Source of the DNA: Gammaproteobacteria bacterium
GTDB lineage: Bacteria; Pseudomonadota; Gammaproteobacteria; GCA-001735895
DNA length: 64,000 nt
Assembly (NCBI GenBank): GCA_029862125.1
Contig: JAOTXY010000010.1
Span: 41-64,040 of the forward strand
Direction: 5' to 3'
Position numbers and translations under genes: made by a program
Shown here: positions 1 through 64,000 of the stretch, in pieces
Position numbering within the stretch: the first letter of the stretch is position 1
Layout of the letters: the number at the start of each line of letters is the position of its first letter
Notes under the pieces: generated by a model
Seen by the model: the letters and a program-made list of their open reading frames with translations, nothing else
The model's database searches: none
What the model was told of the DNA's origin: nothing

Positions 1-172
1 CAGCCGCCGACGTCAGTCGACAGCTTGAGACGCAGGTCGAAACCAGTATCGCGCGCAGGATCATCAGTGAAATCCTGCAGCAGGCTATCATCCGGGATGT
101 TTACCACGGTGGCCTGTGGCTTGAAATGACCGCGCAGCTCCAGCGCATGTGCCTGCTCAAAGTGCAGAGCCA
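1..172 (-). CDS. Partial hypothetical protein; N-terminal 57 codons, remainder lies beyond the window start
   Basis: Open frame on minus strand from ATG (complement of 170-172) to the window edge, translating MALHFEQAHALELRGHF... with no stops. Downstream of and co-oriented with the ABC ATPase gene. No recognisable domain. Confidence 0.25.
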
Positions 173-261
173 TGATTAACAGTGCTATTCCCGCGTAAGC
201 GGCGGTCTGAGGTATCGGAATGACAAGGCGAAGGCAGCAGGATTTGCTCCTAGTGTTCGAA

Positions 262-945
262 TTATTGCGCTTCATCGCCGATAATCTTGCCATCGCGCAT
301 CTTGATCAGGCGCTTCGCATAACTCATGACGCGTTTGTCGTGGGTGGAGATGATGAAGGTGATGCGGTGGTTTTCGTTCAATTCCTGAAACAAACCCATC
401 AGGTGCGCGGCGGAAACACTGTCGAGATTGGCGGTCGGTTCGTCGGCGAGCACCAGGTCGGGATGCGAGACAATCGCTCGCGCTACCGCTACGCGCTGCT
501 GCTGGCCGCCCGACAGTTGCGCCGGTCGCCGGTCTTCCATACCCTCGAGGCCGACCTCCTTGAGAATATCGAGTGCTTTTCGCGCTCGTTCTGCCACCGG
601 CACACCCTGAACCTCCATGACAAATTCTACGTTTTCCTGCGCCGACAACACCGGGATCAGGTTATAGGCCTGGAATACGAACCCGATGTGGTGCAGGCGC
701 ATGTCGGCTAACGGCCCGCGTTCGAGTTTATCGACCCGTATATCGCCCATGTGAATCTCGCCGCTGTCGGGCGTATCGAGCCCGCCAATCGCGTTCAGCA
801 GCGTGGTTTTGCCCGATCCCGAGGGCCCGGACAGGCAGACGAATTCACCCGTCTCGATGTCGAGGTCGATGTGATCTAGACCGGTAATGATCTCATCGCC
901 CTGTTTAAAGGTTTTACACAGTTGGCGGCAGCGGATGGCACTCAT
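262..945 (-). CDS. ABC transporter ATP-binding protein (LolD/MacB-type ATPase)
   Basis: Walker A motif [12 protein letters not shown] and ABC signature [14 protein letters not shown] in the translation. The ORF track extends to 999. The internal start MSAIRCRQL at 945 avoids a 44-nt overlap with the upstream permease, whose stop is at 956. Confidence 0.85.
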
Positions 946-955
946 GGAATTCGAC

Positions 956-2218
956 TCAGTGGGTGTTGAGCGCGCGTACCGGATCGAGCTGGGACGCACG
1001 CCAGGCGGGAAGAATGCTGGTCAGGATGCCGAGCAGGACGACGACAACGTTGGCCAGCAACACATCGTAAAGGGTCAGGCTGGGATAGATAACGCTGCCG
1101 ACACCCATCATCGCCATTCCCTCGGCGACGGCGGATAGGTCGAGTCCGCTCTCCAGCGGTTTGATCGTGACCAGCGCCAGCAGGTTGCCAAGCGCCAGGC
1201 CGATCAGCAGCAATAGCAGCGATTCGAGCAGGATCTGGTACAGGATCAGGCCCGGACGCATGCCAAGCGCCTGGATTAGACCGATTTCACGTACCCGCTC
1301 GAAGATGGCCATAACCAGCGTGTTAACCAGCCCGAAGGACAACGCGAGAAATATGATAATCACCCATACCAGGACAAAGCCGTCCATCAGGTTGAACATA
1401 GCCGCAAGATAGGTATCGATTTCGTACCAGGGTTTTACCTCGAGCCCGTCAGGTGTGGCTGCCTCGACTCTCCGATAGAGGGACTCGACGTCGCGATAGT
1501 CGTGGTCGACGAGCACGATCTGTGAAACCAGGCCTTCTATTTTCAACAGCTTTTGCAAAGTAGCACGCGCGGCAAAAACGTTAAATTCCTCCTGCGCGGC
1601 CAGCTCCGCCTGGTAGATGCCGACGATGCGGAATCCCCGTTCGGCGATATTATTGTCCGGATCCTGGCTCATAATGACAACACGTTTACCAAGCCGGGTT
1701 TCGAGTCGCTCGGCGAGTTTGGCGCCGATGATTACGCCCTTGTCCTGGTTCGATTCGAGGAATCGGCCAGCGGAAATCTGCGCCGGCAGTCCGGTGATAT
1801 CGGCTTCAGCCGCCGGCTCGATACCGATCAGATTGATGCCCCGGCTTTCGCGTTCGCTGGCGATGACCGCAGGCACCCGGATTCGGTTGGCCCAGCTACG
1901 GGTGCCGTTTTGCGTCAGTGCCGTTAGCAGTTCGCCTCCGGGTTCGCCGATACTGTTGACCACGCTCGGGTCGTCGAGAAAATCGGGATGCTGAATCTGG
2001 ATATGCCCGGGCAGGTTGCGAATGCCCTGGTTGAGCATGTCGTCGACCATGCCGCGCATCAGCGAGGTCATGAAAATCATCGCCCAGACCCCGACCGAGA
2101 TCGCGCCCAGCATGATCGCGGTGCGACGGTGATTGCGCCACAGGTTACGCCATGACAGCGTCAGGATGATTTTGAAATGACTACCGAGACCCGTCAACTC
2201 AGACCGCCCGCATCGCAT
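956..2218 (-). CDS. ABC transporter permease, FtsX/LolC/LolE family
   Basis: About 420 aa with an N-terminal TM helix, a large periplasmic domain and C-terminal TM helices. The N-terminal motif SWRNLWRNHRRT parallels the neighbouring paralog. The start is uncertain: ATG at 2218 overlaps the upstream gene, and an alternative TTG lies just after the upstream stop. Confidence 0.8.
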   Translation of the reverse strand: MRCGRSELTGLGSHFKIILTLSWRNLWRNHRRTAIMLGAISVGVWAMIFMTSLMRGMVDDMLNQGIRNLPGHIQIQHPDFLDDPSVVNSIGEPGGELLTALTQNGTRSWANRIRVPAVIASERESRGINLIGIEPAAEADITGLPAQISAGRFLESNQDKGVIIGAKLAERLETRLGKRVVIMSQDPDNNIAERGFRIVGIYQAELAAQEEFNVFAARATLQKLLKIEGLVSQIVLVDHDYRDVESLYRRVEAATPDGLEVKPWYEIDTYLAAMFNLMDGFVLVWVIIIFLALSFGLVNTLVMAIFERVREIGLIQALGMRPGLILYQILLESLLLLLIGLALGNLLALVTIKPLESGLDLSAVAEGMAMMGVGSVIYPSLTLYDVLLANVVVVLLGILTSILPAWRASQLDPVRALNTH

Positions 2219-3431
2219 CGATCGGCGTCAGCAGATATAGGCGCAGAGCCGGGTAGAGGGCTGCCAGCAGGCTGCCGATGGCGACCGCGGCAGGACCCAG
2301 CGTCATCGACAGGATGGTAAACGACGGATAGATACGCTCTGGCAGGTTAAATTTGAGCGCGACTTCGTCCATGCCAGGGTAGGAGAAACCGACACGGGCC
2401 ATGTAGAGATTAATCACCAGGCCGACGCCGATACCGAGTACCAGTCCCAGCGCGGTCATCAACCCGGTTTCTAGCATGACCAGTCGCGACAGCCGCGCCG
2501 GTTGCAGCCCCAGCGCCATCATGGTGCCGAACTCGCGGGTGCGTTCGAGCACCGACATCAGCTGCGTATTGAGCACGCTGAAGGCCACTAGCACGATCAA
2601 CACGATGTACATGAACGAATTACTGGCCATATCCGCCTGGATCGATTGGCGCAGGCCCGGCTGCAATTCATCCCAGTGACGCAGGCTCAGACTTTTGTCG
2701 GTATCCAGCAATTCACCGATTTGCCACTGCAGCGATTCGACGTCGTCGACATGCTGTGCGCGCACGGTCAGGCTGTGCCCGCGACCCTGCATTGCAAACA
2801 CGTCCTGGAAATAAGCGAGATCGACCTGCGCCAGCGCACGATCCAGGTCGGCGATGCCTGATTCGAATATGCCGACCACCGTGACGATGCCGGCGGCAAA
2901 AGAATCGTCGAAACCGCTGCCGATAAAAGTCAGTTCATCGCCTAGCCCAACCTTGAGATTGCGCGCCAGCACCGCACCGATGACAATTTCCCCGGGCATA
3001 CCGGGTTCGAGGTACCGGCCCTGCTTTACCAGCCCCGGCAACGTCGACACTAATGGCTCGTGCGCGGGATCGACGCCGATAATCTGCAGCCCGTAGGAAC
3101 GCTCGTTGCTCGACGCCAGGGCGAATCCGTCGGCGCGGGCGCTGATGCTGTCCAGGTCGAGTTCGCGCCGCAGGCGTTCGGCCAGTTCGGTGACATCGTC
3201 CAATGCGTAGCGCATTTTCGGTTCGTCGAGATAGCGGGGATGTTGCAGCTGCAGGTGCCCAGAATAAGCCTGCAGCGAATTGTCGATCATCATGTCGTAA
3301 CTGCCGAACTGCAACGACATCGCGAATATCAGCAGACCATTGGAAAAAATCATCGCGCCAACAGTAAGCCATGTGCGGCGCCAGTGGCGCCACAGGTTGC
3401 GCCACGCCATCCTTAGCGTCACATCCTTCAT
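2199..3431 (-). CDS. ABC transporter permease, FtsX/LolC/LolE family (paralog)
   Basis: N-terminus MKDVTLRMAWRNLWRHWRRT is typical of FtsX-family permeases. Membrane topology matches the family. A 4-nt overlap with the upstream gene suggests operon coupling. Confidence 0.85.
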   Translation of the reverse strand: MKDVTLRMAWRNLWRHWRRTWLTVGAMIFSNGLLIFAMSLQFGSYDMMIDNSLQAYSGHLQLQHPRYLDEPKMRYALDDVTELAERLRRELDLDSISARADGFALASSNERSYGLQIIGVDPAHEPLVSTLPGLVKQGRYLEPGMPGEIVIGAVLARNLKVGLGDELTFIGSGFDDSFAAGIVTVVGIFESGIADLDRALAQVDLAYFQDVFAMQGRGHSLTVRAQHVDDVESLQWQIGELLDTDKSLSLRHWDELQPGLRQSIQADMASNSFMYIVLIVLVAFSVLNTQLMSVLERTREFGTMMALGLQPARLSRLVMLETGLMTALGLVLGIGVGLVINLYMARVGFSYPGMDEVALKFNLPERIYPSFTILSMTLGPAAVAIGSLLAALYPALRLYLLTPIDAMRAV

Positions 3432-4222
3432 TGCCGTGGATTCCGCAAGTTGGACAGGGTAAATAAATTGGCGTCCAACTCGATGTCGAAATCGATGTCA
3501 TCGACAATCATCTCGGTCCATTCGTCTGGTGTTTCGAGTTTGTACATGCGCATGCGTGATGCAATGGTACGGTCGTCCATGATTGTGATCTCGGTCGCCT
3601 CCATTTCCTTGACCAGGATGTCATCCTGGTCCCAGAATTCCTGGCGCAACAAGATGAAGTCGTCGCGGATGGAGACGATTTCCTTACCCCAGACTACCGC
3701 GGCCTCCTCGTGCGGGATCGATTCGATGGTATAGACAACATGATCGCCCAGGTCTTCGCTTTTGAGCAGGCGATGGTCGTATTGATCGATGATATCGGTC
3801 GATTTGCTGATGTCCTTGTTGGAAAAATCGCTGCCCATCCAGCTCTGGTTCATCATCGAGGACGGTACCTTGAGGATGCGATTAATTTTCGGTGAAAAAG
3901 TCCACATACTCTGATCCTTGACCAGGGTACCGTTGCCAGCGTCGCGCTTTGGTTCGGTAACCCGCACCAGCGACAGCTTGTCGCCCTCGGTCCAGGCCTG
4001 CATCGAAAAGCTGCGTTCCCAGTCACTGCGGTGGATCGTCATCGTCATCTCGGAATAGGAAGTCACGCCGCGCCAGTGTTCCATCGCCGCACGAATCAGT
4101 TCACGCGGGCCCGGGGCCGGCACTTCGGTTGCCAATGTGGAAGACGAGACGGCCAGTAAACCGAGCAATAGCAGGCTGCAAAAAAGAACTTTAGTGTTCT
4201 GTTTAAATATTTTTGTTGCCAT
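3428..4222 (-). CDS. Outer-membrane lipoprotein-sorting protein (LolA-like family) with signal peptide
   Basis: Signal peptide LLLLGLLAVSSSTLA. It is the first gene of an operon with two FtsX permeases and an ABC ATPase, a conserved four-gene arrangement. Size (264 aa) fits the LolA-like family. Confidence 0.6.
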   Translation of the reverse strand: MATKIFKQNTKVLFCSLLLLGLLAVSSSTLATEVPAPGPRELIRAAMEHWRGVTSYSEMTMTIHRSDWERSFSMQAWTEGDKLSLVRVTEPKRDAGNGTLVKDQSMWTFSPKINRILKVPSSMMNQSWMGSDFSNKDISKSTDIIDQYDHRLLKSEDLGDHVVYTIESIPHEEAAVVWGKEIVSIRDDFILLRQEFWDQDDILVKEMEATEITIMDDRTIASRMRMYKLETPDEWTEMIVDDIDFDIELDANLFTLSNLRNPRQ

Positions 4223-4458
4223 TCCGGGCGACCTCTCCTTTACCCAGGTTACAATTGTTGGGTGTTATATCGCGCAATACTATCAGCCTAACAGGCTTAT
4301 ATTTACCGTTCCTTAACAGGGCCATAGCTGCGTCTAGTACTATGCGTGGTTTTAGCGCACTGTCCTTGAGCCAGATCAATCCATTTTCGCTAAGCTTTGC
4401 TAGATTTTCGGGCCGACGGGAGTATATTGGTGCCAAAATAGCCGAGGATCACACCACC

Positions 4459-4782
4459 ATGAACAATGAAGTCAAAGATAACCTGAAAAGCCAGTCCACC
4501 TGGAAACGCGGTTTATACATGCTGCTGTACATCATCTTTTCCAGGCTCGCCGAGATCGTACTGGGCTTCGTCGTCCTGTTTCAGTTTTTACTCAAACTGT
4601 TCACCGGCGAGACCAACGAGCGACTGCTTAAACTTGGACAGGGGCTGAGCACATATGTCTATCAAACCTTCCAGTTCCTGACTTTTAATTCTGAATACCA
4701 TCCCTACCCGTTTGGCGCCTGGCCGAAAGGTGAACCCAAGCCAGCAAAAATATCCGATCAAAGCGAAGCCGCGGATGGTTAA
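4459..4782 (+). CDS. Small membrane protein, DUF4389-like
   Basis: ATG at 4459 (MNNEVKDNLKS) followed by two hydrophobic helices (LYMLLYIIFSRLAEIVLGFVVLFQFLL). The upstream part of the listed ORF looks like non-coding promoter region, AT-richer and divergent from the lol-like operon. Confidence 0.5.
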   Translation: MNNEVKDNLKSQSTWKRGLYMLLYIIFSRLAEIVLGFVVLFQFLLKLFTGETNERLLKLGQGLSTYVYQTFQFLTFNSEYHPYPFGAWPKGEPKPAKISDQSEAADG

Positions 4783-4788
4783 CCGTTC

Positions 4789-5910
4789 ATGAAGGGTCTG
4801 AGAAATTTTGCCAGAATCCTTATTTTGTTCCCGGCCCTCGCTGTATCCTGTGCCTCATTTGCTGACTCAGATGCTGGGGAAACGGTAACCAAGCGCGGCA
4901 ACATCGACGACGATTATTACTCGGCTGGCGGCGTTGTCGATATCGATGCCGTGGTCGCGGGTGACGTCATCGTTGCGGGCGGCGAACTTTATATCGGCCA
5001 TCTGATCGAAGGCGATGTCATCGCCGCCGGCGGTACCCTCAAAATTCGAGGCGAGATAAAGGACGATATTCGTGCTAGCGGCGGGGATCTCAACATCGAT
5101 GCCATTATCGGCGACGATCTCGCTGCGGCCGGCGGTTCGATAACCCTGTCACCGGGAGTAACTGTCGGCGGTGATGCCTGGCTGGCCGGTGGTGAAGTCC
5201 ACATCGCTGGCACAATTCTCGGCAACCTGAAAGTAACCGGCGGCGATATTCGTCTATCCGGGACGGTTCATGGTGACGTCGAGCTAGAAGGTGGGGAAAT
5301 TCAAATCCTCGATAGTGCACGGATCGACGGGGAGCTGACCTACAAAAGCCCGCGCCAGGCGACGACCGGTGCGGATGCGGTAATTTCCGGGGGAATCACC
5401 CACCAACCGGTGGACTGGGATTACGCCGACCGTGGCTATGGACTGGTTTTCTCGATCACCCTGATGGTAGCCGCTGTCCTGTTCTACCTGTTTTTCCCGC
5501 ACTACACGCTAGTGTCGGTTAAGCGTATAGGTTCCGATCCGTGGAGCAGCCTGGGACTGGGATTCATTTTCGTCGTGGCTACGCCATTGGTTGCCTTTAT
5601 CCTGATGCTGATTGTGCTCGGTTTGTGGGTTGGTCTGAGTATGCTGGCGCTTTACTGTGTGGCCCTGTTATCGGGATTCCTGATCGCCTGTTTCTTTGTC
5701 GCTGAACGGGGCGCGAGGCTTATCAAGCAGGATATCTCCTCGCGGGGACGCCGCCTGATTTCGGTCATCGTGGTAATTTTTGTACTCGGGTTAATCCAGA
5801 TGATTCCGTTCCTCGGTGGCCTGATCCTGTTTCTGTTGCTGCTGCTTGGTCTTGGTGCCGGATTGATACAGTTGCGTTACGTTTACCGGCCAGCTGAATC
5901 GGGATCATAA
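4789..5910 (+). CDS. Secreted beta-helix (bactofilin/DUF4097-like) repeat protein with C-terminal polytopic membrane domain
   Basis: Signal peptide LILFPALAVSCASFA. About 180 aa of repeated G-D-V/I-x-x-AGG beta-helical motifs (GDVIVAGGELYIG, GDVIAAGGTLKIRG, GDLNIDAIIGDDLAAAGG...). These are followed by four or five hydrophobic TM helices. It lies 7 nt downstream of the DUF4389 gene. Confidence 0.5.
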   Translation: MKGLRNFARILILFPALAVSCASFADSDAGETVTKRGNIDDDYYSAGGVVDIDAVVAGDVIVAGGELYIGHLIEGDVIAAGGTLKIRGEIKDDIRASGGDLNIDAIIGDDLAAAGGSITLSPGVTVGGDAWLAGGEVHIAGTILGNLKVTGGDIRLSGTVHGDVELEGGEIQILDSARIDGELTYKSPRQATTGADAVISGGITHQPVDWDYADRGYGLVFSITLMVAAVLFYLFFPHYTLVSVKRIGSDPWSSLGLGFIFVVATPLVAFILMLIVLGLWVGLSMLALYCVALLSGFLIACFFVAERGARLIKQDISSRGRRLISVIVVIFVLGLIQMIPFLGGLILFLLLLLGLGAGLIQLRYVYRPAESGS

Positions 5911-6830
5911 ATTTGCAGGCACTCGGGCTCGCGTCCGCGGACGACCCGTTTTCCTTTTAATTTGCCGTGCGTCTCGGTGACTACCGTATGTTGCCCTTCA
6001 CGGTGATGGTCGTCGTAAAAGTATATCACTACCCAATCGTGGACCCGGTTAAGATTGTGCGCCCGCGCCGTATTTGAATATAGCGCGGTGAAGTGCCAGT
6101 GATCGTAAGTGGTATGCAGGATCGGCAGCCAGGCCTTGTTTCGAGGATTGAAACGTCTCGGCGTAATCGCCGGCAAACTGCCAACCCTGGCCTTGGCACG
6201 GTACTCTTCGTCGACCTTTAGTATCAGTGTGACGTCAGGCATAACATCGTCTTGCCGCATTGGTTCGGGCCTGCGGCGCTGCTGATCGAGATGTTGCTGG
6301 AGCCAGCTCTCGATCGCTTCGCGACGCTTGGTGCCGAGGCCCTCGACCCTGGCGAGCTGACCACCGCGCACCGCGTTCTCAAGTGCTTCGAGACTTTCAA
6401 CATGCAAGGTGTCATGGATGCGTTCCGCCAGTGCCCTGCCAACCGTTGGAATCGAACGAAACAGGGCTACCGGATCGGCTGCACCCTTGAGATTCTCGAG
6501 GCGAGACATGCGACCGGTGGCAATGTACTCGTAGATTGAGCGCGCGATCCCCTCACCGATGCCGGGTAGAGCGATAAGGCCCTGTATGCCTTCTGCCTGC
6601 ATCAGTTCGGCAATGTTTTGCGGCATATTGTCCAGCGTATCGGCGGCGTGCAGGTAAGCGTTGCAGCGAAACGGGTTGGCATGCTGCGTATTAAGTAGTG
6701 CTGCTATTTCACGAAGTTTATTGGCCACTTCGTGGTTGAAGGCGTGCATCGTGCATTCCGCTCTATGTGCCTTGTTAAGGCAAAAATTATAATGCGATGA
6801 CTCAAAAAAGGTTTGATCTGAATCATCCAC
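5883..6830 (-). CDS. Helix-hairpin-helix DNA-binding domain protein (Pol X N-terminal-like)
   Basis: GIQGLIALPGIGEGIARSI and EGLGTKRREAI HhH-type motifs. The C-terminal approximately 120 aa (HDWVVIYFYDDHHREGQHTV...) has no recognised domain. The start is ambiguous (ATG 6830 or MHAFNH at 6749). The 3' end overlaps the convergent gene by 28 bp. Confidence 0.45.
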   Translation of the reverse strand: MDDSDQTFFESSHYNFCLNKAHRAECTMHAFNHEVANKLREIAALLNTQHANPFRCNAYLHAADTLDNMPQNIAELMQAEGIQGLIALPGIGEGIARSIYEYIATGRMSRLENLKGAADPVALFRSIPTVGRALAERIHDTLHVESLEALENAVRGGQLARVEGLGTKRREAIESWLQQHLDQQRRRPEPMRQDDVMPDVTLILKVDEEYRAKARVGSLPAITPRRFNPRNKAWLPILHTTYDHWHFTALYSNTARAHNLNRVHDWVVIYFYDDHHREGQHTVVTETHGKLKGKRVVRGREPECLQIYDPDSAGR

Positions 6831-6970
6831 ATAGGCGATAACAGGCGCGTTGAATCAACCTGGTAATGCGATGAAATTATATTAATGTATGGAATTGTTC
6901 GTTTGCCGGCAGATGTGCCCGGTAAAAAGTGTGAAGCAGATGCGTTTGATTCAGATTTGATTCAGGTAAA

Positions 6971-8620
6971 ATGGCCTATGATTATCAATCCTCAGCTTTT
7001 GGGCTATGCGCGCTGATGGCAAACGACACGTCATTTGATCTCCATGGAATCCTCGGTAGATTGCAGAATCGTCGTGAGTTTCTGCAATTGTTCGGCAAGG
7101 GCCTGGGATATAGCGCCCTGGCTACGGTATTGCCGGCCTGTGGCGGGAGTAGCTCGGGTTCTTCCGACGAGCCGTTACCACCGCAAACAATTGTCATTCC
7201 GAAAGCCAGTCCCGAATACACCGCGCTTAAACGCACAAGCTTCGGTCCCCACCGGGACGAGTTGGCGTCGATAAAAACTCTCGGTATCACCAACTATCTA
7301 GAGCAACAACTCAATCCGGTCGATGAGCCAGCCCTTGAAGCCGAGATAGCAAGTAGTTTTCCGCTGACGTTGAAATCCCCGGCGGAATTGATCCAGGATT
7401 TTCCGGACAATATTTTCGACGTGGCAACTCAGATGATTGCGGCGACCCAGTATCGCCAGATGTTCAGCCAGCGCCAGCTATTTGAAATCATGGTCGAATT
7501 CTGGAGCGATCATTTCAACATCCACCTGGTCAACGGTCTCGGCCCGACACTGAAACCCGACGATGACCAGCAGGTAATTCGAGAGCATGCGTTGGGAAAC
7601 TTTCGCGACTTGCTGCATGCTTCGGCGAAGAGCTCGGCGATGTTGTTCTATCTGGATAACTTTATAAATCAGGCGGGTCCGGACGGTGCTAATGAAAACT
7701 ACGCGCGCGAATTGATGGAGTTGCATACGCTCGGCGTTGATGGCGGTTATACCGAGTTTGATGTTAAAGAGGTTGCACGTTGCTTTACTGGCTGGACATT
7801 GCGCTTTCCGGGAGATCCGGGCGGTAACTACGGTGAGTTCGTGTACGTCGATGCGATTCATGACAACCAGGCCAAGCTGGTGCTTGGCAATACGATTGCC
7901 ATGGGTGGCGGGCAAGCGGATGGAGAACAGGTACTCGATATTCTGTTTTCGCATCCTTCCACGGCGAACTTCATCGCCACCAAGCTTTGCCGCCGCTTTA
8001 TAAGTGATACCCCATCTCAGGCAGCAGTTGACGCGGTAGCCGCTGCGTTCACGAATTCAAATGGGGAAATCAAGGATACCTTGCGCGCACTATTTGCGAC
8101 TGCAGACTTCCTCGGTGATGCTGATCAGAAATTTACCCGTCCGAGTGAATACCTGGCAACCCTGGTAAGGTCACTGGCTCCTGATACCGGTTACCCACCT
8201 GATAAGGGCACGACCTGGTTTTATGCACAGAATACCCTCGGGCAGATACCGTTTTACTGGCCGACCCCCGATGGCTACCCGGACCAACAAAGTTACTGGG
8301 CGAGTACCGGTGGCTTGCTGAATCGCTGGCGCCTGTCTTTCCTCAGCTTTGCCGGCATTATTCCGGGTGTCGACGTAATCGACGTCGATTACACGACGAT
8401 GCTAAATGGGGCTAACACGCTTGAGACGGTGGTTGATACGATCACCGATGCCGTATTGATGCGTCCGCTATCGAGCGACGATCGCAGCACCATCGTGGAA
8501 TGGCTCAAAGGGGAACTAGGGGTAACAGAGCAAGAGCTGTTGCCAGCCACTGTACCTGAACAGGCATCTGCGCTGGTTGCGGCGGTGCTGGTCAGCTCGG
8601 TTTATTTTCACCTGCGCTAG
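6971..8620 (+). CDS. DUF1800 family protein (Tat/lipoprotein-type signal)
   Basis: RREFLQLFGKGLGYSALATVLPACGG Tat-like signal with a lipobox Cys. Length of about 550 aa and immediate pairing with a DUF1501 gene are characteristic of the conserved DUF1800-DUF1501 pair. Confidence 0.6.
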   Translation: MAYDYQSSAFGLCALMANDTSFDLHGILGRLQNRREFLQLFGKGLGYSALATVLPACGGSSSGSSDEPLPPQTIVIPKASPEYTALKRTSFGPHRDELASIKTLGITNYLEQQLNPVDEPALEAEIASSFPLTLKSPAELIQDFPDNIFDVATQMIAATQYRQMFSQRQLFEIMVEFWSDHFNIHLVNGLGPTLKPDDDQQVIREHALGNFRDLLHASAKSSAMLFYLDNFINQAGPDGANENYARELMELHTLGVDGGYTEFDVKEVARCFTGWTLRFPGDPGGNYGEFVYVDAIHDNQAKLVLGNTIAMGGGQADGEQVLDILFSHPSTANFIATKLCRRFISDTPSQAAVDAVAAAFTNSNGEIKDTLRALFATADFLGDADQKFTRPSEYLATLVRSLAPDTGYPPDKGTTWFYAQNTLGQIPFYWPTPDGYPDQQSYWASTGGLLNRWRLSFLSFAGIIPGVDVIDVDYTTMLNGANTLETVVDTITDAVLMRPLSSDDRSTIVEWLKGELGVTEQELLPATVPEQASALVAAVLVSSVYFHLR

Positions 8621-8629
8621 GAGTGCCCG

Positions 8630-9823
8630 TTGTTGACTGAAAACACGATAGCCGCCCATCCAGATATACCCGATGATAGGGATATCCTGGTTTGTATTTT
8701 TCAGCGCGGCGCGGCCGATGGCTTAAATGCGTTGGTGCCCTATTTTGATTCAGACTACTACGCTCATCGTACGTCGATCGCGGTGCCGGCACCGGACCCA
8801 TTGGACCCGCTTAATCTCAATAATGGTATACCGCTTACCAATTACTTTGACACGGTTCCGAATGGCTATGCGCTGCACCCGGCACTGCAGCTTATGGAAC
8901 AGGTTTACCTTGATGGTAATCTCGCGCTGGTGCACGCGACGGGGGTGCCGCACCAGATTCGTTCACATTTTTCTGCACAAAACCTGATCGAACGCGGGGT
9001 GATTGAAAAAACCGGTCCCAGTACCGGCTGGCTTGGTAGGCACCTGGCGTTTAGTTCACCGGCGACCGGTTCGGCGTTTCGCGCGATTTCGATCAGCGGT
9101 AACGTGCCAGTCGCGCTTGGCGGCGCGATAGAACCACTGGCGATCGATAACTTGAACGATTTCGGTTTTGATCAGGGTATCCTCGATTCGGGTTATCCGC
9201 AGGTGCTCACCGATTTGTTTCGCAACCCGATTCCCTTCTCCGGGCCTGCCGAGGCGGCACTCGCTGCAATGGATGAATTGCAGGCTGCAAACATTCCACC
9301 CGTCAATCAACCCTCCGACGCGGGTTATCCGAATACCGTGCTGGGCGGCAAACTGTTGCAGGCCGCACAACTGATTAAATCAAATATACCGGTTGAGGTT
9401 GTCTGCATTGATTCAGACGGTTGGGATCATCACCAGAATCTGCCGACCTATATCGGCCCGTCACTCACGGAACTAGCCGGTGCATTGCGTGCATTTTATG
9501 ACGACATGGGTCCTACCACCGGCATGCAACGCATCACGGTGCTGGTCTATACCGAGTTCGGGCGTCGAATCAAGCAAAACGGATCGCAAGGGACTGACCA
9601 TGGTACTGCAAGCTTGGCCTATTTGATGGGTGGTGGAGTCAATGGCGGCCAGGTCATTAGCGACTGGCCCGGGCTCGATATTGGTCAAAACGAGGATCTT
9701 CAAATTACCACCGATCTGCGGACGGTGATTACAGAAATGCTGGATAAGCGTCTCGGCGGCACCGATGTAGGAATCGTTTTTCCGGGATTTACAGTTCCCA
9801 CTTACGTAAACGCGTTTATATAA
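8630..9823 (+). CDS. DUF1501 family protein (sulfatase/alkaline-phosphatase-like fold)
   Basis: About 397 aa, 9 nt downstream of the DUF1800 gene. Motifs GAADGLN and DHHQN, and the SQGTDHGTAS metal-ligand-like motif, are typical of DUF1501. Confidence 0.6.
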   Translation: MLTENTIAAHPDIPDDRDILVCIFQRGAADGLNALVPYFDSDYYAHRTSIAVPAPDPLDPLNLNNGIPLTNYFDTVPNGYALHPALQLMEQVYLDGNLALVHATGVPHQIRSHFSAQNLIERGVIEKTGPSTGWLGRHLAFSSPATGSAFRAISISGNVPVALGGAIEPLAIDNLNDFGFDQGILDSGYPQVLTDLFRNPIPFSGPAEAALAAMDELQAANIPPVNQPSDAGYPNTVLGGKLLQAAQLIKSNIPVEVVCIDSDGWDHHQNLPTYIGPSLTELAGALRAFYDDMGPTTGMQRITVLVYTEFGRRIKQNGSQGTDHGTASLAYLMGGGVNGGQVISDWPGLDIGQNEDLQITTDLRTVITEMLDKRLGGTDVGIVFPGFTVPTYVNAFI

Positions 9824-9947
9824 GCCTGTTTTTAAGCTGGCCAATAGTCTTTATTAAACCTTGATTGCAGGCGGGTGTTTGCCTTGTGAATCACTACCGG
9901 CATGGCTATGATGCCTGGTCTAAGAAATTGAAAATACGAGGTTTGTC

Positions 9948-10883
9948 ATGAAAGTGTGTGTTCTCGGCGCCGCCGGTGGAATCGGCCAGCCGCTCTCCCT
10001 GTTACTCAAGTTACAACTGCCCGCGGGTAGCGAGCTGTCGCTTTACGACGTGGCACCTTTTACGCCCGGGGTTGCGGTCGATTTAAGTCATATCCCGACG
10101 GACGTCTGCGTTACCGGTTACGTCGGTGATGACGCCGAGGCTGCGATGAAGGATGCGGATATTGTCGTCATCCCGGCCGGCGTGCCGCGCAAGCCGGGAA
10201 TGACGCGTGACGACCTGTTTAACGTGAATGCCGGGATCGTCAAGAAGCTGATCGGTACGGGCGCGAAAGTCTGTCCCAATGCCTGTTTCGCAATCGTTAC
10301 AAACCCGGTCAACTCGACCGTACCCATCGCCGCCGAAGTGCTCAACGCTGCCGGGGTCTATGACAAGCGCAAATTGTTTGGAGTCACCACGCTCGACGTT
10401 ATCCGTTCCATCACCTTTGTCGCGCAAACTGCCGGCAAGAGCGTTGATGAAGTCAAGGTTGACGTGATTGGCGGCCACAGTGGCGTTACCATTCTGCCAT
10501 TGCTTTCGAGCGTTGACGGCGTGAAGCTGAGCCAATCGGAGATTGAAGCCCTGACACCCCGTATCCAGGAAGCCGGTACCGAAGTGGTCGAAGCCAAGGC
10601 AGGCGCCGGTTCGGCAACCCTTTCAATGGCGCAGGCCGCGGCTCGTTTCACCATGTCACTGGTTTCGGCAATGAATGGCGACTCTGTAACCGAGTGCTGC
10701 TACGTACAGGTTGGCGATGATACCCGCGCTTTCCATGCGCAACCAGTGGTGCTGGGCAAGGACGGAGTCGAATCGATCCCGCCGTTGCCTGCACTGAGCG
10801 ACTACGAAAAGAAATTACTGGATGAAATGCGGGGAACGCTGGAAGGCAATATCAACAAGGGTATCGAGTTCGCTAACGACTAG
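9948..10883 (+). CDS. mdh: Malate dehydrogenase (NAD-dependent, E. coli type)
   Basis: N-terminus [21 protein letters not shown]. Motifs [17 protein letters not shown] and [13 protein letters not shown] are the canonical gammaproteobacterial Mdh. Length is 311 aa. Confidence 0.95.
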
Positions 10884-10894
10884 AGGCACCGAAA

Positions 10895-11314
10895 ATGCGT
10901 TACGCAATACTATTGTTATCCGTACTACTCGTAGTTGGTTGTAGTTCCAAGAATGCGCGTGAAGATAGCGCCGAAATCATTACCAAAATAGGCGTCATTA
11001 CTGCCAGGGAAGACGCCAGCATGAACGATATCGAAAAAGACAAAAATACTAGTACCAGCGTTTATGGATCCGTTTCGTCCGGGAGCAGGGGCAGCAGCGT
11101 ATCGATTGGAATAGGTGTTTTGCTCTCGTCCTTTTTCTCCGGTGATTCCGATCAGGACCTGGTGCGTTACGAAGTTGACCTGAAAGACGGCGGTCAATTT
11201 ACGATTTATCACGACAGCCTCGATTTTGAAGTCGACGACTGTGTCGAGATTACCGTGCACCCGGACGAAGACAAGTATCCGCCGACCATGAAACGCAAAA
11301 AAGGGGCTTGCTAG
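10895..11314 (+). CDS. Hypothetical lipoprotein
   Basis: Lipoprotein signal MRYAILLLSVLLVVGCSS. A Ser/Gly-rich central segment follows. No recognised domain. Confidence 0.5.
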   Translation: MRYAILLLSVLLVVGCSSKNAREDSAEIITKIGVITAREDASMNDIEKDKNTSTSVYGSVSSGSRGSSVSIGIGVLLSSFFSGDSDQDLVRYEVDLKDGGQFTIYHDSLDFEVDDCVEITVHPDEDKYPPTMKRKKGAC

Positions 11315-11479
11315 ACCGCTTGCATGTTTGCTCATTCCAGCTTTGCAAGCTGTAACGGGACTGTGGTAGGTTTAATATCCTCGCCGCGCTGCGCAGGCTA
11401 GCGCGGCGGTCCGACGTATCGACATCATGATGCCATCAGGGAATGGATTCCGGAATGACCTAAGTGGTATGCTTTTACC

Positions 11480-12121
11480 ATGTCCGACGAGAAAATATCC
11501 AGCAATGAAGCCATCGATGCCGCGCTGCACCTCGATGGTAACCCGGAGCACGTTAAACAGTTCTACGAAGACTGGGCCAAAAATTACAATATTGATACCA
11601 CCGGTTCGGACTATACCGGGCCCACGATTGCGGCGAAACTGTTACATCAGCATTTAACGGTTAAAGACAGCGAACTGCTCGATGCTGGATGCGGCACCGG
11701 GCTGGTTGGTATCGAGTTACAGTCCCTCGGTTATATCAACGTCGATGGCTTTGATCTCTCAGACTCGATGGTTGAACTGGCCGCGGCAACCGGTGCCTAT
11801 CGACAGGTGCTGGGTAGTATCGACATGATGCGAGCCAGCGAAAGTTACCCGGCCGCAAGCTATGACGCGATTTTATCGGTCGGCGTTTTTACCCTTGGAC
11901 ATGTGCCACCCGAGGCGTTGCATGTATTGCTTGGGCTTACCAGGGCAGGTGGACTGTTGGTGATATCGACGCGCACGCATTACTACGACCAGACCAACTT
12001 CCAGCAGGTAGTCGACGAACTCACCGCGAGCCAGCAGGCCGAATTGATCCAGCTAATCAAGGATGCACCCTATAACAATGATGGTGATGGCCATTACTGG
12101 GTTTTCCGAAAATCAGGCTGA
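11480..12121 (+). CDS. Class I SAM-dependent methyltransferase
   Basis: Motif I LDAGCGTGLVGIEL. Length is 213 aa. Confidence 0.75.
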   Translation: MSDEKISSNEAIDAALHLDGNPEHVKQFYEDWAKNYNIDTTGSDYTGPTIAAKLLHQHLTVKDSELLDAGCGTGLVGIELQSLGYINVDGFDLSDSMVELAAATGAYRQVLGSIDMMRASESYPAASYDAILSVGVFTLGHVPPEALHVLLGLTRAGGLLVISTRTHYYDQTNFQQVVDELTASQQAELIQLIKDAPYNNDGDGHYWVFRKSG

Positions 12122-12231
12122 TCGGGTTCTGACAAAAGAATCTTTTACGATTGAATCCGAAGCCGAGTTTGAGTTAAATACGTCAGTCCTCCGGATTCCC
12201 GTCGACACAACGATTACTGGAGTAACTTTTC

Positions 12232-13380
12232 ATGCCGTCCAAGCGTTTGAATGTCATCAGTCACTGCGCCAAGTCACCATGGTTTTCCCGAACCTGGAGT
12301 GAAGGCGCTTTTTACGGCGAGTATGCCGGCCGCCTGGTACTGTTGTCGCTGGGAAACGATACGATCGAGGAATACTGGAAGCTGCGTAAAGCGGTTGGAC
12401 TGTTTGACGTGCCCGAGCGCCCGGTTGAAATCAAGGGCCGGGATGCCGTTAAATTCCTGAATCGCGTGCTTACGCGCCCAGTCGATAAACTTCGCGTTGG
12501 CCGCGGTAGCTACGGACTATTGTGCCACCAGGGTGGTGGCATGGTGTGCGATGGGATTTTATTCAAACTGGCCGAAGATCATTTCTGGTACGTGCACGCC
12601 GACGCCGATGTCTACCTGTGGCTGGTTGCGCATGCAGTCGATTACGCGGTTGAAATTCGCGACCCGCGGTCCTGGGTACTGCAGGTTCAGGGGCCGAAAT
12701 CGATGGCAGTGCTGGCCAATGCCTGCGATGACGGTGCACCTGAAGAATTTCGTTATTTCGACGTCTTCCAGGGGCACATGGGTGGACAGAAAGTGTTGGT
12801 CAGCCGTACTGGCTGGTCGGCGGAACTGGGCTTTGAAGTATATAATATGGATCCCGATGTCGATGGCCCGGCGCTTTGGGATCACCTGATGGCCGCAGGT
12901 GCCGACAGCGGCATCGCCGGTTGCGGGCAGATGTCGATGAATATACGGCGCATCGAAGGCGGCATCCTCAACTATCGCAGCGACATGGACTGGGATACGA
13001 CGCCTTACGATATGGGGCTTGGCATGTTTGTTGATCTTGAGGGCCACGATTTTATCGGCCGGGATGCCCTGTGCAATGCCAGCAGGGAGCCTCGCTTTTG
13101 CGGCTTTAAATGTGAGGATCGGCAAATCAGGTTTGGTTCCGCGGTCCAGTCGAATGGTCAGTCGGTGGGTCGCGTAACGGCCTACGAGATTTCGCCTTAC
13201 CTGGAATGCGGCGTTGGTTTCGTGTTGCTCGACTCGCCCGAGTATATGGGTGCGACTGGACTCAGTATTATCGATCGGGATGGCGACGTATGTCCGGTGG
13301 AGTTGGTAGAGCTGCCTTTTTACGATGCTGAGAAGAACATTCCGCGCGGCCTCGAACCGACCGATGGCGGAATCGATTAA
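12232..13380 (+). CDS. GcvT-family aminomethyltransferase (folate-dependent demethylase; DmdA-like)
   Basis: GcvT-family hallmarks: VGLFDV, RTGWSAELGFEVY and IGRDAL. Size of about 380 aa and the blocks SR[TS]GWS...GFE[VI]Y / RIE.G.L.Y..DM...TP.. / GLG.F...E.IGRDAL resemble DMSP demethylase DmdA and other single-domain GcvT homologs. Substrate cannot be assigned from sequence. Confidence 0.65.
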   Translation: MPSKRLNVISHCAKSPWFSRTWSEGAFYGEYAGRLVLLSLGNDTIEEYWKLRKAVGLFDVPERPVEIKGRDAVKFLNRVLTRPVDKLRVGRGSYGLLCHQGGGMVCDGILFKLAEDHFWYVHADADVYLWLVAHAVDYAVEIRDPRSWVLQVQGPKSMAVLANACDDGAPEEFRYFDVFQGHMGGQKVLVSRTGWSAELGFEVYNMDPDVDGPALWDHLMAAGADSGIAGCGQMSMNIRRIEGGILNYRSDMDWDTTPYDMGLGMFVDLEGHDFIGRDALCNASREPRFCGFKCEDRQIRFGSAVQSNGQSVGRVTAYEISPYLECGVGFVLLDSPEYMGATGLSIIDRDGDVCPVELVELPFYDAEKNIPRGLEPTDGGID

Positions 13381-13397
13381 CAGGAGGAATCGGGAAC

Positions 13398-14150
13398 ATG
13401 TCGAACTTTGCAGGAAAAGTTGCCTTTGTCACCGGCGCCGGTGGCGGCATGGGATTTCAGATTGCCAGTGACCTGATTAACGCTGGCGCCAGCGTGTTGA
13501 TGTTCGATATCAAACCCGAACCCGGGGATATTCCGGGTAGCCCGGATCAATCACTTTACCTGCAGGCCGATTTAACCGATGAGCCTGTCGTAGCCGCCGC
13601 GGTTGAAAAGGCGGTTGAATTATTTGGTGGTATCGATTTGCTTGCAAACGTGGCGGGCGCACTGTGGTTTGACCGAGATAAAACCGCGCTCGAAATCGAC
13701 CTGGATGTGTGGGACCAGGTGATGGCAATCAACCTGAAAAGCATGGTGCACACCACGCGGCATGTCGTGCCGCAGATGCGCAAACGCGGTGGGGGTGCCA
13801 TGGTGCATTTTTCGTCGACGCAATGCATGCGCGGTGATTCCGCACCCCAGGACGCCTACCAGGCCGCCAAGGCTGGCGTGGTGGCGTTTTCCAAGTCGCT
13901 GGCTATTCAGTTGGCAGCTGAAAACATTCGCTCCAACGTGATTTATCCGGGGCCCAGTGAGTCGCCGATGCAGGATCGCTGGAAACAGAATCCCGGTGCC
14001 CAGGCCGCCACGGCCAGTGCGATACCTTTGGGACGCGTTGGCACGGTCGAAGATATGTCGAATGCCTGTCTGTTTTTACTTTCTGAAAAGGCTTCCTTTA
14101 TTACCGGCACCGAGTTACTGGTCGATGGTGGTTTGCAGGCAAAACCGTGA
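13398..14150 (+). CDS. SDR family NAD(P)-dependent oxidoreductase
   Basis: TGAGGGMG glycine-rich motif and YQAAK catalytic motif. Length is 250 aa. Confidence 0.85.
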   Translation: MSNFAGKVAFVTGAGGGMGFQIASDLINAGASVLMFDIKPEPGDIPGSPDQSLYLQADLTDEPVVAAAVEKAVELFGGIDLLANVAGALWFDRDKTALEIDLDVWDQVMAINLKSMVHTTRHVVPQMRKRGGGAMVHFSSTQCMRGDSAPQDAYQAAKAGVVAFSKSLAIQLAAENIRSNVIYPGPSESPMQDRWKQNPGAQAATASAIPLGRVGTVEDMSNACLFLLSEKASFITGTELLVDGGLQAKP

Positions 14151-14211
14151 TTTTACCCCGCAGTTAAAAATTCTGGCATAGTAGGCTTTCGTTTCAGTTT
14201 GAGATGAAGCA

Positions 14212-14967
14212 ATGACTTCCAGAATTTCAATATTGATTACCGGTGCGTCGGGTGGGATAGGCCGCGCGGCCGCTATCGAATGCGCGCAGCGTGGTGCCAG
14301 GATAGGTGTTCACTATAACGGTAATCGCGAACGTGCCGAGTCAACGCTCGCCGCGCTGGCGGGAGATGGTCACCAGTTGTTTCAATGCGACATTACCGAT
14401 CCGGTCGCAGCGCAACAACTGATCGAAGATGCGAACCAGGTCCTCGATGGCCTCGATGTGCTGGTGAACAATGCCGGCATCTCGCAGCGCCATCAGTTCG
14501 ACGAGATCGACTATGCCACCTGGCAGCAAACCTGGCAGCGTATTGTCAACACCAACCTGACTGCAGCGAGTAACCTGTGCTTTTTAGCAGGCAAAAAAAT
14601 GATTGCTGCCGGTGGCGGACGAATTGTCAATGTATCGTCGCGCGGGGCATTTCGCGGTGAACCGCTGATGCCCTGGTACGGCGCGTCCAAGGCCGGTATG
14701 AATGCAATGGGCCAATCGCTGGCGCAGGCACTGGGCCCGAAAGGAGTGTTTGTTTATACCGTCGCACCCGGCTTTGTCGAGACTGAAATGGCCGCGGCAG
14801 TGCTGGCCTCACCTGAAGGTGACAATATCAGGAACCAAAGCAGTATCGGTCGGGTGGCGCAACCCGGGGAACTCGGTAAAACGATTGGATTTCTCGCTTT
14901 TGAAGCGCCCGAATTCATGACCGGTTGCATCGTCGATGTCAACGGCGCGTCCTACCTGCGATCCTGA
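14212..14967 (+). CDS. SDR family oxidoreductase (3-oxoacyl-ACP reductase-like)
   Basis: TGASGGIGRAAA and NNAG motifs. YGASKAG catalytic Tyr/Lys. The stop overlaps the next start (TGATG at 14965-14969). Confidence 0.85.
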   Translation: MTSRISILITGASGGIGRAAAIECAQRGARIGVHYNGNRERAESTLAALAGDGHQLFQCDITDPVAAQQLIEDANQVLDGLDVLVNNAGISQRHQFDEIDYATWQQTWQRIVNTNLTAASNLCFLAGKKMIAAGGGRIVNVSSRGAFRGEPLMPWYGASKAGMNAMGQSLAQALGPKGVFVYTVAPGFVETEMAAAVLASPEGDNIRNQSSIGRVAQPGELGKTIGFLAFEAPEFMTGCIVDVNGASYLRS

Positions 14968-16073
14968 TGGAATACGACTTTATCGTTGCCGGTGGCGGCC
15001 TGGTTGGATCATCGATTGCCTACGGGCTCGCCCGGCAGAAATACAAGGTGGCGGTGCTTGACGGTGGTGATCGCTCGTTTCGCGCCTCGCGCGGTAACTT
15101 CGGCCTGGTATGGGTGCAGGGCAAGGGCTGGGATTATGCACCCTACGCGCAATGGACCGGGCAGGCCGCCGACCTGTGGCCACAATTTGTGGCAGAACTT
15201 GTCAATGAAACCGGGGTAGAGATCGATTACCAGCGCTCAGGCGGCATGCATTTTTGCCTGAACGAGGCAGAGTGGAGAGAACGTGAGCGCGAAATGGAAA
15301 TGGTTCGTCAACACACGGGCGGAGCATTCGAATATGAAATGCTGGACCATGATCGACTGCAACAGCAAATTCCACAAGTTTCGAATACGGTTCTGGGTGC
15401 GAGCTATTCACCGCAGGATGGTCACGTCAATCCGCTCTACTTACTGCAGGCGTTGCAGCAAGGTATGGACGCTCACCAGGTGCATTATTACCCCAATCAG
15501 TCGATCGATCGAATCGAGGCGAAGCAGGGTGGTTTTTATACTCACTCCACCGAGGGTACGTTGTCTGCCGAGAAAGTCGTGCTCTGTGCCGGGCTCGACA
15601 ATCGGCGCCTCGGTGAAATGCTGGGCATGGATATTCCCGTCGTCGTCGATCGCGGCCAGATCATGATTACCGAACGGCTGCAACCGTTTCTGAACCTGCC
15701 GACGCTGCATGTGCGTCAGACTGCGGAAGGTACCGTGCAAATCGGGTATTCCCACGAGGATGTGGGCCTCGACGACGGTACCAGCCCGTCGGTATTGAAA
15801 AAGATAGCCCGGCGCGCGGTGTTAATGTTTCCGTTCCTGGCGCGTGTGCAACTGGTGCGCGCCTGGGGCGCACTGCGAATCATGACGCCGGACCATAACC
15901 CGATATACCAGCAATCTACCGACTGTCCGGGTGCGTTTACCGTCACCTGTCATAGTGGCGTCACCCTTGCTGCAATGCACTCCGGACCGGTTGCTGAATG
16001 GATAGGCGGTAGCAGTCGGCCTGATCTTATCAACCAGTTCAGTACAGACCGGTTCAATGTTTCGCCTGGTTGA
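14967..16073 (+). CDS. FAD-dependent oxidoreductase, DAO family (beta subunit of HcnC/OoxB/LhpB-type heteromeric dehydrogenase)
   Basis: MEYDFIVAGGGLVGSSIAYGLA dinucleotide-binding motif at the chosen ATG. About 368 aa. Immediately followed, with overlaps, by a 2Fe-2S small subunit and an HcnB-like subunit. Confidence 0.75.
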   Translation: MEYDFIVAGGGLVGSSIAYGLARQKYKVAVLDGGDRSFRASRGNFGLVWVQGKGWDYAPYAQWTGQAADLWPQFVAELVNETGVEIDYQRSGGMHFCLNEAEWREREREMEMVRQHTGGAFEYEMLDHDRLQQQIPQVSNTVLGASYSPQDGHVNPLYLLQALQQGMDAHQVHYYPNQSIDRIEAKQGGFYTHSTEGTLSAEKVVLCAGLDNRRLGEMLGMDIPVVVDRGQIMITERLQPFLNLPTLHVRQTAEGTVQIGYSHEDVGLDDGTSPSVLKKIARRAVLMFPFLARVQLVRAWGALRIMTPDHNPIYQQSTDCPGAFTVTCHSGVTLAAMHSGPVAEWIGGSSRPDLINQFSTDRFNVSPG

Positions 16074-16359
16074 TGAAACAAGTGTCGATACGCTGAAGCT
16101 GAGTATCGAGGGTCGTGAATACGATGTTCCGGTCGGTATTTCGGTTGCCGCGGCGGTTTTGCTGTGTGGCATCACCAGGCTGCGCAATACCCCCGTGTCC
16201 GGTTCTCCGCGATTGCCCTATTGCATGATGGGCATTTGTTTCGATTGCCTGATGACCATCGACGGGTTTCCCAACCAGCAGGCCTGCCAGCTCGAGGTTC
16301 GTGAAAACATGACAATCGAGATTCAGCAGGGTGCGGCAGAACTGCTGCAGCAAAGATGA
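16057..16359 (+). CDS. (2Fe-2S)-binding small subunit (HcnA/LhpE-like gamma subunit)
   Basis: 100 aa with Cys cluster CMMGICFDC. Overlaps the upstream gene by 17 nt and the downstream gene by 4 nt (ATGA), implying translational coupling of a three-subunit enzyme. Confidence 0.7.
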   Translation: MFRLVDETSVDTLKLSIEGREYDVPVGISVAAAVLLCGITRLRNTPVSGSPRLPYCMMGICFDCLMTIDGFPNQQACQLEVRENMTIEIQQGAAELLQQR

Positions 16360-17747
16360 AGGACCATTACCAGTTACTCGTGATCGGTGCCGGGCCGGCG
16401 GGCCTCGCCGCGGCCGCGGAGGCTGCCCGCCTTGGCCTGGATGTCGCCCTGGTGGATGAGCAAAAGGCGCCGGGTGGACAAATCTACCGTAATGTTGGAT
16501 CGATTCAGGAACCTGTCAGTACTTACCTGGGAAAAGACTACCTGCGGGGCAAGCCATTGGTTGAAGAGTTTCTGCAAAGTGGCGCGACCTACATCAACAG
16601 TGCCTCGGTATGGTATCTCGATGAGCGCCTCGAGACCGGATTGTTGATCGATGGCGCCAGCCATTTCATCACCGCGGAGCGATTGATTCTGGCCACTGGC
16701 GCCCAGGAAAGGCCTATGCCATTGCCCGGTTGGCAGCTGCCTGGTGTTATGACAGCAGGCGCGGGACAGATTCTACTCAAATCCGCGGCGATGATTCCCA
16801 GTAGACGGGTAGTGCTGGCGGGGAGCGGTCCATTACTGCTACTAATAGCCTGGCAGTACCTGCAGGTCGGGGTAAAAATTGGCGCAATTATTGATACCAC
16901 GCCGGGTTCAGGTTTTTCCAAGTTACTACCTTACCTACCCCGTGCGCTACCGGCTTTTGACTACCTGCTCAAGGGTCTGTCATTCATACTCGCCATCAAA
17001 AAGGCGGGGATACCCGTTTATAAAGCGGTGGCTGATCTGCGCGCCGAAGGCCATGAGTCGCTGGAGTCGGTGAGTTTTACTACAGGCCTGGGAGATGGTA
17101 ACAAAAGAACAGAAATCGACATGGAAGCCGAGACCTTGTTATTGCACCAGGGTGTGATCCCAAATTTACGCCTGCCGCTGGCCGCCGGCTGTGAGCTTGA
17201 ATGGGATGCGCTGCAGCAAAGTTGGAAAATAGTCAAAGATATATGGGGTCAGAGTAGTGTTGACCAGGTGCTGGTGGCTGGGGATTGCGCGGGTATCGTC
17301 GGTGCCCGTGCAGGCGAGTTGCAGGGCAGGTTATGCGCCTTACAGGCCGCCCATCAATTAAAGAAGATCGATCTGCAACCGCGTGATAGAGCGGCGACGC
17401 GGATAAAACGTTCGCTACAAAGACATCTTTCGATCCGACCTTTTCTGGACACACTTTATCCGCCGGCAAAGGCCTACCAACTGCCCGATGATGAAACACT
17501 GGTGTGTCGCTGCGAGGAAGTTAATGCCGGACAAATACGCGAGGCCGCACGCATGGGTTGCGTCGGACCCAACCAGGTGAAAGCCTTTACCCGCTGTGGT
17601 ATGGGCCCTTGCCAGGGGTGTCTATGCGGCAGCACGGTATCGGCATTGATCGCGGACGAAACGGGTGCTTCGATGGAACAGGTTGGATATTTCCGGGTGC
17701 GGCCACCCTTCAAGCCGATCACTCTCGGTGAACTTGCGAATACCTAG
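16356..17747 (+). CDS. NAD(P)/FAD-dependent oxidoreductase alpha subunit (HcnB/OoxA/LhpF-like) with BFD-like [2Fe-2S] domain
   Basis: IGAGPAGLAAAAEAARLG FAD motif. A second nucleotide-binding motif VLAGSGPLLL. C-terminal CRCEEV...C..GPCQGCLC Cys-rich BFD-like motif. Length is 463 aa. Confidence 0.75.
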   Translation: MKDHYQLLVIGAGPAGLAAAAEAARLGLDVALVDEQKAPGGQIYRNVGSIQEPVSTYLGKDYLRGKPLVEEFLQSGATYINSASVWYLDERLETGLLIDGASHFITAERLILATGAQERPMPLPGWQLPGVMTAGAGQILLKSAAMIPSRRVVLAGSGPLLLLIAWQYLQVGVKIGAIIDTTPGSGFSKLLPYLPRALPAFDYLLKGLSFILAIKKAGIPVYKAVADLRAEGHESLESVSFTTGLGDGNKRTEIDMEAETLLLHQGVIPNLRLPLAAGCELEWDALQQSWKIVKDIWGQSSVDQVLVAGDCAGIVGARAGELQGRLCALQAAHQLKKIDLQPRDRAATRIKRSLQRHLSIRPFLDTLYPPAKAYQLPDDETLVCRCEEVNAGQIREAARMGCVGPNQVKAFTRCGMGPCQGCLCGSTVSALIADETGASMEQVGYFRVRPPFKPITLGELANT

Positions 17748-17878
17748 CCGTATTTATCCGGACCGAATGTCAAAGTAACAGATGGGCCAGGCTACAACAG
17801 CAATCTGTAACAGCAGGATATTCAGAAACAGGAAAATTGTTTGGTGATCAAACCCTGAACATGCCACACTAAATCACT

Positions 17879-19300
17879 ATGGAAGGCACCGTATCATTAC
17901 CGATCTGGTTGTTTATCCTGTTACTGGTTACCGCCTTGTTGCTGGTGCTGGATCGGATCCTGTTACCGGGATTTCGCTGGTATTTGCGGCGTCGCGTCAA
18001 TCGCGTCATCGAGGAAGTTAATACCCGGCTAGATATCGAGATCAGGCCTTTTCAGCTGACGCGCAAGCAGGCGTTGATTGACCAGCTGGTGTTTGATGAC
18101 AAGGTGGTAGCGGCGATGAAGGAATACGCGGCCGAACACAATATGCCGAAGGAAGTGGTGCAGGCGAAAGTTTTTCGCTATGCGAACGAAATTGCGCCTT
18201 CGTTCAATGCCTACATTTATTTCCGCTTCGGTTACTGGCTTGCGAAAACACTGGGACGCATGCTTTACCGGGTGCGGGTCGGGTTTCATGACGAGGGCGA
18301 ACTGTCACAAGTTGACCCGAACGCGAGCGTCGTATTTGTCATGAATCATCGCAGCAACATGGATTATGTACTGGTGTCATTCCTGGTTGCTGAAAAAACC
18401 GCGCTGTCCTACGCGGTCGGTGAATGGGCCAGGATCTGGCCGTTGCAGTCGTTGATAAAATCGATGGGTGCTTTTTTTGTGCGCCGTAACTCGCGTAACC
18501 CGCTCTATCGACGAGTGCTGGAGCGCTATGTGAATCTCGCCACGCGCGCCGGTGTATGCCAGGCCGTGTTCCTCGAGGGAGGGCTGACGCGCGATGGAGC
18601 ACTACGCGAGCCCAAGCAGGGTTTTCTGGACTACATGCTGCGTGACTATCGTGCTGGCAGTGATCGCGACGTCGTTTTCGTGCCGGTGGGCATTAATTAC
18701 GACCGCGTGCTGGAAGACATGAGCCTGGTACGAAAACTCGATCCGGAGGCTGAAACCAGAAGCCCCTGGTTTGTTGTAAAAACGAGTTTTAAATTTGGTT
18801 TGAAAACGCTTTTAATGAGTCGCAAAAAACGCTGGCTAAGGTTCGGCTATGCCAGTGTCAATTTTGGTAAGCCGGTATCGGTTTTTGAGTATTGCCAACA
18901 GCACAACGTCAACCTGTCTGAACTGGACCAGGCCAGGCGTTTTCAGCACATTGAAGAGCTCAGTCACCAGTTGATGGATGAAATTGCCGACGTGGTGCCG
19001 GTGTTACCGATCGCGTTAATGAGCGAAGTGGTACTTGCCAATCAGTCTGACTGGCTCAGCGAACTGGGAGCCAAGACAGTGGCCGTCGCGCGCATCGAGG
19101 ACCTGCATGCGCGGGGGGCGCCGATAAGAATATCGGCTAACGCTTGCGAAGATGTATTGACGGCGGCGCTTTCAATGCTCGAAGGACGTGGATTTATCGA
19201 ACGCAGGGAAGGTCTCATTCGAGCCAGGTCGGAGGCACTGGATATATTGAATTATTACGCCAATTCAATAAAACAATGGCAAACAGGAGCATCGTCTTGA
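17879..19300 (+). CDS. Glycerol-3-phosphate/lysophospholipid acyltransferase family protein (PlsB-like, HX4D motif)
   Basis: N-terminal TM helix. Acyltransferase catalytic motif VMNHRSNMDY (H-x4-D). FLEGGLTRDG block III-like motif. 473 aa, shorter than E. coli PlsB. Confidence 0.55.
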   Translation: MEGTVSLPIWLFILLLVTALLLVLDRILLPGFRWYLRRRVNRVIEEVNTRLDIEIRPFQLTRKQALIDQLVFDDKVVAAMKEYAAEHNMPKEVVQAKVFRYANEIAPSFNAYIYFRFGYWLAKTLGRMLYRVRVGFHDEGELSQVDPNASVVFVMNHRSNMDYVLVSFLVAEKTALSYAVGEWARIWPLQSLIKSMGAFFVRRNSRNPLYRRVLERYVNLATRAGVCQAVFLEGGLTRDGALREPKQGFLDYMLRDYRAGSDRDVVFVPVGINYDRVLEDMSLVRKLDPEAETRSPWFVVKTSFKFGLKTLLMSRKKRWLRFGYASVNFGKPVSVFEYCQQHNVNLSELDQARRFQHIEELSHQLMDEIADVVPVLPIALMSEVVLANQSDWLSELGAKTVAVARIEDLHARGAPIRISANACEDVLTAALSMLEGRGFIERREGLIRARSEALDILNYYANSIKQWQTGASS

Positions 19301-19411
19301 GTAGGATCCTGATTTCGAGATCGACCGCCGGGATCGCGTTGTACCGGGTTGATAGATTGCCCAAACCTTCATTGCCCGGTGTGAGAGCCCTGAATGGGTC
19401 CCCGGCAGCCG

Positions 19412-20296
19412 TTAGCGGCTGATGCGGTTCTCGATCGGCGGCAGGGCAAGAAGGTAGTCGATCAGCGCGTCGCGGTCTGCCGGGGTCAGGTGTCGGATGC
19501 CTTCAATCACCGGGTCCATCGACCCGACGGCATACTCGCCATTTGGTAGCTCGCCGAATTGTAAAAACTCCCGTAGGCTCGCCCGACTCCAGTCACCGAT
19601 GCCGGTACCCTTGTGGGACGTAATGTTGGGTACCAGCTCGTCTTCCGGGCCGTGTGAATTGCCGGCGTAGGCCAGTTCCGTTTGCATGGCACCAAACAGG
19701 TTGCGCGGCGTATGACATTCACCGCAATGCGCCAGGGCTTCGGCAATATAAGCGCCCCGATTCCATTGCGCGCTCTGTGCGGGCTGTGGTGGTAGTTCCC
19801 CGGGGCTGAAGAACAGCCATTTCCAGGCCCAGGCGGCAGTCCGCCAGTCTACAAACCATGCCAGCTCATGGTCGCGGTTCGGTTGTTCCGATGCGGGCAG
19901 CGATAGAATGTAAGCCTGCAATGCGCGAACATCTGCTTCGAGCATGCGGGTATAAGAGGTGTAAGGAAATGCCGGATAGTAGTCGTTGCCATTCGGTGAC
20001 ACGCCATGGTGTAGCGCACGCTGGAAGTCGTCAGCACTCCACGCACCGATACCCGCGCTCTTGTGGGAGGTTATGTTGGGGGTATAAAAGGTTCCAAAAG
20101 GTGTCACGAGCGCCCGCCCTCCTGCCAGCTGCACGCCGTTTTCGGCAGTATGACAATGGCTGCAACCACTGATCTTTAAAATGTATTCCCCACGCGCAAG
20201 CAATTTTTTGTCGGCCTGCGTTTGCGCGCTAGCACACCATGATGATGCCGCGATGAGCACGCCCACCGCAGCGAGTAAACGCGGTGCCAGGATCAT
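19412..20296 (-). CDS. Diheme c-type cytochrome (dehydrogenase cytochrome-subunit-like), signal peptide
   Basis: Two CxxCH motifs (CSHCH, CGECH). N-terminal signal peptide LLAAVGVLIAASSWCASA. Confidence 0.75.
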   Translation of the reverse strand: MILAPRLLAAVGVLIAASSWCASAQTQADKKLLARGEYILKISGCSHCHTAENGVQLAGGRALVTPFGTFYTPNITSHKSAGIGAWSADDFQRALHHGVSPNGNDYYPAFPYTSYTRMLEADVRALQAYILSLPASEQPNRDHELAWFVDWRTAAWAWKWLFFSPGELPPQPAQSAQWNRGAYIAEALAHCGECHTPRNLFGAMQTELAYAGNSHGPEDELVPNITSHKGTGIGDWSRASLREFLQFGELPNGEYAVGSMDPVIEGIRHLTPADRDALIDYLLALPPIENRISR

Positions 20297-20496
20297 GATT
20301 GCATCATATGCAGCAGCCTATCGAAGCGTCAACGAGCGAGTATCCGATATAGACATTTCACAGGATCGTATCGCAGAACTCGAACCTGCGGGAATTCCGG
20401 CAAATGCCGAAGGCAAGTACGAAACCCAGTGCCATATGGGGCTACCGGGTCCCGGGTTTTGCTCGAGTTGAAATCCTTCCGGACAAGTCTTAGTCG

Positions 20497-20964
20497 CTAT
20501 TGCTTCTCGCGGAATTCGTCGTGGCATCCCTTGCAGGATTTGCCAACTGCTCCCATCTTGGATTTGAGCGCCTCGCGGCCATCACCGGCTACCGCTGCAA
20601 GCTCGTTAACCGCCTCGACGTATTTCTTGCCGTATTTACTAATTTCCGGATAGGTCGTCCAGATCTTTGGCAACGCCGTCGTATCGCCCATGTAATTATC
20701 GATGTCGGATCCCTTTGCCCAGGCGCGGCCATTGTCGAGGTCGAGCATTAGTTTCAGATTTCCGGCAAGTTTTTTAGCCAGGTCAGCGTCGTAATCGATC
20801 TTGCCCTTGGCCATGCCGAACAGCGGTCCCACGTTAAAGGCGCGCAGCTGCATTTCGCCCTGGCGTGCCTTGATGGCATTTTTCAGCGGGTCCTTGCCAG
20901 CAAAGCCGGGTGCGCTAAGTGCCAAACCTGCGATTACAAGCAAAAGTCTAGATGTGGTTTTCAT
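20497..20964 (-). CDS. Cytochrome c' (class II cytochrome c)
   Basis: Signal peptide. About 130 aa mature helical protein with a single C-terminal heme motif CKGCHDEFR, characteristic of cytochrome c'. Confidence 0.8.
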   Translation of the reverse strand: MKTTSRLLLVIAGLALSAPGFAGKDPLKNAIKARQGEMQLRAFNVGPLFGMAKGKIDYDADLAKKLAGNLKLMLDLDNGRAWAKGSDIDNYMGDTTALPKIWTTYPEISKYGKKYVEAVNELAAVAGDGREALKSKMGAVGKSCKGCHDEFREKQ

Positions 20965-21115
20965 GTTTGATCTCCTCGAATTGTTTTTACAAAAATGCTA
21001 AATGGTTGATTTACAATTTTTAACATGCTCGATACTTCAAGCCATGCGCCCGGGTTGCGGCGAAACAACCGGTCCAGCCAGGATCACACAAGTCAAGGCT
21101 GGACCGTTGCAAAAC

Positions 21116-21724
21116 TCAGTTCCTGGATGCTTCGAGCTCAATTTGCAGGTCTAGTACTTCTCCAATACCCGGCAATCCGTAATTGACGCCGAACTCACTG
21201 CGCTTGATCGATGCGGTTGCATCGAATCCGCATACCTGTTTCTTGCTGAAAGGATGCTCACCGCAGTTGATCGAATCGACTTGCAAAGTCACAGGCTTGC
21301 TTACCCCCAGTATCGTCAAATTACCGGTTACTGACGCAAGTTTATTACCATTCCAGCCAGCCTTTGTGGACTTGAAGGTAATGGTCGGGTGTTCGACTGC
21401 GTTCAGGAAATCAGGCGAGGTCAGGTGCTGATCGCGTTTAACGTGACCCGTATCGATCGACGCAGCATCGATCTCGATAGTAACCGAAGCTTTTTTACTG
21501 CTGTGGTCATATTCGAGTGAACCCGACTGCTGGTTGAACTTTCCGCGCATGGTCGAGAAGCCCAGGTGGTTTATCGCAAAGCTGACATAAGTATGCGCGG
21601 GGTCAACGGTGTAGCTGGCGGCCAGCAAGCTGTTGACGGGTAGAATAACCAGGCTTGTTATGAGTAATACTTTCTTCATTTGTTTCTCCTTTGTTTTATA
21701 CATTTCATTTGTAATTGGCCTCAA
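21116..21724 (-). CDS. YceI family polyisoprenoid-binding periplasmic protein
   Basis: Signal peptide. 202 aa with YceI-like blocks (YTVDPAHTYVSF, GNLTILGVSKPVTL). Confidence 0.7.
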   Translation of the reverse strand: MRPITNEMYKTKEKQMKKVLLITSLVILPVNSLLAASYTVDPAHTYVSFAINHLGFSTMRGKFNQQSGSLEYDHSSKKASVTIEIDAASIDTGHVKRDQHLTSPDFLNAVEHPTITFKSTKAGWNGNKLASVTGNLTILGVSKPVTLQVDSINCGEHPFSKKQVCGFDATASIKRSEFGVNYGLPGIGEVLDLQIELEASRN

Positions 21725-21740
21725 ACGAGGTTAAATCGGA

Positions 21741-22586
21741 CTAGTAGCCCGACGAATTCGAACTTCCGGTCTGCCATACCCAGACAGATACGACCAACGC
21801 AATAATTAGTCCGGGCAGGCTGTTAACCAAAGCATTAAAAAAGCGCGAATCAGACTTGACCGGCACCAGGTTGGTAACGAGCGGTATCGTCGCCAGTGGA
21901 ATCAGGGCATACCAGGGCAGGCGCGCAAATATAACAGCGGCCAGTCCAATCAGGGCGGTCGACAAAACATAGGGCAGGGTCGAGATCGAAGCGCTCACTC
22001 TCCCGGGACCGGTAGCTTTGCCACGCAATACCCAGGCCAGCAATACACCGCCGGACGCAGCCGCGAGGCTCAGGGCGAGTTGTCCCAGCAGGGCGGAGGC
22101 GGCGGCCGTTGCGGACAGACCGGTACCGAGCAGCAGACTTAGGCCTGCGCCGTGAAACCGGGCATCGTCATTGGCAATACGCTCGAATGTCCACAGTAGC
22201 CACAAAACCAGTCCGACGCCTCCGGCCAGGAACAGAACGATAGCGGTGATTTCCATGCGCGCCACGACTTTGCCGAAAACCCATAACAGCGCCAGAATGG
22301 TCAAAACAGGTGCTGCGGCCCGCTGTAGCTTTACCTGTCGAATCAGGTATGGAGCCAGCCCCGCCAGGATGAGCGCGCCCAGCACCAGCAGGATGATTTT
22401 ACGGGTGCCGGTCAGCGGCGTGACGGTGACGCCGTTTATCAGTCCGGCAGATACCAGGAAGGCGGCAAACAGGGCCCATATCCAGGCGCCTGCGGTAACT
22501 TTTTTCAATCCACTGTAAACCAGCATCGCCAAGAAGAACGGGATGAGTGCGCTTTGAAATTCTGGCCGATCGAGCAGCTGTTCCAT
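21741..22586 (-). CDS. Hypothetical polytopic inner-membrane protein
   Basis: 281 aa, almost entirely hydrophobic helices (about 8 TM). Divergent from the LysR gene. Confidence 0.5.
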   Translation of the reverse strand: MEQLLDRPEFQSALIPFFLAMLVYSGLKKVTAGAWIWALFAAFLVSAGLINGVTVTPLTGTRKIILLVLGALILAGLAPYLIRQVKLQRAAAPVLTILALLWVFGKVVARMEITAIVLFLAGGVGLVLWLLWTFERIANDDARFHGAGLSLLLGTGLSATAAASALLGQLALSLAAASGGVLLAWVLRGKATGPGRVSASISTLPYVLSTALIGLAAVIFARLPWYALIPLATIPLVTNLVPVKSDSRFFNALVNSLPGLIIALVVSVWVWQTGSSNSSGY

Positions 22587-22755
22587 CAGTGATAATCTAG
22601 TTTCCGGCTAACGGGGTAATCGTTGTGCCAGCGTTGCATGTGCTTATTGACTGGCATCCATAACACCACTATTGGGTAATAGAATAAGTGGGATCATGCT
22701 AACATGTAATATTTTTACATCAAATTACCTATTTTTGCGCTATAGTGCTGCAATT

Positions 22756-23622
22756 ATGCAGCATATTAACTGGGACAATCTGCGTTACGTCCTGATGGTC
22801 GCGAACAAGGGATCCGTGGCCGCGGCGGCGCGTGAACTTGAGGTTAACCGCACTACGGTATTGCGTCGTATCGATAAATTCCAGGAAAACCTGAATTGCC
22901 GCATCTTTGATCGGGGCAGGGCGGGCTATGTTTTGACTCCGGAGGCGGAGAAAATGATCAATGCCGCGCGCGAGGTAGAGGACACGCTGTTCACCATGCA
23001 GCGCCAGATCGCCGGGCATGAGTTGAAACTTGAAGGTGAATTGCGGGTAACGACGACCGATTCCTTCATGTTATCGGTGCTGGGCCCGCATCTTGCCAGC
23101 TTCAGAGAAAAACACCCGCACATCGTCGTCGATTTACTGGTCACCAATAGCCTCCTTGATCTTAACCGACGCGATGCGGACGTTGCGATACGGCCAACCG
23201 GGCATCCAGATTCCAGCCTGGTCTCGAAACGGCTATGCGATGTTGAGTTTGGGGTATATGCGTCTGTTGAGTATCTTGAGTCAACCACGCCGGGTAATAT
23301 TATCGATGGCCGCTGGATAGGTCTTGTCGATAGCCTGGGTACAACACCCATTGGTAGCTGGTTCGATGAGGCCATCGATAAGTCCAGAATTTGCATGCGC
23401 TGTGATTCCTTTGTCGCAATCCGAATTGCCGCGGAAGCAGGCATCGGACTCGCGCTATTACCCCGCTTCCTGGGCGATGCCTCCCAGGTCTTGAACCGGG
23501 TGGAATTTCCGACCGCGAAGCTGACCACGGGTTTATGGATTTTGACGCATCCTGACCTGGTACGTTCTGCCCGGGTCCACGCGTTCATCGATCACTTCAG
23601 CGAAGCGCTCGGTTCACCCTGA
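22756..23622 (+). CDS. LysR family transcriptional regulator
   Basis: N-terminal HTH LRYVLMVANKGSVAAAARELEVNRTTVLRRI starting at ATG 22756. LysR substrate-binding-domain length. The listed ORF start at 22672 adds a non-homologous leader. Confidence 0.85.
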   Translation: MQHINWDNLRYVLMVANKGSVAAAARELEVNRTTVLRRIDKFQENLNCRIFDRGRAGYVLTPEAEKMINAAREVEDTLFTMQRQIAGHELKLEGELRVTTTDSFMLSVLGPHLASFREKHPHIVVDLLVTNSLLDLNRRDADVAIRPTGHPDSSLVSKRLCDVEFGVYASVEYLESTTPGNIIDGRWIGLVDSLGTTPIGSWFDEAIDKSRICMRCDSFVAIRIAAEAGIGLALLPRFLGDASQVLNRVEFPTAKLTTGLWILTHPDLVRSARVHAFIDHFSEALGSP

Positions 23623-24484
23623 TACGGGTTATGCCAATGCCACCCAGTATGGTGGCCAGGGCGACGAAATGTTGCCAGGATACCGGTTCTGATAATAGCC
23701 AGGCGCCGCATAAAAAAGCCACCACCGGGATCAGGTAGTTGATAGTCGACAGAAAGGTCGGCCCGGCGCGGTCAATGACAGCAAACAGGATGATGGTCGC
23801 AATGCCGGTGGGACCAATACCCAGCCAGATCACGGACATCATCGAATCCTGGCTGATGGCGTTGTTGTCGGGTGCCAGAACCAGCCAGATGGGCAGCATG
23901 ACCAGGCTTGCCATGATGACTACACCACAGGCACCCACCATCGGGCTGAAGCGCGGCAGGCGTTTGATCAGGATCGAATTGACGGCATAACAGGTGGCCG
24001 CGGTAAAAATTGCCAGGCCACTCCAGAATTCGCGGCCACCGCCTTCGAACACCGGGCCAAGCAGCAGGGTGACCCCGGTAATGCCAAGCGCGAAGCCAAT
24101 CAGCTTGTAACGATTGAGCTTTTCGTCGACGACAAAATAATGTGCAAACACCATGGTCAACAGCGGCATGATTGCCATGATCATGCCGGCGACGCCCGAG
24201 TCTACCTCTTGTTGCCCCCAGGAGATCAGAAAGAAAGGTAAAGCATTACCGACGATAGCCATTACCAGGAAACCCGCCCAGGTGCGCCAATCCCGGGGAA
24301 TTGAATGACCGCGCGCGTAGACCACCAGTGACAGCACCAATGCACCCAGCGCCAGGCGGTAAAAAACAACCGAGATCGGATCGACGGTGCTGACCGATAT
24401 CGCGGTAAACATGAAGGAAGTCCCCCACAGTGCGACCAGGCCCAGCAACAGCGTCCAGTTGATCAGGATTGTTCTTGAATTCAA
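23597..24484 (-). CDS. DMT superfamily transporter (EamA family)
   Basis: 295 aa, 10 TM helices, duplicated EamA-like halves. The convergent 26-bp 3' overlap with the LysR gene. Confidence 0.8.
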   Translation of the reverse strand: MNSRTILINWTLLLGLVALWGTSFMFTAISVSTVDPISVVFYRLALGALVLSLVVYARGHSIPRDWRTWAGFLVMAIVGNALPFFLISWGQQEVDSGVAGMIMAIMPLLTMVFAHYFVVDEKLNRYKLIGFALGITGVTLLLGPVFEGGGREFWSGLAIFTAATCYAVNSILIKRLPRFSPMVGACGVVIMASLVMLPIWLVLAPDNNAISQDSMMSVIWLGIGPTGIATIILFAVIDRAGPTFLSTINYLIPVVAFLCGAWLLSEPVSWQHFVALATILGGIGITRIRVNRALR

Positions 24485-24487
24485 AGC

Positions 24488-26440
24488 TTAGTCTTTCAGC
24501 TGGGGCAGGTTGCGATAGAGTTCTAACGCTTCTGGATTGGCAAGTGAGTGCACATTCTTGACCGCCCGGTCATGGACCACTTCGCGCACCGCGAGTTCGA
24601 CTATCTTGCCCGACTTGGTGCGCGGTATTTCGGATACCTGCACAATCCTGGCGGGCACATGACGGGGTGTGCATTTCGCTCGTACGGTCCCGCGGATCCT
24701 GTCTTGCAGCGCATCGTCGAGATCAATGCCAGGCTGTAAAACAACAAACAGTACAACGCGTACATCGTCCTCCCATTGCTGCCCGATGACGATGCTTTCG
24801 ACAATTTCATCCAGTTGTTCAACATGTCGGTAAATCTCGGCGGTGCCGATACGCACGCCCCCAGGATTCAGGGTTGCGTCGGAACGACCGAAAATAATGA
24901 TGCCATCGTGATCGGTCAGCATGACGTAGTCGCCATGATGCCAAACGTTATCAAAACGCGCGAAGTAGGCGTTGTGGTATTTTTCGCCGCTGTTATCGCC
25001 CCAGAAATAAACCGGTTGGCAGGGAAAAGTCTGGGTGCAGACCAGCTCGCCTTTCTTGTTGCGGACCGGATTACCATCGTCATCAAACACGTCAACAGCC
25101 ATGCCGAGCCCGCGGCACTGGACTTCACCCCGGTATATAGGCCTTAGTGGACAGCTGATGACAAAACAGGAAACGATGTCAGTGCCGCCTGATACCGAGG
25201 CGAGACAGAGATCCTGCTTGATGTTTTCGTAAACATAGTCAAAACTTTCCGGCGCGAGCACCGACCCGGTCGACGCAATTGTGCGCAAGCCCGACAGCTT
25301 AAACTTATTTAGTGGACGCAGCCCGGCCTTTTTCATCGCGTCGATGTATTTGGCCGAGGTACCAAAAATAGTCAGATCGATATCCTCGGCATAACGCCAC
25401 AGCACTTCACCATCCGGATAGAAAGGCGACCCGTCGTAAAGCACCAGCGCTGCTTTACTCGCGAGTGCGCTTACCAGCCAGTTCCACATCATCCAGCCCA
25501 GCGTGGTGAAATAAAATACGCGGTCCCCGGGATGGATATCGCAATGTAGCATCTGCTCCTTTAAATGCTGGATCAACGTACCGCCCACCCCGTGGGTGAT
25601 GCACTTGGGCTTACCGGTCGTACCCGAGGAATAGAGTACGTATAACGGGTCATTAAAATTGCGCGCCACGAATTCTATTTCGGTGACGGGGTTGGCGATG
25701 ATGTCGCTCCAGGCAACAGCCCCATGCTGGTTGCCGAACCCGGCAAAGTTGATCTGGACAACCTGTTCAAGGGTCGGTAACTGCGCACAGATGCTTTTAA
25801 CCTTGTTATTGATATCGTGGCGTTTACCGTTATAAAAGTATCCGTCCACGGTGAACAGAAACCTCGGTTCGGTCTGGCCGAAGCGGTCGACGACGCTGTC
25901 CTCGCCGAAGTCGGGTGAAGTTGATGTCCACACCGCACCGAGGCTGGTAGCCGCAAGCATCGCGACCACGGCTTCGGGCATATTGGGCAGGTAGGCAGCG
26001 ACGCGATCGCCGGGTTTAAGTCCATTCATTTTAAGCCAGTCGGAAACGCTTGCGACCTGGTCGTAAAGTTCACGGTAAGTCAGCGAGTAGTCGACCTGGT
26101 CCTCGGCGCGAAAGTAAATCGCGATTTCGTCATTCTTTTTGCGCAACAGGTTTTCGGCAAAATTGAGTGTTGCATCGGGAAACCATTGCGCTTTTTCGAT
26201 ATCTTCGCCATCGATCAGGATGCGTTCACCCTTGTCTCCGATAATTTCGAAAAAATCCCAGGCCTCCGACCAGAAGGTTTCCTTTTGATCAGTCGACCAT
26301 TGGTAGAGTGCGTCGTAGTCGTTGATCGAAAGGTCGTGGCGCTGATTCACCTGCGCAATAAAGCGCGTCATGTTGGCCGCGTCAATGCTGGCCTGGCTGG
26401 GCGTCCACAGGGGTTGTTGTTCTGTCATTTTTAGCGTCAT
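24488..26440 (-). CDS. Acetoacetate--CoA ligase (acetoacetyl-CoA synthetase)
   Basis: 650 aa AMP-forming ligase. N-terminus QPLWTPSQASI and YSSGTTGKPK AMP-binding motif. Overall layout typical of acetoacetyl-CoA synthetase. Confidence 0.85.
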   Translation of the reverse strand: MTLKMTEQQPLWTPSQASIDAANMTRFIAQVNQRHDLSINDYDALYQWSTDQKETFWSEAWDFFEIIGDKGERILIDGEDIEKAQWFPDATLNFAENLLRKKNDEIAIYFRAEDQVDYSLTYRELYDQVASVSDWLKMNGLKPGDRVAAYLPNMPEAVVAMLAATSLGAVWTSTSPDFGEDSVVDRFGQTEPRFLFTVDGYFYNGKRHDINNKVKSICAQLPTLEQVVQINFAGFGNQHGAVAWSDIIANPVTEIEFVARNFNDPLYVLYSSGTTGKPKCITHGVGGTLIQHLKEQMLHCDIHPGDRVFYFTTLGWMMWNWLVSALASKAALVLYDGSPFYPDGEVLWRYAEDIDLTIFGTSAKYIDAMKKAGLRPLNKFKLSGLRTIASTGSVLAPESFDYVYENIKQDLCLASVSGGTDIVSCFVISCPLRPIYRGEVQCRGLGMAVDVFDDDGNPVRNKKGELVCTQTFPCQPVYFWGDNSGEKYHNAYFARFDNVWHHGDYVMLTDHDGIIIFGRSDATLNPGGVRIGTAEIYRHVEQLDEIVESIVIGQQWEDDVRVVLFVVLQPGIDLDDALQDRIRGTVRAKCTPRHVPARIVQVSEIPRTKSGKIVELAVREVVHDRAVKNVHSLANPEALELYRNLPQLKD

Positions 26441-26670
26441 CCCGCACTATATTGCGTCATCCCCGCGAAAGCGGGGATCTCGTAACCTTGTCGCAATCTT
26501 AACAAGATTCCCCCCGGGCCGCGTAGGCTTACGCGGGAATGTCTGGTTAAGGGGTCGTACCCGCGTGAGCGAGGCCTCTTAGCGGACCACCGATTACAAG
26601 ATCCCGGATATGCGCTGTGCGCATTCCGGGATGACCCCCAGTCACCCGCCTACGGGCTGGTGACTGGAGG
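26441..26670. repeat. Structured, repeat-rich 230-bp intergenic element inside an operon (multiple hairpins, direct and inverted GCGTCATCCCGC repeats)
   Basis: Direct repeats agcgtcatcccgc (26437) and gcgtcatccccgc (26455) with an inverted copy ccgggatgacc (26626). Hairpins ccccgcgaaagcgggg (26461-26476), ccgcgtaggcttacgcgg (26518-26535), atcccggatatgcgctgtgcgcattccgggat (26601-26632) and gtcacccgcctacgggctggtgac (26641-26664). Confidence 0.5.
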
Positions 26671-27453
26671 TCACTTTCCTTTCCACACCGGATCGCGTTT
26701 TTCGGCGAACGCCTTGAAGCCTTCCATGCCGTCTTCACTGCCATAGAGGGTATCGACAGTCTCAAGCTGGCGCTTGGTAATCCGGTTCATCGTATCCTGG
26801 AACTTCATCGCCTCGGCTTCACGCGCGACTTCCTTGATCGATGCAAACACCAGCGGTGGTCCGGCGGCCAGTTCGAACGCAACCTCCCAGACTCGGTCCA
26901 TTAACTCGTCCGTCGGCAGAACCTCGTTTACCAGGCCCCAACGCAAGGCTTCGGCGCTATCCATCCAGCGGCCGCGATAGAGCATTTCCATCGCCACGTG
27001 GTAGGGAATGCGCTTCGGTAGTTTAATCGTTGCGGCGTCAGCCAGTGTGCCGGCCTTGATCTCGGGTAGCGCGAAACTCGAATGTTCGGAGGCGTAAATC
27101 AGGTCCGCTGACAACATGAGTTCAAAGCCCCCACCGACCGCCATACCGTTGACCGCGGCAATGACGGGTTTATTAAGACCGCGCAATTCCTGCAGCCCAG
27201 CAAATCCGCCAACGCCGTAGTCGCCATCAACCGCGTCGCCATCCGCGGCGGCCTTTAAATCCCAACCGGCAGAAAAGAATTTATCGCCCGCGGTCTGGAC
27301 AATGGCAACGCGCAACTCGGGGTCGTCACGGAATTCCCTGAACGTCTCGCCCATCAGTCGGCTGGTATGGAGATCGATAGCATTGGCCTTGGGTCGATCT
27401 AGCGTGACTTCGAGAACCCCGCCTTCTCTGCGGGTAGTGATTACATCAGTCAT
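26671..27453 (-). CDS. Enoyl-CoA hydratase/isomerase (crotonase) family protein
   Basis: 260 aa. Crotonase-fold motifs FSAGWDLK and AAVNGMAVGGGFELMLSADLIYA. Confidence 0.85.
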   Translation of the reverse strand: MTDVITTRREGGVLEVTLDRPKANAIDLHTSRLMGETFREFRDDPELRVAIVQTAGDKFFSAGWDLKAAADGDAVDGDYGVGGFAGLQELRGLNKPVIAAVNGMAVGGGFELMLSADLIYASEHSSFALPEIKAGTLADAATIKLPKRIPYHVAMEMLYRGRWMDSAEALRWGLVNEVLPTDELMDRVWEVAFELAAGPPLVFASIKEVAREAEAMKFQDTMNRITKRQLETVDTLYGSEDGMEGFKAFAEKRDPVWKGK

Positions 27454-29508
27454 TTATTTCTGCTCCTCTAGTACGATAAGTGCATCGGCCGCGAAAACAC
27501 CTTCTCCCTGCGCGCCGATCATTAATGGATTAACGTCAAGTTCGATCAGTGAACCCGAATTCGAGATCGCGAATTGCTGGATAGCAACAATGGCATCGAC
27601 GGTAGCTTCGATGTCAGCGGCGGGCTTGCCACGATAGCCATCTAGCAACGATGCGGATTTAAGGCCCGCGACTGTAGCTTCGATTTCATCGCGCCGTGCC
27701 GGGATGATAAGAGTTTTACTATCCTTCAGGATTTCGACCAGGATGCCGCCGCTGCCGATGGTCAAAATCAGGCCATACTGGGGATCGCGAGTTACCCCGA
27801 CAATCAATTCGGCCACGGCCGGTTTCATGGTTTCCAGGTAAAGCTGGTCGCTGAGTTTGAATAATTCGTTGGCCGATCGACTGACGTCTGCCTCGTTAAC
27901 CAGGTTCAATCGTACCGCGTTATGCTCGGTTTTATGGGCGATGCCGAGCGCTTTCATTACCAGCGGATAACCCAGGCTCGGTGCAAGCTCCAGTGCGGCT
28001 TCATTCGAATCGACGCATTGACCTTCCGGTATCGGTACGCCCACCGCGTTTAAACGCTGCTTGGCGCTTGCTTCATCGAGGGTTATCCCGGTGCTGCAAG
28101 TCGGGGCAAGCTGTAATACCGGTTCAGGTCGTTCCTGATTCCAGGCGGCGCCGATGTCGGCGGCGATTCCGGTTGCCTGCAGCGCCTCGTCTATGCCGTA
28201 GAAACTGACGATGCCACGCCGACTGAAATTCTCTGTATATTCCTCGGGGATATTCTCCGGCATACCGACGACGAACGCGCCCTTGGCCCGGTTATGCTTG
28301 AGTGCGGCTTCGAAGGCGTCGACCGCAATGTGCCATTCCCAGTCTTCGCAGCGCGCATGATGCGGGAAATCGAGGATCAGGTAATTCATATCGAAGTCCA
28401 GGGCCGTCATCCCGCGATAGGTGGCTTCCATCACTTCCCGGTTACCCCAACTGTAGGTCTGGTAGTCGAGAGGGTTGGCAACCGTGACCAGGGGGCCCAG
28501 CGCGGCTTCGATCGGTGCCTTTTGCGAGTCTTCGAGATCGGGGAAGTAAACCTTGTGCCGTGCGGCGGTGTCGGCAATGATGCTGGCTTCACCGCCGGAG
28601 CAGCTCATCGACGATACCCGGTAGCCCTCGAGCGGTCCGTGCTGATGCAGTAGTTTCAGCGTCTCCAGGAACACCGGGATCGATTCGGCCTGGCCGAATC
28701 CGTTACGGCGTAAAAATTCGCTCGTCACCTCGTGCGAACCCACCAGCGATGCAGTGTGCGACATTGCGGCAGCTTGTGACTGTTCGCTCTTGCCGACCTT
28801 GAACACGACGATCGGTTTGTTTAAAGCGCGCGATTTTTGCGCCAGTTTTTCCATCGCTACAATTGAATCGAAACCTTCGACGTACATGCCGAGCGCGGTA
28901 ACGCGAGGATCATCGAGCAACGACAGTGCCAGCTCTGATATGCCGACCACCGCCTGGTTGCCAACCGTAACAACGTAGGTCAGTGGCAGCCCACGCTTTT
29001 GCATGGTGAAGTTAATCGCGATGTTGGATGACTGGGCGATGATCGCAACCCCGGTGCTGTCGGCTTTTAGACGCTTGCCGCCCTGCTGATCGGGCCACAG
29101 CAGCGCGCCGTCGGCGTAATTGATAAAGCCGTAACAGTTCGGGCCGAGAATCGGCATGTCGCCCGCTGCCTCGATCAATGCGGCCTGCAACTCACCCCCG
29201 GTCTTATCGGCTTCGCGAAAGCCCGAGGCATAGCATACCGCGCCTCCGCAGCCGCGTTCCCGCAACGCCCTGACCACATCGACGCTAGCGTGCCGATTAA
29301 CTCCGACAAAGGCGGCATCGGGCACACCGGGCAGGTCCTCGACGCGCTTGAACGCGGGGATTCCGCGCACCTCGGTTTTCTCGGGATGTACCGGCCAGAT
29401 CTCGCCCTGGTAGCCCATCAGTTGGCATTGTTCGACCACGCGGCTCGCTTGCAGGCCGCCGATCGCGGTGATCGACCCGGGTCGCAGCAGTCGTTCCAGG
29501 CCGGACAT
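27454..29508 (-). CDS. Acyl-CoA synthetase, NDP(ADP)-forming (acetate--CoA ligase family; CoA-binding + succinyl-CoA-synthetase-like + ATP-grasp domains)
   Basis: 684 aa. N-terminal CoA-binding motif SITAIGG. Central flavodoxin-like domain. C-terminal ATP-grasp domain. No intergenic gap to the flanking ECH and ACAD genes. Confidence 0.75.
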   Translation of the reverse strand: MSGLERLLRPGSITAIGGLQASRVVEQCQLMGYQGEIWPVHPEKTEVRGIPAFKRVEDLPGVPDAAFVGVNRHASVDVVRALRERGCGGAVCYASGFREADKTGGELQAALIEAAGDMPILGPNCYGFINYADGALLWPDQQGGKRLKADSTGVAIIAQSSNIAINFTMQKRGLPLTYVVTVGNQAVVGISELALSLLDDPRVTALGMYVEGFDSIVAMEKLAQKSRALNKPIVVFKVGKSEQSQAAAMSHTASLVGSHEVTSEFLRRNGFGQAESIPVFLETLKLLHQHGPLEGYRVSSMSCSGGEASIIADTAARHKVYFPDLEDSQKAPIEAALGPLVTVANPLDYQTYSWGNREVMEATYRGMTALDFDMNYLILDFPHHARCEDWEWHIAVDAFEAALKHNRAKGAFVVGMPENIPEEYTENFSRRGIVSFYGIDEALQATGIAADIGAAWNQERPEPVLQLAPTCSTGITLDEASAKQRLNAVGVPIPEGQCVDSNEAALELAPSLGYPLVMKALGIAHKTEHNAVRLNLVNEADVSRSANELFKLSDQLYLETMKPAVAELIVGVTRDPQYGLILTIGSGGILVEILKDSKTLIIPARRDEIEATVAGLKSASLLDGYRGKPAADIEATVDAIVAIQQFAISNSGSLIELDVNPLMIGAQGEGVFAADALIVLEEQK

Positions 29509-30680
29509 CAGCCACCCAGCGGGCGCAGCAATTCGCGCGATATGATATGGCGCTGGATTTCAGAGGTGCCATCCCAGATGCGTTCGACCCGCGCATCGCG
29601 CCAGAACCGTTCCAGCGGTAGTTCATCCATCAGGCCCATGCCGCCGAAGATCTGGATCGCTTCATCGGTTACGCGCGCCAGCATCTCGGTGGCGAACACC
29701 TTGGCGCTTGCAATTTCGCGATTGGCATCGAGTCCCTGGTCGAGACGCCAGGCCGCAGACAGCGTGAGCCAGTCGGCGGCGTCGATGTCGGTGATCATGT
29801 CGGCGAGTTTGAAAGACACGCCCTGGAATTTGCCGATCTGCTGACCGAACTGTTTACGCTCGACCGCGTAGGGCAGGGCATATTCGAAGGCACGTCGAGC
29901 GCGCCCGACACTGGTTGCGGCGACGGTTAAACGGGTCGCGTACAACCATTCGTTCATGACTTCGAAGCCGCCGTGTAATTCACCCAGAATCTGACCTTCG
30001 GGCAAACGGCAATTATCGAAGTTCAGGATACAGTTTTTGTAACCGCGATGGCTGACCGAGTTATATCCCGGCCTGATTTCGAATCCCGGCGTGCCGCGGT
30101 CTACCAGGAAGCAGGTGATTTTCTTCTTGATGCCGCGAGGTGTTTCTTCTTCCCCGGTGGCGATAAAGACGATGACGAAGTCAGCAATATCGGCGTGACT
30201 GATAAAATGCTTGCTGCCATTCACAACCCAGTCACTGCCATCCTGCCGGGCACTGCATTTCATGCCACGAACATCGGAACCGGCTCCCGGTTCGGTCATG
30301 GCTAGCGCATCAAATTTCTCACCTTTAACCGCGGGGACCAGGTATTTTTCGCGCTGCTCTTCGGTGCAGGCCTGCAGTATGCCGGAAGGACGCCCGAAGA
30401 ATACCGCGAGTGCGTTCGAGGCACGACCGAGTTCACGTTCGAGCAGGGTGAAGTCAAGGTGGCTTAAGCCACCGCCACCAAATTCCTCGGAGATATTGGC
30501 GGCGAAGTAGCCCGCCTCGATACATTTGTCCCGAATTTCGTGGCCGATTTCGATTGGCACTTCGCCGCTGCGCTCGACTTCGGCTTCATGCGGGTAAATT
30601 TCGTTTTCGACGAAGCTTCTGACCGTGTCGACGATCATTTCCTGTTCAAAACTGAGTCCGAAATGCATGTTATTCTCCAA
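29508..30680 (-). CDS. Acyl-CoA dehydrogenase
   Basis: 390 aa ACAD with conserved blocks (ALAMTEPGAGSD, QIFGGMGLMDELPLERFWRDARV). Confidence 0.85.
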   Translation of the reverse strand: MENNMHFGLSFEQEMIVDTVRSFVENEIYPHEAEVERSGEVPIEIGHEIRDKCIEAGYFAANISEEFGGGGLSHLDFTLLERELGRASNALAVFFGRPSGILQACTEEQREKYLVPAVKGEKFDALAMTEPGAGSDVRGMKCSARQDGSDWVVNGSKHFISHADIADFVIVFIATGEEETPRGIKKKITCFLVDRGTPGFEIRPGYNSVSHRGYKNCILNFDNCRLPEGQILGELHGGFEVMNEWLYATRLTVAATSVGRARRAFEYALPYAVERKQFGQQIGKFQGVSFKLADMITDIDAADWLTLSAAWRLDQGLDANREIASAKVFATEMLARVTDEAIQIFGGMGLMDELPLERFWRDARVERIWDGTSEIQRHIISRELLRPLGG

Positions 30681-30682
30681 AT

Positions 30683-31678
30683 TTATTCGTCATTAGCGGC
30701 TCCCAGCAGTTGCTGCTCGTAGCGTGCCAGTGTTTTGCCCGCACCCCAGTTATTGCCCTTTAGCGCCTGCAGGATCGCGATCAGGTTGCTGTCGCGTACG
30801 CGCTCAAGATCGCGCGGGGTCAGGCCAGCGGCCTGCTGATCGCACTGATCGCCGACCTCATTGACAAACTCATCGGTCAGTTCGGGTACGTCCATGAGTT
30901 TGGTCCAGGGCCACTTCAGGCACGGACCGAACATCGCCAGCATCGCACGCATGCCGCCTTCGCCACCAGCCAGGTGGAAAGTCTGCATGGTACCCATCTG
31001 CGCCCAGCGCAGGCCGGGGCCGTAAGCGATCGCGGCGTCGATTTCCTCGGCGGTCGCGACCTTGTCGTGCAGTAGCCAAAGCGCTTCGCGCCACAAGGCT
31101 TCCTGCAGGCGATCCGACAGAAAACCCTCGATTTCGACGCGACAGTGCAGCGGATGCATGCCGATGGCGGCGAAGAAATGCTTGCCCCATTCGATATATT
31201 TCGAATTAGTTTTCTCACCGGATACCAGTTCAACCAGTGGTAGCAGGTAGACCGGGTTGAACGGATGGGCAACCATCAGGCGCTCGGGATGTGTCATTTC
31301 GGACTGTAGTTCGGTCGGCATGATGCCCGAGGTCGACGATGTGATGACCGCGTCACTCGCCGCCGTGGTTTCGATTTCAGCGTAAACCGCGCGCTTGATG
31401 TCCGGGCGTTCAGGCACCGACTCGATGATCAGTTGCGCGCCTTTGGCCGCCTCTGCCGCGGTGGCGTGCCAGCTGATAGTACCCTTGTTCGTGGAACGAA
31501 CGCTGGTCAGGTTGGCAAATGCCTGTTCAGCATTGGCGAGCACTGTATTTAGCTTGTTTTCGGCGTCGGGCGCCGGATCAAAGACGCGCACGTCGATTCC
31601 GTTTTCGACCAGGCGCGCGCTCCAGCCACCACCGATAACGCCACCGCCGATGATGGCGGCTGTCTTTACCTCAATCAT
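30683..31678 (-). CDS. 3-hydroxyacyl-CoA dehydrogenase family protein, L-carnitine dehydrogenase-like
   Basis: NAD-binding AIIGGGVIGGGWSARL. 331 aa. Position between a BKACE gene and an ACAD and opposite a GlxA/CdhR-like regulator matches carnitine dehydrogenase operons. Confidence 0.65.
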   Translation of the reverse strand: MIEVKTAAIIGGGVIGGGWSARLVENGIDVRVFDPAPDAENKLNTVLANAEQAFANLTSVRSTNKGTISWHATAAEAAKGAQLIIESVPERPDIKRAVYAEIETTAASDAVITSSTSGIMPTELQSEMTHPERLMVAHPFNPVYLLPLVELVSGEKTNSKYIEWGKHFFAAIGMHPLHCRVEIEGFLSDRLQEALWREALWLLHDKVATAEEIDAAIAYGPGLRWAQMGTMQTFHLAGGEGGMRAMLAMFGPCLKWPWTKLMDVPELTDEFVNEVGDQCDQQAAGLTPRDLERVRDSNLIAILQALKGNNWGAGKTLARYEQQLLGAANDE

Positions 31679-31690
31679 GTTTTTACTCCC

Positions 31691-32608
31691 TTATTTTGAG
31701 ACCGGCGGACGTTTTTGCAGTTGCATTTTTTCGCGCACCTCGGTCGGAGTCATCAGGGTTGCACCCATGTTGGTAACAATGGTTGCCGCCATTTCCACGA
31801 GTTGTGCGTTAGTCGCAAGCTCGCCTTTTCTGAGCCAAAGGTTGTCCTCGAGGCCGACACGCACATTGCCACCGGCAAGTACCGCGGCGGCGGCGTAGGG
31901 CATTTCGTGGCGGCCGATCGAAAACGCCGAAAAGGTCCAGTTGTCCGGGGTATTGTTGACCATCGACATGAAGGTGTTCAAGTCATCCGGAGCACCCCAC
32001 GGAATACCCATACACATCTGGATCATGACCGGGTCCTGGATGATGCCTTCTTCGACCAGCTGCTTGGCAAACCACAGGTGGCCGGTTTCGAAGACTTCGA
32101 TTTCGGGACGCACGCCGAGATCGGTCATCATTTGACCCATCGCGCGCAGCATACCGGGGGTATTGGTCATGACGTAGTCAGCCTCGGCGAAATTCATTGT
32201 GCCGCAGTCGAGGGTGCAGATTTCAGGCAGGCATTCGGCGACATGCGCAACACGTTCAGTAGCGCCCGCCATATCGGTTCCAGCCTCGTTCAGGGGGAGC
32301 GGATTCTCCGGGTCGCCAAACACCAGGTCACCGCCCATGCCGGCAGTGAAGTTGACCACGACATCGGTTTCAGAATCACGGATACGATCGATAACCTCAC
32401 GGTAGAGTTCTACCCGACGACTGGGTTTGCCGGTTTCAGGTTCGCGCACGTGGCAATGGACAACGGCGGCGCCTGCCTTGGCGGCATCGATCGCGCTGCT
32501 GGCGATTTGTTCGGGCGAGCGCGGCACGTGGGGAGAACGATCCTGTGAGCTGCCGGAACCGGTAACAGCACAGGTAATGAAAGGATTCAGATTGGCGCTT
32601 AAAGGCAT
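31691..32608 (-). CDS. 3-keto-5-aminohexanoate cleavage enzyme family (BKACE/DUF849) beta-keto acid cleavage enzyme, dehydrocarnitine-cleavage-like
   Basis: N-terminal ITCAVTGSG. HCHVREPETGKPS and the FTAGMGG Zn/substrate motifs are typical of BKACE. Length is 305 aa. Confidence 0.75.
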   Translation of the reverse strand: MPLSANLNPFITCAVTGSGSSQDRSPHVPRSPEQIASSAIDAAKAGAAVVHCHVREPETGKPSRRVELYREVIDRIRDSETDVVVNFTAGMGGDLVFGDPENPLPLNEAGTDMAGATERVAHVAECLPEICTLDCGTMNFAEADYVMTNTPGMLRAMGQMMTDLGVRPEIEVFETGHLWFAKQLVEEGIIQDPVMIQMCMGIPWGAPDDLNTFMSMVNNTPDNWTFSAFSIGRHEMPYAAAAVLAGGNVRVGLEDNLWLRKGELATNAQLVEMAATIVTNMGATLMTPTEVREKMQLQKRPPVSK

Positions 32609-32698
32609 GGCACACCTCCATTAATAGAACGCGCCATCATGCCATGGATTGCGGGATTGTGATTGCATTAATGCGCAAAATATTTAACAATTTACGCA

Positions 32699-33676
32699 AT
32701 GAGTATCTTCAAACCGAGCGATCAAAAACTCCGGGTAACGCTGCTGGTATTGCCCGATTCGTCGATGATGTCGCTGGCATCGGCGCTCGACACCATGCGT
32801 GCCGCAAACCGTATCGCAAGCAGTGAACTATTTGAATGGAAAATCATAACCCTGAACGGAAAACCGGCGCGCCTGACCTGCGATATATCGATCGAACCCG
32901 ACGCCACGCTTGATGAACATTCGCACGGGGATGTGCTGATCGTCATTGCCAGTTTCCATCAGCAGCAACATGCGGGACCTGCCCATTTAAAGTTGATCAA
33001 GCGGGTGGCTCGAAATTTCTCGATGGTTGGTGGCATAGAGGCCGGCAGCTGGATCCTGGCACGCAGCGGCTTACTGGAACGTAAATCGGCAACTACTCAC
33101 TGGGAAGACCTGGAGGAATTTGGCACTCGCTTTCCCGCGGTCAACTTGAAAGCGGATCGTTTCGTTATCGATGGCCCGGTATTTACCACCGGTGGTGCGT
33201 CACCAACCTTCGACTTCATGCTGTACCTGATCCGCAAGCGCTACGGTTATCCGCTCGCGATCGAAGTTTCCAGCGCCTTCATTTATGACGGCGTGCACAG
33301 CGCTACGGATACCCAGCCACTGGTGTCACTCGGCATGCTGGAAAATAACGAGCCCCGGGTCGCCGCGGCGATACACCTGATGGAACAGCATATCGATGAC
33401 ACCCTGACGATAGCCCAGGTGGCACGGCAGATCGATTTATCGGTGCGTATGCTCGAATACCTTTTCAGGCAGACACTGAATCTTTCCCCGGCTGCTTACT
33501 ATCGTCGTCTGAGGTTGCAAACCGCGCGCCGCATGGTGGTCGATACACGGCTCAAGTTGCAGGAAATCGCCATTCGCACCGGCTTTAACTCGTTGTCTTC
33601 ATTTTCGCGCCTGTTTAGCCAGTACTACCAGCAATCCCCCGGGGAATGTCGCCGCCTGGCGCAAAGTACAATTTGA
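32699..33676 (+). CDS. GlxA-family (DJ-1/PfpI + AraC HTH) transcriptional regulator, CdhR-like
   Basis: 325 aa. N-terminal class-I glutamine-amidotransferase-like domain. C-terminal AraC-type HTH (AQVARQIDLSVRMLEYLFRQ...IAIRTGFNSLSSFSRLF). Divergently transcribed from the BKACE and carnitine-dehydrogenase-like genes. Confidence 0.75.
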   Translation: MSIFKPSDQKLRVTLLVLPDSSMMSLASALDTMRAANRIASSELFEWKIITLNGKPARLTCDISIEPDATLDEHSHGDVLIVIASFHQQQHAGPAHLKLIKRVARNFSMVGGIEAGSWILARSGLLERKSATTHWEDLEEFGTRFPAVNLKADRFVIDGPVFTTGGASPTFDFMLYLIRKRYGYPLAIEVSSAFIYDGVHSATDTQPLVSLGMLENNEPRVAAAIHLMEQHIDDTLTIAQVARQIDLSVRMLEYLFRQTLNLSPAAYYRRLRLQTARRMVVDTRLKLQEIAIRTGFNSLSSFSRLFSQYYQQSPGECRRLAQSTI

Positions 33677-33827
33677 ATCTGTTGTCCTGCTGGATTGGCG
33701 CAAATAGATAATCTTCAGTCGCGCATAAATCTTACACCGGGCATTGCTGTGATAGTATTCGTCGCTGTAAATCGACTGTGATCGAGGAATTCCCCTGCGA
33801 TCACCAGAATGGAAAGTTGCGAGCGTA

Positions 33828-34577
33828 ATGAAAATACTGGTATGTGTGAAACGCGTGCTAGACCCCCAGGTCAAGGCACGTGTCAAGGCGGATGAATCGG
33901 GTGTCGATCTGGCGAACGCCAAGATGACCATGAATCCCTTTTGTGAAAATGCCCTCGAAGAGGCGCTGCGCCTGCGCGAGGCCGGCATTGGCGAGGAAAT
34001 TATCGTGGCCTCGGTCGGCGGTGGTAAAACCGAGGAAACCCTGCGCCATGGACTCGCCATGGGCGCCGATCGCGCGATCCAGGTGGTAACCGAGGAAACG
34101 CTGGAGCCGCTCGCCATCGCCAAGGTGCTGAAGCAGGTCGCCGAGCAGGAAAGCGTTGGCCTTGTGCTCGCCGGCAAACAGGCCATCGACGACGACTCCA
34201 ACCAGACCGCACAAATGCTGTCGGCGCTGCTGGGCTGGTCGCAGGCGACCTATTGCTCGGAAATCAAGATCGAGGGTGATAAGGCGACCGTAACCCGTGA
34301 GGTCGACGCCGGTCTCGAGACTATCGAGGTGAAGATGCCGGCCGTTATGAGTGCCGACCTGCGCCTCAACGAGCCGCGTTACGTCAAGCTACCCGACGTT
34401 ATGAAAGCCAAGCGCAAGCCGATGGATAAAATCGAGCTCGATAGCCTGGGGCTCGATACCGCCAATCGCCTGACGACCTTGAAAGTCGAAGAACCGGAAG
34501 GCCGCGCCGCCGGCGTGATTGTAAACAGCGTCAGTGAACTGGTCGAAAAACTGCGCAACGAAGCGAAGGTGATTTAG
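33828..34577 (+). CDS. etfB: Electron transfer flavoprotein subunit beta
   Basis: [13 protein letters not shown]-terminus. 249 aa. Followed 3 nt later by etfA. Confidence 0.9.
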
Positions 34578-34579
34578 TC

Positions 34580-35509
34580 ATGGCAAATCTGGTAATCGTC
34601 GAACACGATAACAACGAAGTCGCCGCGGCAACCCTGCATGCGGTGACTGCTGCGCAGCAAATTGGTGGTGACATCGACCTGCTGGTCGCAGGCGAAAATT
34701 GCGGTGCGGTTGCTGAAGAGGCCGCCAAAATTGCTGGCGTTAGCAGCGTCAAGGTGGCTGATGATGCGAAGTTCGGTCATCACCTCGCGGAAAACCTGGC
34801 GACCCTGATCGTCGAAGTTGCCGCGGGTTACAGTCACGTACTGGCCTCGGCCACCACCTTCGGCAAGAACGTCATGCCGCACGCTGCGGCCTTACTCGAC
34901 AAGGCGCAGATTTCCGAAATTGTCGAAGTCAAGTCAGCCGATACCTTCGTGCGCCCGATCTACGCAGGTAACGCGCTGGCGACGGTACAGTCTTCGGATT
35001 CGATCAAGATAATTACCGTGCGCACCATCAAATTCGAAGCCGCGGCAGCCGAAGGGGGTTCCGCGAACGTCGAAGCGATCAGCGGCGGTACCGATACTGG
35101 CCTGTCGAGCTGGGTGTCGCAGGCGGTTTCCAGCAACGACCAGGTCGATCTGACTTCGGCCAAGATCGTCATTTCCGGCGGTCGCGGCATGCAGTCCGGC
35201 GATAACTTTAGCATGTTGCACTCGGTCGCCGACAAGCTCGGCGCAGCGGTTGGCGCATCGCGCGCCGCGGTCGATTCCGGCTTTGTACCGAACGAATTCC
35301 AGGTTGGCCAGACCGGCAAGGTCATCGCGCCGGATTTGTACATCGCGGTCGGTATCTCCGGTGCGATCCAGCACCTCGCTGGGATGAAGGAGAGCAAGGT
35401 TATCGTCGCCATCAACAACGACAGCGAAGCGCCGATCTTCCAGGTCGCGGATTATGGCCTGGTCGCGGATCTTTTCGAAGCGGTACCCGAGCTCGACGCC
35501 GCGCTGTAA
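34580..35509 (+). CDS. etfA: Electron transfer flavoprotein subunit alpha
   Basis: 309 aa. C-terminal FAD-binding block IAVGISGAIQHLAGMKESKVIVAINND. Confidence 0.9.
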   Translation: MANLVIVEHDNNEVAAATLHAVTAAQQIGGDIDLLVAGENCGAVAEEAAKIAGVSSVKVADDAKFGHHLAENLATLIVEVAAGYSHVLASATTFGKNVMPHAAALLDKAQISEIVEVKSADTFVRPIYAGNALATVQSSDSIKIITVRTIKFEAAAAEGGSANVEAISGGTDTGLSSWVSQAVSSNDQVDLTSAKIVISGGRGMQSGDNFSMLHSVADKLGAAVGASRAAVDSGFVPNEFQVGQTGKVIAPDLYIAVGISGAIQHLAGMKESKVIVAINNDSEAPIFQVADYGLVADLFEAVPELDAAL

Positions 35510-35520
35510 ACGGCACACGT

Positions 35521-35589
35521 CATGCCCGCGAAAGCGGGCATCTAGTAGAAACACAAAACCCGCCGGATTCAATCCGGCGGGTTTTTTTG
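35521..35589 (+). terminator. Rho-independent terminator after etfA (tandem hairpins, second followed by T7 run)
   Basis: atgcccgc-gaaa-gcgggcat hairpin (35522-35541). Then cccgccgga-ttcaa-tccggcggg followed by ttttttt (35559-35588). Confidence 0.75.
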
Positions 35590-35629
35590 CGCTTCACAAC
35601 GGAATTGGTGCCAGTGAGCCCGATTTTGC

Positions 35630-37237
35630 TCAGGCGAACCACCACCGTTCGGCATTCTTCATGCCGTCCAGTTCCCAGTTGTTGCCGATCTGCTCGGGAA
35701 GGCCGAGTTTGTCGTTCACCGCCATCACGTCACTGAGAAACAGCGGTATTACAGCGCCCCCGTCGTTGTGCACGATTTGCTGCATTTCGACATAGATTTC
35801 GCGCCGTTTCTCCGCATTCAGTTCGGCACGGCCCTGGATCAGCAACTTGTTGAATTGCTCGTTCTTCCAGTAAGTTTCGTTCCATTTGGCATCTGCGGAG
35901 TAAACCTGGGAAAACATCCAGTTTTCGGTGGGCCGGCCGCTCCAGTAGGAGCCACACCAGGGCTTTTTCAACCACACGTCGGCCCAGTAGCCGTCATTGG
36001 CTTCGCGTTTAATGTCGATATTGATCCCGGCGGGCTTGGCCGATTCGCGCATTAGCTGCCCGGCGTCCACCGCACCGGCGAAGGCCGTATCCGCGGCATG
36101 GAATTCCACCGACAGGTTCTCCATTTTGGCCTGCTTCAAGTGCCACTTCGCCTTGTCGGGATCGTATCCCCGCTGCGGCAGCTCTTCGGTGGTCGCGCGA
36201 TACACGTTGGCCGGGCCGATCGGATTGTCGTTGCCGAGTTCACCGTAGCCAAATGCGATCTTGTCGAGCCACTCTTTGCGCTGGATTATCAACTTGAGCG
36301 CCATGCGAACGTGATTATTGTCATAGGGCGCCAGATCCGTGCGCATCGGCAGCGTGATCTGCTTGTTACCCGTGGTGGCGATAACTTTCACGCCTGGCAG
36401 CTTGGCAAACCGACTGGCAGTTTTCAAATCCACTTTCTGGATGCAATCCACCGTATCCGTTCGCAGGGCAGTGGTGCGCGCCCCCGGGTCTTCGAGCTGC
36501 AGTGACTCGATTTCATCGAAATGCGCTTTACCTTCTTTCCAGTAGTTGGGATTGCGCTTGGTAAAAGTTCGAATACCGGGTTCATGGTCCACCAGGCTGT
36601 AGCCGCCCGTGCCGATGCCGGATTGCCAGTCGATGCTACCGTCGCCGTTGGAGGGGCAGATCAGGATGTGATAGTCGCTGAGGATGAACGGAAAGTCGGC
36701 ATCGCCGCCACTGAGTCCTACTACCACTGTATTCGCCCCATCCGCCTTGACCGAGTCAACGCCGGTGAGGATGCCGGCCGCGCCCGATGTCGAACCTTCA
36801 CCGAGGTGATGCTGCAACGAATCTACCACGTCCTGCGAATTCAGGGTCTTACCATTGTGGAATTCCACACCCTTGCGAATTTTGAAAACCCACTGGGTGG
36901 CATCGGCGTTGGCCTCCCAGCTTTCGGCCAGTTCTCCGACCAGTTCACCGCTGGCAGAGACTTCGGTAAGGTTGTTACGCAACTGGCCGAATTGCACGTT
37001 GATCATGTAGGAGTCCAGGATCTGGCCCGGGTCCAGTACGTCACTGGTCGCGCCACCGGTGAGCCCCTGCCTGAGCTTGCCACCTTTCTTTGGAGCGGCC
37101 AGTGCCGCTTCGCTGTATAGCATGGGTGCCATCGCTCCCGCGCCCAGTGCCATCGCCGCGGTCAGGAATTTACGGCGGCTCAGGCCGTTTTCCGTAACCA
37201 GTCGTTGCAGAAATTTGATTTCGTCGTCTTGTTTCAT
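35630..37237 (-). CDS. ABC transporter substrate-binding protein, family 5 (peptide/opine/nickel type), Tat signal
   Basis: Start at MKQDDEIKF with RBS GGAGAGGA 6 nt upstream. Tat motif SRRKFLTAAMALGAGAMA. Mature domain of about 500 aa typical of SBP_bac_5. No cognate permease in the window. Confidence 0.8.
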   Translation of the reverse strand: MKQDDEIKFLQRLVTENGLSRRKFLTAAMALGAGAMAPMLYSEAALAAPKKGGKLRQGLTGGATSDVLDPGQILDSYMINVQFGQLRNNLTEVSASGELVGELAESWEANADATQWVFKIRKGVEFHNGKTLNSQDVVDSLQHHLGEGSTSGAAGILTGVDSVKADGANTVVVGLSGGDADFPFILSDYHILICPSNGDGSIDWQSGIGTGGYSLVDHEPGIRTFTKRNPNYWKEGKAHFDEIESLQLEDPGARTTALRTDTVDCIQKVDLKTASRFAKLPGVKVIATTGNKQITLPMRTDLAPYDNNHVRMALKLIIQRKEWLDKIAFGYGELGNDNPIGPANVYRATTEELPQRGYDPDKAKWHLKQAKMENLSVEFHAADTAFAGAVDAGQLMRESAKPAGINIDIKREANDGYWADVWLKKPWCGSYWSGRPTENWMFSQVYSADAKWNETYWKNEQFNKLLIQGRAELNAEKRREIYVEMQQIVHNDGGAVIPLFLSDVMAVNDKLGLPEQIGNNWELDGMKNAERWWFA

Positions 37238-37453
37238 ATGTCCTCTCCGGTTGGGGTCTTTTTTTGCGAAACAGGCCGTTAACGGCAATCTGATTCGCTT
37301 TGTCCCGCGATTATAACCCCGAAACCATCGCAGATCGAAACATTATATCTTTCAATAACGACGAGATTGCGCAATGGCAACAGAAATTAAGGTTCAAAAA
37401 AGTGACACAGGGATTGTATTTCAATCCTCCCGTCTTTCGTTCCAGGACAGGAG

Positions 37454-37492
37454 TCGGTGACAAATGATTCTAATTCTCATTTGTCACCGACC
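37454..37492. promoter_or_regulatory. Perfect 15-bp inverted repeat, candidate operator in a divergent promoter region
   Basis: GTCGGTGACAAATGA - 9 nt - TCATTTGTCACCGAC. Located between the divergently transcribed SBP gene (start 37237) and a small ORF (start 37586). Confidence 0.45.
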
Positions 37493-37585
37493 CCTGTCAT
37501 TGATAAGGTGACAGTTCACTTGATTCCGAGATAACTAAACGCTTAGCAGAATTTTTCGAATAGCGTGACATTACAGGAGAGGAAC

Positions 37586-37870
37586 GTGGCAAGTACTCCA
37601 CTATTGGCCGATCTGGAAAGAGCCCTTGATCTGTTGAAGCAGGTTGATGAAAGCAGGTTGGACTTCGCCCCTGACCCGAATGTCTCTCCCGACATTCGCG
37701 AACTAACCGGTATCGAGAAGTATCCGGTAGATTCTCACCTGGCGAATCTACGGGCCAGGATCAAGGCCGTCGTGAAAGCGGGGGATAAGCTGGACCCGCG
37801 CGAACCATCCGATTACGTGTCGCAGCTCATCGTCGCATGCGTAAGGCTCGCCCCGCCGAGCGACGATTGA
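37586..37870 (+). CDS. Hypothetical small protein (94 aa)
   Basis: GTG start preceded by AGGAGAGG RBS. No recognised domain. Acidic, helical composition. Confidence 0.4.
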   Translation: MASTPLLADLERALDLLKQVDESRLDFAPDPNVSPDIRELTGIEKYPVDSHLANLRARIKAVVKAGDKLDPREPSDYVSQLIVACVRLAPPSDD

Positions 37871-37916
37871 ACCTGGCATCAAGGAATTTAAGAAACTAAG
37901 TCGACAGTCTAAGTTT

Positions 37917-39500
37917 TCAATCGAACCGTTTCCGCACCCAGAAAACGATTGCGCCAAGCAGGAGCAATGCCAAAATGCCAGAGATCAATGGTTTGCTGTC
38001 GGACTTGTCGCTCTCAATCGTTTTATTTTCGGATTGACTTTCGAGGGCTTTCTCGCGTGCCTGGCGAGATTTATCGAGACCCTGGTAGGTGACGTAATAC
38101 TTATAGATATTGCGCACATAGGAAGCCGGTTCGCCGCTTACCGCCCGGTACATGCCAATCTCGACATTGCCGAACCAGCGGTTGGGATCGAAACCCAGCT
38201 GCCTGGCGTGTTTGCGCGCGCGCTGCATGTTGCCCGGGCCGGCGTTGTAGGCCGCGAAGGAGAACAGCACCCGGTCGAGCGGTGAAATCGTCGGCTCCGA
38301 GAAGTAGGTCTCGCGCAGCCAGTGCAGGTATTTAACCCCGGCATGAACATTGTTCTCGACCGTTGAAATATCGGGGATGTCGACCGCCTTGTCCGCAGCT
38401 GTCGTGGGCAGTAACTGCATCACGCCCACCGCGCCGGCCGAGCTGCGCTTGTTCTGGTCGAAGCGCGATTCCTGGTAGGCCTGGGCCGCAATAATTATCC
38501 AGTCAAATTCATACTGGCCCGCATATCGCTTGATGATTTCGATGGTTTCCCCGTACCGTTTTCGGTTCTCACCGGAGAGCACATTTTCCAGCCATCCGGT
38601 GTTGCCGAGGTAGCGCTTGCGGAGAATGTTGCCGAGCAGGCTGCCTTTTTTGACAGTCTCGCTGAATGCAGAGATCGATTTCATCAGTGCCGGGCTGTCC
38701 TTGCGAATGGCCCAGGCGATCCGGTTGCCGGAGTGCACCGATATATCACGGTGTACCTCGATATTTTCAAAAACCTGTTCCCAGAAGGCCGCCTTGTGGC
38801 TGTCGACAACGACAGCCTTTAACACCCCGGCATTGACCATATCGAGCAGGTCGTAGTCCTCGAGATTTTCATCCGCCTCGGTGATCGGGATCGGTTCCTT
38901 GCCCTGTGTCTCGCGCGCGGCATTCAACGTCTGCAGGTGTTCGAAGTAGCTGCTGGATCGACGCACGTAAAGCCCGGGATCAACGAGGTCGTCGAGCGAG
39001 GTGATATTTTTTACTGCGGGACCGGTTATGACCAGTTCGTCGACGTTCGGGTATATCGGGGGACCGAAGTCGACCAGCTTTTGCCGTTCGGGCGTGATCG
39101 TGAGATTTCCCATCACCAGGTCGCCGCGACCTTCGATAAGGCCCGGTATCAGTTCGTCGCGACCTACCGGAATCAGTACGATGGTGGGCGAGCGCACGCG
39201 CCCGATTTCCTCAGCGAGGTGATCGTCGAACAGCTTGCCCAGCTCGGCCACCATGCCTTTCTGCTTTGCACCGTCGAAGCTGAAGAACAGGGGGTTGTGG
39301 ACGGTGAGGATACGCAGGAAACCACGTTCAGTCATGCCGTCGAGATCGCCGTGCCAGGGCTGGTTGGCATGCTCCAGAATTTCGTCTGGCTCGTCGGTGG
39401 TGGCCAGCACGACTCCACCGCTGAACAGTATCGGCAGCAGCACTAGTAAAGCGAAAGCAGGTCTTGGCAAGCGCATGGCAATACAGCATCGCAAGTGCAT
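37917..39500 (-). CDS. Membrane-bound lytic murein transglycosylase F-like protein (SBP_bac_3 domain + SLT domain) with C-terminal TM anchor
   Basis: N-terminal signal peptide and periplasmic solute-binding-family-3 fold. SLT catalytic region AQAYQESRFDQNKRSSAGAVGVMQLLPTTA. Unusual extra C-terminal segment ending in the hydrophobic helix LISGILALLLLGAIVFWV. Confidence 0.7.
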   Translation of the reverse strand: MHLRCCIAMRLPRPAFALLVLLPILFSGGVVLATTDEPDEILEHANQPWHGDLDGMTERGFLRILTVHNPLFFSFDGAKQKGMVAELGKLFDDHLAEEIGRVRSPTIVLIPVGRDELIPGLIEGRGDLVMGNLTITPERQKLVDFGPPIYPNVDELVITGPAVKNITSLDDLVDPGLYVRRSSSYFEHLQTLNAARETQGKEPIPITEADENLEDYDLLDMVNAGVLKAVVVDSHKAAFWEQVFENIEVHRDISVHSGNRIAWAIRKDSPALMKSISAFSETVKKGSLLGNILRKRYLGNTGWLENVLSGENRKRYGETIEIIKRYAGQYEFDWIIIAAQAYQESRFDQNKRSSAGAVGVMQLLPTTAADKAVDIPDISTVENNVHAGVKYLHWLRETYFSEPTISPLDRVLFSFAAYNAGPGNMQRARKHARQLGFDPNRWFGNVEIGMYRAVSGEPASYVRNIYKYYVTYQGLDKSRQAREKALESQSENKTIESDKSDSKPLISGILALLLLGAIVFWVRKRFD

Positions 39501-39917
39501 TCGGGCCCGTCAAGCGCGGCTCGCCCACGGAATTACCAACCGATTCGAAAATCCAGTCAGGTAATAGCGTAGGAATTACGGTGACAGTTAACCGAATTCG
39601 ATAAGAAAGGATAATTTAACTGTAATCATTAGTGCCGCACCGGCAATGGCCGGCTACACGATGCCTCAACGGCATTGAAGCATCCGCTTGATCCCCTGTC
39701 TGCCTTCTCCATTGAGGTCGAATAATCCCCGGCGCATTTTGATCGTTGGTGTCGAGGCAAGCCCCGTGCTTACGCAAAACTGTCGTGAAAACATAAGCTT
39801 ATCGATATCCCCCCCGATTTGGATAGATCGACAAGGGATGTCTCACCGCGGATTGAAAACGATTGGCACAGTTAATGCCTGGTTTTCCCTAAACACGAGT
39901 TCAGGGGTGGAGTTAAC

Positions 39918-40325
39918 ATGAATAAATGTTCGATAACGGCCGCAATCTTGGCGATCCATTTTTTTATCTGGGTATTACCTGCCGTAACTAACGAGAGCAT
40001 TGCCGGAGGTCACTACCGGATCGGCACGCTTAATGAATCCCACCATTATCGCGACGACGAAGACTTTAATAGCAGCCACAATGGTTTCTATATCGCGCAT
40101 AACAACAATTTGTTTGGCACCTACTACAACTCGGATTTTGCGCAGAGTTTCTTCTACGCGCGCAACCGCCGAATCAACGACATATTCAGTTTCTCGTATG
40201 GCGTCGCCACTGGATACAACGTAGGCATGATTCCAATGGTTGGATTATCCGCACAAATGAGTATCTTCAAACTAACATTGACGCAGGAAGCAGCTGTGAT
40301 TGGCCTTGAGTTTTCGTTGTTATGA
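39918..40325 (+). CDS. Hypothetical secreted/outer-membrane-like protein (135 aa), compositionally AT-richer than surroundings
   Basis: N-terminal hydrophobic segment. Tyr/Asn/Phe-rich with alternating beta-strand-like pattern and terminal F-x-L-L. No recognised domain. Abuts the dmgdh remnant. Confidence 0.35.
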   Translation: MNKCSITAAILAIHFFIWVLPAVTNESIAGGHYRIGTLNESHHYRDDEDFNSSHNGFYIAHNNNLFGTYYNSDFAQSFFYARNRRINDIFSFSYGVATGYNVGMIPMVGLSAQMSIFKLTLTQEAAVIGLEFSLL

Positions 40326-40556
40326 CGCCGCAGTTCGGGATCGTGGCAGCTTGTTTTCCGGGTCGTAGAGCGGCTTGTAACCGACTGACTCTACCTTCAT
40401 CAGAAATTGCTCGCCGAGATATTCCATGATCATCGCACGGCCTTCCTTGCAGTATTCGCGGGGCAGGTAGCCAAGCCCGATATTTTTATCGAGGCTTGGA
40501 CCGTAAGCGATACAAGTGATGTAAGAGCGGCACCCTTTCGCCTCGATCGGAAATCC
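40320..40556 (-). pseudogene. Remnant of the 3' end (last about 78 codons) of a dimethylglycine-dehydrogenase-like gene
   Basis: Gap-free nucleotide alignment, about 80% identical by eye, to 52381-52617, the 3' end of the intact 854-aa gene. The remnant encodes ...GFPIEAKGCRSYITCIAYGPSLDKNIGLGYLPREYCKEGRAMIMEYLGEQFLMKVESVGYKPLYDPENKLPRSRTAAS*, compared with ...IDSKGRRSYLSSIAYGPSIGKNIGLGYLPYEYCEEGRELVTEYLGEQFTMKVAAVGYKPLYDPENKLPRS* in the intact gene. Upstream of the homology are in-frame stops and no start. Confidence 0.8.
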
Positions 40557-40706
40557 CCATGTACTTGACCCTCATCAAGGTTGCCCGCTGATTTTGAAGA
40601 TTTAATAGTAGATTAATCTAACAGAAGATTAGTCGCTACAAGTTTGTCATCTGAAACAGACGAATTTAAACCAAATAACATCAGAAAATTTAAGAGGAGC
40701 ATCATC

Positions 40707-41024
40707 ATGAGCCGTTCACCTAGAATCGCAATAAGCGGGATTGTCGCCCTGTTAAGCGGGGGCCTCGGTCTCAGCCAGAGTTATGCCGCCGATGCGGTGC
40801 CGCGAGCCGAGTTACTGGCGTCCATGTGTATCACCTGTCACGGCGCTAATGGTAAAGGCGCCAAGCCTATGCCTGGGATTAACGGCGAGGAACCCGCCGA
40901 TTTTATCGACCTGATGCAGGCCTTCGCCAACGGTGAAGAGTCCACCAGTATCATGGATCGCCATGCCCAGGGTTATACCGAGGCCGAGCTCAAGCTGCTC
41001 GCCGAATATTTCAGCAAACAATAA
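40707..41024 (+). CDS. Monoheme c-type cytochrome, flavocytochrome c sulfide dehydrogenase cytochrome subunit-like
   Basis: ATG 40707 with AGGAG RBS. Signal peptide. Single CITCH heme motif. 105 aa. Stop 16 nt before the FccB gene. Confidence 0.7.
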   Translation: MSRSPRIAISGIVALLSGGLGLSQSYAADAVPRAELLASMCITCHGANGKGAKPMPGINGEEPADFIDLMQAFANGEESTSIMDRHAQGYTEAELKLLAEYFSKQ

Positions 41025-41039
41025 TAGAGGAGAAAGACA

Positions 41040-42323
41040 ATGAAAGCATATGATCGCAGAGACTTTCTCAAGGTAATCGGAGCCGCGGGCGCAGTAACCG
41101 GGTTGGGTAGCCTGGTGTGGCCAATGGAAGCCCTGGCCGCAGCCAGCGGAAAAGTGGTTGTCGTTGGTGGCGGTTTCGGTGGCGCGACCTGCGCCCGGTA
41201 TCTGAAACGCTGGGGACCCCAACTCGATGTCACCCTGGTTGAGCGCGATACCAGCTATATCACCTGCCCGTTTTCCAACGAGGTGCTCTCGGGTAATCTT
41301 GACATCAGCAAGATTACCCACGACTACGGCAATATCCACGCTCAGGGTATCAATGTGGTGCACGACGAGGTCACCGCTATCGATGCCGGTGGAAAATCGA
41401 TCAACCTCAAGTATGGCGGTTCGATGAAATTCGATAAATTGGTTGTATCACCGGGTATCGCGTTCAAGTGGGGTGCGATTGAAAATGACCAGGCGGCGGT
41501 GCAACGGGCAATGCCGCACTCATGGAAAGCCGGCGAACAGACGCTATTGCTGAGAAAACAGTTGCAGGCTATGCGCGACGGCGGCACCGTCATCATCGTG
41601 CCACCGAAGAAACCGTTTCGCTGTCCACCCGGACCTTATGAACGCGCCAGCCTGATTGCACATTATCTCAAGTGGAACAAGCCGAAGTCCAAAATCCTGA
41701 TTGTCGATGCCAACCCGACCCATTCCAAGCAGGCTGCGTTTCACGAAGCCTGGAACAAGGAATACGGTAACATGATCGAATGGATCAAGGATACCGACGG
41801 TGGCGTCATTACCAGAGCGGATCCGGGCAACATGACCCTGCGCAATGATTTTGGCGACGAATACAAGGGTGATGTAATCAACCTGATCCCCTATCAAAAA
41901 GCGGGCGAACTGGTTGAAACCGCCGGCCTGACCAACAAGGATGGCTGGTGTACCGTCGATATGGGCACTTTTGAATCGGCAAAGGCCAGGGATGTACATA
42001 TCATCGGTGACGCCTGCGTCGCCGGTGCCATGCCAAAATCTGGCCACTCGGCGGCTTCGCAGGCGAAGAATTGTGCTGCTGCGATCGTTTCCATGCTCGC
42101 CGGAGATACACCACCCGAACCGACCTATGCCAACACCTGTTACAGCCTGATCGGACCCAAGTACGGTATTTCGGTGGCCGCAGTTTACCGCCTTAAAGAC
42201 GGGGTCATCGTCAAGGTTTCCGGTGGAGTCAGTAAAGTAGGCAACAAGGATCGGGTACATGAGAACGAAGCCAAGTATGCCCGCGGCTGGTACAAGTCAA
42301 TCACCTCCGACGTGTTCGGTTGA
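41040..42323 (+). CDS. fccB: Flavocytochrome c sulfide dehydrogenase flavoprotein subunit
   Basis: Tat signal RRDFLKVIGAAGAVTGLGS. FAD motif VVVVGGGFGGATCARYL. FCSD-type motifs RCPPGPYERASLIAHYLK and CVAGAMPKSGHSAASQAKNCA. Length is 427 aa. Confidence 0.85.
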   Translation: MKAYDRRDFLKVIGAAGAVTGLGSLVWPMEALAAASGKVVVVGGGFGGATCARYLKRWGPQLDVTLVERDTSYITCPFSNEVLSGNLDISKITHDYGNIHAQGINVVHDEVTAIDAGGKSINLKYGGSMKFDKLVVSPGIAFKWGAIENDQAAVQRAMPHSWKAGEQTLLLRKQLQAMRDGGTVIIVPPKKPFRCPPGPYERASLIAHYLKWNKPKSKILIVDANPTHSKQAAFHEAWNKEYGNMIEWIKDTDGGVITRADPGNMTLRNDFGDEYKGDVINLIPYQKAGELVETAGLTNKDGWCTVDMGTFESAKARDVHIIGDACVAGAMPKSGHSAASQAKNCAAAIVSMLAGDTPPEPTYANTCYSLIGPKYGISVAAVYRLKDGVIVKVSGGVSKVGNKDRVHENEAKYARGWYKSITSDVFG

Positions 42324-42348
42324 GCCGATCGATATCTGGTAATGAGAT

Positions 42349-42378
42349 GGGTGGCGTTCGCGCCACCCCGTTTGATTA
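42349..42378 (+). terminator. Candidate intrinsic terminator after fccB
   Basis: gggtggcg-ttcg-cgccaccc hairpin followed by a U-rich tract (cgtttgatt). Confidence 0.4.
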
Positions 42379-42394
42379 GGAAGTTAATGGACCG

Positions 42395-42862
42395 ATGAGA
42401 AGACGAACTTTATTGCAAAACCTGTCTGCGGTTGCAGCTACCTGGGTGGCCGGCGGTAGCGGTATATTTTATTCAATGCTGGCGAACGCAGCGTCGAGAC
42501 CAGATGCGGCGTTTCTGGCCAAGGATGCCGACACGGCGATGATGGAGGTACTGGGTACCCGGGAAGCCACCGCCAGCGACCAAATCAAGCTCGATGCCCC
42601 GCTGCAGGCGGAAAACGGCGCGGTGGTTCCAATCGAGGTATCGACCACCCTGCCGTCTCCCGAATCTGTCGTCGTGGTGGTGCCTAATAACCCGACACCG
42701 TTGTTGAGCGTCATAGAGACCACGCCCCGTACCGGCAACTACTTCAGAATGCGTATCAAAATGGCGGGCACCGATAACGTCATGGTATATGTCAAATCAG
42801 AAGGCCAGTGGTACGTCACCTCGCAGGAAGTGCGAGTTGCGATCGGCGGCTGCGGTGGTTGA
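42395..42862 (+). CDS. soxY: Thiosulfate-oxidation carrier protein SoxY
   Basis: Tat signal MRRRTLLQNLSAVAATWVAGGS. 155 aa. Ends with the invariant SoxY C-terminal motif VAIGGCGG*. Confidence 0.9.
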   Translation: MRRRTLLQNLSAVAATWVAGGSGIFYSMLANAASRPDAAFLAKDADTAMMEVLGTREATASDQIKLDAPLQAENGAVVPIEVSTTLPSPESVVVVVPNNPTPLLSVIETTPRTGNYFRMRIKMAGTDNVMVYVKSEGQWYVTSQEVRVAIGGCGG

Positions 42863-42891
42863 TATATCGATTTTGCTGAGGAATTTGCACT

Positions 42892-43206
42892 ATGGCGAAA
42901 AGACGTACAAGGCTCAAAGCGGAAATAATGGGCAGTGGTATCCGCGCGACCTGTTTAATCAAACATCCGATGGAAACGGGCAATCGGCTCGATTCTGACG
43001 GCAACAAGATCCCGATTCACTACATCAAGTACGTGAAGTTTTCGGTCAACGGCGAGCATGTCGGCACGCTCAACCTCGGTCCCGGGGTGTCGGCAGATCC
43101 TTATCTATCGTTTGATATTGCCGACGTCAAGGTAGGTGATACGCTCGCCTTGCAGTGGGAAGACAACAAGAGCGAATCGGACACCGTGGAACGCGTCGTC
43201 AAGTAG
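42892..43206 (+). CDS. soxZ: Sulfur-compound chelating protein SoxZ
   Basis: 104 aa. Immediately downstream of soxY. Conserved IKHPMETG and PIHYI blocks of SoxZ. Confidence 0.85.
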   Translation: MAKRRTRLKAEIMGSGIRATCLIKHPMETGNRLDSDGNKIPIHYIKYVKFSVNGEHVGTLNLGPGVSADPYLSFDIADVKVGDTLALQWEDNKSESDTVERVVK

Positions 43207-43241
43207 GCGTTTCAGTGTTTACTGAAGGGGGGCATAGAGTT

Positions 43242-43967
43242 ATGCGTGAATCGGGACTTTTGGTTATGTTGCTGGCGGTTATTATCCACCCCGGAAACGG
43301 GTTAGCTCAGCAAGGCTCGGACACGGAGTTGCCGCCCAGCGTGTCGGCGGAACTCGCGCCTAATTATGAGTCCGGCCCACGTCTGATCCAGGATTTGTCC
43401 GATGAGGCGCAAAAAATTCGCCGCCAGCAATTGATGCGGCAATCGAATCGCGTCATGCCACCGGTACCGCGGGCGCAAAAAAAGGCGCTTTTTGACATGA
43501 TGACCCCCATGAGCAGTATGTCGATGCGCGATCTGTTCAATTTCATGACCGATAAAATCAAGGCCGATCCCGAATTGACATTCGACGACGTCGTCGAGGC
43601 GATGGAACTCAAGGCCAATGAAGTAAATTTCAAAAAAGTGGGGCATAACGAATTCTGGCGGGACGTCAGCGCTTTCTCCGGTTTGCCGACTCTGCGGCTC
43701 GAGATACTCCAGTTCTGCGACGCCTCGGTCGGCCGGCGCATGCTCGATTACAGTCCCGAATTTTCGATTTTCATTCCCTGCCGGATTACGGTCATGGAGG
43801 ACGCCACCGGCGAAATCTGGTTGATGACGCTGGACTGGGACGTCAGCTGGCTGGCGCGAGCCTGGCAGCCTGGATCCCGGCTGGATCCGGAGCTGGTCAA
43901 GGATGCAATCCGTATCCGCGATGCGATGACCGAAATCATGCAGGCCGGCGCCTCCGGAGACTGGTGA
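43242..43967 (+). CDS. Hypothetical periplasmic protein, possibly DUF302-like C-terminal domain
   Basis: ATG 43242 with purine-rich RBS. Signal peptide LLVMLLAVIIHPGNGLA. C-terminal block FSIFIPCRITVMEDATGEIWLMTLDWD resembles the DUF302 core. The assignment is tentative. Confidence 0.35.
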   Translation: MRESGLLVMLLAVIIHPGNGLAQQGSDTELPPSVSAELAPNYESGPRLIQDLSDEAQKIRRQQLMRQSNRVMPPVPRAQKKALFDMMTPMSSMSMRDLFNFMTDKIKADPELTFDDVVEAMELKANEVNFKKVGHNEFWRDVSAFSGLPTLRLEILQFCDASVGRRMLDYSPEFSIFIPCRITVMEDATGEIWLMTLDWDVSWLARAWQPGSRLDPELVKDAIRIRDAMTEIMQAGASGDW

Positions 43968-44030
43968 AGCGGGCATGATCGCAGCCTGAGTTACGGCCTC
44001 GAGGTAATGCCATTATAATTTTTAAATTAT

Positions 44031-44819
44031 TTGAAAGGTGACAGCTTGCAGACACTGGCTTTTCATCGCTCGCTAGCATATTGCGTGAGTGTCCTGTTAC
44101 TCGCCACATTGGTTTTTGCGGCCCGTGCCGAAATCCATTCGACCCTTGAAATCAACGACGAAATCGAAATTGATATTGTCACATTCGGCGAACCGGCGAA
44201 GACCGGCATTATCTGGTTTGCCTGCAGACAGGGGGAGGATGCGATCGAGTTTGAAACCGCAAGAAAGCTGGTAAGCAGGGGGTATCAGATTTATTTCCCC
44301 GATATGTTGAGTGCGCATTTCCTGTCGTCCCTGCCGTCGAATATCGCGCGGATTCCGGCTGCCGAGGTTGTCACTGTGATCAGGCATATCATCGATACCT
44401 CGACTGCCGAGCGATTGTTTCTGCTGGCCGGCGCACGCGCCGCGGTACCGATAATCCGCGGCCTGGCCGATAAAAATTTGCAACAGATGGACTCGAAATT
44501 GAAAGGTGCATTATTGATCACTCCCCGAATTTACAAAACAATGCCCGATCCCGGCTCCGAACCGGTTTATATCGATGAAACTGGATTGTCAATCCACCCA
44601 ATCCTGGTACTGGAAGGCGAACGTACCCCTAACCGTTGGGGATTGCCGCATTTGGTAGCAGCGCTAACAAAATCAGGCAGCCGGGTGCAAACCGATTTGA
44701 TTGACGGAGTGCGCGGCTACTTTTATTTACGCGACAACCAGACCCCGGCCGAGATGGAATTAACCCGCCAACTCGATTCATTGATTCATGATAATTTGCA
44801 GAAACTCGGAGCAATTTGA
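44031..44819 (+). CDS. Hypothetical secreted protein (262 aa)
   Basis: Signal peptide SLAYCVSVLLLATLVFAARA. No recognised domain. 4-nt overlap with the downstream TlpA gene suggests co-translation within the sulfur cluster. Confidence 0.4.
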   Translation: MKGDSLQTLAFHRSLAYCVSVLLLATLVFAARAEIHSTLEINDEIEIDIVTFGEPAKTGIIWFACRQGEDAIEFETARKLVSRGYQIYFPDMLSAHFLSSLPSNIARIPAAEVVTVIRHIIDTSTAERLFLLAGARAAVPIIRGLADKNLQQMDSKLKGALLITPRIYKTMPDPGSEPVYIDETGLSIHPILVLEGERTPNRWGLPHLVAALTKSGSRVQTDLIDGVRGYFYLRDNQTPAEMELTRQLDSLIHDNLQKLGAI

Positions 44820-45337
44820 GAATGGGTTTTTACCGGCACCTGATATTTTGTCTGTCGCTGGCTTTACTGGGTCAGCAGGCGCAGGCTGTCGCGGGTCAGT
44901 TAAAAGAATATTGGGGTGATATGACGTCACCCGAGATTGAATTACCCGATTTGCAGGGGCGGCAACATTCGCTGGCCGACTATCACGGCAACGTCGTGCT
45001 GGTACAGTTCTGGGCTACCTATTGCACGCCCTGTCGTACCGAAATGCCGACCATGAATCGGCTGATTAAAAAGATGCGAGGTAAGCCGTTCAAAATCGTC
45101 ACCGTCAACATGGCCGAATCACCCGGGCAGGTGCGGCAGTTTTTACAGGAAGTGCCGGTCGACTTTCCGGTGCTAATGGATAGCGATGGCAGCACCCTGA
45201 GTCGATGGAAGGTTTTTGCCGCTCCAGCAAATTTTATTCTCGACAAGCAGGGTAAAATCACCTTTACGCTGTACGGTGCAATTGAATGGGATTCGGATGA
45301 AATGGTCAGTCGGTTAAACGCGCTGAGCGAAGAATAA
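44816..45337 (+). CDS. TlpA/ResA-family periplasmic thiol-disulfide oxidoreductase (SoxW-like thioredoxin)
   Basis: Signal peptide. Thioredoxin CxxC active site WATYCTPCRTEMP. Length is 173 aa. Confidence 0.8.
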   Translation: MRMGFYRHLIFCLSLALLGQQAQAVAGQLKEYWGDMTSPEIELPDLQGRQHSLADYHGNVVLVQFWATYCTPCRTEMPTMNRLIKKMRGKPFKIVTVNMAESPGQVRQFLQEVPVDFPVLMDSDGSTLSRWKVFAAPANFILDKQGKITFTLYGAIEWDSDEMVSRLNALSEE

Positions 45338-45352
45338 GTTCATCCGGCAGAC

Positions 45353-45970
45353 TCAGTTAACCGAGGCATAGAAATTCAGCAGCGCCTCGATGTCCTCCTG
45401 ATTCAGCTTCTTCAGCCGGTTTGACATGCGCCGTGACACGAGGCGTTTGCCGCTGAGAATATTTTTGAACTGCAGCCTCAGGTATGGCGTCCATTGCCCG
45501 GCGAGGATGTTCTTGTCATCTGTGGGTTCGGTACCGTTTTTCAGGTGACATCGTTCGCAATGCTTCTCGTGTAGAATTGCGCCGCGACTGGCAAGTTCCG
45601 GATTAAACGCCTGACTTCTTGGGATATACTTCCGCTTGGAAAAATAATTCGCCAGCCCCTTGAGATCCGCGTCGCTCAATTGCTTCGCAATGTTGATCAT
45701 AACGGTTTCGGGCTCGTTGGGCTGCTGAAATTCAATTGCGATACGCCTGTTTTCCCGATACTCGTCCATGGTGTAGAGAAATCCCGCGTAGGAAAAACCG
45801 GAGATGCTCGGGAAAATAGGTAATACGCTGTTACCATCCTGTCCATGACAGATCTCGCAACGTATTACCAGGTCGTCAGTATCTTCGGCAGGCCCGGGAG
45901 CGGTAAATAGCGCAAGGCCTACCGTTAACAGGTAAGCGGGAACACGGTGCATGAGCCGGATCACAATCAT
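45353..45970 (-). CDS. Diheme c-type cytochrome
   Basis: Signal peptide. Two heme motifs, CEICH and CERCH. Length is 205 aa. Confidence 0.7.
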   Translation of the reverse strand: MIVIRLMHRVPAYLLTVGLALFTAPGPAEDTDDLVIRCEICHGQDGNSVLPIFPSISGFSYAGFLYTMDEYRENRRIAIEFQQPNEPETVMINIAKQLSDADLKGLANYFSKRKYIPRSQAFNPELASRGAILHEKHCERCHLKNGTEPTDDKNILAGQWTPYLRLQFKNILSGKRLVSRRMSNRLKKLNQEDIEALLNFYASVN

Positions 45971-46151
45971 CTGTTACCACACTTGGCATGTTTAAGCCCG
46001 ATATTAATCAAAACTTGCCGAAATGGATTGATATATCTCAATCCGTGTCTTTTTTACTTTGGAGCTGGTTCCGAAAACCAGGAATGAAACTTGCGCCTAT
46101 CAGGCGATCGCGAATGTTGCTGCCCCTAGGCCGAGGCGAACAGGTGATACT

Positions 46152-46691
46152 TTATTGTGCGGGCATCGGCAGCGGCATCTGGGTGCCAGGCACCATGCCC
46201 CATGGCCAGCTGTGCATGCCCGGTAGCGGATCACCCGGATTTAGGCCGTACTTCTCTTCGACCGCGCGCTGCCAATATTCGGCGGCTTTCGGGTCCGATA
46301 TCGACGCCATCATGTCGTTGTAGGCTTCAGGATTAGCCATCGTCATCGGATTCATCATCGCCGAGACGTAGGGGCCGAAGAATTGCTGATAGCGGCCCAC
46401 GTCTTCGTTGTCATGACAGGCCGCGCAGCTGCTGATCGGATTGGCCCAGATGCGCGGATCCATCGACATCGTCATCATCATGGCCCAGCTGTTGGGATCC
46501 ATTGTTTTTGCTATGGTTTTAGCGGCCCGGTTAACTTCGCTGGAACCAGACGCTGCCTGTTGGTCCTGCGCCTGCAACGGATTGCTGGCCAATACCGTCA
46601 CCAACAATACTAAAAATAAAATACCGGCTAAACCCTTACTCTGCGTCGCATGAAACCATTGGTTAAGCTTGATCATAGCGAAATCCATCAC
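46152..46691 (-). CDS. Met-rich monoheme c-type cytochrome-like secreted protein sharing the MNP-x-x-Y motif with the downstream repeat protein
   Basis: Signal peptide. Single CAACH motif. Met-rich segments AMMMTMSMDPRIWANP and AMMNPMTMANPEAYNDMM. C-terminal MHSWPWGMVPGTQMPLPMP. Overlaps the cytochrome c5 gene by 4 nt. Confidence 0.55.
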   Translation of the reverse strand: MMDFAMIKLNQWFHATQSKGLAGILFLVLLVTVLASNPLQAQDQQAASGSSEVNRAAKTIAKTMDPNSWAMMMTMSMDPRIWANPISSCAACHDNEDVGRYQQFFGPYVSAMMNPMTMANPEAYNDMMASISDPKAAEYWQRAVEEKYGLNPGDPLPGMHSWPWGMVPGTQMPLPMPAQ

Positions 46692-47044
46692 TGTGAATTG
46701 TGGATGATGTAGTCGACCGCGGCCCTAACCTGATCGTCGGTGAGGTTCCAGTTGCCGCCGCGCGCCGGCATGCGTTTGCCGGAACTGCCGGTCCAGCCAT
46801 TAATTGCGTGCCGATACAAAACTGTCCTGCCGCTATCGATACGCGCCTTCCAGGCATTTTTATCACCGATTCGCGGCGCGCCACCAACGCCCGGCCAGTG
46901 GCAAACCGTACAGGTACGATTAAATACGCCCCAGCCTTCTTTCAAACGTTCGGTCGAGGGTTGCTCCTCGGCAAACGCAGGCCCTGTTAACGACGCCAGG
47001 CCAACGCCGAGTCCAAGAATCATTGCTTGTAAATGATGGTTCAT
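46688..47044 (-). CDS. Cytochrome c5 family monoheme cytochrome
   Basis: Signal peptide. CTVCHWPGVGGAPRIGD followed by a conserved R..GGNW.LTDD.V..AV.YI region. Length is 118 aa. Confidence 0.8.
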   Translation of the reverse strand: MNHHLQAMILGLGVGLASLTGPAFAEEQPSTERLKEGWGVFNRTCTVCHWPGVGGAPRIGDKNAWKARIDSGRTVLYRHAINGWTGSSGKRMPARGGNWNLTDDQVRAAVDYIIHNSQ

Positions 47045-47104
47045 GCGTCTTCTCGCTGCCTTATCTCCGTCGTTGCAATGGCCCGCCTCGATATACCAGT
47101 TTGA

Positions 47105-47830
47105 TCACTGGCCGGATTCCGGCTGGGTCGGCGGTCGCGGCATGTAGGTCGATGGATTGAATGGGTTAAAAAATGACTGCCCCTGGGTTGCCTGACCGGG
47201 TACCTGTCCCGGTTGCATCATCTGGGTCCAGGCGTTGGGGTCAAACCAGTTGAGCGCCGGCGCCTGTGCCGTTGTCGGGAACGTGTAAGCCGCTGGATTC
47301 ATCCATTGCATGTAAGTCGCGGGATTCATGTACATCGCGTAATTCCCGGGATTCATCCATTGCATGTAGGTCGAGGGATTCATGAAGGTCATGTACTCCA
47401 TCGGATTCATCATCGCCATATAGTTCGAGGGATTCATGAAGTTCATGTAAGACGCTGGATTCATCCAGCTCATCCAGTTGTTGGGATTGGCGAATTGCAT
47501 GTAGAACTGCGGCGTCATGAATTGACCGTAAGTCGCCGGGTTCATGAAGGCACCATAGGTGCTGGGCCGCATGAAAGCCGACCAGCCTCCTGGCGTCGCC
47601 AAATTCAGATGCGACGGGGCACCGGGCATGGCAGGCATTCCTGTCATACCTGGCATCGTCGTCGCACCTGGCATCGCCATCCAGGATGACGAATCGAACC
47701 AGTTGGGGACAACGGGTTGAGCCTGAGCCGCAGCTGTACCCGTCGGTAACTTAAGGTACAAAGATGTTATCGGTGGTGCCGCCCACAGCACGCTAATCAA
47801 TGCGAGGGCTGCAAATGTTTTCCTGATCAT
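47105..47830 (-). CDS. Secreted Met/Asn/Pro/Tyr-rich protein with 11 tandem nonapeptide repeats ([F/W]MNPxxYMx), function unknown
   Basis: Signal peptide AALALISVLWAAP. MPG-rich linker (MPGATTMPGMTGMPAMPGAP). Then FMRPSTYGA FMNPATYGQ FMTPQFYMQ FANPNNWMS WMNPASYMN FMNPSNYMA MMNPMEYMT FMNPSTYMQ WMNPGNYAM YMNPATYMQ WMNPAAYTF, then a Gln/Pro-rich tail. Uninterrupted ORF with consistent codon usage. Confidence 0.6.
   Translation of the reverse strand: MIRKTFAALALISVLWAAPPITSLYLKLPTGTAAAQAQPVVPNWFDSSSWMAMPGATTMPGMTGMPAMPGAPSHLNLATPGGWSAFMRPSTYGAFMNPATYGQFMTPQFYMQFANPNNWMSWMNPASYMNFMNPSNYMAMMNPMEYMTFMNPSTYMQWMNPGNYAMYMNPATYMQWMNPAAYTFPTTAQAPALNWFDPNAWTQMMQPGQVPGQATQGQSFFNPFNPSTYMPRPPTQPESGQ
47279..47575 (-). 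repeat. 27-bp tandem repeat array (11 units) inside the CDS, encoding the MNPxxYMx nonapeptides
   Basis: Visible in DNA as a reiterated gggattcatgaaNgtcatgtaNNNNNN-like unit. Units diverge at wobble and variable-residue positions. Confidence 0.7.
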
Positions 47831-48158
47831 GGGAACCTCCAGCTAAGCCTCAATTGACGTAATCGATAACGCCACTACGGTTATTCCAATAATTTAAACC
47901 GTATTGGTTGCCAGATATATACCCCACAAGATATATGGTCTTCTATCGAAGGAGTTTTGATCGAATATCGCGCGCATAATTGCTGGTGGAACGCCGGTAG
48001 GTCGAAAATCAAGTTCGGTCAATAGCCACAATTTGTGCGATTTTTTTGATCTGCGTCAACTAGGAAGGGATAAGTATCCGTTTAATAAAATTGAAATTGG
48101 CGTGGATGTAATTACGTCAATCAATCAAAACAATTAATCTCAATCTTGGGGAGCTTTA

Positions 48159-48866
48159 ATGGATATCAAACAAATTGCAAGTTGGCTTCTTGCTTTGACA
48201 TTTATAGCCTGTTCACAGCTTAGCTATGCTGATGAAGTCTCGGCGATTGCACGCGGCGGAAAATTATACGATAAATGGTACGCGGTTATCGGTGCCGCCA
48301 AGCCTGATGGCACCCATCCGGCCTGGCCTGCATCCAATACCAAAAAGAAGGGCGCCACGACCCATCGCTGCAAATCCTGTCACGGTTGGGATTTAATGGG
48401 TAAGGACGGCGCCTATGCATCGGGTTCGTATAAAACCGGCATCGGTGGACTCACGCAACTGCAGGGTGCCGCAAACGCCAAAGTGATTGCGGCGTTGGAA
48501 GACTCGACTCACGGCTATGCCGGCAAGTTGAGTCAGCAGGATCTCACCGATCTGGCCAATTTCCTGACCAAGGGGCAATTCGATATCGACGCGGTAATCG
48601 ACCGTAAATCGAGAAAGGCCAAAAATGGTGACCGCTCCAAGGGTGAGTCTATTTACAAGACTGTCTGCGCTAACTGCCATGCAGAATCCGGCACGGAACC
48701 GGAGGGAATGCCCCCGCTCGGCGCACTTTCAAACAAAAACCCCTGGGAGACGATCCAGAAGATCATGAATGGCCAGCCCGATTCCGAGATGCCGGCGATA
48801 CGTGCTTTTGGCCTTCAGGTTGCGGTCGACATTCTGTCTTACGTGCAAACCCTGCCGAAGGAGTAG
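48159..48866 (+). CDS. Diheme c-type cytochrome
   Basis: Signal peptide. Heme motifs CKSCHGWD and CANCHAES. Length is 235 aa. Confidence 0.7.
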   Translation: MDIKQIASWLLALTFIACSQLSYADEVSAIARGGKLYDKWYAVIGAAKPDGTHPAWPASNTKKKGATTHRCKSCHGWDLMGKDGAYASGSYKTGIGGLTQLQGAANAKVIAALEDSTHGYAGKLSQQDLTDLANFLTKGQFDIDAVIDRKSRKAKNGDRSKGESIYKTVCANCHAESGTEPEGMPPLGALSNKNPWETIQKIMNGQPDSEMPAIRAFGLQVAVDILSYVQTLPKE

Positions 48867-48915
48867 CGGTCAATCTCTGCTTAAGGCGTAACCCCTTTTT
48901 CGCCGACCTGCAACA

Positions 48916-49833
48916 TTAGTCGGCGAGGCGGGTGGTCATCGGGTTGGTTTCGTATTGCGTCCACTGGTGCAGCGAACCATCGTACAATTTGACGTCCTGT
49001 TTGCCGAGTATTTCGCGCAATACGAACCAGGCCGATGAGGCTTCATAGCCGCTGTTGCAGTACAGGATCAGGCTATCGCCAGTATTGATGCGCAGCGAAT
49101 CGAGCAGGCTCAGGTAAGATTCACGGTCGAAGTAGCGATTGCCACCCTTCATCGGATTCAGAAATTTATATGGCATATTACGTGAGCCTGGAATATGCCC
49201 GTTGGCGTAAACGTAATCCTTCTTTTCGAGACCGACATGATAGCGTAGCTCACGCGTATCGATCAGCGTCACCGCATCATCCTGCATCGCTGCCCGAACC
49301 TGCTCCATGGTTGCCACCATATCCGGCTTTTCATCGCCAACCACGTAATTACCGGGCGTTACCGTGTCCACCTCGGTAACCAGGTCTTCGAGCGAGGCGA
49401 CCCAGCTCGGATTGCCGCCATCGAGTAATGTTACCCGGTCGAAGCCAAAATATTTCATGTGCCAATACAGCCGCGCGGCGCCGGTGACCTGCCCGGAGGT
49501 TTTGCCGCGATGCGTCAAAACCACGATGCTGTCACTATTAATCCCGTGCGCACGCATGAATTTTTCGAAGCTGGCGGGATCCGGTCGCATTCGCGTGATG
49601 TTCTTGTCATTGATGTCGCGCTCGATCCGTATCTCTTTCACATCGACCAGTATCGCGCCCGGAATATGTCCGTCAGTGAAACTCTTGATATTTTTGCGCA
49701 CGTCGAGGACCACAACCTCGTCGATATTGTTGGCCAGCCATTCGCCTTTGACCAGCGGCCCGGGGAATTCCACCGCGGCCAATTGTGACCCGTAAAAAAG
49801 TCCAAGCATTACCATCAGTAATAATTTCTTCAT
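48916..49833 (-). CDS. Periplasmic tandem-rhodanese thiosulfate/3-mercaptopyruvate sulfurtransferase
   Basis: Signal peptide. Two rhodanese domains. Catalytic loop LILYCNSGYEASS with active-site Cys. Confidence 0.8.
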   Translation of the reverse strand: MKKLLLMVMLGLFYGSQLAAVEFPGPLVKGEWLANNIDEVVVLDVRKNIKSFTDGHIPGAILVDVKEIRIERDINDKNITRMRPDPASFEKFMRAHGINSDSIVVLTHRGKTSGQVTGAARLYWHMKYFGFDRVTLLDGGNPSWVASLEDLVTEVDTVTPGNYVVGDEKPDMVATMEQVRAAMQDDAVTLIDTRELRYHVGLEKKDYVYANGHIPGSRNMPYKFLNPMKGGNRYFDRESYLSLLDSLRINTGDSLILYCNSGYEASSAWFVLREILGKQDVKLYDGSLHQWTQYETNPMTTRLAD

Positions 49834-49941
49834 AACAACACCTCATACCATTAATCTAATGATGCTGAGTCTGAATGCCGCGATCATGACCTTAGTCAAC
49901 TAAAACCATCAGGATCAGGCACGGTCTAACTTCAGGCTGGC

Positions 49942-51312
49942 TTAACTGTAAAACATGTCGCGGTACATGCCCTCGGCCCAGGCCAGGCTGGCCTGGCCAC
50001 CCTGTGTATCCCAGCGCTCGATTAAATGCGTACGGTCGAACGCGAACTCGCCGGTTTTGTCGCTGAACTTGTAGTAGGTAATGATGCTCATCGCGCGCAG
50101 CGGATCTATGTCGACCGCGGAAAAACACATGGTTTGCGGGCTGCGCCAGCGCACCTCCTTGTCGAGTGCGTGCGCGGCGACCACCTCGGCGACATACTGC
50201 GCTTCCGAGTGTGCGGTATGGCCGCCCTTGGAAAAGGGTTGCGAACGCGAATCGCCGGTCACGTAAACGCGTTCGTCGTCGAGCAGGTGATAACGAAACG
50301 GGTCGGTATTGGCCGCCTTTTGCGGGCTGATCGGACTGGCGATGCCGTTATCCTCGATCAGGCGCGACGCGCGCACCGGCGGGTAAATAATCGCGTCGTC
50401 GAAATCGTACTCGTCAAACTCGGTTTCGACGCGGCGGCCTTCAATGTCGATGTTGGTGATCTCGGAACTCGACAGGTACTCGATGTAATCGCCGTAGAGC
50501 TCGGCAAAGGCGCGCGCGAAACCGGCCTTCTTGATGCGAATTTCGGCATTCATGTCGAGCAGCAGAATTTTTGCGCGCACGCGCTGGCGCTTGAACAGAG
50601 CCGCCACCATGCAGGCGCGCTCATAGGGCGCTGCCGTACAGCGAAAATCGCCGTTAGGCACGTTGAGCAGGAAGGTGCCGCCGCTGAAGCGATGAATCTT
50701 GCGTTTAATTGTCAACAGTTCCGAGCTCGAGACGAAACCGCCGGGATATCGGTGAAACAGCAGGTTTTGCGCCTCGGTATCCTCGATCCCGATGCGCCCG
50801 TAGTCGTATTCGATGCCGGGCGCGAGCACCAGATAATCGTAGTCGACGAAACCTTTTTCGGTGTAGACGCGGCGGGTCTCGCGATCGAAACCGAGCACGG
50901 TCGCCTGCATGAAGTGATAATCGTGGTTATTCGCAGCATCGAAAAAACTGTGACTCAGAAAATCGAGATCGACCTGGTCGGCGAGCCATGAATTGCTAAT
51001 TGGAAAGGACACGAATGCCGACTGTCGATCGATCAATATTACGTCAAAGCCGGGATTGAAAAGGCGCAGGTACTTTGCCATCGTCAGCCCCGACCAGCCG
51101 CCACCGACGATCACGACGCGTGCCCCCCGGGGCCTTGGCAAGGTGGCCTTGCGCAACAGGCTGTTGAGCGCGGGCGCCTGGCACATTTCGTTATTATCCG
51201 CGCCCGTAGCGACGTTGGCGCTAACCGTAGTCGCCGCGAGCGCGACGCCGGAAGCCTGCAGAAATCTGCGTCGCTCGAGATCGGTGTTTTCTTTCATCTT
51301 TGGAGCCTTCAT
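49942..51312 (-). CDS. FccB/SoxF-family flavoprotein sulfide dehydrogenase (second copy), Tat signal
   Basis: Tat signal RRRFLQASGVALAATTVSA. FAD motif VVIVGGGWSGLTMAKYL. FCSD-like RCTAAPYERACMVAALFK, parallel to FccB RCPPGPYERASLIAHYLK. Length is 456 aa. Confidence 0.75.
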   Translation of the reverse strand: MKAPKMKENTDLERRRFLQASGVALAATTVSANVATGADNNEMCQAPALNSLLRKATLPRPRGARVVIVGGGWSGLTMAKYLRLFNPGFDVILIDRQSAFVSFPISNSWLADQVDLDFLSHSFFDAANNHDYHFMQATVLGFDRETRRVYTEKGFVDYDYLVLAPGIEYDYGRIGIEDTEAQNLLFHRYPGGFVSSSELLTIKRKIHRFSGGTFLLNVPNGDFRCTAAPYERACMVAALFKRQRVRAKILLLDMNAEIRIKKAGFARAFAELYGDYIEYLSSSEITNIDIEGRRVETEFDEYDFDDAIIYPPVRASRLIEDNGIASPISPQKAANTDPFRYHLLDDERVYVTGDSRSQPFSKGGHTAHSEAQYVAEVVAAHALDKEVRWRSPQTMCFSAVDIDPLRAMSIITYYKFSDKTGEFAFDRTHLIERWDTQGGQASLAWAEGMYRDMFYS

Positions 51313-52010
51313 TTGAAATCGGGATTACGCCAGGCCGTATCAGGCGCGAGATCGGATGCTGGCACCGGCAGATGCGATACGTAGTTCAACACCTGGTCGA
51401 AATCCTGTTCCGACAGCGTCGTGAACAGGTTGGCCATCACCGGTGCGACCCGGCGCAGGCGGTCGCGCGCCAGGCGCGCCTGGCGTTTCATGTAGGTATA
51501 GTGCTGTCCTTGCAGGCGCGGATAGGACAGCTCGTTTTTGCCTTCGCCGTACTGCCCGTGGCAGCTAATGCAGTATTGCCGGTAGAGTCTTTTACCGGAT
51601 TCGTATTCTTCGCTGTCGACGGGCCATGGTCCGCGGTTGTGCATAGGGTTCATCGGCAATGTCGAAATGTAGGCAACCACGTCGCTCAGATTCTGGTAAC
51701 CGCCGATGGTGCGTTCCTGCACGAACGGCTGCATCGTTGGGTTGGCGCGCTGCCCGCTGCGTATATCGAGTAATTGTTTCATCAGCACGTTGACATGCTG
51801 CCCGGCGATCTGCGGATAGGTACCGTCGTCGTTGCCCCAGGCCTCGGGCAGGTGGCAGCGCGCGCAGATTTCGAAACTGCGACGACCGTTGTCGAGGTCG
51901 GGTGTGAATTCGAGCACCACGCGAATCGGCTCGACGGCAGCCAGTTTCGACGAAAATACCAAAACCAGTATGCAAAGGCTGTAGCAAAGCGTTATATGTA
52001 TCCTGTTCAT
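51309..52010 (-). CDS. Diheme c-type cytochrome, flavocytochrome c cytochrome subunit-like (FccA/SoxE-like)
   Basis: Signal peptide. CARCH and CISCH motifs. Lies directly upstream of, and overlaps by 4 nt, the FccB/SoxF-like gene. Confidence 0.7.
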   Translation of the reverse strand: MNRIHITLCYSLCILVLVFSSKLAAVEPIRVVLEFTPDLDNGRRSFEICARCHLPEAWGNDDGTYPQIAGQHVNVLMKQLLDIRSGQRANPTMQPFVQERTIGGYQNLSDVVAYISTLPMNPMHNRGPWPVDSEEYESGKRLYRQYCISCHGQYGEGKNELSYPRLQGQHYTYMKRQARLARDRLRRVAPVMANLFTTLSEQDFDQVLNYVSHLPVPASDLAPDTAWRNPDFK

Positions 52011-52380
52011 CAGCGGTGGCCGGATTTCCCCAGTTTAAGCGAATACTCACGATAAATTTTAGGGAAGTTGCTTATGCATCGATTGATCAGCGTCAGGGAT
52101 TGGGCGATTGGTCGACATACGCCTTAAGCCGTAATTAGCCCGCAATTCGGATCGAATCCTTTATTTCATATATCCAGGTGCGAATCCGGAAAGGTGGCGG
52201 TGGCCATCGTCAATTTCGACAGGAACCATCAGCACAATCCCGAGGCACACGAAGAAAGCGAGGTCTTGGAGGGATCCAACCAGGCATTACTATAGAATAC
52301 GGCAGATCTGGCATTGCGCGACAGAGAAAAAGATGTCGAAGCAAATGATGCTCACCCCGCCATCGTTGCATTCATGTCTG

Positions 52381-54945
52381 TCAGGATCGCGGCAGCTTGT
52401 TTTCCGGGTCGTAAAGTGGCTTATAGCCGACCGCGGCAACCTTCATCGTAAATTGCTCGCCCAGGTATTCGGTGACCAGCTCACGGCCTTCCTCGCAATA
52501 TTCGTAGGGCAGGTAGCCCAAACCGATATTCTTGCCGATGCTAGGACCGTAGGCGATACTGCTGAGATACGAGCGACGGCCTTTTGAGTCGATCGGCACC
52601 TCGCCCGTTTCGGAATCCATCAGTGGGCACTGACCGACCGGGTAACGCGCGATGCCATTCGAGTCAACGTTGTCGTCCATCACTAACGTACACAGGTAGG
52701 CGGCCTGGTGTTCGAGCTCGCGTTGCTCGAGATAGGGCGCCTTGCCGTGGAAGTCCGCTGCCTTGACTACGGGGCGCGCCAGGCCGGCCTCGTACAGGTT
52801 GTACTCGGTCAGCAGGTCGGCGTTTTGCAGGCGCAGGCTCTTTTCCATGCGTCGGGTGTTGGCATAGGTTTCGACACCGACCGGGGTCGCGCCCTGGGCG
52901 TAGACCAGGTCCCATAGGGACAGGCCGTAGCTAAACGCCACGTGCAGTTCCCAACCCTGTTCGCCCACGTACGAAATGCGAAAGGCCTCGACCGGGATGC
53001 CCTTCAACGTAAGTTGCCGGGTTGCGGCGAACGGGAAGTTTTCATCCTCCCAGGCGGCAGGGTCGTCAGCGATTGCCTGAATCGTCTGGCGCGCATTCGG
53101 GCCCCAGACACCCAGGCAGGCCATGTGATCCGAGCGATCATCGATGTAAACGTTCCAGCCCTTGTCTTCGGCCATGCGCTTGAGCCAGATGTAGTCGCGG
53201 TGTCCCGCGTCAGCGCCGTCGATTACCCGGAAGCGGTCCTTAGCATGGCGGATCACCGTTAAGTCCGCGCGCACGCCGCCGCGTTTGTCGAGGAAGTGCG
53301 TGTAAACACCTTTGCCGATAGGCGTGTCGCCACCGACCTTGGCGACGCAGGTGAATTCCATCAGGGCCTCGGCGTCGGGCCCGATGACGTCATAGACGGC
53401 GAAATGCGACAGGTTGATCATGCCGACGTTCTCCGACATCGCGAGTTGTTCGGCATTGGATACACGCCAGAAGTGACGGTTGTCCCACTCGTGTTCACGT
53501 ACCGGTACTCGATCGCCGTATTTCTCCAGCAGCGGTTCGTTGGCGGCGTAACCGTGAGCGCGCTCCCATCCCGACAGTTCCATGAAATAACCACCCAGTT
53601 CCTGTTCGCGTGCCCAGAACGGACTGCGGCGCAGGTTGCGCCCCTTGGTATAGGGCTCGCGATTATGAACCGCGGGGTTGTAAATCTTGAACGCGGATTC
53701 GAAGCAACGATCGTAAATATAGGAAGGCGTTTTCTGAATCGGGTAGTGGCGCGCGGTGTCGATACCGAAGAAGTCCATCTCTGCGACGCCGTCGGTCATC
53801 CAGTCCACCAGCACCTTGGCGATGCCGGGGGCGTCCTTGACCCAGACCGCGATCGCGTACCAGAGGCCGCGGGTTTGTGAGGATTCGCCGATCGACGGTC
53901 CGCCGTCGGTGGTCACCTGCAGCAGACCGTTAAACGAGTGTTTCTCGTTGTAACCGATTTCGCCGAGAATCGGTGTCAGTTCCATGGCGCGCTCCAGCGG
54001 CTCCATGATCTGTTCGAGTTCGAGATCGCGCTGTGACGGTGACCAGTGGGTCTCGCCTTTTTCGGGAAGGTCACGCGGGTGTACCAGTCGAGGCTCCTTT
54101 TCTTCGTAGTAGCCCCACTCGATCTGGCCACCTTCCGGCGTTTTCGGATCGCCGGTATCGCGCATGTAGGCGGAGTTGCCCTGGTCGCGCAGCAGCGGGA
54201 AACCGATGTCCTTGCCGGTGGCTTCGAATTCAGTGTACGGTGCGAAGAAGGAGAGCGGGTGATCGACTGGCATGACCGGCAGATCCTCACCGGCCATCTC
54301 CGCGATGGTACGCCCCCACAGTCCCGTACACACGATGACGTGGTTGGCGGCAATGTAGCCGCGGCTGGTTTCCACACCGACAATGCGTCCCTCCTGGATG
54401 TCGAGGCCGGTCGCCGTGGTGTTGGCAAAGGATTGCGCCTTGCCGGTCTTGACCGCGTTATCGACCAGTATGCCGGCAACGGTTTGCGAGCGGGGTTTCA
54501 CCAGGCCCGCGTCGGGATCCCACATCGCGCCCTGGATCATGTCTTCTTCGAGCAGCGGGAACAGTTCCTTGGCCTCGGCCGCGCTGATCATTTTCACGTT
54601 GGTGCCGAAAGCCTTGCCGGAAGCAACCTTGCGCTTGAGCTCCATCATGCGGTCGTCATCGCCTTTACGCGCTACCTCGAGGCCACCGATACGCGAGTAA
54701 TGACCCATCTGGTCGAAGAACTCGATGCTGTAGTGCGTGGTGTAGCAGGTAAACTTGCTGTGATCGGTGGCATAGCAGAAATCGGAGGCGTGCGAAGTCG
54801 AGCCGCAATCGGTCGGAACCGAGGTCATGTCGATGCCGACGATATCTTCCCAGCCGCGTTCGACCAGGTGATGCATCACCGAGGCGCCGACAATGCCGCC
54901 GAGGCCGATGATGACGACGTTGGATTTATCTGGAAACTGGGCCAT
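52381..54945 (-). CDS. Dimethylglycine/sarcosine dehydrogenase family protein (FAD DAO domain + GcvT aminomethyltransferase domain)
   Basis: Start MAQFPDKSNVVIIGLGGIVGAS with AGGAGAA RBS. 854 aa. N-terminal FAD oxidase domain and C-terminal folate-binding GcvT domain (…SYVGEQGWELHV…). The ORF track start at 55062 adds 39 non-homologous residues. Confidence 0.8.
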   Translation of the reverse strand: MAQFPDKSNVVIIGLGGIVGASVMHHLVERGWEDIVGIDMTSVPTDCGSTSHASDFCYATDHSKFTCYTTHYSIEFFDQMGHYSRIGGLEVARKGDDDRMMELKRKVASGKAFGTNVKMISAAEAKELFPLLEEDMIQGAMWDPDAGLVKPRSQTVAGILVDNAVKTGKAQSFANTTATGLDIQEGRIVGVETSRGYIAANHVIVCTGLWGRTIAEMAGEDLPVMPVDHPLSFFAPYTEFEATGKDIGFPLLRDQGNSAYMRDTGDPKTPEGGQIEWGYYEEKEPRLVHPRDLPEKGETHWSPSQRDLELEQIMEPLERAMELTPILGEIGYNEKHSFNGLLQVTTDGGPSIGESSQTRGLWYAIAVWVKDAPGIAKVLVDWMTDGVAEMDFFGIDTARHYPIQKTPSYIYDRCFESAFKIYNPAVHNREPYTKGRNLRRSPFWAREQELGGYFMELSGWERAHGYAANEPLLEKYGDRVPVREHEWDNRHFWRVSNAEQLAMSENVGMINLSHFAVYDVIGPDAEALMEFTCVAKVGGDTPIGKGVYTHFLDKRGGVRADLTVIRHAKDRFRVIDGADAGHRDYIWLKRMAEDKGWNVYIDDRSDHMACLGVWGPNARQTIQAIADDPAAWEDENFPFAATRQLTLKGIPVEAFRISYVGEQGWELHVAFSYGLSLWDLVYAQGATPVGVETYANTRRMEKSLRLQNADLLTEYNLYEAGLARPVVKAADFHGKAPYLEQRELEHQAAYLCTLVMDDNVDSNGIARYPVGQCPLMDSETGEVPIDSKGRRSYLSSIAYGPSIGKNIGLGYLPYEYCEEGRELVTEYLGEQFTMKVAAVGYKPLYDPENKLPRS

Positions 54946-55154
54946 GTATATTCTCCTGATGGCGGCCGACTGGCGCGGGCAAAAAGTGTACTCAGTTTCG
55001 AAATGCCGCACAAGCTCGGTACCGCGATCGACTCTGATTAGTACTTCGTTGACAAAGATCACACACCCTGGTCCAAATTAGCTTATCATGTGAGAGTCTG
55101 GTCCGGTTTCCGGACAGGTGTTAACTAAACCATGGCCAATTTGGGGTAAGTTAA

Positions 55155-55583
55155 ATGAAACTAGCTGAATTGATACGTGGCAAAAGCCATGAAATCGTCA
55201 AGATCAGGTCAGATAAAAATATCGCGGAAGCCGCGATCGCACTGACCGAATATAAAATCGGAGCACTATTGGTCGAAGATCAGGACGGTACCATTGCCGG
55301 TATCCTGTCGGAGCGGGACATTGTCGGTGGTATGGCCCCTCACGGTGCTGATTTGCACGACGTCGCGGTATCCGAGTTGATGACCACGAATGTGATTCGA
55401 TGTTCACCGAATGATTCTGTCAACGAGGCGATGGCGATGATGACCGATCGCCGCATCCGCCATCTGCCGGTTTTTGAAGGCGATGAACTGGTCGGATTCA
55501 TCAGCATCGGTGACCTGGTCAAATGCCGAATCATGGAAGTCCAGTCTGAAGCAGAGGCGCTACGTCAGTACATCGCGTCCTGA
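55155..55583 (+). CDS. CBS domain-containing protein
   Basis: 142 aa with two CBS motifs (IGALLVEDQDGTIAGILSERDIV, IRHLPVFEGDELVGFISIGDLV). Confidence 0.8.
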   Translation: MKLAELIRGKSHEIVKIRSDKNIAEAAIALTEYKIGALLVEDQDGTIAGILSERDIVGGMAPHGADLHDVAVSELMTTNVIRCSPNDSVNEAMAMMTDRRIRHLPVFEGDELVGFISIGDLVKCRIMEVQSEAEALRQYIAS

Positions 55584-55622
55584 TCCTGCCGGGACCTGTT
55601 GGCCCCGACAGTATTTTTACGC

Positions 55623-56894
55623 TTACTTCGCAGCATCCAGCGCCTGGTCAATATCGGCAATAATGTCTTTCACATTTTCAATGCCGATCGATAAGCGCAC
55701 CAGGTCCGGAGAAACACCCGAAGCCGCCAACTCTTCATCGGCAAGCTGACGGTGTGTGGTTGAAGCCGGGTGACAGGCCAACGATTTGGCATCACCGATA
55801 TTTACCAGGCGGGTGATCAACTGCAGCGCATCGATAAACCTGGTACCGGCTTCGATTCCGCCGTTGATACCGAATGACAGAATCCCGGAGGCCTTACCGC
55901 CCATGTACTTGTCGGCGAGCGCTTTATGAGGACTGTTTTCCAGGCCCGCGTAGCGCACCCATTCAACCCCGGAATGCCCCTCGAGGTGTTGCGCGACCGT
56001 AAGCGTGTTCTCGCAGATTCGATCCATCCGCAGCGGCAGCGTTTCCAGACCCTGCAGCGCAAGGAAGGTATTCATCGGTGCCAGTGCCGCACCCATGTTA
56101 CGCAATGGTACGACGCGTGCACGCAATATGTAAGGTGGCAAACCGGTTTCGGTAAAGACAACACCATGGTAGGAAACATCGGGCTCGTTCAGGCGCTTGA
56201 AGCGCTCTTTGTTCGCTACCCAGTCGAACTTGTTGGAATCGACAATCATGCCACCAATAATTGTTCCGTGGCCACCGATGTACTTGGTCAGTGAATGCAC
56301 CACGATATCCGCGCCCCATTCGATCGGTCGGCACAAATAAGGAGATGGAACTGTATTGTCGACGATTAACGGTATGCCGTGCGCGTGGGCAATTTCGGCG
56401 ACTTTTTCGATGTCGAGAATATTACCTGCTGGATTACCCAGTGACTCACAGTAAACAGCCTTGGTCCTGCCGTCGATCAGTGCCGCCATCGCATCCAGGT
56501 TTTCAGGGTCGGCAAAACGAACCTCGATCCCCATTTGCGGGAAAGTATGGGCAAACAGGTTGTAGGTGCCGCCGTAAAGCGTGGACATACTGATGAAATT
56601 GTCACCTGCCTCGGCGATGGTTTGAATCGCGTAAGTCGTGGCCGCCTGGCCGGAAGCCAGCGCGAGCCCTGCGACGCCGCCTTCCATGTCAGAGATGCGC
56701 TGTTCCAGCACATCGTTGGTTGGATTCATGATGCGCGTATAAATATTGCCGAGCACCGCGAGATTGAACAGATCCGCGCCATGCTGGGTGTTATCAAATG
56801 CGTAGGCCGTGGTCTGGTAAATCGGAACGGCGACTGCGTTGGTTGTGGGATCGGGGCTATAGCCGGAATGGACTGCCTTGGTTTCGATTTCCAT
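55623..56894 (-). CDS. metY: O-acetylhomoserine aminocarboxypropyltransferase (O-acetylhomoserine sulfhydrylase), PLP-dependent
   Basis: 423 aa Cys/Met-metabolism PLP enzyme. N-terminus ETKAVHSGYSPDPTTNAVAVPIYQTTAYAF. PLP-lysine region SLTKYIGGHG. Confidence 0.8.
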   Translation of the reverse strand: MEIETKAVHSGYSPDPTTNAVAVPIYQTTAYAFDNTQHGADLFNLAVLGNIYTRIMNPTNDVLEQRISDMEGGVAGLALASGQAATTYAIQTIAEAGDNFISMSTLYGGTYNLFAHTFPQMGIEVRFADPENLDAMAALIDGRTKAVYCESLGNPAGNILDIEKVAEIAHAHGIPLIVDNTVPSPYLCRPIEWGADIVVHSLTKYIGGHGTIIGGMIVDSNKFDWVANKERFKRLNEPDVSYHGVVFTETGLPPYILRARVVPLRNMGAALAPMNTFLALQGLETLPLRMDRICENTLTVAQHLEGHSGVEWVRYAGLENSPHKALADKYMGGKASGILSFGINGGIEAGTRFIDALQLITRLVNIGDAKSLACHPASTTHRQLADEELAASGVSPDLVRLSIGIENVKDIIADIDQALDAAK

Positions 56895-57031
56895 TTTGTT
56901 CTCCTGTTTTTTTGATCAGCATTATAATTGTGCGCTTATTCTATTCCTTTATTGCCGTTAACCCAATTCCAGATTTACGCGGGCGCGTCGAGCGTATTCT
57001 CAAGACGCGATAAGTATCCGGATAGAACCCA

Positions 57032-57928
57032 TTATCCCGCAGTCGCCGCCAGTTTCGCTTCGCGGTGAAATACATACATTCCAGAGCCGACTATTATCGC
57101 TACCCCCAGCCAGGTCACGGTATCCGGGAATTCGTCAAAGATGACCAGCCCCAGGATCGTCGCGCCGATGATTTCGACATACTGAAACGGGGCGAGGATG
57201 CCAATCGATGCCAGTCGGTAAGCGTAGACGACGAGCAGATGGCACACCGTTGCGATCAGTCCCAGTGCGCCGAGCAACATCCAGTGATCGGTCGTCGGCC
57301 AGGCGGCGGTCAGTATTAAAACCCCCTGGGCAGTGCCGTAGCTGAGGGCAATACTCATGACCAGGCAGCCGAATATCCCGGCAAAAAACTGGAGTCGGAT
57401 CGGGTCCTCGTGCCTGACCAGCTTGCGTGTCAGCACGATATAAAAAGAGAAACAAAAAGCTGCAGCCACCGGGTACAGGGCCGCGAAGCCCACCTCGCTA
57501 AAAGTCGGGCGAATGATAATCAGGGCGCCGACAAAGCCGAAGCTTATTGCTGATATCCGCCGCCAGTGAATGGCTTCCTTGAAAAATAGTGCCGACAACA
57601 ATGTGACCAGTAATGGTTCGATAAAAAAGATAGCGATCGCATCAGCCAATGGCAAATAGGCCAGCCCGGAGAAGAAAAACAGTGTCGCGAACGCGATCAG
57701 CGAACCACGGGCGGCGTGCAGGGCGAGCGCTGGTGTAAACCAGGGTCCCCGTGTTTTAAGCAGCAGTGGCGACATTAATATGATCTGGAAGAAAAAACGA
57801 CTCCAGGTAACCTGTCCTGAAGATACCGATCCCGATAGCCATTTTGCGATCGCATCGATGCCGGGCAGCATCAGCATTGCAGCGATCATCATCACCATCG
57901 CGCTGGCAGTTGAATTCTTGTGGATCAT
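57032..57928 (-). CDS. DMT superfamily transporter (EamA family)
   Basis: 298 aa, 10 predicted TM helices, duplicated EamA halves. Confidence 0.75.
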   Translation of the reverse strand: MIHKNSTASAMVMMIAAMLMLPGIDAIAKWLSGSVSSGQVTWSRFFFQIILMSPLLLKTRGPWFTPALALHAARGSLIAFATLFFFSGLAYLPLADAIAIFFIEPLLVTLLSALFFKEAIHWRRISAISFGFVGALIIIRPTFSEVGFAALYPVAAAFCFSFYIVLTRKLVRHEDPIRLQFFAGIFGCLVMSIALSYGTAQGVLILTAAWPTTDHWMLLGALGLIATVCHLLVVYAYRLASIGILAPFQYVEIIGATILGLVIFDEFPDTVTWLGVAIIVGSGMYVFHREAKLAATAG

Positions 57929-58119
57929 TGAGTGCAGTCGAAACCTTGAGCGAGGCCCGCAGTCTAGTTGAATAAGCGGTTCTCTGGAACCGCAGATGGC
58001 TGTATCAAATGCGCCATCGATTTAGCTTTAACCGACCACGCCCGCGCTTCGGGCGCTTTTCGCTTTACCCAATGTCAGCAGGCTTGATATGCTACGCGCC
58101 TCGTAAATTCAGGTTCATC

Positions 58120-59370
58120 ATGAGCAAGTACTCCATTTTCTCACTGGTGCGTAACGCGATCAGTTACCACGAAAACTGGGCCGCCGCGTGGCGCAGTCCA
58201 GAGCCGCAGCAGGAGTACGATGCGCTGATTATCGGTGGTGGCGGTCACGGGCTCGCAACCGCTTACTACCTGGCTAAAGAGCACGGCATGACCAACATCG
58301 CGGTGCTAGAAAAAGGCTGGATTGGTGGTGGCAACACGGGACGTAACACCACCATCGTACGTTCCAATTACCTGTGGGATGAGTCGGCGCATCTGTATGA
58401 AAAATCGATGCAGCTGTGGGAAGGCTTGAGCCAGGATCTGAATTACAACGTCATGTTCAGCCAGCGCGGCGTTTATAACCTGGGGCATAACCTGCAGGAC
58501 ATGCGCGATATCCAGCGCCGTGTCAACGCCAATCGTCTGAACGGTATCGACGGGCACGTTGTCAATCCGGAAGAGATCAAGCGCGCGATACCCGAGATCA
58601 ATATCGACCAGGGATGCCGCTATCCAATCCTGGGCGCATCTTTCCAACCCCGCGGCGGGGTCGCGCGCCATGACGCAGTAGCCTGGGGCTTTGCGCGCGG
58701 CGCCGATATGCGCGGCGTTGATATCATTCAAAACTGTGAGGTAACCGCGATCAACCAGAAAAACGGGGCGGTTACCGGTGTCGAGACCACGCGTGGCCGG
58801 ATCAAGGCGAAGAAAATTGGCGTCGTGGTCGCCGGACACTGTTCGGTACTAGCCGAGATGGCCGGTTTTCGCATGCCGATCGAAAGTCATCCGCTGCAGG
58901 CGCTGGTGTCGGAACCGATCAAACCTGTAATCAACACGGTGATCATGTCGAACGCCGTGCATGGCTATATCAGCCAATCCGACAAGGGTGATCTCGTTAT
59001 CGGTGCCGGCATCGACAGTTACAATGGCTATGGTCAGCGCGGTAGCTTCCCGACGATCGAGCATACCGTCGCGGCAATCTGCGAAATGTTCCCCATCTTC
59101 AAACGCGTGCGCATGAACCGCCAGTGGGGCGGTATCGTCGATACCGCGCCCGACGCCTGTCCGATTATCGGCAATACCCCGGTCAAGGGACTTTACTTCA
59201 ACTGCGGCTGGGGCACCGGTGGTTTCAAAGCCACCCCCGGTTCCGGCTGGGTGTTTGCCCACAATGTCGCCACCGGCGAACCACACGAACTTAACCGGCC
59301 ATTTGCGCTGGATCGTTTCGTTAGCGGTTTCCTCATCGACGAGCACGGCGCTGCCGGCGTTGCGCATTAG
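58120..59370 (+). CDS. soxB: Sarcosine oxidase subunit beta
   Basis: Start [12 protein letters not shown] motif [18 protein letters not shown]. 416 aa. First gene of a soxBDAG arrangement. Confidence 0.9.
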
Positions 59371-59382
59371 GAGACATGCAAG

Positions 59383-59667
59383 ATGTTGCTAATTGAATGC
59401 CCCTGGTGTGGCGTACGTGATGAAACTGAATTTACCTGTGCCGGCGAAGCGCATATCGCAAGACCGCTCGAAACCGAGAAGTTAAGCGACGAGGAATGGG
59501 CCGACTACCTGTTCATGCGCAACAACCCGAAGGGTGCTCACCGCGAACAATGGTTGCACGCAGCCGGTTGCCGTCGCTACTTCAATGCCGAGCGCGATAC
59601 TGTGACCTACCAGATCAAGGGCACCTACAAGATTGGTGAAAAGCCTCCCGGAAGAGGCAAGAAGTGA
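59383..59667 (+). CDS. soxD: Sarcosine oxidase subunit delta
   Basis: 94 aa. N-terminal MLLIECPWCGVRDETEF with a Zn-binding Cys cluster. Confidence 0.85.
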   Translation: MLLIECPWCGVRDETEFTCAGEAHIARPLETEKLSDEEWADYLFMRNNPKGAHREQWLHAAGCRRYFNAERDTVTYQIKGTYKIGEKPPGRGKK

Positions 59668-62600
59668 GTCAGCCTTTCCGAACCGCACAGGGTGGGCGCG
59701 TCGATCGTGAGCGGGAGATCAGCTTCACCTTTAATGGCAAGCGCTATACCGGCCTGGCCGGCGATACGCTGTGTTCGGCATTGCTCGCCAACGGCGTACA
59801 CCTGGTCGGACGTAGCTGGAAGTATCATCGTCCCCGTGGCGTTATGAGTGCGGGTTCGGAAGAACCGAACGCGATTTTCCAGGTAGAAAAGGGTAACCGT
59901 ACCATCCCCAATGCCCGTGGCACCCAGGTGGAGCTTTACGATGGCCTCGACGCGAACAGCGTCAATTGCTGGCCCAGCCTGGATTTTGATTTGCTGTCGA
60001 TCAACAGCCAGTTCAGCCGCCTGATGCCTGCCGGTTTTTACTACAAGACCTTCATGTGGCCGAAATCGATGTGGAAGAAATATGAACATTTCATTCGTAA
60101 GGCTTCGGGACTGGGTGAAACCCCGCGCGAGAATGATCCTGATCGATACGAACATGTTCACCAGCATTGTGATGTGCTCATTGTCGGCGGCGGAGTCGCC
60201 GGTCTTAGCGCGGCGCTTGCGGCAGGTCGTGCCGGCGCGCGCACGATCATCGCTGACGAACAATCCGAACCGGGCGGGATGACGCTTGCAGGCACGGCGC
60301 AGATCGATGGCGTTGACGCCAGCCAGTGGATCGAAAACGCGGTGGCCGAGTTAGGCAGCATGCCGGACGTGACACTGTTACCGCGCAGCACCGTGTTTGG
60401 TTATCACGATTACAATTTCCTGACCATAAACCAGCGTCTTAGCGATCACTTGCCGATTGCAGAACGCACCGGCGGACGCGAGAAACTGTGGCAGGTCAGG
60501 GCACACCAGGTCGTGCTCGCAACCGGTGCCGCTGAACGCCCACTGATTTTTGCCAATAACGACCGCCCCGGGATAATGCTGGCTTCCGCGGTATCAACCT
60601 ACGCGACTCGCTATGCGGTAAAACCAGGCAAACAGGCCGTCGTGTTCACCAACAATGATAGCGCTTACCAGGCTGCACTCGATCTAAATGCTGCCGGCGT
60701 CGAAGTCGTTGCCGTGGTCGACGTGCGTACCGATTCGGCCAGTGAAATCGCCAACACGGTGCGCAGTGCCGGCATCCAGGTGATCAATGGCAGCCTTGTT
60801 GTCGATACCACGGGTCGCAAACGGCTGCGCTCGGTGCAGGTCATGCGCCTGTCCGCGGATGGTTCCTCGGTGAGTGGTAATGTCAAATCGCTCGGCAGTG
60901 ATCTCCTCGCCGTCTCAGGTGGCTGGAGCCCGGTGGTGCACCTGAATGCCCAATCCGGGGCCAGGCCGGAATGGGATGACGCCAAGGCGATGTTTCTGCC
61001 CGGTACACCGACACAACCCCAGTTCTCGGTCGGTGCTGCAAACGGCAGGCTCGACCTGGCGGGATGCCTGGAACAGGGCACCGAGGCCGGTAACCATGCT
61101 GCTGCAGCTTGCGGTTTCGATGAAACGATGAAAGCCCCGTCTGCCGATACCGTCGACAGCGAGGCAATATTGCCGCTTTGGACCGCACCTTCACCCTACA
61201 CCCGGGGCCGGGGACCCAAAGCTTTCATCGACATGCAAAACGATGTTGGTGCGGCTGATATCCAGCTTGCAGTACGGGAAGGTTTTCAGTCTGTCGAGCA
61301 CGTCAAGCGTTACACCGCGATGGGCTTCGGTACCGACCAGGGCAAGCTAGGCAATATCAATGGTATGGCCATCCTCGCTGAAACCATGGGGCAGAGTATC
61401 GCCGCGACTGGCACCACGACCTACCGACCGAACTATACGCCAATCAGTTTCGGCGCGTTTGCCGGGCATAACCTGGGTGACAGGCTATTTGATCCGGTAC
61501 GCAAGACGGCGATGCACGCCTGGCACGAAGAAAATGGCGCTAAATTCGAGGATGTCGGGCAGTGGAAGCGCCCCTGGTATTACCCGCAGGCCGACGAAGA
61601 CCTGCACGCCGCGGTTAATCGTGAATGTCTCGCGGTGCGCGCGAGTGTCGGTATTCTCGATGCATCGACGCTCGGCAAGATCGAAATCAAGGGACCCGAT
61701 TCTGCGAAATTTCTTGAAATGATTTATACCAACAACTGGATGAAGCTTGAGAACGGCAAGGGACGCTACGGTTTCATGCTCGGTGAAGACGGTATGGTCA
61801 TGGATGACGGCGTTACCATACGCCTCGCAGAGGAGCATTTCTTTATGCACACGACCACCGGTGGTGCTGCTGGTGTGCTGGCGTGGATGGAACGCTGGCT
61901 GCAGACCGAATGGCCGCAGATGGAAGTTTTTCTGACTTCGGTGACCGATCACTGGGCGACAGCGGCCGTGGTGGGCCCGAAGAGTCGCGATGTCGTGGCA
62001 GCCGTGTGCGAGGGAATCGATTTTTCCGCGTCAGCGTTTCCATTCATGGCCTCGAAAACCGGCACCATCGGTGATATTGAATGTCGCGTGAATCGCATCA
62101 GTTTTTCCGGTGAACTCGCCTACGAAGTCAACATTCCGGCGAATCATGGTCGCTTCATGTGGGAACAGCTGATGCAGGCAGGGGAACAATTCGATATCAC
62201 CCCTTATGGCACCGAAACCATGCACGTGTTGCGTGCTGAAAAAGGCTACGTGATCGTCGGGCAGGATACGGATGGCTCGGTCACGGTTGAAGATCTGGGG
62301 CTAGGCTGGGCATTATCGAAAACCAAGGATGACTTCATCGGCAAACGCTCGTTGAGTCGACCGGACACGGTACGCAAGGACCGCAAGCAACTGGTCGGCC
62401 TGGTCACCGAAGACCCGCAGACGGTGATCCCCGAAGGCGCACAACTGGTGAACGACCCCGGGGCGCCGGTGCCGGTGCCGATGACAGGTCACGTGAGTTC
62501 GAGTTACTTCAGCGCCTGTTGCGGTCATTCGATCGCACTGGCGCTGGTGAAAGGCGGTCACCATCGAATCGGTGAAACCGTGTACGCGCCACTCTCCAAT

Positions 62601-62672
62601 GGTCGTGTGATCAAGGCCGAGATCACCGATCCCGTGTTTTACGACAAGGAAGGAGCGCAGCAGAATGTCTGA
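59664..62672 (+). CDS. soxA: Sarcosine oxidase subunit alpha
   Basis: About 1000 aa. GTG start overlapping the soxD stop. N-terminal 2Fe-2S-like region, NAD/FAD motif VLIVGGGVAGLSAA and C-terminal GcvT-like folate domain. Confidence 0.9.
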   Translation: MSQPFRTAQGGRVDREREISFTFNGKRYTGLAGDTLCSALLANGVHLVGRSWKYHRPRGVMSAGSEEPNAIFQVEKGNRTIPNARGTQVELYDGLDANSVNCWPSLDFDLLSINSQFSRLMPAGFYYKTFMWPKSMWKKYEHFIRKASGLGETPRENDPDRYEHVHQHCDVLIVGGGVAGLSAALAAGRAGARTIIADEQSEPGGMTLAGTAQIDGVDASQWIENAVAELGSMPDVTLLPRSTVFGYHDYNFLTINQRLSDHLPIAERTGGREKLWQVRAHQVVLATGAAERPLIFANNDRPGIMLASAVSTYATRYAVKPGKQAVVFTNNDSAYQAALDLNAAGVEVVAVVDVRTDSASEIANTVRSAGIQVINGSLVVDTTGRKRLRSVQVMRLSADGSSVSGNVKSLGSDLLAVSGGWSPVVHLNAQSGARPEWDDAKAMFLPGTPTQPQFSVGAANGRLDLAGCLEQGTEAGNHAAAACGFDETMKAPSADTVDSEAILPLWTAPSPYTRGRGPKAFIDMQNDVGAADIQLAVREGFQSVEHVKRYTAMGFGTDQGKLGNINGMAILAETMGQSIAATGTTTYRPNYTPISFGAFAGHNLGDRLFDPVRKTAMHAWHEENGAKFEDVGQWKRPWYYPQADEDLHAAVNRECLAVRASVGILDASTLGKIEIKGPDSAKFLEMIYTNNWMKLENGKGRYGFMLGEDGMVMDDGVTIRLAEEHFFMHTTTGGAAGVLAWMERWLQTEWPQMEVFLTSVTDHWATAAVVGPKSRDVVAAVCEGIDFSASAFPFMASKTGTIGDIECRVNRISFSGELAYEVNIPANHGRFMWEQLMQAGEQFDITPYGTETMHVLRAEKGYVIVGQDTDGSVTVEDLGLGWALSKTKDDFIGKRSLSRPDTVRKDRKQLVGLVTEDPQTVIPEGAQLVNDPGAPVPVPMTGHVSSSYFSACCGHSIALALVKGGHHRIGETVYAPLSNGRVIKAEITDPVFYDKEGAQQNV

Positions 62673-63243
62673 CCTTTTCCAACAGGAGAGCCCGCTGGTC
62701 CAGATTGAACTGGGCGAGACGGTTGGGAACGCCCCATTGATCGAAGAAAAACCTTTCCTGGGTTACGTTAACCTGCGCGGTCGCTCCGACAATACCAAGT
62801 TCCTGGCTGGAGCTTTGAAAGTGCTTGGCTGCGAGCCGCCGACAACCGCCAACACCGTGATTGAATCGGGCGACTATCGAATTTACTGGCTGGGTCCGGA
62901 CGAATGGTTGGTGGTGACACCGGCCGGCGGGCAAGGCCAGTTAAAGACTAAATTACTGTCTGCTATGAAAGGTGCATTTTGTTCCGTTGTCGATAATTCA
63001 AGCGGCCTGACCATGATTCATGTCAGCGGTGAGAATGCGGCTGCATTGCTTGCGACCGACTGTCCGCTCGATTTACATCCACGCGAATTCAAGCATGGAC
63101 AGTGTGCGCAGACGCGGCTCGCCAAGGCCGGCATGACGCTGTCGCCGCTGCCCGATAATTCCGGTTTCGAGGTCATTATCCGTCGCAGCTTTGCGGATTA
63201 CCTGCTGCTCTGGTTACAGGAAGCCGCGATCGCTTTCGAGTAG
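62665..63243 (+). CDS. soxG: Sarcosine oxidase subunit gamma
   Basis: 192 aa. 8-nt overlap with the soxA stop. Position and size typical of SoxG. Confidence 0.8.
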   Translation: MSDLFQQESPLVQIELGETVGNAPLIEEKPFLGYVNLRGRSDNTKFLAGALKVLGCEPPTTANTVIESGDYRIYWLGPDEWLVVTPAGGQGQLKTKLLSAMKGAFCSVVDNSSGLTMIHVSGENAAALLATDCPLDLHPREFKHGQCAQTRLAKAGMTLSPLPDNSGFEVIIRRSFADYLLLWLQEAAIAFE

Positions 63244-63290
63244 CCGTTGCCTGAAACGGAACTTTTTACTGCCAGATTTTCGGTTTAACC

Positions 63291-63920
63291 ATGTACTACG
63301 GCGAGAAACTCAATAGTATCAGCCACCTGGTCGGTGCCGTACTGGCACTGGTTGGATTGGGTGCATTACTCACCATTGGAATACAGTCAGGCGATCCGTG
63401 GATCATTTCGAGCTTTAGCGTTTTCGGCGTTACCCTGGTATTGCTCTATACCATGTCGACGCTGTATCACAGTTTTCATCCACCGAAGCTCAAGGACCTG
63501 TTCCAGCTGCTCGACCACGTTGCAATTTACCTTTTGATCGCTGGCACCTACACACCCTATATGCTGGTTAGCCTGCGCGACGGTAATGGTTTCCTGATTC
63601 TCGGCATCATCTGGGCACTCGCCATGGCGGGTATCTTGAGCGAGGTATTTTTATCCGGATGGGTGGTTAAAGTGGGGCAAATGCTGATCTACCTCGGTAT
63701 GGGATGGGCATGCGCATTTGATTTCGCCAGCCTTCAAACCGTGCTTCCCGGAGCAGGCCTGTGGTGGCTGACGGCCGGCGGTCTTGCTTACACCGGGGGC
63801 GTGGTGTTCTATATTCTCGACATGATGGATCGGTTGGTCCATGCCCACGGCATCTGGCATTTTTTTGTACTGGCCGGTTCCACCTGCCACTTTGTTTCGG
63901 TGATTGGTTACGTCAGGTAG
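63291..63920 (+). CDS. Hemolysin III/PAQR family membrane protein
   Basis: 209 aa, 7 TM helices. Conserved His-containing ends (EKLNSISHLVGA ... HAHGIWHFFVLAGSTCHF). Confidence 0.8.
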   Translation: MYYGEKLNSISHLVGAVLALVGLGALLTIGIQSGDPWIISSFSVFGVTLVLLYTMSTLYHSFHPPKLKDLFQLLDHVAIYLLIAGTYTPYMLVSLRDGNGFLILGIIWALAMAGILSEVFLSGWVVKVGQMLIYLGMGWACAFDFASLQTVLPGAGLWWLTAGGLAYTGGVVFYILDMMDRLVHAHGIWHFFVLAGSTCHFVSVIGYVR

Positions 63921-64000
63921 AGGTTTCCACCCGCAGTATCATCGTTATGCCGATATTTCGGAACACCACGAAAGCAGGAAGTGTAGACTGCCTCCAGGAA

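What the first reader, a model, noticed from the sequence alone, without database searches (positions are those of the whole stretch)
11480..17747. Unassigned demethylation/oxidation gene set: SAM-MTase, DmdA-like GcvT protein, two SDRs and an LhpBEF/HcnCAB-type three-subunit flavo-iron-sulfur dehydrogenase
Seven co-oriented genes with short gaps and three translationally coupled overlaps. The single-domain GcvT-family enzyme resembles DMSP demethylase DmdA in conserved blocks. The beta(FAD)-gamma(2Fe-2S)-alpha(HcnB-like) order matches heteromeric amino-acid, opine or imino-acid dehydrogenases such as D-hydroxyproline dehydrogenase. This combination, next to osmolyte catabolism and a sulfur-oxidation island, could be a pathway for an N- or S-methylated compatible solute (DMSP, N-methylproline/stachydrine, hydroxyproline betaine). 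The sequence alone does not identify the substrate.
Basis: inference. Interest (0 to 1): 0.6.

Follow-up and report, generated by a model that had tools for sequence, protein, structure and literature searches.

The report
Mosaic demethylase and dehydrogenase gene cluster
The seven genes exist as described, but related genomes show three separable parts (an orphan methyltransferase, a DmdA-related folate-dependent demethylase with its reductases, and an imported three-subunit amine dehydrogenase), not one dedicated pathway, and the substrates remain unknown.

Summary
Seven co-oriented genes at 11480-17747 carry the stated domains, with gaps of 110, 17 and 61 nt and three overlaps.

The single-pathway reading is only partly supported. 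About 30 related uncultured marine gammaproteobacterial genomes, including the Olavius Gamma3 symbiont, share the backbone mdh-lipoprotein-MT-GcvT-like-SDR2-PlsB-like. SDR1 and beta-gamma-alpha are each present in only 7 of 21 informative loci. Elsewhere beta-gamma-alpha is a self-contained unit with a LysR regulator, a transporter and RidA.

The GcvT-like protein is not housekeeping GcvT. It fails the curated GcvT, DmdA and Tdm thresholds. In a small neighbour-joining tree its clade is sister to DmdA, and it shares DmdA's substrate-contact Trp. Its nearest outside relatives sit in AidB-like/GcvT-like/ADP-forming CoA ligase/S-oxide reductase operons.

Best reading: a DmdA-type tetrahydrofolate methyltransferase acting on a methyl-onium carboxylate (DMSP-like or a betaine), followed by SDR step(s), with an opine/D-hydroxyproline-dehydrogenase-type enzyme acquired separately.

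No substrate is established. These are new members of known families, of moderate interest.

The parts
11480..12121 (+). MT: 213-aa class I SAM-dependent methyltransferase. It is METTL27-like and restricted to this lineage, and is probably its own transcription unit.
   Evidence: Pfam Methyltransf_23/11/25. Best solved relative is METTL27 at 86 bits. Only 522 homologues were found, all at >=64% identity in the top 120. Absent from L002, L018 and L022.
12151..12179 (+). Conserved promoter-like element, TTGAAT-17 nt-TTAAAT, about 55 nt upstream of the GcvT-like start codon.
   Evidence: The block is alignable in most of the 19 upstream regions compared, including L002 and L022, which lack MT. 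It was not picked up by the strict consensus scan. A promoter function is inferred, not shown.
12232..13380 (+). GcvT-like protein: 382-aa member of an unnamed GcvT-superfamily clade, sister to DmdA in a small tree. Putative tetrahydrofolate-dependent methyltransferase/demethylase.
   Evidence: GCV_T + GCV_T_C domains. Below all curated cutoffs. Tree and bootstraps. W195, E202 and Y204 align with DmdA W197, E204 and Y206. At least 587 related loci were confirmed in species-representative genomes.
13398..14150 (+). SDR1: classical FabG-like short-chain dehydrogenase (TGxxxGxG motif, YxxxK motif). Variable accessory gene.
   Evidence: Present in 7 of 21 informative related loci.
14212..14967 (+). 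SDR2: classical FabG-like SDR (TGxxxGxG, NNAG, YxxxK). It is the most conserved gene of the block and the near-constant partner of the GcvT-like gene in this lineage.
   Evidence: Identity is 75-98% across the lineage, and it is present in 20 of 21 loci.
14967..16073 (+). beta subunit: 368-aa DAO-family FAD catalytic subunit. Its start ATG overlaps the SDR2 stop codon.
   Evidence: DAO at 184.8 bits. GxGxxG at residue 9 and R298-A-W300. Start codon reasoning. About 50% identical to beta subunits of LysR-transporter-beta-gamma-alpha-RidA units.
16057..16359 (+). gamma subunit: 100-aa [2Fe-2S] protein.
   Evidence: Fer2_4 at 81.6 bits. Cys motif C56-x4-C61-x2-C64-x12-C77.
16356..17747 (+). alpha subunit: 463-aa FAD/NAD(P)-binding subunit with a C-terminal BFD-like/SO_alpha_A3 Cys cluster.
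   Evidence: Pyr_redox_2, SO_alpha_A3 and Fer2_BFD. GxGxxG at residue 11. Cys pattern C384-x-C386-x27-C414-x4-C419. Best solved relative is the P. horikoshii L-proline dehydrogenase alpha subunit, 1y56.
9948..11314 (+). Upstream backbone, not part of the module: malate dehydrogenase (9948-10883) and a 139-aa lipoprotein (10895-11314).
   Evidence: Ldh_1_N/C domains. Lipobox LVVGC. Syntenic in the lineage.
17879..19300 (+). Downstream backbone: PlsB/GPAT-like acyltransferase. In relatives that lack beta-gamma-alpha it directly follows SDR2.
   Evidence: Acyltransferase + GPAT_C domains. Adjacent to SDR2 in L008, L010, L021, L025, L026 and L027.

Best explanation
The block is a lineage-specific mosaic of three separable modules sitting on a conserved chromosomal backbone (DUF1800-DUF1501-mdh-lipoprotein ... 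PlsB-like-cytochromes).

(1) MT is an orphan METTL27-like SAM-methyltransferase with its own transcription unit.

(2) The core is a GcvT-superfamily enzyme from an unnamed clade plus one or two FabG-like SDRs, expressed from a conserved promoter-like element. The clade is sister to DmdA, not to GcvT. The most likely chemistry is DmdA-type: direct transfer of a methyl group from a methyl-onium carboxylate (a sulfonium such as DMSP, or a quaternary ammonium betaine) to N5 of tetrahydrofolate, giving 5-methyl-THF. An NAD(P)-dependent SDR step on a hydroxy or oxo group of the substrate or product would follow.

(3) beta-gamma-alpha is a flavin/[2Fe-2S] dehydrogenase of the opine dehydrogenase / D-hydroxyproline dehydrogenase family. 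It oxidises the C-N bond of a secondary amine or imino acid to an imine and passes the electrons to the respiratory chain. It was acquired as a self-contained catabolic module. In this genome it has become translationally coupled to SDR2.

Shown: gene content, family placement, sequence motifs, and the variable presence of the modules. Inferred: methyl transfer rather than aminomethyl transfer, the class of substrate, the role of the SDRs, and co-transcription.
For: Modularity:
- Across 21 informative related loci, SDR2 is present in 20, SDR1 in 7 and beta-gamma-alpha in 7. MT is present in 18 of 21.
- In L013 a LysR regulator and an ABC transporter lie between SDR2 and beta. The transporter's binding protein is nearest to PotD and agropine-binding proteins.
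- Plasmid homologues of beta (~50% identity) sit in LysR-transporter-beta-gamma-alpha-RidA units.
- A conserved TTGAAT-17-TTAAAT element lies upstream of the GcvT-like gene, including in loci that lack MT.

GcvT-like placement:
- It is below the curated cutoffs for GcvT, DmdA and Tdm, as are 10 other members of the family.
- NJ bootstraps: family versus the four references 172/200; DmdA + family versus GcvT + Tdm 177/200; GcvT references apart 200/200.
- W195 aligns with the DmdA Trp named as the DMSP-contact residue (W171 in PMC7487153). GcvT and Tdm have Tyr at that position.

Substrate class:
- The window lineage forms a 200/200 clade with proteins that sit in tight AidB-like ACAD / GcvT-like / ADP-forming CoA ligase / BisC-type S- or N-oxide reductase operons.
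- More distant members sit next to BetI-type and GbdR-type regulators, APC permeases and an MTHFR-like gene.
- The window itself encodes carnitine, dimethylglycine and sarcosine catabolism and MetY.

beta-gamma-alpha family motifs are present (PMC4575208).
Against: - No experiment or expression data were available.
- All GcvT-like/SDR2 adjacency comes from one lineage in which the flanking housekeeping genes are syntenic too. The pairing could therefore be inherited rather than functional.
- Outside the lineage the GcvT-like protein is never next to an SDR.
- The tree uses only four reference sequences (a single DmdA) and neighbour-joining.
- The Trp is one residue.
- The SDR2/beta stop-start overlap, kept in the closest relatives (L005, L006, L019, probably L039), argues for co-expression and possibly cooperation in this sub-lineage.
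- One distant locus (L062) independently has alpha-gamma-beta within 5 kb of a GcvT-like gene.
Confidence: 0.55

Rival explanations
1. One integrated pathway. All six or seven genes act on one N- or S-methylated osmolyte, for example a proline or hydroxyproline betaine. The GcvT-like enzyme removes methyl groups to THF, beta-gamma-alpha oxidises the resulting imino acid, and the SDRs process hydroxy/oxo intermediates.
For: - Tight spacing and the TGATG coupling of SDR2 to beta in the window, kept in the closest relatives.
- L062 (Rhodospirillaceae) has alpha-gamma-beta, an APC permease, a GcvT-like gene and a GbdR-type regulator together.
- The window's closest relatives have gained beta-gamma-alpha and lack the FadH-like flavoprotein OYE680. 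That gene is fragmented in L012, which has beta-gamma-alpha.
- Methylated-amine catabolism is encoded in the same window.
Against: - beta-gamma-alpha is absent from 14 of 21 related loci that keep GcvT-like and SDR2.
- It has its own regulator and transporter in L013.
- It forms autonomous units elsewhere.
- Only 1 of about 50 distant GcvT-like loci has it nearby.
- No hydroxyproline epimerase, pyrroline-carboxylate deaminase or semialdehyde dehydrogenase gene types lie in the block.
- OYE680 and beta-gamma-alpha co-occur in L013 and L039, so a simple replacement is not established.
Confidence: 0.2
2. The GcvT-like protein is a C1-capture partner. Like the GcvT-like domains of SoxA, DMGDH and Tdm, it binds THF and traps the iminium or formaldehyde released by a separate amine dehydrogenase. 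Here that would be beta-gamma-alpha, a sarcosine oxidase 'split' into Fer2_4 + SoxA-N + GcvT pieces. The product would be 5,10-methylene-THF.
For: - Its best NCBIfam hit is the C-terminal THF domain of TMAO demethylase (189 bits).
- gamma + alpha + GcvT-like together resemble a split SoxA. The alpha subunit hits TIGR01372 residues 166-354 and carries the SO_alpha_A3 domain.
Against: - The GcvT-like gene is present without beta-gamma-alpha in two thirds of the related loci.
- In the tree Tdm is not its nearest reference (Tdm + family 6/200).
- The window already has complete SoxBDAG and a DAO-GcvT fusion, each with its own THF domain.
- Free-standing members of the superfamily that have been characterised (DmdA, LigM, DesA) are direct methyltransferases. 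This last point is established knowledge, not a result obtained here.
Confidence: 0.1
3. SDR2 belongs functionally with the downstream PlsB/GPAT-like acyltransferase in lipid metabolism, for example a ketoacyl or acyl-DHAP-type reduction. It sits next to the GcvT-like gene only by inherited synteny. The 'cluster' would then be a string of unrelated backbone genes.
For: - SDR2 is the most conserved gene of the block (75-98% identity) and is FabG-like.
- It directly precedes the PlsB-like gene in L008, L010, L021, L025, L026 and L027.
- The whole region from DUF1800 to the cytochromes is syntenic, including mdh.
Against: - Insertions (beta-gamma-alpha, MFS, DksA-like and others) repeatedly fall between SDR2 and the PlsB-like gene. 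Between GcvT-like and SDR2 the inserts are SDR1, minus-strand genes (NnrU in L013, others in L012, L026 and L027) and apparently the whole separation seen in L018.
- The gap between the GcvT-like gene and the next SDR is only 17 nt in the window.
Confidence: 0.12
4. The GcvT-like protein is simply the housekeeping glycine-cleavage T-protein.
For: Same Pfam domains. About 30% identity to GcvT structures.
Against: - It fails both GcvT models: 181.5 against 300, and 135.5 against 235.85.
- GcvT references are separated from it in 200/200 bootstraps.
- No gcvH or gcvP gene lies next to it.
- It has Trp where GcvT has Tyr.
Confidence: 0.02

Closest known systems
DmdA (DMSP demethylase; P. ubique structure 3tfh, R. 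pomeroyi SPO1913)
   Same: Free-standing GCV_T + GCV_T_C protein of about 370-380 aa. It is the nearest reference in the tree (177/200). The Trp at the DMSP-contact position and the Glu/Tyr of the folate site are conserved (PMC7487153). Like dmdA-acuI in roseobacters, the gene is followed by a reductase gene (PMC5395565).
   Different: Only 26.6% identity. It scores 176.8 bits against the curated cutoff of 410. No dmdB, dmdC or dmdD/acuH lies next to it. The adjacent reductase is an SDR, not the MDR-type AcuI. The substrate is untested.
Glycine-cleavage T-protein GcvT
   Same: Same fold family and same Pfam domains. About 30% identity. The Asp of the catalytic region is conserved.
   Different: Fails both curated GcvT models. 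Forms a separate clade. No gcvH or gcvP neighbours. Trp in place of the GcvT Tyr.
Flavin-containing opine dehydrogenase OdhBCA and D-hydroxyproline dehydrogenase LhpBEF (PMC4575208)
   Same: beta-gamma-alpha gene order with overlapping ORFs. Two N-terminal GxGxxG motifs. The gamma Cys4 motif. The R-x-W motif in beta. A Cys cluster in alpha. In L013 it is linked to an opine/polyamine-type ABC transporter.
   Different: The alpha Cys spacing is C-x-C-x27-C-x4-C, not x15-20. The closest homologues (~50%) are uncharacterised LysR-transporter-RidA units, not Oox/Nox or Lhp. There are no opine synthase or hydroxyproline-pathway neighbours. In the window there is no transporter, regulator or RidA.
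Hydrogen cyanide synthase HcnABC
   Same: The same three protein types: a small 2Fe-2S protein, a Pyr_redox_2 subunit and a DAO subunit.
   Different: From established knowledge of the hcnABC operon, the gene order there is A-B-C (gamma-alpha-beta). Here it is beta-gamma-alpha. No test for glycine oxidation to HCN was possible.
Heterotetrameric sarcosine oxidase SoxBDAG
   Same: beta resembles SoxB. gamma + alpha resemble the N-terminal half of SoxA. The free GcvT-like protein resembles the SoxA C-terminal domain.
   Different: All scores are far below the family cutoffs (63 against 529 for SoxB; 137 against 1164 for SoxA). A genuine soxB-(D)-A-G set lies at 58009-63243 in the same window.
AidB-like ACAD / GcvT-like / ADP-forming CoA ligase / BisC-type reductase operon of roseobacters and other marine bacteria (uncharacterised; Ruegeria atlantica, L087)
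   Same: Its GcvT-like protein is the closest relative outside the window lineage (52-60% identity; joint clade 200/200).
   Different: Completely different neighbours. The window lineage has SDRs in place of the ligase, ACAD and molybdoenzyme. The only ligase of that family in the window (34% identity) lies 14 kb away in the carnitine cluster.

Membership tests
GcvT (glycine cleavage T-protein) | Reaches the curated family score (TIGR00528 235.85 bits; PRK00389 300 bits) | tested here: not met
   135.5 and 181.5 bits.
GcvT (glycine cleavage T-protein) | Groups with bona fide GcvT in a phylogeny | tested here: not met
   T. maritima and B. subtilis GcvT split from everything else in 200/200 NJ bootstraps. 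Only two GcvT references were used.
GcvT (glycine cleavage T-protein) | Genomic linkage to gcvH/gcvP | tested here: not met
   The neighbours are MT, SDRs, mdh and a lipoprotein. The rest of the genome is not visible.
GcvT (glycine cleavage T-protein) | H-protein-dependent aminomethyl transfer giving 5,10-methylene-THF | not testable with these tools
   Needs an enzyme assay.
DmdA (DMSP demethylase) | Reaches the curated equivalog score (PRK12486, 410 bits) | tested here: not met
   176.8 bits. The Olavius Gamma3 orthologue scores 168.6.
DmdA (DMSP demethylase) | Trp at the DMSP-contact position (W171 in PMC7487153, which is W197 in chain 3tfh) | tested here: met
   W195 aligns with it and is invariant in the 14-sequence family alignment. 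GcvT and Tdm have Tyr.
DmdA (DMSP demethylase) | Falls inside the DmdA clade | tested here: inconclusive
   The family is sister to the single DmdA reference (177/200), at 26.6% identity. DmdA clades A-E and the published 'non-DmdA' clades were not available for comparison.
DmdA (DMSP demethylase) | Linkage to dmdB/dmdC/dmdD-acuH or acuI | tested here: not met
   None is adjacent. Relatives outside the lineage are linked to a non-homologous CoA ligase and an ACAD.
DmdA (DMSP demethylase) | DMSP-dependent formation of 5-methyl-THF and MMPA | not testable with these tools
   Needs an enzyme assay.
Heteromeric flavin/[2Fe-2S] amine dehydrogenases (OdhBCA opine DH, LhpBEF D-Hyp DH) | beta-gamma-alpha gene order with overlapping reading frames | tested here: met
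   beta 14967-16073, gamma 16057-16359, alpha 16356-17747. Overlaps of 17 and 4 nt.
Heteromeric flavin/[2Fe-2S] amine dehydrogenases (OdhBCA opine DH, LhpBEF D-Hyp DH) | ADP-binding GxGxxG at the N-termini of beta and alpha | tested here: met
   beta G9-GGLVG and alpha G11-AGPAG.
Heteromeric flavin/[2Fe-2S] amine dehydrogenases (OdhBCA opine DH, LhpBEF D-Hyp DH) | gamma subunit motif C-x4-C-x2-C-x11~12-C | tested here: met
   C56-x4-C61-x2-C64-x12-C77.
Heteromeric flavin/[2Fe-2S] amine dehydrogenases (OdhBCA opine DH, LhpBEF D-Hyp DH) | alpha subunit motif C-x-C-x15~20-C-x4-C | tested here: inconclusive
   C384-x-C386-x27-C414-x4-C419. The four Cys are present but the spacer is longer. Pfam Fer2_BFD (37 bits) and SO_alpha_A3 (41 bits) do match.
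Heteromeric flavin/[2Fe-2S] amine dehydrogenases (OdhBCA opine DH, LhpBEF D-Hyp DH) | R-x-W (putative FMN site) in beta | tested here: met
   R298-A-W300.
Heteromeric flavin/[2Fe-2S] amine dehydrogenases (OdhBCA opine DH, LhpBEF D-Hyp DH) | Specific substrate (nopaline/octopine, or D-hydroxyproline), with matching pathway genes nearby | tested here: not met
   No opine synthase, hydroxyproline epimerase, deaminase or semialdehyde dehydrogenase domain types in the block. The activity itself is not testable here.
Heterotetrameric sarcosine oxidase | SoxB/SoxA family scores and the presence of delta and gamma subunits | tested here: not met
   beta scores 63 against 529; alpha scores 137 against 1164. 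The true soxB-A-G set is at 58009-63243.

The most novel reading that the evidence does not exclude
The GcvT-like protein would found an uncharacterised family of tetrahydrofolate-dependent onium-compound demethylases, sister to DmdA. The family is found in at least 587 loci from species-representative genomes. It would provide an alternative route for demethylating DMSP, DMSOP or a betaine. In sulfur-oxidising sediment and symbiont Gammaproteobacteria it is paired with an SDR. In roseobacters it is paired with an ADP-forming CoA ligase, an AidB-like dehydrogenase and an S-oxide reductase. A more speculative variant is that MT + SDR + GcvT-like form a methylation/demethylation cycle around a DMSP-pathway hydroxy acid such as MTHB/DMSHB.
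Probability: 0.25. Interest if true: 0.65.

Novelty: new member of a known kind. Interest (0 to 1): 0.38.

Why it matters
Demethylation of DMSP and betaines controls how much marine sulfur and nitrogen leaves as DMS, methanethiol or methylamines.

Curated DmdA models miss this clade. Loose BLAST criteria would call it 'dmdA'. It is common in coastal-sediment sulfur oxidisers and in the Gamma3 symbiont of gutless worms.

Knowing its true substrate would correct gene-based budgets of organosulfur and osmolyte cycling in sediments.

The practical lesson of this analysis is that the seven-gene 'operon' should not be treated as one pathway when annotating these genomes.

Tried and rejected
- Riboswitch or other known RNA upstream: an Rfam scan of 9500-19500 at E<=1 found nothing.
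- Consensus promoter/terminator scan: counts were no higher than in shuffles. The conserved element was found only by aligning orthologous upstream regions.
- AlphaFold model of the GcvT-like protein from the 14-sequence alignment: mean pLDDT 62 and pTM 0.54. This is too poor for a fold search, so it was not used.
- OYE680, the 680-aa flavoprotein divergent from MT in relatives, as an N-methylproline or dimethylglycine demethylase (StcD/DgcA-like): rejected as the leading idea. Its best solved relatives are 2-naphthoyl-CoA reductase (215 bits) and 2,4-dienoyl-CoA reductase (191 bits), ahead of histamine dehydrogenase and trimethylamine dehydrogenase (130 and 125 bits).
- MFS gene inserted in some relatives as the substrate importer: rejected. 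It is a Bcr/CflA-type efflux pump.
- MT homologue search for an informative context outside the lineage: the family is small (522 hits) and lineage-restricted, so it gave no lead.
- Equating the CoA ligase next to related GcvT-like genes with the published roseobacter 'DddX-like' DMSP lyase (PMC13543886): could not be tested, because that sequence was not obtainable. DddX itself is only one of several equally distant solved relatives.
- Equating this gene with the 'dmdA' reported for the Gamma3 symbiont (bioRxiv 10.64898/2025.12.05.692484): unresolved. Their E-value threshold (<=1.7e-54 to R. pomeroyi DmdA) may exclude it.
- The DmdA structure paper (Schuller 2012) was not held, so only one substrate-contact residue could be checked.
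- The first bootstrap attempt, using rooted-clade matching, gave meaningless supports. It was redone with bipartitions.

Full report
**What is in the sequence.**
- MT (11480-12121) is a generic class I SAM-methyltransferase.
- The GcvT-like protein (12232-13380) is a 382-aa single-domain GCV_T + GCV_T_C protein.
- SDR1 (13398-14150) and SDR2 (14212-14967) are two classical SDRs.
- The last three genes encode a DAO-family protein, a 100-aa Fer2_4 protein (16057-16359) and a Pyr_redox_2 + SO_alpha_A3/BFD protein (16356-17747).

The DAO gene most plausibly starts at ATG 14967, overlapping the SDR2 stop as TGATG. That gives 368 aa, like its orthologues. The gaps are 110, 17 and 61 nt and the overlaps are 1, 17 and 4 nt.

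Two qualifications matter. Twelve consecutive genes (6971-19300), including malate dehydrogenase, share the strand, so co-orientation is not evidence of a unit. Two of the three overlaps are a family trait of beta-gamma-alpha enzymes (PMC4575208).

**Context in the window.**
- Downstream at 24.5-35.5 kb is a carnitine/gamma-butyrobetaine cluster. It holds carnitine dehydrogenase, a BKACE cleavage enzyme, an ADP-forming CoA ligase, an acyl-CoA dehydrogenase, a crotonobetainyl-CoA hydratase-like protein, acetoacetate-CoA ligase, a GbdR-like regulator and ETF.
- At 41-52 kb is a sulfur-oxidation island. SoxY ends in GGCGG, and there are FccB-like flavoproteins and c-type cytochromes.
- At 52-63 kb are a DAO-GcvT fusion (dimethylglycine dehydrogenase-like), MetY and a genuine soxB-(D)-A-G sarcosine oxidase.

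**Comparative genomics.** A pattern scan of species-representative genomes found at least 587 loci encoding relatives of the GcvT-like protein. About 30 loci at 68-95% identity come from uncultured marine Gammaproteobacteria, including the Olavius algarvensis Gamma3 endosymbiont (L021).

In these loci the whole region is syntenic: DUF1800-DUF1501-mdh-lipoprotein-[OYE680, opposite strand]-MT-GcvT-like-[SDR1]-SDR2-[beta-gamma-alpha]-[MFS]-PlsB-like-cytochromes.

| Gene | Present in informative loci |
|---|---|
| SDR2 | 20 of 21 (>=4 kb downstream) |
| SDR1 | 7 of 21 (>=4 kb downstream) |
| beta-gamma-alpha | 7 of 21 (>=4 kb downstream) |
| MT | 18 of 21 (>=3 kb upstream) |
| OYE680, intact | 12 of 21 (>=3 kb upstream) |

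OYE680 is a 680-aa FMN/Fe-S flavoprotein that is absent from the window. It is in three frame-shifted pieces in L012, which could be real decay or long-read error.

In L013 a LysR regulator and an ABC transporter sit between SDR2 and beta. The transporter's binding protein is closest to PotD and to an agropine-binding protein. The best annotated homologues of beta (~50% identity; Agrobacterium pAt plasmid, Oceanisphaera plasmid) lie in LysR-transporter-beta-gamma-alpha-RidA units.

So beta-gamma-alpha behaves as a self-contained, mobile catabolic module. It has been inserted after SDR2 in one sub-lineage, the one closest to the window.

MT has only 522 detectable homologues, all of this lineage. 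Its only informative solved relative is METTL27, whose substrate is itself unknown.

Aligning the regions upstream of the GcvT-like gene shows a conserved TTGAAT-17 nt-TTAAAT block (12151-12179). It is kept even in loci without MT. This suggests that the GcvT-like/SDR unit has its own promoter and that MT is transcribed separately.

**What the GcvT-like protein is.** It scores about equally, and below every curated cutoff, on all three relevant models:

| Model | Score (bits) | Cutoff (bits) |
|---|---|---|
| TMAO demethylase THF domain | 189 | 1100 |
| GcvT (PRK00389) | 181.5 | 300 |
| DmdA (PRK12486) | 176.8 | 410 |

Ten other members of the wider family behave the same way.

Identity to solved references is 29.5% and 31.7% (GcvT), 26.6% (DmdA) and 31.1% (Tdm).

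In a neighbour-joining tree with 200 bipartition bootstraps:
- the family is monophyletic against the four references (172/200);
- DmdA is its sister (177/200);
- the two GcvT references are apart (200/200).

The tree has few references and is not maximum likelihood, so 'sister to DmdA' is provisional.

W195 is invariant in the family alignment. It aligns with the DmdA Trp described as the DMSP-specific contact (PMC7487153). GcvT and Tdm have Tyr at that position. The folate-site Glu and Tyr are conserved.

Membership of DmdA is not established either.

**Clues to the substrate class.** The window lineage forms a 200/200 clade with proteins of 52-63% identity. In most of these, the gene is followed by an overlapping 700-aa ADP-forming CoA ligase. 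This holds in Ruegeria atlantica, Paracoccaceae, Thalassospira, sponge symbionts, Litorivicinus and other Gammaproteobacteria. In most of them the gene is also preceded by an AidB-like acyl-CoA dehydrogenase and followed by a cytoplasmic BisC/TorA-type S- or N-oxide reductase, with a divergent LysR in Ruegeria atlantica.

That ligase family is 34% identical to the ligase of the window's carnitine cluster. It is as close to the DMSP lyase DddX as to any other solved enzyme.

More distant members (43-49% identity) sit beside BetI-type and GbdR-type regulators, APC permeases and an MTHFR-like gene. In Hyphomicrobium they sit beside flavin-dependent monooxygenases.

Taken together, the family looks like demethylases of methylated onium carboxylates or related methylated compounds. 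The sulfonium (DMSP-like) and quaternary ammonium (betaine) options are both open.

A preprint reports 'dmdA' in the Gamma3 symbiont, found by BLAST against R. pomeroyi DmdA (bioRxiv 10.64898/2025.12.05.692484). I could not establish whether that is this gene.

**The dehydrogenase.** beta-gamma-alpha carries the defining features listed for flavin-containing opine dehydrogenase and D-hydroxyproline dehydrogenase (PMC4575208):
- gene order with overlaps;
- GxGxxG at both N-termini;
- the gamma motif C56-x4-C61-x2-C64-x12-C77;
- R298-A-W300 in beta.

The alpha subunit has a four-Cys cluster with a longer spacer (C384-x-C386-x27-C414-x4-C419). Its best solved relative is the Pyrococcus L-proline dehydrogenase alpha subunit.

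It is a member of that enzyme family. Nothing identifies the substrate. No hydroxyproline or opine pathway genes accompany it, and in the window it lacks the regulator, transporter and RidA seen elsewhere.

**How it most likely works.** The core GcvT-like enzyme probably transfers a methyl group from an onium carboxylate directly to THF, giving 5-methyl-THF, as DmdA does. One or two SDRs then oxidise or reduce a hydroxy/oxo function of the substrate or product. These steps are inferred.

The three-subunit enzyme oxidises a secondary amine or imino acid to an imine and donates electrons to the respiratory chain. This follows from established knowledge of the family.

In this genome the stop-start overlap of SDR2 and beta means they are probably co-expressed. 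Cooperation in this sub-lineage is therefore possible, but it is not required by the comparative data. I put 0.55 on this modular reading.

Rival readings:

| Reading | Confidence |
|---|---|
| Single integrated pathway | 0.20 |
| SDR2 actually belonging with the PlsB-like gene | 0.12 |
| C1-capture partner role | 0.10 |
| Housekeeping GcvT | 0.02 |

**Novelty and interest.** Every component belongs to a known family. What is new is an uncharacterised DmdA-sister clade with a lineage-specific SDR partner, and one more uncharacterised member of the opine/D-Hyp dehydrogenase family. The seven-gene combination is a local mosaic, not a conserved system. Interest is moderate (0.38).

The most interesting lead lies outside the window. 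It is the conserved AidB-like/GcvT-like/ADP-forming ligase/S-oxide reductase operon of roseobacters and other marine bacteria.

Noticed in passing
L087 6180-13367 (Ruegeria atlantica); also L033-L038 and L030: A tight, overlapping operon: AidB-like acyl-CoA dehydrogenase, GcvT-like protein (52-60% identical to the window protein), a 700-aa ADP-forming CoA ligase, and a cytoplasmic BisC/TorA-type S- or N-oxide molybdoreductase. A divergent LysR was seen in Ruegeria atlantica (L087). The operon is conserved across roseobacters, Thalassospira, sponge symbionts and Gammaproteobacteria, and it is abundant in marine metagenomes. It looks like an uncharacterised route for demethylating and CoA-activating an onium carboxylate (DMSP- or DMSOP-like?).
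   Followed up: partly
window 24488-35509: A complete-looking carnitine/gamma-butyrobetaine catabolic cluster. It holds acetoacetate-CoA ligase, a crotonobetainyl-CoA hydratase-like protein, an ADP-forming CoA ligase, an acyl-CoA dehydrogenase, carnitine dehydrogenase, a BKACE cleavage enzyme, a GbdR-like regulator and ETF alpha/beta.
   Followed up: partly
window 52381-63243: An 893-aa DAO-GcvT fusion (dimethylglycine dehydrogenase-like, minus strand), MetY (O-acetylhomoserine sulfhydrylase) and a genuine soxB-(D)-A-G sarcosine oxidase. No known glycine betaine demethylase (GbcAB, BHMT, MtgB) was recognised among the ORFs scanned in the window, but not every ORF was scanned.
   Followed up: partly
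window 41040-52010: A sulfur-oxidation island. It has two TAT-signal FccB/SQR-like flavoproteins (41040-42323 and 49942-51312), SoxY ending in GGCGG (42395-42862) and several mono- and di-haem c-type cytochromes.
   Followed up: partly
L001 7074-9116 (minus strand); homologues in 12 related loci; absent from the window: A 680-aa FMN/Fe-S/FAD flavoprotein lies divergent from MT-GcvT-like in many relatives. It is closest to 2-naphthoyl-CoA reductase and 2,4-dienoyl-CoA reductase. It is absent from the window's nearest relatives and is in three frame-shifted pieces in L012, which has beta-gamma-alpha. This may reflect loss after the gain of beta-gamma-alpha, or it may be sequencing error.
   Followed up: partly
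window 12151-12179: A conserved TTGAAT-17 nt-TTAAAT block upstream of the GcvT-like gene. It is alignable across most lineage members compared, including those without MT. The consensus promoter scan missed it because the second hexamer lacks A at position 2.
   Followed up: yes
L062 2694-12953 (uncultured Rhodospirillaceae): An independent co-location of alpha-gamma-beta (43-48% identical to the window subunits), an APC permease, a weakly MTHFR-like ORF, a GcvT-like gene (46%), a GlxA/GbdR-type regulator and a BetI-type regulator. It is the only distant locus that links the two modules.
   Followed up: partly
L060 and L061 about 5100-13800 (Hyphomicrobium): The GcvT-like homologue (45%) is embedded in a co-oriented set: FMN reductase, two luciferase-like monooxygenases, an SfnB-like ACAD-fold protein, an amino-acid permease and an FAD-NAD(P)-binding protein. 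The set is reminiscent of two-component monooxygenase systems for methylated sulfur or amine compounds.
   Followed up: no
window 10895-11314: A 139-aa predicted lipoprotein (lipobox LVVGC) with no family match lies 12 nt after mdh. It is conserved in position across the lineage but diverges fast (40-96% identity).
   Followed up: no
L020 814-4721: In one relative (74% identity) the GcvT-like gene is followed by a cystathionine beta-synthase (PALP + CBS domains) in place of an SDR. This hints at a link to homocysteine/methionine metabolism.
   Followed up: no

Follow-up and report, generated by a model that had tools for sequence, protein, structure and literature searches.

A probable gamma-butyrobetaine and carnitine catabolic operon of the S. 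meliloti bco/cdh type in a gammaproteobacterium

The five-gene block on the minus strand at 26671–32608 of the window (the whole 64 kb stretch of DNA analysed here) is probably an operon for the aerobic catabolism of gamma-butyrobetaine (GBB), crotonobetaine and L-carnitine, of the bco/cdh type of Sinorhizobium meliloti. As such it would be a copy, in a marine gammaproteobacterium, of an operon characterised before that leads from GBB through carnitine to glycine betaine; the interpretation is not new and, judged by homology and gene order, appears essentially right. It was the core reading of an earlier note on this DNA, which proposed a GBB/carnitine cluster with CoA-level steps, and it matches the published pathway of the rhizobial cluster with the same gene order, whose enzymes are 52–77% identical to those of the window.

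From its 5' end, the tightly packed block encodes a BKACE (DUF849; 31691–32608; PF05853, 336 bits), a short-form L-carnitine 3-dehydrogenase-like 3-hydroxyacyl-CoA dehydrogenase (HADH) of 331 aa (CDH; 30683–31678), a BcoC-like acyl-CoA dehydrogenase with the Pfam ACAD N, M and C domains (ACAD; 29508–30680), a fused alpha/beta ADP(NDP)-forming acyl-CoA synthetase of 684 aa with CoA_binding_2, Succ_CoA_lig and ATP-grasp_5 domains (27454–29508) and a BcoD/CaiD-like crotonase (26671–27453; ECH_1, 206 bits). A GlxA-family AraC regulator with DJ-1_PfpI and HTH_18 domains is divergent from the block, on the plus strand (32699–33676). Pfam and NCBIfam profile matches place every gene named in the earlier note where it had been located, with the regulator divergent from BKACE and CDH as described. 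The gene spacing that it gave needs small corrections. BKACE and CDH are 12 nt apart, ligase and crotonase 0 nt, and the ACAD and ligase genes share 1 nt. CDH and ACAD are separated by 2 nt if the longest ORF is taken, and by 14 nt with the ATG at 30668, which is likely to be the true ACAD start, because a GGAG stands 7 nt upstream of it and the resulting protein has 386 aa, as in relatives.

Of 80 genome loci fetched from Alpha- and Gammaproteobacteria, 69 show the five-gene order and 68 of these also have a divergent GlxA gene; recurrence at so many independent loci places the arrangement far from chance. The collinear loci include the chromosome of Ensifer sp. R-19. In Rhizobium etli (pRetIE4771e), a GlxA gene is divergent from BKACE, 'carnitine 3-dehydrogenase', ACAD, 'acetate-CoA ligase family' and 'carnitinyl-CoA dehydratase' genes in identical order, the last being the RefSeq name of the crotonase counterpart. 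Identity between the window and R. etli is 74% for BKACE, 57% for CDH, 77% for ACAD (80% to Ensifer), 52% for the ligase, 73% for the crotonase and 41% for the regulator. The S. meliloti bco/cdh cluster, SM2011_c01637–c01641, reportedly comprises BKACE, a bifunctional CDH/thioesterase, BcoC, BcoA/B and BcoD, and is said to support an overall seven-step scheme from GBB via carnitine to glycine betaine; the annotation of SMc01639 as an acyl-CoA dehydrogenase fits this order. Our comparison with S. meliloti was made through the collinear Ensifer and Rhizobium loci and the link rests on synteny, by which the window ligase would be of the S. meliloti BcoA/B type. The suggestion that an ADP-forming ligase is unusual in this role is not supported: given the gene order shared with the 69 loci, in which this ligase type is standard, and with the rhizobial bco/cdh cluster, it appears to be the rule for the GBB/carnitine pathway.

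From this gene content, gene order and orthology we infer each enzymatic step. The ADP-forming ligase would convert GBB, ATP and CoA to GBB-CoA (step 1), which the ACAD would oxidise to crotonobetainyl-CoA, with electrons probably passing to ETF (step 2), and the crotonase would hydrate the product to L-carnitinyl-CoA (step 3). Following release of free L-carnitine (step 4), the short NAD-dependent dehydrogenase would form 3-dehydrocarnitine (step 5), and BKACE would form betainyl-CoA and acetoacetate by condensing this with acetyl-CoA (step 6), the former then yielding glycine betaine (step 7). Steps 4 and 7 lack an assigned enzyme.

Homology alone does not settle the substrate of the ligase, because assayed members of its family cleave DMSP, which gives concrete form to the earlier note's reservation about a different substrate. 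The window ligase shares 52% identity with that of R. etli, 50% with that of Ensifer and 48% with the Leisingera enzyme WP_024092211.1, which has been assayed and is itself 58% identical to the rhizobial ligases. As a BcoA/B-like enzyme it would activate GBB or crotonobetaine to the CoA ester, and S. meliloti BcoAB has been used with ATP, Mg and CoA for making GBB-CoA (bioRxiv 10.1101/2021.01.25.428109). Wang et al. 2026, working on the marine Roseobacter group, call the family 'DddX-like' DMSP lyase and report that members have DMSP-cleaving activity both in vitro and in vivo, that Leisingera, Sulfitobacter and Roseovarius homologues, WP_024092211.1 among them, release DMS from DMSP, and that a knockout in N. 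cionae lost ~50% of DMS production (PMC13543886). Their enzymes (Neptunicoccus cionae WP_188673365.1 and Leisingera methylohalidivorans WP_024092211.1, for example) have family and three-domain architecture in common with the window ligase, although their published activity is DMSP cleavage and the one predicted here is GBB activation.

The ligase, ACAD and crotonase could thus be primarily a DMSP module, in which the ligase acts as a DMSP lyase that depends on ATP, releasing DMS and acryloyl-CoA and the crotonase, perhaps with ACAD and ETF, detoxifies acryloyl-CoA, while BKACE and CDH form an independent, co-transcribed carnitine module. Such a role, which we consider unlikely, would fit the closest solved structure to the window ligase, the DMSP lyase DddX (PDB 7CM9), and the conservation of His251, Thr351, Trp354 and Trp392, all four residues mutated by Wang et al. 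2026. It would also fit a host that is a marine sulfur oxidiser, and the situation in some roseobacters: the Leisingera ligase gene is flanked, as in the window, by orthologues of the ACAD (65%) and crotonase (75%), under a GlxA regulator, and some roseobacters carry the trio without BKACE and CDH, two genes that, unlike the window, the Leisingera, Phaeobacter and R. pomeroyi loci looked at do not have. Yet the ACAD would have no role between DMSP and acryloyl-CoA, although its linkage to the ligase is invariable; the crotonase resembles CaiD, and at 69 of 80 loci the trio shares one operon with CDH and BKACE, under a GbdR/CdhR-type regulator. With a Km of 1.43 mM and a kcat of 0.42 per s, the published kinetics on DMSP are weak, and Wang et al. 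identified no catalytic base, as would fit a GBB ligase with a side reaction; their paper contains neither the word butyrobetaine nor the word carnitine, and no GBB test is reported there (PMC13543886). Moreover, the window ligase, judged against the Leisingera enzyme as a proxy, falls below the 60% identity by which they define their clade (PMC13543886).

The GBB/carnitine route itself is supported, but the earlier note overlooked the absence of the thioesterase that two of its steps require. The window CDH matches the 'carnitine 3-dehydrogenase' model NF005716 at profile positions 3–332 of 495, and its 57% identity to the R. etli enzyme of 496 aa covers residues 1–306 of the latter, so that it ends at the inter-domain linker. 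A thioesterase HMM found no match in the window CDH, which lacks the C-terminal thioesterase domain, and no thioesterase could be detected elsewhere in the 64 kb window or, in clade relatives, within 10 kb. As it stands, the route is therefore incomplete, two of its seven steps being without an assigned enzyme. In S. meliloti the fused thioesterase domain reportedly frees carnitine as well as glycine betaine from the respective CoA esters. SM2011_c01638 oxidises carnitine and turns betainyl-CoA into glycine betaine (PMC12482172). A short CDH with no thioesterase within 10 kb is found at 43 of the 69 collinear loci, and the CDH tree has at least four places where short and long forms are neighbours, which implies repeated loss or gain of the domain.

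Both patterns would fit a departure from the S. meliloti pathway in operons of this kind, in which either the HADH oxidises L-carnitinyl-CoA directly, with no free carnitine, or a reversible ADP-forming ligase frees carnitine and glycine betaine and regenerates ATP, so that no thioesterase is needed. ADP-forming acyl-CoA synthetases operate near equilibrium, and those of archaea and protists work in the direction of ATP formation. However, the beta-keto acid that BKACE requires is a free one, which speaks against a route made up of CoA esters throughout, S. meliloti has a thioesterase beside the same ligase type, and the simplest alternative is an unlinked thioesterase elsewhere in the genome, outside the reach of a 64 kb window; we think a different pathway improbable. 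It is very unlikely that the genes have nothing to do with quaternary amines and serve a generic degradation of short-chain fatty acids or amino acids (lysine-type beta-keto acids): all five enzymes do belong to broad beta-oxidation-type superfamilies, and the best NCBIfam match of BKACE is the lysine-fermentation enzyme Kce (239 bits, under the cut-off of 382), but CDH scores 481 bits with the carnitine 3-dehydrogenase model against at most 210 bits with generic HADH models, the crotonase best matches crotonobetainyl-CoA hydratase, the regulator belongs to the GbdR/CdhR type, and the genes are orthologues of those in the rhizobial carnitine cluster and collinear with them.

Control of the putative GBB/carnitine operon presumably falls to the divergent regulator, as an activator related to GbdR and CdhR; its best match is the GbdR model (231 bits, under the cut-off of 480). 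The probable signal for it to turn on the operon would be carnitine or GBB. The 90 bp between the two transcription units (32609–32698) contain TTGCG(C/T)AA repeats and a AATCCATGACATGAT block, both conserved, and the regulator–BKACE spacer is 88–90 bp in all six clade members aligned. These features suggest a control function, and a consensus promoter scan of the region gave nothing above chance.

The acetoacetate released by BKACE would be re-activated by an AMP-forming acetoacetate-CoA ligase (24488–26440, minus strand; NF002937, 965 bits, cut-off 639; TIGR01217, 924 bits, cut-off 521) encoded 230 bp downstream on the same strand. This gene follows the operon in four clade loci of the genome scan (L004–L007) and in none of the other 76, being nearby in L003; throughout the clade of the window it is tied to the operon. 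An EamA/DMT transporter gene directly after it (23597–24484, minus strand; PF00892) accompanies it in L003–L007 and may tentatively be counted in the system. The genes etfB (33828–34577) and etfA (34580–35509), on the plus strand with Pfam ETF and ETF_alpha domains, lie beside the regulator; the earlier note assigned them to the ACAD. They are a plausible electron acceptor, but their adjacency is kept only in the two closest relatives (L004 and L005) and they may simply be the housekeeping ETF. We see no obvious carnitine/GBB transporter, whether BCCT or complete ABC system, linked to the operon. An orphan family-5 ABC substrate-binding protein (35630–37288, minus strand; PF00496), with no permease genes nearby, is a possible uptake component; it shares 43% identity with the R. 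etli binding protein whose gene immediately follows the rhizobial operon, and homologues occur within 10 kb at 41 of the 80 loci. The dimethylglycine-dehydrogenase-like gene (52381–55062; DAO, FAO_M and GCV_T domains) and soxB (58009–59370), soxA (59664–62672) and soxG (62665–63243), with soxB and soxA above NCBIfam cut-offs, are present as described, 19–30 kb from the operon beyond a block of sulfur-oxidation genes, but the link once drawn to them amounts to co-occurrence in the same 64 kb. The host is an uncultured marine-sediment gammaproteobacterium and a marine sulfur oxidiser.

Among known systems, the S. meliloti cluster, compared through R. etli (52–77%) and Ensifer sp. R-19 (49–80%), has the same five enzymes, order, divergent GlxA gene and ligase type. 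The window differs in its gammaproteobacterial host, in a 331-aa dehydrogenase without the thioesterase domain against ~496 aa in the rhizobial cluster, in the appended, clade-specific acetoacetate-CoA ligase and EamA transporter, and in having, in place of the ABC transporter operon that follows the rhizobial crotonase, only the orphan related binding protein 8 kb off. The Pseudomonas aeruginosa cdhCAB genes with CdhR resemble the window in BKACE, a short (~321 aa) CDH and a GbdR-like GlxA/AraC activator, but include a separate third gene, cdhB, which we take to encode a thioesterase. They lack the ligase/ACAD/crotonase trio, and thus a GBB entry route; the pathway runs from carnitine through 3-dehydrocarnitine and then betainyl-CoA to glycine betaine (PMC12482172). 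The window CDH scores higher with the long-form model (481 bits) than with the Pseudomonas-type one (321 bits).

DddX of Psychrobacter sp. D2 (7CM9; Li et al. 2021, PMC8163506) is, like the window ligase, in the ADP-forming acyl-CoA synthetase superfamily with an onium carboxylate substrate, and its phosphohistidine His292 aligns with His251. It is nevertheless distant (190 bits, phmmer against 7CM9; the roseobacter DddX-like enzyme is reported to be ~23% identical to DddX), its cation-pi Trp391 has no match in the window ligase, and its gene surroundings are different, the cluster containing a BCCT transporter and an aldehyde dehydrogenase. The enterobacterial cai operon (CaiTABCDE) is anaerobic, works in the reductive direction and uses the AMP-forming CaiC and the CoA-transferase CaiB; the window proteins that were scanned included no CaiC, CaiB or CaiT-type transporter. 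The window crotonase (320 bits, CaiD cut-off 500) and ACAD (188 bits, NCBIfam CaiA cut-off 540) both score below the cai models, yet the two systems would share the same CoA-ester intermediates, GBB-CoA, crotonobetainyl-CoA and carnitinyl-CoA, handled in each by a crotonase (CaiD) and an ACAD (CaiA).

The minus-strand operon at 26671–32608 is, to judge from homology, probably a catabolic operon for gamma-butyrobetaine (GBB), crotonobetaine and carnitine. All the genes named in the earlier note were confirmed by the ORF map and by Pfam and NCBIfam scans. In the order of transcription these are a BKACE (DUF849) gene (31691–32608; PF05853, 336 bits), a gene for a carnitine-dehydrogenase-like protein (CDH) of 331 residues with the HADH fold (30683–31678; best model NF005716, “carnitine 3-dehydrogenase”, 481 bits), an acyl-CoA dehydrogenase (ACAD) gene identified in the Pfam/NCBIfam scans (29508–30680), a gene for a fused ADP/NDP-forming acyl-CoA synthetase of 684 residues, here called the ligase, with the domains CoA_binding_2, Succ_CoA_lig and ATP-grasp_5 (27454–29508), and a crotonase gene (26671–27453), whose best model, crotonobetainyl-CoA hydratase, scores 320 bits, under the cut-off of 500. 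On the ORF map the successive intergenic distances are 12, 2, −1 and 0 nucleotides. For the ACAD, the ATG at 30668, which has a GGAG 7 nucleotides upstream and gives a product of 386 residues as in relatives, is more likely to be the true start than that of the longest ORF.

Divergent from the operon lies the gene of a GlxA/AraC regulator (32699–33676; GbdR model 231 bits, under the cut-off of 480), adjoined by etfBA (33828–35509), and a gene for an orphan family-5 binding protein, 43% identical to its cluster-linked rhizobial counterpart, is found at 35630–37288. The spacer between the regulator and BKACE genes (32609–32698) is 90 bp long, with a length of 88–90 bp in six members of the window's clade, and the alignment of these six reveals conserved, repeated TTGCG(C/T)AA motifs and a AATCCATGACATGAT block, which are candidate operator or promoter elements. 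Scans for consensus promoters and terminators across 22–38 kb gave counts no higher than the shuffle expectation. At the other end, an acetoacetate-CoA ligase gene (24488–26440), passing two curated cut-offs, lies 230 bp past the crotonase gene and is directly followed by a gene for an EamA transporter. The intervening spacer (26441–26670) contains four hairpins, and a REP-like palindrome (CCCGCTTTCGCGGG, then ATGAC), of which no copies are expected by chance, occurs both past the crotonase gene (26456–26476) and just past etfA (35519–35539).

The chemistry that we ascribe to the operon is derived from homology throughout. Three steps would take place at the CoA level, catalyzed by the ligase, the ACAD and the crotonase; the two steps past carnitine would be carried out by the short dehydrogenase and then by BKACE. 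Acetoacetate released by BKACE would pass to the adjacent acetoacetate-CoA ligase, the position of which fits a role in salvage, and the GlxA regulator would act on the 90-bp divergent region. GBB and carnitine are common osmolytes of animal and algal origin, and the host, a putatively sulfur-oxidizing, uncultured sediment gammaproteobacterium, can probably use them as sources of carbon and of glycine betaine.

A tblastn search of plasmids with the ligase led to a locus on Rhizobium etli pRetIE4771e, where, in the RefSeq annotation, a GlxA regulator is divergent from genes for a 3-keto-5-aminohexanoate cleavage protein (BKACE), a carnitine 3-dehydrogenase, an acyl-CoA dehydrogenase, an acetate-CoA ligase family protein and a carnitinyl-CoA dehydratase, beyond which lies an ABC transporter. 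Identities between the window and R. etli are 74% for BKACE, 57% for the dehydrogenase (over its first 306 residues only), 77% for the ACAD, 52% for the ligase, 73% for the crotonase and 41% for the regulator; the corresponding values for Ensifer R-19 are 73% for BKACE, 53% for CDH, 80% for the ACAD, 49% for the ligase and 71% for the crotonase. The proposal of a GBB/carnitine pathway in the earlier note thus agrees with a collinear rhizobial cluster in the same order, with enzyme identities of 52–77% to R. etli. Gene content, gene order and orthology are direct observations. An EamA/LysR pair also adjoins the R. etli locus, but as there is no EamA match to the pair of the window and the LysR proteins are only 29% identical over 150 residues, we treat this resemblance as coincidence.

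When one genome of each GTDB species was scanned with the ligase alignment as query, at least 587 loci with relatives came up, and 80 were kept. The five genes are collinear in 69 of these, with the divergent regulator in all but one (68/69). The ADP-forming ligase, which had been thought unusual in this role, is therefore the normal enzyme of this type of pathway. The carriers are Rhizobium, Ensifer, Shinella, Neorhizobium, Mesorhizobium, Phyllobacterium, Aminobacter, Kiloniellaceae and Rhodobacterales, along with Thiotrichaceae/Thiolinea and uncultured marine Gammaproteobacteria of one clade. Of the genomes, the MAG “Gammaproteobacteria bacterium MAG_Ve_Sed_03” (locus L004; ligase 95% identical) is nearest to the window, with synteny from etfBA through acetoacetate-CoA ligase, EamA and LysR. 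It is only in the window's clade (L003–L007) that acetoacetate-CoA ligase and EamA come after the operon. As etfBA lie beside the cluster only in the two closest relatives, they may be general ETF genes.

In S. meliloti, five enzymes reportedly convert GBB to glycine betaine in seven steps, as described by Bazire et al. in 2019. On the chromosome of Ensifer (L066) the gene order is BKACE, CDH, ACAD, ligase, crotonase, and by synteny it is the ADP-forming ligase gene that would encode BcoA/B, the S. meliloti GBB-CoA ligase. BcoAB of S. meliloti, encoded by a single gene, forms GBB-CoA with ATP, Mg and CoA (bioRxiv 10.1101/2021.01.25.428109). SM2011_c01638 is bifunctional, both oxidizing carnitine and converting betainyl-CoA to glycine betaine (PMC12482172), and SMc01639 carries the annotation acyl-CoA dehydrogenase.

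Several loci vary on this theme. In L003 (7739–8734) and L045, BKACE and ACAD are about 90% identical to those of the window and the dehydrogenase (30683–31678 in the window) only 57–60%; both dehydrogenases cluster with Thiolinea on the tree, and the gene seems to have been exchanged inside an otherwise conserved operon. The acetoacetate-CoA ligase of L003, from a 2.57-Mb relative, was called as two ORFs of 312 and 335 residues (17611–19553), an apparent frameshift or assembly error. In L013 (7026–7655) and some 20 other Mesorhizobium-type loci, an extra gene for a 209-residue HD-domain/MIOX-like protein lies between BKACE and a short dehydrogenase, and could have a part in the absent thioester release or in the use of another substrate. 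On a plasmid of Sulfitobacter sp. W027 (L085, 11888–13743), a TauD/TfdA-family dioxygenase and a class II aldolase adjoin a complete operon with a long dehydrogenase. TauD/TfdA is the family of the GBB hydroxylases, and both routes from GBB to carnitine may thus coexist in that strain.

The main departure of the window from the rhizobial cluster is in the dehydrogenase. The rhizobial enzyme has about 496 residues and a C-terminal thioesterase domain, whereas the window protein lacks this domain, matching only positions 3–332 of the 495 in NF005716 and ending at the inter-domain linker. No thioesterase was detected by Pfam in any sizeable ORF of the window, nor did the thioesterase domain of R. 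etli or a PaaI thioesterase give a match there in tblastn. An HMM of 26 fused thioesterase domains, run on six-frame ORFs of the window and of all loci, had no match in the window even at E-values up to 1. Thus, the steps that release carnitine from carnitinyl-CoA and glycine betaine from betainyl-CoA are left without an assigned enzyme in the window. This situation is common: among the 69 collinear loci, the dehydrogenase is fused in 24, accompanied by a separate thioesterase gene in two, and short (329–394 residues), with no thioesterase within 10 kb, in 43, so that the thioesterase demanded by the S. meliloti model is missing from most operon copies in the sampled genomes (43 of 69). On the dehydrogenase tree, short and long forms are neighbors in at least four places, which indicates that the domain has been repeatedly lost or gained; the window's clade adjoins a 489-residue Limibaculum enzyme (73% identity). 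One explanation is a modified route that dispenses with the thioesterase, either because the near-equilibrium ADP-forming ligase runs in reverse on carnitinyl-CoA and betainyl-CoA, or because the CoA ester is the substrate of the dehydrogenase. The putative reversal of the ligase is attractive, but a thioesterase encoded elsewhere in the genome is the simpler explanation, and we consider the modified route improbable.

About equally improbable is that the ligase, ACAD and crotonase serve primarily in the metabolism of DMSP. The closest solved structure to the window ligase is the DMSP lyase DddX (7CM9; 190 bits), and a roseobacter “DddX-like” enzyme converts DMSP, ATP and CoA to DMS and acryloyl-CoA (Wang et al. 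2026, PMC13543886). DMSP activity has thus been assayed on members of this family, and knockout in N. cionae abolishes about half of DMS production (PMC13543886). The assayed Leisingera homologue WP_024092211.1 (protein P0184 of our sequence searches) is 46–48% identical to the window ligase over its full length and 58% identical to those of Ensifer and R. etli; at its locus, the ligase gene lies between BcoC- and BcoD-like genes, in the order ACAD, Rdx, ligase, crotonase, with GlxA divergent, the ACAD and crotonase being 65% and 75% identical to those of the window. Such loci without BKACE and CDH, with an inserted Rdx or DJ-1/PfpI gene, occur in Leisingera, Phaeobacter and R. pomeroyi (L087, 10001–12028; L084; L081), and these, together with the assays, are what a DMSP role would have in its favor. 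Against it, the ACAD is obligatory, the crotonase is CaiD-like, in 69 of the 80 loci the three genes form one operon with CDH and BKACE, and the kinetics on DMSP are weak (Km 1.43 mM, kcat 0.42 per s; PMC13543886).

For the DddX-like clade, the thresholds set were above 90% coverage and above 60% identity relative to the H-12 enzyme of N. cionae (PMC13543886), and the window ligase probably falls below this identity, taking the Leisingera homologue as a stand-in for H-12. Mutation of His251, Thr351, Trp354 or Trp392 lowered DddX-like activity (PMC13543886); the window ligase has all four at identical positions, as do 25 of 28 other aligned family members, rhizobial ones included. The phosphohistidine of DddX, His292, aligns with window His251; the HMMER alignment, from which the published structural mapping differs, sets Gln350/Thr351 opposite Trp391 (cation-pi) and Asp389, which is not conserved in the ligase family, opposite the catalytic Glu432. 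It is quite plausible that the window ligase cleaves DMSP as a side activity. This family carries two experimental labels, butyrobetaine-CoA synthetase (2019) and “DddX-like” DMSP lyase (2026). The words butyrobetaine, carnitine and Bco are absent from PMC13543886, and our literature search found no paper joining butyrobetaine to ADP-forming ligases; the two literatures appear unconnected. On the strength of the “DddX-like” label, DMS-producing genes have been argued to be highly abundant in Tara Oceans data (PMC13543886), and the physiological substrate of the family bears on how such marine abundances are read.

A bolder but unlikely reading is that in thioesterase-less operons a single reversible ADP-forming ligase activates GBB, works in reverse on L-carnitinyl-CoA and betainyl-CoA to yield carnitine or glycine betaine plus ATP, and cleaves DMSP in the same active site as a side reaction. 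If true, this would account for the choice of an ADP-forming over an AMP-forming ligase in the pathway and for the repeated loss of the thioesterase domain, and many abundant marine “dddX-like” genes would be butyrobetaine ligases. A generic beta-oxidation or lysine-type cluster is very improbable.

The earlier note had extended the GBB/carnitine route to glycine through a DMGDH-like enzyme and SoxBDAG. The genes are real (52381–55062 and 58009–63243), but between them and the operon lies a sulfur-oxidation gene set (40644–52010), so that their link to the operon is one of co-occurrence only. This set, which points to a sulfur-oxidizing host, includes two flavocytochrome-c sulfide-dehydrogenase-like flavoproteins (41040–42323 and 49942–51312) with cytochrome c partners, soxY (42395–42862), soxZ (42892–43206), a rhodanese (48916–49833), a thioredoxin-like protein and a DUF302 protein. 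A glycine betaine demethylase had been reported as not evident, and indeed none was found in the window, which showed no homologue of GbcAB or BHMT. The 382-residue GcvT-like protein at 12232–13380 was considered for the role of DmdA or of a glycine betaine demethylase and rejected (DmdA model 177 bits, far under the cut-off of 410). It belongs to a plus-strand cluster (12232–17747) in which this aminomethyltransferase, with TMAO demethylase and DmdA as best models, far under cut-off, is joined by two SDRs, a DAO-family oxidase and a 463-residue protein, similar to the N-terminal region of sarcosine oxidase alpha and carrying a BFD-like [2Fe-2S] domain; the cluster is possibly a further oxidase system for methylated amines or opines. 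Upstream of malate dehydrogenase, at 6971–9823, is a DUF1800/DUF1501 gene pair whose products have 549 and 397 residues.

Among known systems, the enterobacterial cai system relies on the CoA-transferase CaiB, the AMP-forming ligase CaiC and the antiporter CaiT, all three of which are absent from the window proteins scanned; these include no CoA_transf_3 or BCCT protein and, besides acetoacetate-CoA ligase, no second AMP-binding ligase. With the cdhCAB/CdhR system of P. aeruginosa, a type without bco genes, the window shares BKACE, a short CDH and a GbdR-like regulator, but it adds the ligase, ACAD and crotonase. The operon is of the cluster type characterized in S. meliloti, a known pathway that is rediscovered here: the five-gene order, the protein homology (through the R. 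etli and Ensifer proteins) and the divergent GlxA/AraC regulator are all present. It differs from that type in that its CDH is not fused to a betainyl-CoA/carnitinyl-CoA thioesterase domain, and in having no ABC transporter operon past the crotonase gene, as the rhizobial cluster does, but only the orphan family-5 binding protein; the appended acetoacetate-CoA ligase and EamA transporter are features of the window's own clade.

Follow-up and report, generated by a model that had tools for sequence, protein, structure and literature searches.

A sulfur-oxidation gene island between dmgdh and a remnant of the dmgdh 3' end in a marine-sediment gammaproteobacterium

A 64 kb stretch of gammaproteobacterial DNA, here called the window, holds a block of sulfide and sulfur oxidation genes with an intact dmgdh-family gene on one side and a second copy of the end of that gene on the other. 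How did this arrangement originate? Did the block enter a duplicate of dmgdh, or the only copy? And how could it be mobile if no mobility gene accompanies it?

The dmgdh repeat and the genes it encloses

A repeat finder detected a single 216-nt direct repeat (40335-40550 against 52381-52596, 79% identity, spacing 12,046 nt), the sole long repeat pair within the window. Two copies of the dmgdh 3' end on the minus strand had been proposed in a sequence-only reading of this DNA, and both the repeat finder and a MAFFT alignment agree. That reading placed the remnant at 40320-40556 and equated it with the last 78 codons at about 80% identity. The identity stands (78.7% at the DNA and 75% at the protein level over 72 aligned codons), but the homology is limited to these 72 codons, at 40335-40553; the longer estimate arose because the remnant stop has mutated from TGA to CGA at 40335-40337, which lets the frame run on to a TAA at 40320-40322. 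The remnant frame has zero internal stop codons, and stop codons lie directly upstream of 40556. Similarity between the copies begins at about 40553-40556, a sharp non-homologous junction, and extends precisely to the intact gene's stop codon. Upstream of the remnant no further dmgdh homology was detectable (z < 2.5 against shuffles in 11 of 12 comparisons).

The intact gene is as first described. Its domain order (DAO, FAO_M, GCV_T, GCV_T_C) and length of about 850 aa match the dimethylglycine/sarcosine dehydrogenase family, and nearly all of its 120 closest database homologs likewise have 854 aa. The flanks carry quaternary-amine catabolism genes, also as first described: carnitine- and betaine-type genes, a GbdR-like regulator and etfBA on the left, and the sarcosine oxidase genes soxBDAG on the right. 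Of the two candidate substrates of the dmgdh product, dimethylglycine and sarcosine, the neighbouring soxBDAG and etfBA genes fit dimethylglycine.

Between the intact gene and the remnant lies an 11.8 kb sulfide/sulfur oxidation gene block (Table 1). Pfam, NCBIfam and motif checks bear out the earlier list of sulfur and cytochrome genes only. FccAB is recognized by the FCSD central and flavin-binding domains, a TAT signal and an adjacent CxxCH cytochrome c, and SoxYZ by the C-terminal GGCGG of soxY and its pairing with soxZ. Pfam and NCBIfam gave no match to soxAX, soxB or soxCD among the called island ORFs (70-111-aa frames nested in longer ORFs aside), and the searched ORFs do not appear to encode a complete Sox thiosulfate-oxidising system. 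Family membership alone predicts a role in sulfide oxidation for FccAB and for the second FccB-like enzyme and its cytochrome partner, a role as sulfane sulfur carriers for SoxYZ and the rhodanese, and electron delivery to the respiratory chain for the c-type cytochromes. Expression is probably under an FNR/CRP-type regulator; the box near the junction is kept in island versions at other loci, and the window is enriched in this pattern, with 10 matches where 2.1 would be expected.

Table 1. Features of the dmgdh locus, by position in the window
Feature	Position	Strand	Remarks
MltF-like lytic transglycosylase	37917-39500	-	left flank anchor; absent from 'SBP5-adjacent' relatives
Variable flank gene, 135 aa	39918-40325	+	signal peptide, GC 0.45; in window, L008, L106; absent from L006, L007, L091, L094
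dmgdh 3'-end remnant, pseudogene fragment	40335-40553	-	left direct repeat; 72 codons and former stop codon (TGA to CGA)
Island left end and fccA upstream region	40554-40706	+	junction alignment; holds FNR/CRP-type box
FNR/CRP-type box	40565-40578		TTGACCCTCATCAA; about 10 nt from junction
fccA, monohaem cytochrome c subunit	40707-41024	+	ATG at 40707; 105 aa in gene calls of related contigs; Pfam Cytochrom_C, one CxxCH
fccB, flavocytochrome c sulfide dehydrogenase flavoprotein	41040-42323	+	Pfam FCSD_central 3e-48, FCSD-flav_bind 3e-27, TAT_signal
soxY, sulfur carrier	42395-42862	+	Pfam SoxY 3e-29; C-terminal GGCGG
soxZ, sulfur carrier	42892-43206	+	Pfam SoxZ 6e-27
DUF302 protein	43155-43967	+	Pfam
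262-aa protein	44031-44819	+	no NCBIfam match
TlpA-like thiol-disulfide oxidoreductase (redoxin)	44816-45337	+	CTPC motif; Pfam
Dihaem cytochrome c, 205 aa	45353-45970	-	weak PdsA-like match
Met-rich monohaem c-type cytochrome, 179 aa	46152-46691	-	CxxCH motif
Monohaem cytochrome c, 118 aa	46688-47044	-	CxxCH motif
Secreted Met-rich protein	47105-47830	-	9-aa MNPxxYM repeats
Dihaem cytochrome c, 235 aa	48159-48866	+	Pfam; CxxCH at residues 71, 170
Two-domain rhodanese	48916-49833	-	Pfam
Second FccB/SoxF-like flavoprotein	49942-51312	-	Pfam
Dihaem cytochrome c paired with second FccB/SoxF-like flavoprotein	51309-52010	-	CxxCH motifs
Sequence 3' of intact dmgdh stop	52011-52380	-	terminator-like hairpin 52359-52337; common only to island-bearing genomes
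Intact dmgdh-family gene, 854 aa	52381-54945	-	last 72 codons and stop (52381-52599) are the right direct repeat

The unoccupied site and the probably displaced gene end

What is found at this site where the island is missing? The unoccupied site is present in five related genomes (L094, L091, L007, L093 and L106; L numbers denote relatives of the window). L094 has the order metY, CBS, dmgdh(1-854), SBP5, with exactly one full dmgdh, 95% identical in amino acids to the window gene, between CBS of the right flank and SBP5 of the left. The order is dmgdh[212-854], MltF, o101, SBP5 in L091 and dmgdh, MltF, o101, SBP5 in L007, both island-free. A long dmgdh is followed in L106 by a homolog of the 39918-40325 ORF, and in L093 dmgdh abuts the left flank, similar to other island-free loci. 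The contigs of L091, L007, L093 and L106 end within dmgdh, and a second copy beyond the contig is possible there; two full copies were seen at none of about 40 related loci. The synteny comparison that had been proposed as a check thus reveals an indel polymorphism, the island being present or absent at the same locus among close relatives. Since the island-free relatives have a single dmgdh, the remnant would be the displaced end of that gene, or of a copy of it.

The surroundings of the remnant point the same way. The sequence after its stop is homologous to that after the full-gene stop in island-free genomes: that of L008 matches the post-gene sequence of L106 from nucleotide 2 (83%), and that of L006 is homologous to the post-stop sequence of L007 and L091. 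These alignments indicate that the remnant retains the native downstream context and that the intact gene has a new downstream sequence. The same fragment is found at the same junction in L006, where it has an in-frame stop, and in L008. In the window its stop is lost and invariant residues are changed, and in one lineage group, that of L170, L173 and L179, it is almost erased. To judge by its sequence, the remnant is a pseudogene.

The left junction is identical, by alignment, in the window, L006 and L008, and the same island-end motif is present in L170 and L173-L177. The junction is common to at least five diverged island-bearing lineages and therefore argues for one insertion event. Between five lineages the island alleles have diverged by 9-14% in DNA sequence, and the three well-kept remnants form a clade in all 300 bootstraps. 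Other observations weigh against the insertion reading. Along the intact gene, the divergence profile has no clean step at codon 782; conservation is lower over the last 430 nt in every pair, and after normalisation only a hint of a breakpoint is left, some 320 nt from the dmgdh stop. Which of the two repeats is the native copy cannot be strictly proven, as a crossover anywhere in the repeat would produce the same map.

These observations are best accounted for, with a probability of about 0.7, by one old homology-anchored insertion that supplied a replacement gene end, followed by later recombination among lineages. The 11.8 kb periplasmic block would have entered the only dmgdh of an uncultured marine-sediment gammaproteobacterial lineage at about codon 782. 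The incoming DNA would have brought a complete 3' end (72 codons with their stop, followed by a terminator-like hairpin and other new downstream sequence), so that dmgdh stayed intact. The native 3' end, displaced and left in its native downstream context, would have become a pseudogene fragment. As for the route, we infer recombination anchored in dmgdh homology as the likeliest, with no island-encoded recombinase. Two paths are conceivable. In homology-facilitated illegitimate recombination, one end would pair with dmgdh and the other join illegitimately at codon 782; alternatively, a circular fragment carrying a dmgdh 3' end may have integrated by a single Campbell-type homologous crossover.

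Later exchange and alternative origins

Flank and island do not share the same degree of similarity. Window and L008 are 97-98% identical in DNA in the flank and 89% in the island, with a step near 39,500; L090 and L115 are 78-80% identical in the flank and 89% in dmgdh and the island. The SBP5 flank tree interleaves island-bearing and island-free genomes, and three downstream flank types each occur both with and without the island. The departure of island presence from the flank phylogeny, together with the identity jumps at the edges, suggests that homologous recombination later added, removed or exchanged the island. Related lineages would have acquired, lost or swapped it by recombination of the ordinary homologous kind, with dmgdh as homology arm on one side and the remnant or the downstream flank on the other.

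The remnant itself is a mosaic. Seven of nine remnant-specific bases lie in the first 66 nt, at the junction end (p = 0.005), and over the distal 108 nt the remnant shares 94-96% identity with the functional genes of L091, L007 and L090. Remnant divergence among the window, L006 and L008 is 0.06-0.12, three to five times below the synonymous divergence of adjacent fccB and below or near that of other island genes (0.13-0.45). This low value needs an extra assumption, either refreshment by recombination or some constraint. A further point against the insertion reading is that the intact 3' end of island-bearing L090 is 94% identical to those of island-free L091 and L007, so that the island-bearing genomes are not a single clade in their intact gene ends.

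In which direction did the later events run? The polymorphism possibly, if doubtfully, arose mainly by loss: the island-bearing form would be ancestral for this clade, with later precise deletion between the two dmgdh repeats or replacement by an imported island-free allele. The 216-nt direct repeats allow the island to be cut out precisely and an intact chimeric gene to be left behind, as with e14 (see below). Among functional genes, those of island-free L091 and L007 have the 3' ends most closely related to the remnants; they differ from the remnant consensus at 23-25 of 216 nt, mostly at the proximal end, and the interleaved flank tree is in line with losses. However, the distal part offers no diagnostic remnant-specific bases to prove a chimera. 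More distant relatives with dmgdh in other contexts (L095-L118) have no adjacent island, which still requires a basal insertion; loss bears on the direction of later events, not on the origin of the structure.

A tentative extension of the insertion scheme is that the island constitutes a recombinase-free, self-portable cassette, with both homology arms, the full dmgdh and its 216-nt end, derived from one conserved gene. If so, any relative with a dmgdh could take up the island through a double crossover confined to that gene, irrespective of the genes next to it, and at every transfer the remnant would be made anew from the functional gene end of the recipient. Such a cassette would account for the same junction with three downstream flank types, each also island-free, and also the clustering of old substitutions beside the junction and a distal remnant that looks far younger than the island.

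Did an integrase once drive the insertion? An element of the e14/icd type with a substitute gene end and an att site at codon 782 might later have lost its integrase and transfer genes. The layout is that of e14 in icd, with an intact target, the element and a displaced C-terminal pseudogene as direct repeat (PMC13626634); copy similarity runs up to the stop codon and no further, and its 5' limit is sharp as well. Yet Pfam and NCBIfam profile searches of the called island ORFs (again except for 70-111-aa frames nested in longer ORFs) found no recombinase or transposase, in agreement with the sequence-only reading, which saw none. Recombinase, phage or conjugation genes, or recognisable fragments of them, are likewise missing from more than eight island-bearing contigs of diverged lineages and from island versions at other loci (L171, L178). 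ARAGORN found no tRNA gene in the 64 kb window, and Rfam gave no match. Composition is native: the comparison of island and flanks that had been suggested gave no atypical signal (GC3 0.652 in the island and 0.653 in the rest of the window, p = 0.93), and the island is therefore old or from close relatives. Among the classical marks of genomic islands, atypical composition and tRNA/tmRNA adjacency are lacking and presence/absence polymorphism is found. An integrase-driven origin is thus unlikely.

Even less probable are two side-by-side dmgdh paralogs, of which one was mostly replaced by the island or decayed to 72 codons. The sequence-only reading had the island insert into, or replace most of, a paralogous dmgdh; the insertion holds relative to close relatives, but the second paralog is not supported. 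The remnant shares only 79% identity with the intact copy of its own genome and never groups with it (0 of 300 bootstraps), as an old paralog might. It nests, however, among the 3' ends of single dmgdh genes, with those of the MltF-adjacent L091 and L007 genes and of island-bearing L090; the remnant-versus-intact phylogeny proposed earlier speaks against an old paralog. With the single full gene of L094 between CBS and SBP5, one dmgdh at the left flank in each of L091, L007, L093 and L106 (contigs ending inside the gene) and no two-full-copy genome among the related loci, a destroyed or decayed paralog is disfavoured.

All related sequences are metagenome assemblies, and both island ends are seen in only two lineages (the window and L115/L170); a donor genome with the island beside dmgdh and no remnant was not found. 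A chimeric contig joined at repeated dmgdh sequence, for which one might cite contigs that end inside the gene (L007, L091), is refuted by the recurrence of the left junction in independent assemblies and samples (L001-L003, L006, L008) and of the right junction in L085, L090 and L115, and by L170 and L173-L176, which span both sides with a decayed remnant, diverged sequences having the same order.

Known systems and significance

Of the known systems, the closest in layout is the cryptic prophage e14 in icd of E. coli K-12, with its icdC pseudogene (Hill et al. 1989, as described in PMC13626634). In both, the target gene stays intact by way of an inserted substitute 3' end, the displaced native C-terminal fragment lies at the far end as a direct repeat, and recombination between the copies can restore a single chimeric gene. 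The e14 element has its own integrase and excisionase, and SOS induction leads to its excision, according to the same source; in contrast, no recombinase or phage gene was found with the island in any lineage, and its cargo is a metabolic gene block. The dmgdh repeats are 79% identical, and those of e14/icd nearly identical.

Homology-facilitated illegitimate recombination with displaced 3' ends has been proposed for Rhs, CdiA and T6SS effector loci (PMC5361080, which cites de Vries and Wackernagel 2002 and Prudhomme et al. 2002). There too, the invading DNA pairs with a conserved gene at one end and is joined without homology at the other, no integrase is needed, and the old 3' portion is pushed downstream and kept as an orphan. 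However, the new end at those loci encodes a different toxin and immunity pair, which changes function, whereas the new dmgdh end leaves the function as it was, and 15 unrelated genes after the stop codon make up the payload.

The island also resembles flexible genomic islands in its fixed locus, variable presence, native composition, absence of mobility genes and mismatch of island and flank similarity. Such islands are exchanged by homologous recombination in flanking core genes; here, both arms can come from one gene (the full dmgdh and the 216-nt remnant). In content it is similar to the FccAB-SoxYZ clusters of sulfur-oxidising Gammaproteobacteria (FccB domains and TAT signal, cytochrome partner, SoxY GGCGG, SoxZ, rhodanese and TlpA-like redoxin). 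It differs in having no soxAX, soxB or soxCD among the searched ORFs, in its Met-rich repeat protein and extra cytochromes, and in a host region otherwise devoted to heterotrophic betaine and carnitine catabolism. The island is an ordinary but unusually well-documented accessory gene island without mobility genes.

What does the locus signify? It offers a natural example of a periplasmic sulfide/sulfur oxidation trait that is present or absent among very close uncultured marine-sediment heterotrophs, at one fixed site within a betaine/carnitine catabolism region and without mobile-element machinery. A gene can survive an insertion when the incoming DNA carries a spare gene end, and the leftover fragment can later act as a recombination handle. 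For annotation, such remnants flag island borders that are missed by integrase- and tRNA-based island finders. For ecology, the finding suggests strain-level variation of lithoheterotrophy in this group.

The duplicated end of the dmgdh gene

The sole long direct repeat in the window consists of two 216-nt copies, 79% identical and spaced 12,046 nt apart, and the two dmgdh 3' ends described in the sequence-only reading are real. Similarity stops precisely with the intact gene's stop codon. The left copy, or remnant, is an open frame of 72 codons on the minus strand (FPIEAKGCRSY...KLPRS), with stop codons directly upstream. Compared with the closing 72 codons of the 854-codon gene, its protein identity is 75% and its DNA identity 78.7%. 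Its stop has changed from TGA to CGA, and the frame runs on to a TAA, which explains the longer extent first assigned to it. An apparent resemblance to dmgdh in amino acids, extending ~20 codons further upstream of the remnant, was lost in local alignment against shuffled sequence. Between the copies, dN/dS is 0.20 and codon-position counts are 13/7/26, values that over 72 codons fit 'diverged while functional' or 'half neutral' alike. The domains of the intact gene (DAO, FAO_M, GCV_T, GCV_T_C) are arranged as in the dimethylglycine/sarcosine dehydrogenase family, and almost all of the 120 database relatives closest to it are 854 aa long as well. An assembly artefact was rejected as the source of the arrangement.

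Coordinates of features in and around the island (window positions)
Feature	Position	Strand	Remark
MltF-like gene and 101-aa ORF	37565-39500		Absent from L093, L094, L170, L173-L179
135-aa low-GC ORF with 77-aa ORF	39688-40325	+	Only in the window, L008 and L106
Small variable ORF (the 135-aa ORF)	39918-40325		Left flank
TAA ending the extended remnant frame	40320-40322	-
Left repeat copy (remnant)	40335-40550	-
Left junction, start of similarity	~40553-40556
FNR/CRP-type box TTGACCCTCATCAA	40565-40578		~130 nt upstream of fccA, 10 nt from junction
FNR/CRP-type box	46028-46041		Island promoter region
Secreted Met-rich protein	47105-47830	-	241 aa
27-nt (9-aa) MNPxxYM repeats	47282-47551		Within the Met-rich protein gene
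FNR/CRP-type box	48046-48059		Island promoter region
FNR/CRP-type box	48156-48169		Island promoter region
Segment after the dmgdh stop	~52177-52296	-	Post-stop 88-207; ~120 nt missing from L090 and L115; approximate, from BLAST offsets
Right repeat copy	52381-52596	-	End of intact gene
Intact dmgdh	52381-54945	-	854 codons

Sulfur and cytochrome genes lie between the copies, as had been claimed. They are fccA and fccB; soxY (with the GGCGG end) and soxZ; genes for a DUF302 protein, a 262-aa protein without assigned identity and a TlpA-like redoxin; a dihaem cytochrome, a Met-rich monohaem protein, a monohaem cytochrome and the secreted repeat protein; a second dihaem cytochrome and a two-domain rhodanese; and a second FccB/SoxF-like flavoprotein with its own dihaem cytochrome. 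soxAX, soxB and soxCD were not found among the called island ORFs searched. Judged by protein family alone, FccAB and the second flavoprotein-cytochrome pair would oxidize sulfide in the periplasm, SoxYZ and the rhodanese would handle sulfane sulfur, and the island cytochromes would deliver electrons to respiration. The left flank carries the small variable ORF, an MltF-like transglycosylase, a family-5 solute-binding protein, etfBA, a GbdR-like regulator and carnitine-type catabolic genes; the right flank carries a CBS protein, a Cys/Met PLP enzyme, an EamA transporter and the sarcosine oxidase genes soxBDAG. The island thus divides a coherent quaternary-amine catabolism region.

FNR/CRP-type boxes (TTGAT-N4-ATCAA, one mismatch) match the window 10 times against 2.1 expected, four of them in island promoter regions. 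The box before fccA has no mismatch in L170 and L173, nor in the island versions that lie at other loci (L171, L178). The secreted Met-rich protein has no family match; it is 174 aa long in L085, a 99.97% identical contig, and 146-268 aa elsewhere. The 179-aa monohaem protein beside it has similar Met-rich motifs.

Relatives with and without the island

Metagenome contigs were scanned with the dmgdh end of L007, and the mapped matches revealed the empty site. L094, which has no island, carries metY, CBS, a complete dmgdh (95% amino acid identity to the window gene) and the solute-binding protein, with etfAB further on. L091 has dmgdh (212-854), MltF, the 101-aa ORF and the solute-binding protein, an order that L007 shares as far as its contig reaches; in L093 dmgdh is followed by the solute-binding protein, and in L106 dmgdh (653-854) by a homolog of the small variable ORF. 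The locus therefore has the indel polymorphism that the sequence-only reading had named as a test, and the island is an insertion, as that reading proposed. The paralogous target gene that it also proposed is removed, as a single dmgdh stands between both flanks in island-free relatives; on this point the reading was wrong.

More distant dmgdh homologs lie in other neighbourhoods with no adjoining island, and the contexts of the closest full-length homologs (P0001, P0002) are unrelated and shed no light on this locus. A protein search with a 133-aa L007 fragment returned only short contig-end fragments; database 'proteins' with the repeatedly found lengths of 99, 155 and 186 aa that match the dmgdh C-terminus (P0121-P0240) were rejected as real short genes, being gene-caller starts at conserved internal Met codons on contig-end fragments. 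In L094, the ~5.3 kb (5733-11012) that separate the solute-binding gene from etfA have no window counterpart and are another variable spot. One in-frame stop interrupts dmgdh in L109, and L111 (1-663) starts with an inverted copy of codons 653-694 fused to codons 668-854, probably a foldback of the assembly.

Island-bearing relatives were found by exact-protein look-ups and then by scanning species-representative genomes for the MltF-like protein, with window proteins mapped on the matches. The look-ups showed this left junction in three further samples (L001-L003), and the right half of the island is present in L085. The scan added two more island-bearing species, L006 and L008, which are seen on the left half; L090 is seen on the right. 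The order in L008 is MltF, small ORFs, remnant and fccA onward; L006 is arranged likewise without the small ORF, and in the window, L006 and L008 the junction is identical base for base. In L170 (the L115 contig), L173-L177 and L179 the solute-binding gene adjoins the island, whose end motif is unchanged. On the right side, L090 and L115 run from soxA through CBS to dmgdh, a dihaem cytochrome and fccB2 onward. Island copies differ by 9-14% in DNA, which indicates at least five diverged island-bearing lineages.

The remnant keeps its native downstream context, since the sequence after its stop is homologous to that after the full gene in island-free genomes (L008 is 83% identical to L106 from nucleotide 2 on; L006 matches L007 and L091), and the sequence 3' of the intact gene's stop is common to island-bearing genomes only. 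A tree built from the final 216 nt has the three well-kept remnants as a monophyletic group (300/300 bootstraps) nested with L091, L007 and L090; they join the window's own intact end in 0/300. The remnant is a pseudogene: that of the window has lost its stop and altered invariant residues, that of L006 has an in-frame stop, and in L170, L173-L175 and L179 just the last ~60 nt are still recognisable. Divergence among the remnants of the window, L006 and L008 is 0.06-0.12, 3-5 times below the synonymous divergence of adjacent fccB and below or near that of other island genes (0.13-0.45). Seven of the nine remnant-specific bases fall within the first 66 nt (p = 0.005), and over the distal 108 nt, identity to the functional genes of L091, L007 and L090 is 94-96%.

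Source of the block and probable exchange around it

The search for a foreign composition or codon usage was negative, GC3 being 0.652 in the island and 0.653 in the remainder of the window. FccB homologs fall into a graded series, and shorter versions of the block (88-89% identity) occur at unrelated loci without dmgdh (L171, L178, L172). The L171 block has fccAB, soxYZ, DUF302, cytochromes, the repeat protein and rhodanese; that of L178 is the same minus soxYZ. The native GC3, the graded FccB series and the versions at other loci indicate a family trait moved between loci, not a distant import. The 262-aa protein, TlpA, dihaem cytochrome and fccB2 plus cytochrome modules are add-ons of the window version. 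Neighbours of the L171, L178 and L172 blocks are an isocitrate/isopropylmalate dehydrogenase-family (Iso_dh) gene, lutABC and a multihaem cytochrome, and FccB in these lineages is 82-89% identical.

DNA identity between the window and L008 is 97-98% at 28,000-39,500 and drops sharply at ~39,500 to ~89% (39,500-49,500); in these otherwise conspecific-level genomes the island region has a different history. L090 and L115 are 78-80% identical in the right flank and 89% in dmgdh and the island. Island-bearing and island-free genomes are interleaved in the solute-binding gene tree, and island-bearing as well as island-free examples exist of each of three downstream flank types (small ORF, MltF-adjacent, solute-binding-adjacent). 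The stretch downstream of dmgdh is also variable in itself: in L093, L094, L170 and L173-L179 the solute-binding gene directly adjoins dmgdh or the remnant. Repeated homologous recombination in and around the island, partly crossing over inside the remnant, fits these patterns, which are compatible with an ancestral state as well as with deletion for any particular island-free genome.

Mode of insertion

In the map of the cryptic prophage e14 in Escherichia coli icd, an intact gene is followed by the insert and by the displaced C-terminal pseudogene as a direct repeat (PMC13626634). The window has the same order. Unlike e14, the island lacks a match to the defining recombinase: among called island ORFs (70-111-aa frames nested in longer ORFs left out), no recombinase, transposase, phage or conjugation protein was matched, in agreement with the sequence-only reading. 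The window has no tRNA gene or Rfam match. Scans of the junctions (Rfam, promoter, terminator) gave no RNA family and no sigma-70 match, their sole feature being a terminator-like hairpin after intact dmgdh. An e14-type event predicts a step in divergence at the insertion point, codon 782. Profiles of the intact gene against 25 homologs (216-nt and 108-nt bins) have no step there; conservation is lower over the last 430 nt in all pairs, and the normalised profile gives a weak hint of a breakpoint ~320 nt from the stop of the window gene.

Homology-facilitated illegitimate recombination was put forward for 3' ends displaced in T6SS and Rhs loci (PMC5361080). Here it could have acted with no integrase; alternatively, a circular fragment carrying a dmgdh end could have entered by a Campbell-type homologous crossover. 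Either route would leave one sharp non-homologous junction, as at the left end, and a gene end that replaces the old one. The most likely history is insertion without a recombinase and, after it, homologous exchange, the whole account having a probability of about 0.7; for the specific recombinase-free route the odds are roughly even. Next comes an integrase element whose integrase has since been lost, which has the e14-like map in its favour and is unlikely given the ORF searches. Last, origin of the remnant from a decayed dmgdh paralog is very improbable with one dmgdh in the island-free relatives.

The structure is a recombinase-free member of a class, already known, in which the insertion keeps the target gene whole through a new 3' end. 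The locus matters chiefly as an example with good documentation and as a marker by which islands that carry no mobility genes can be found.
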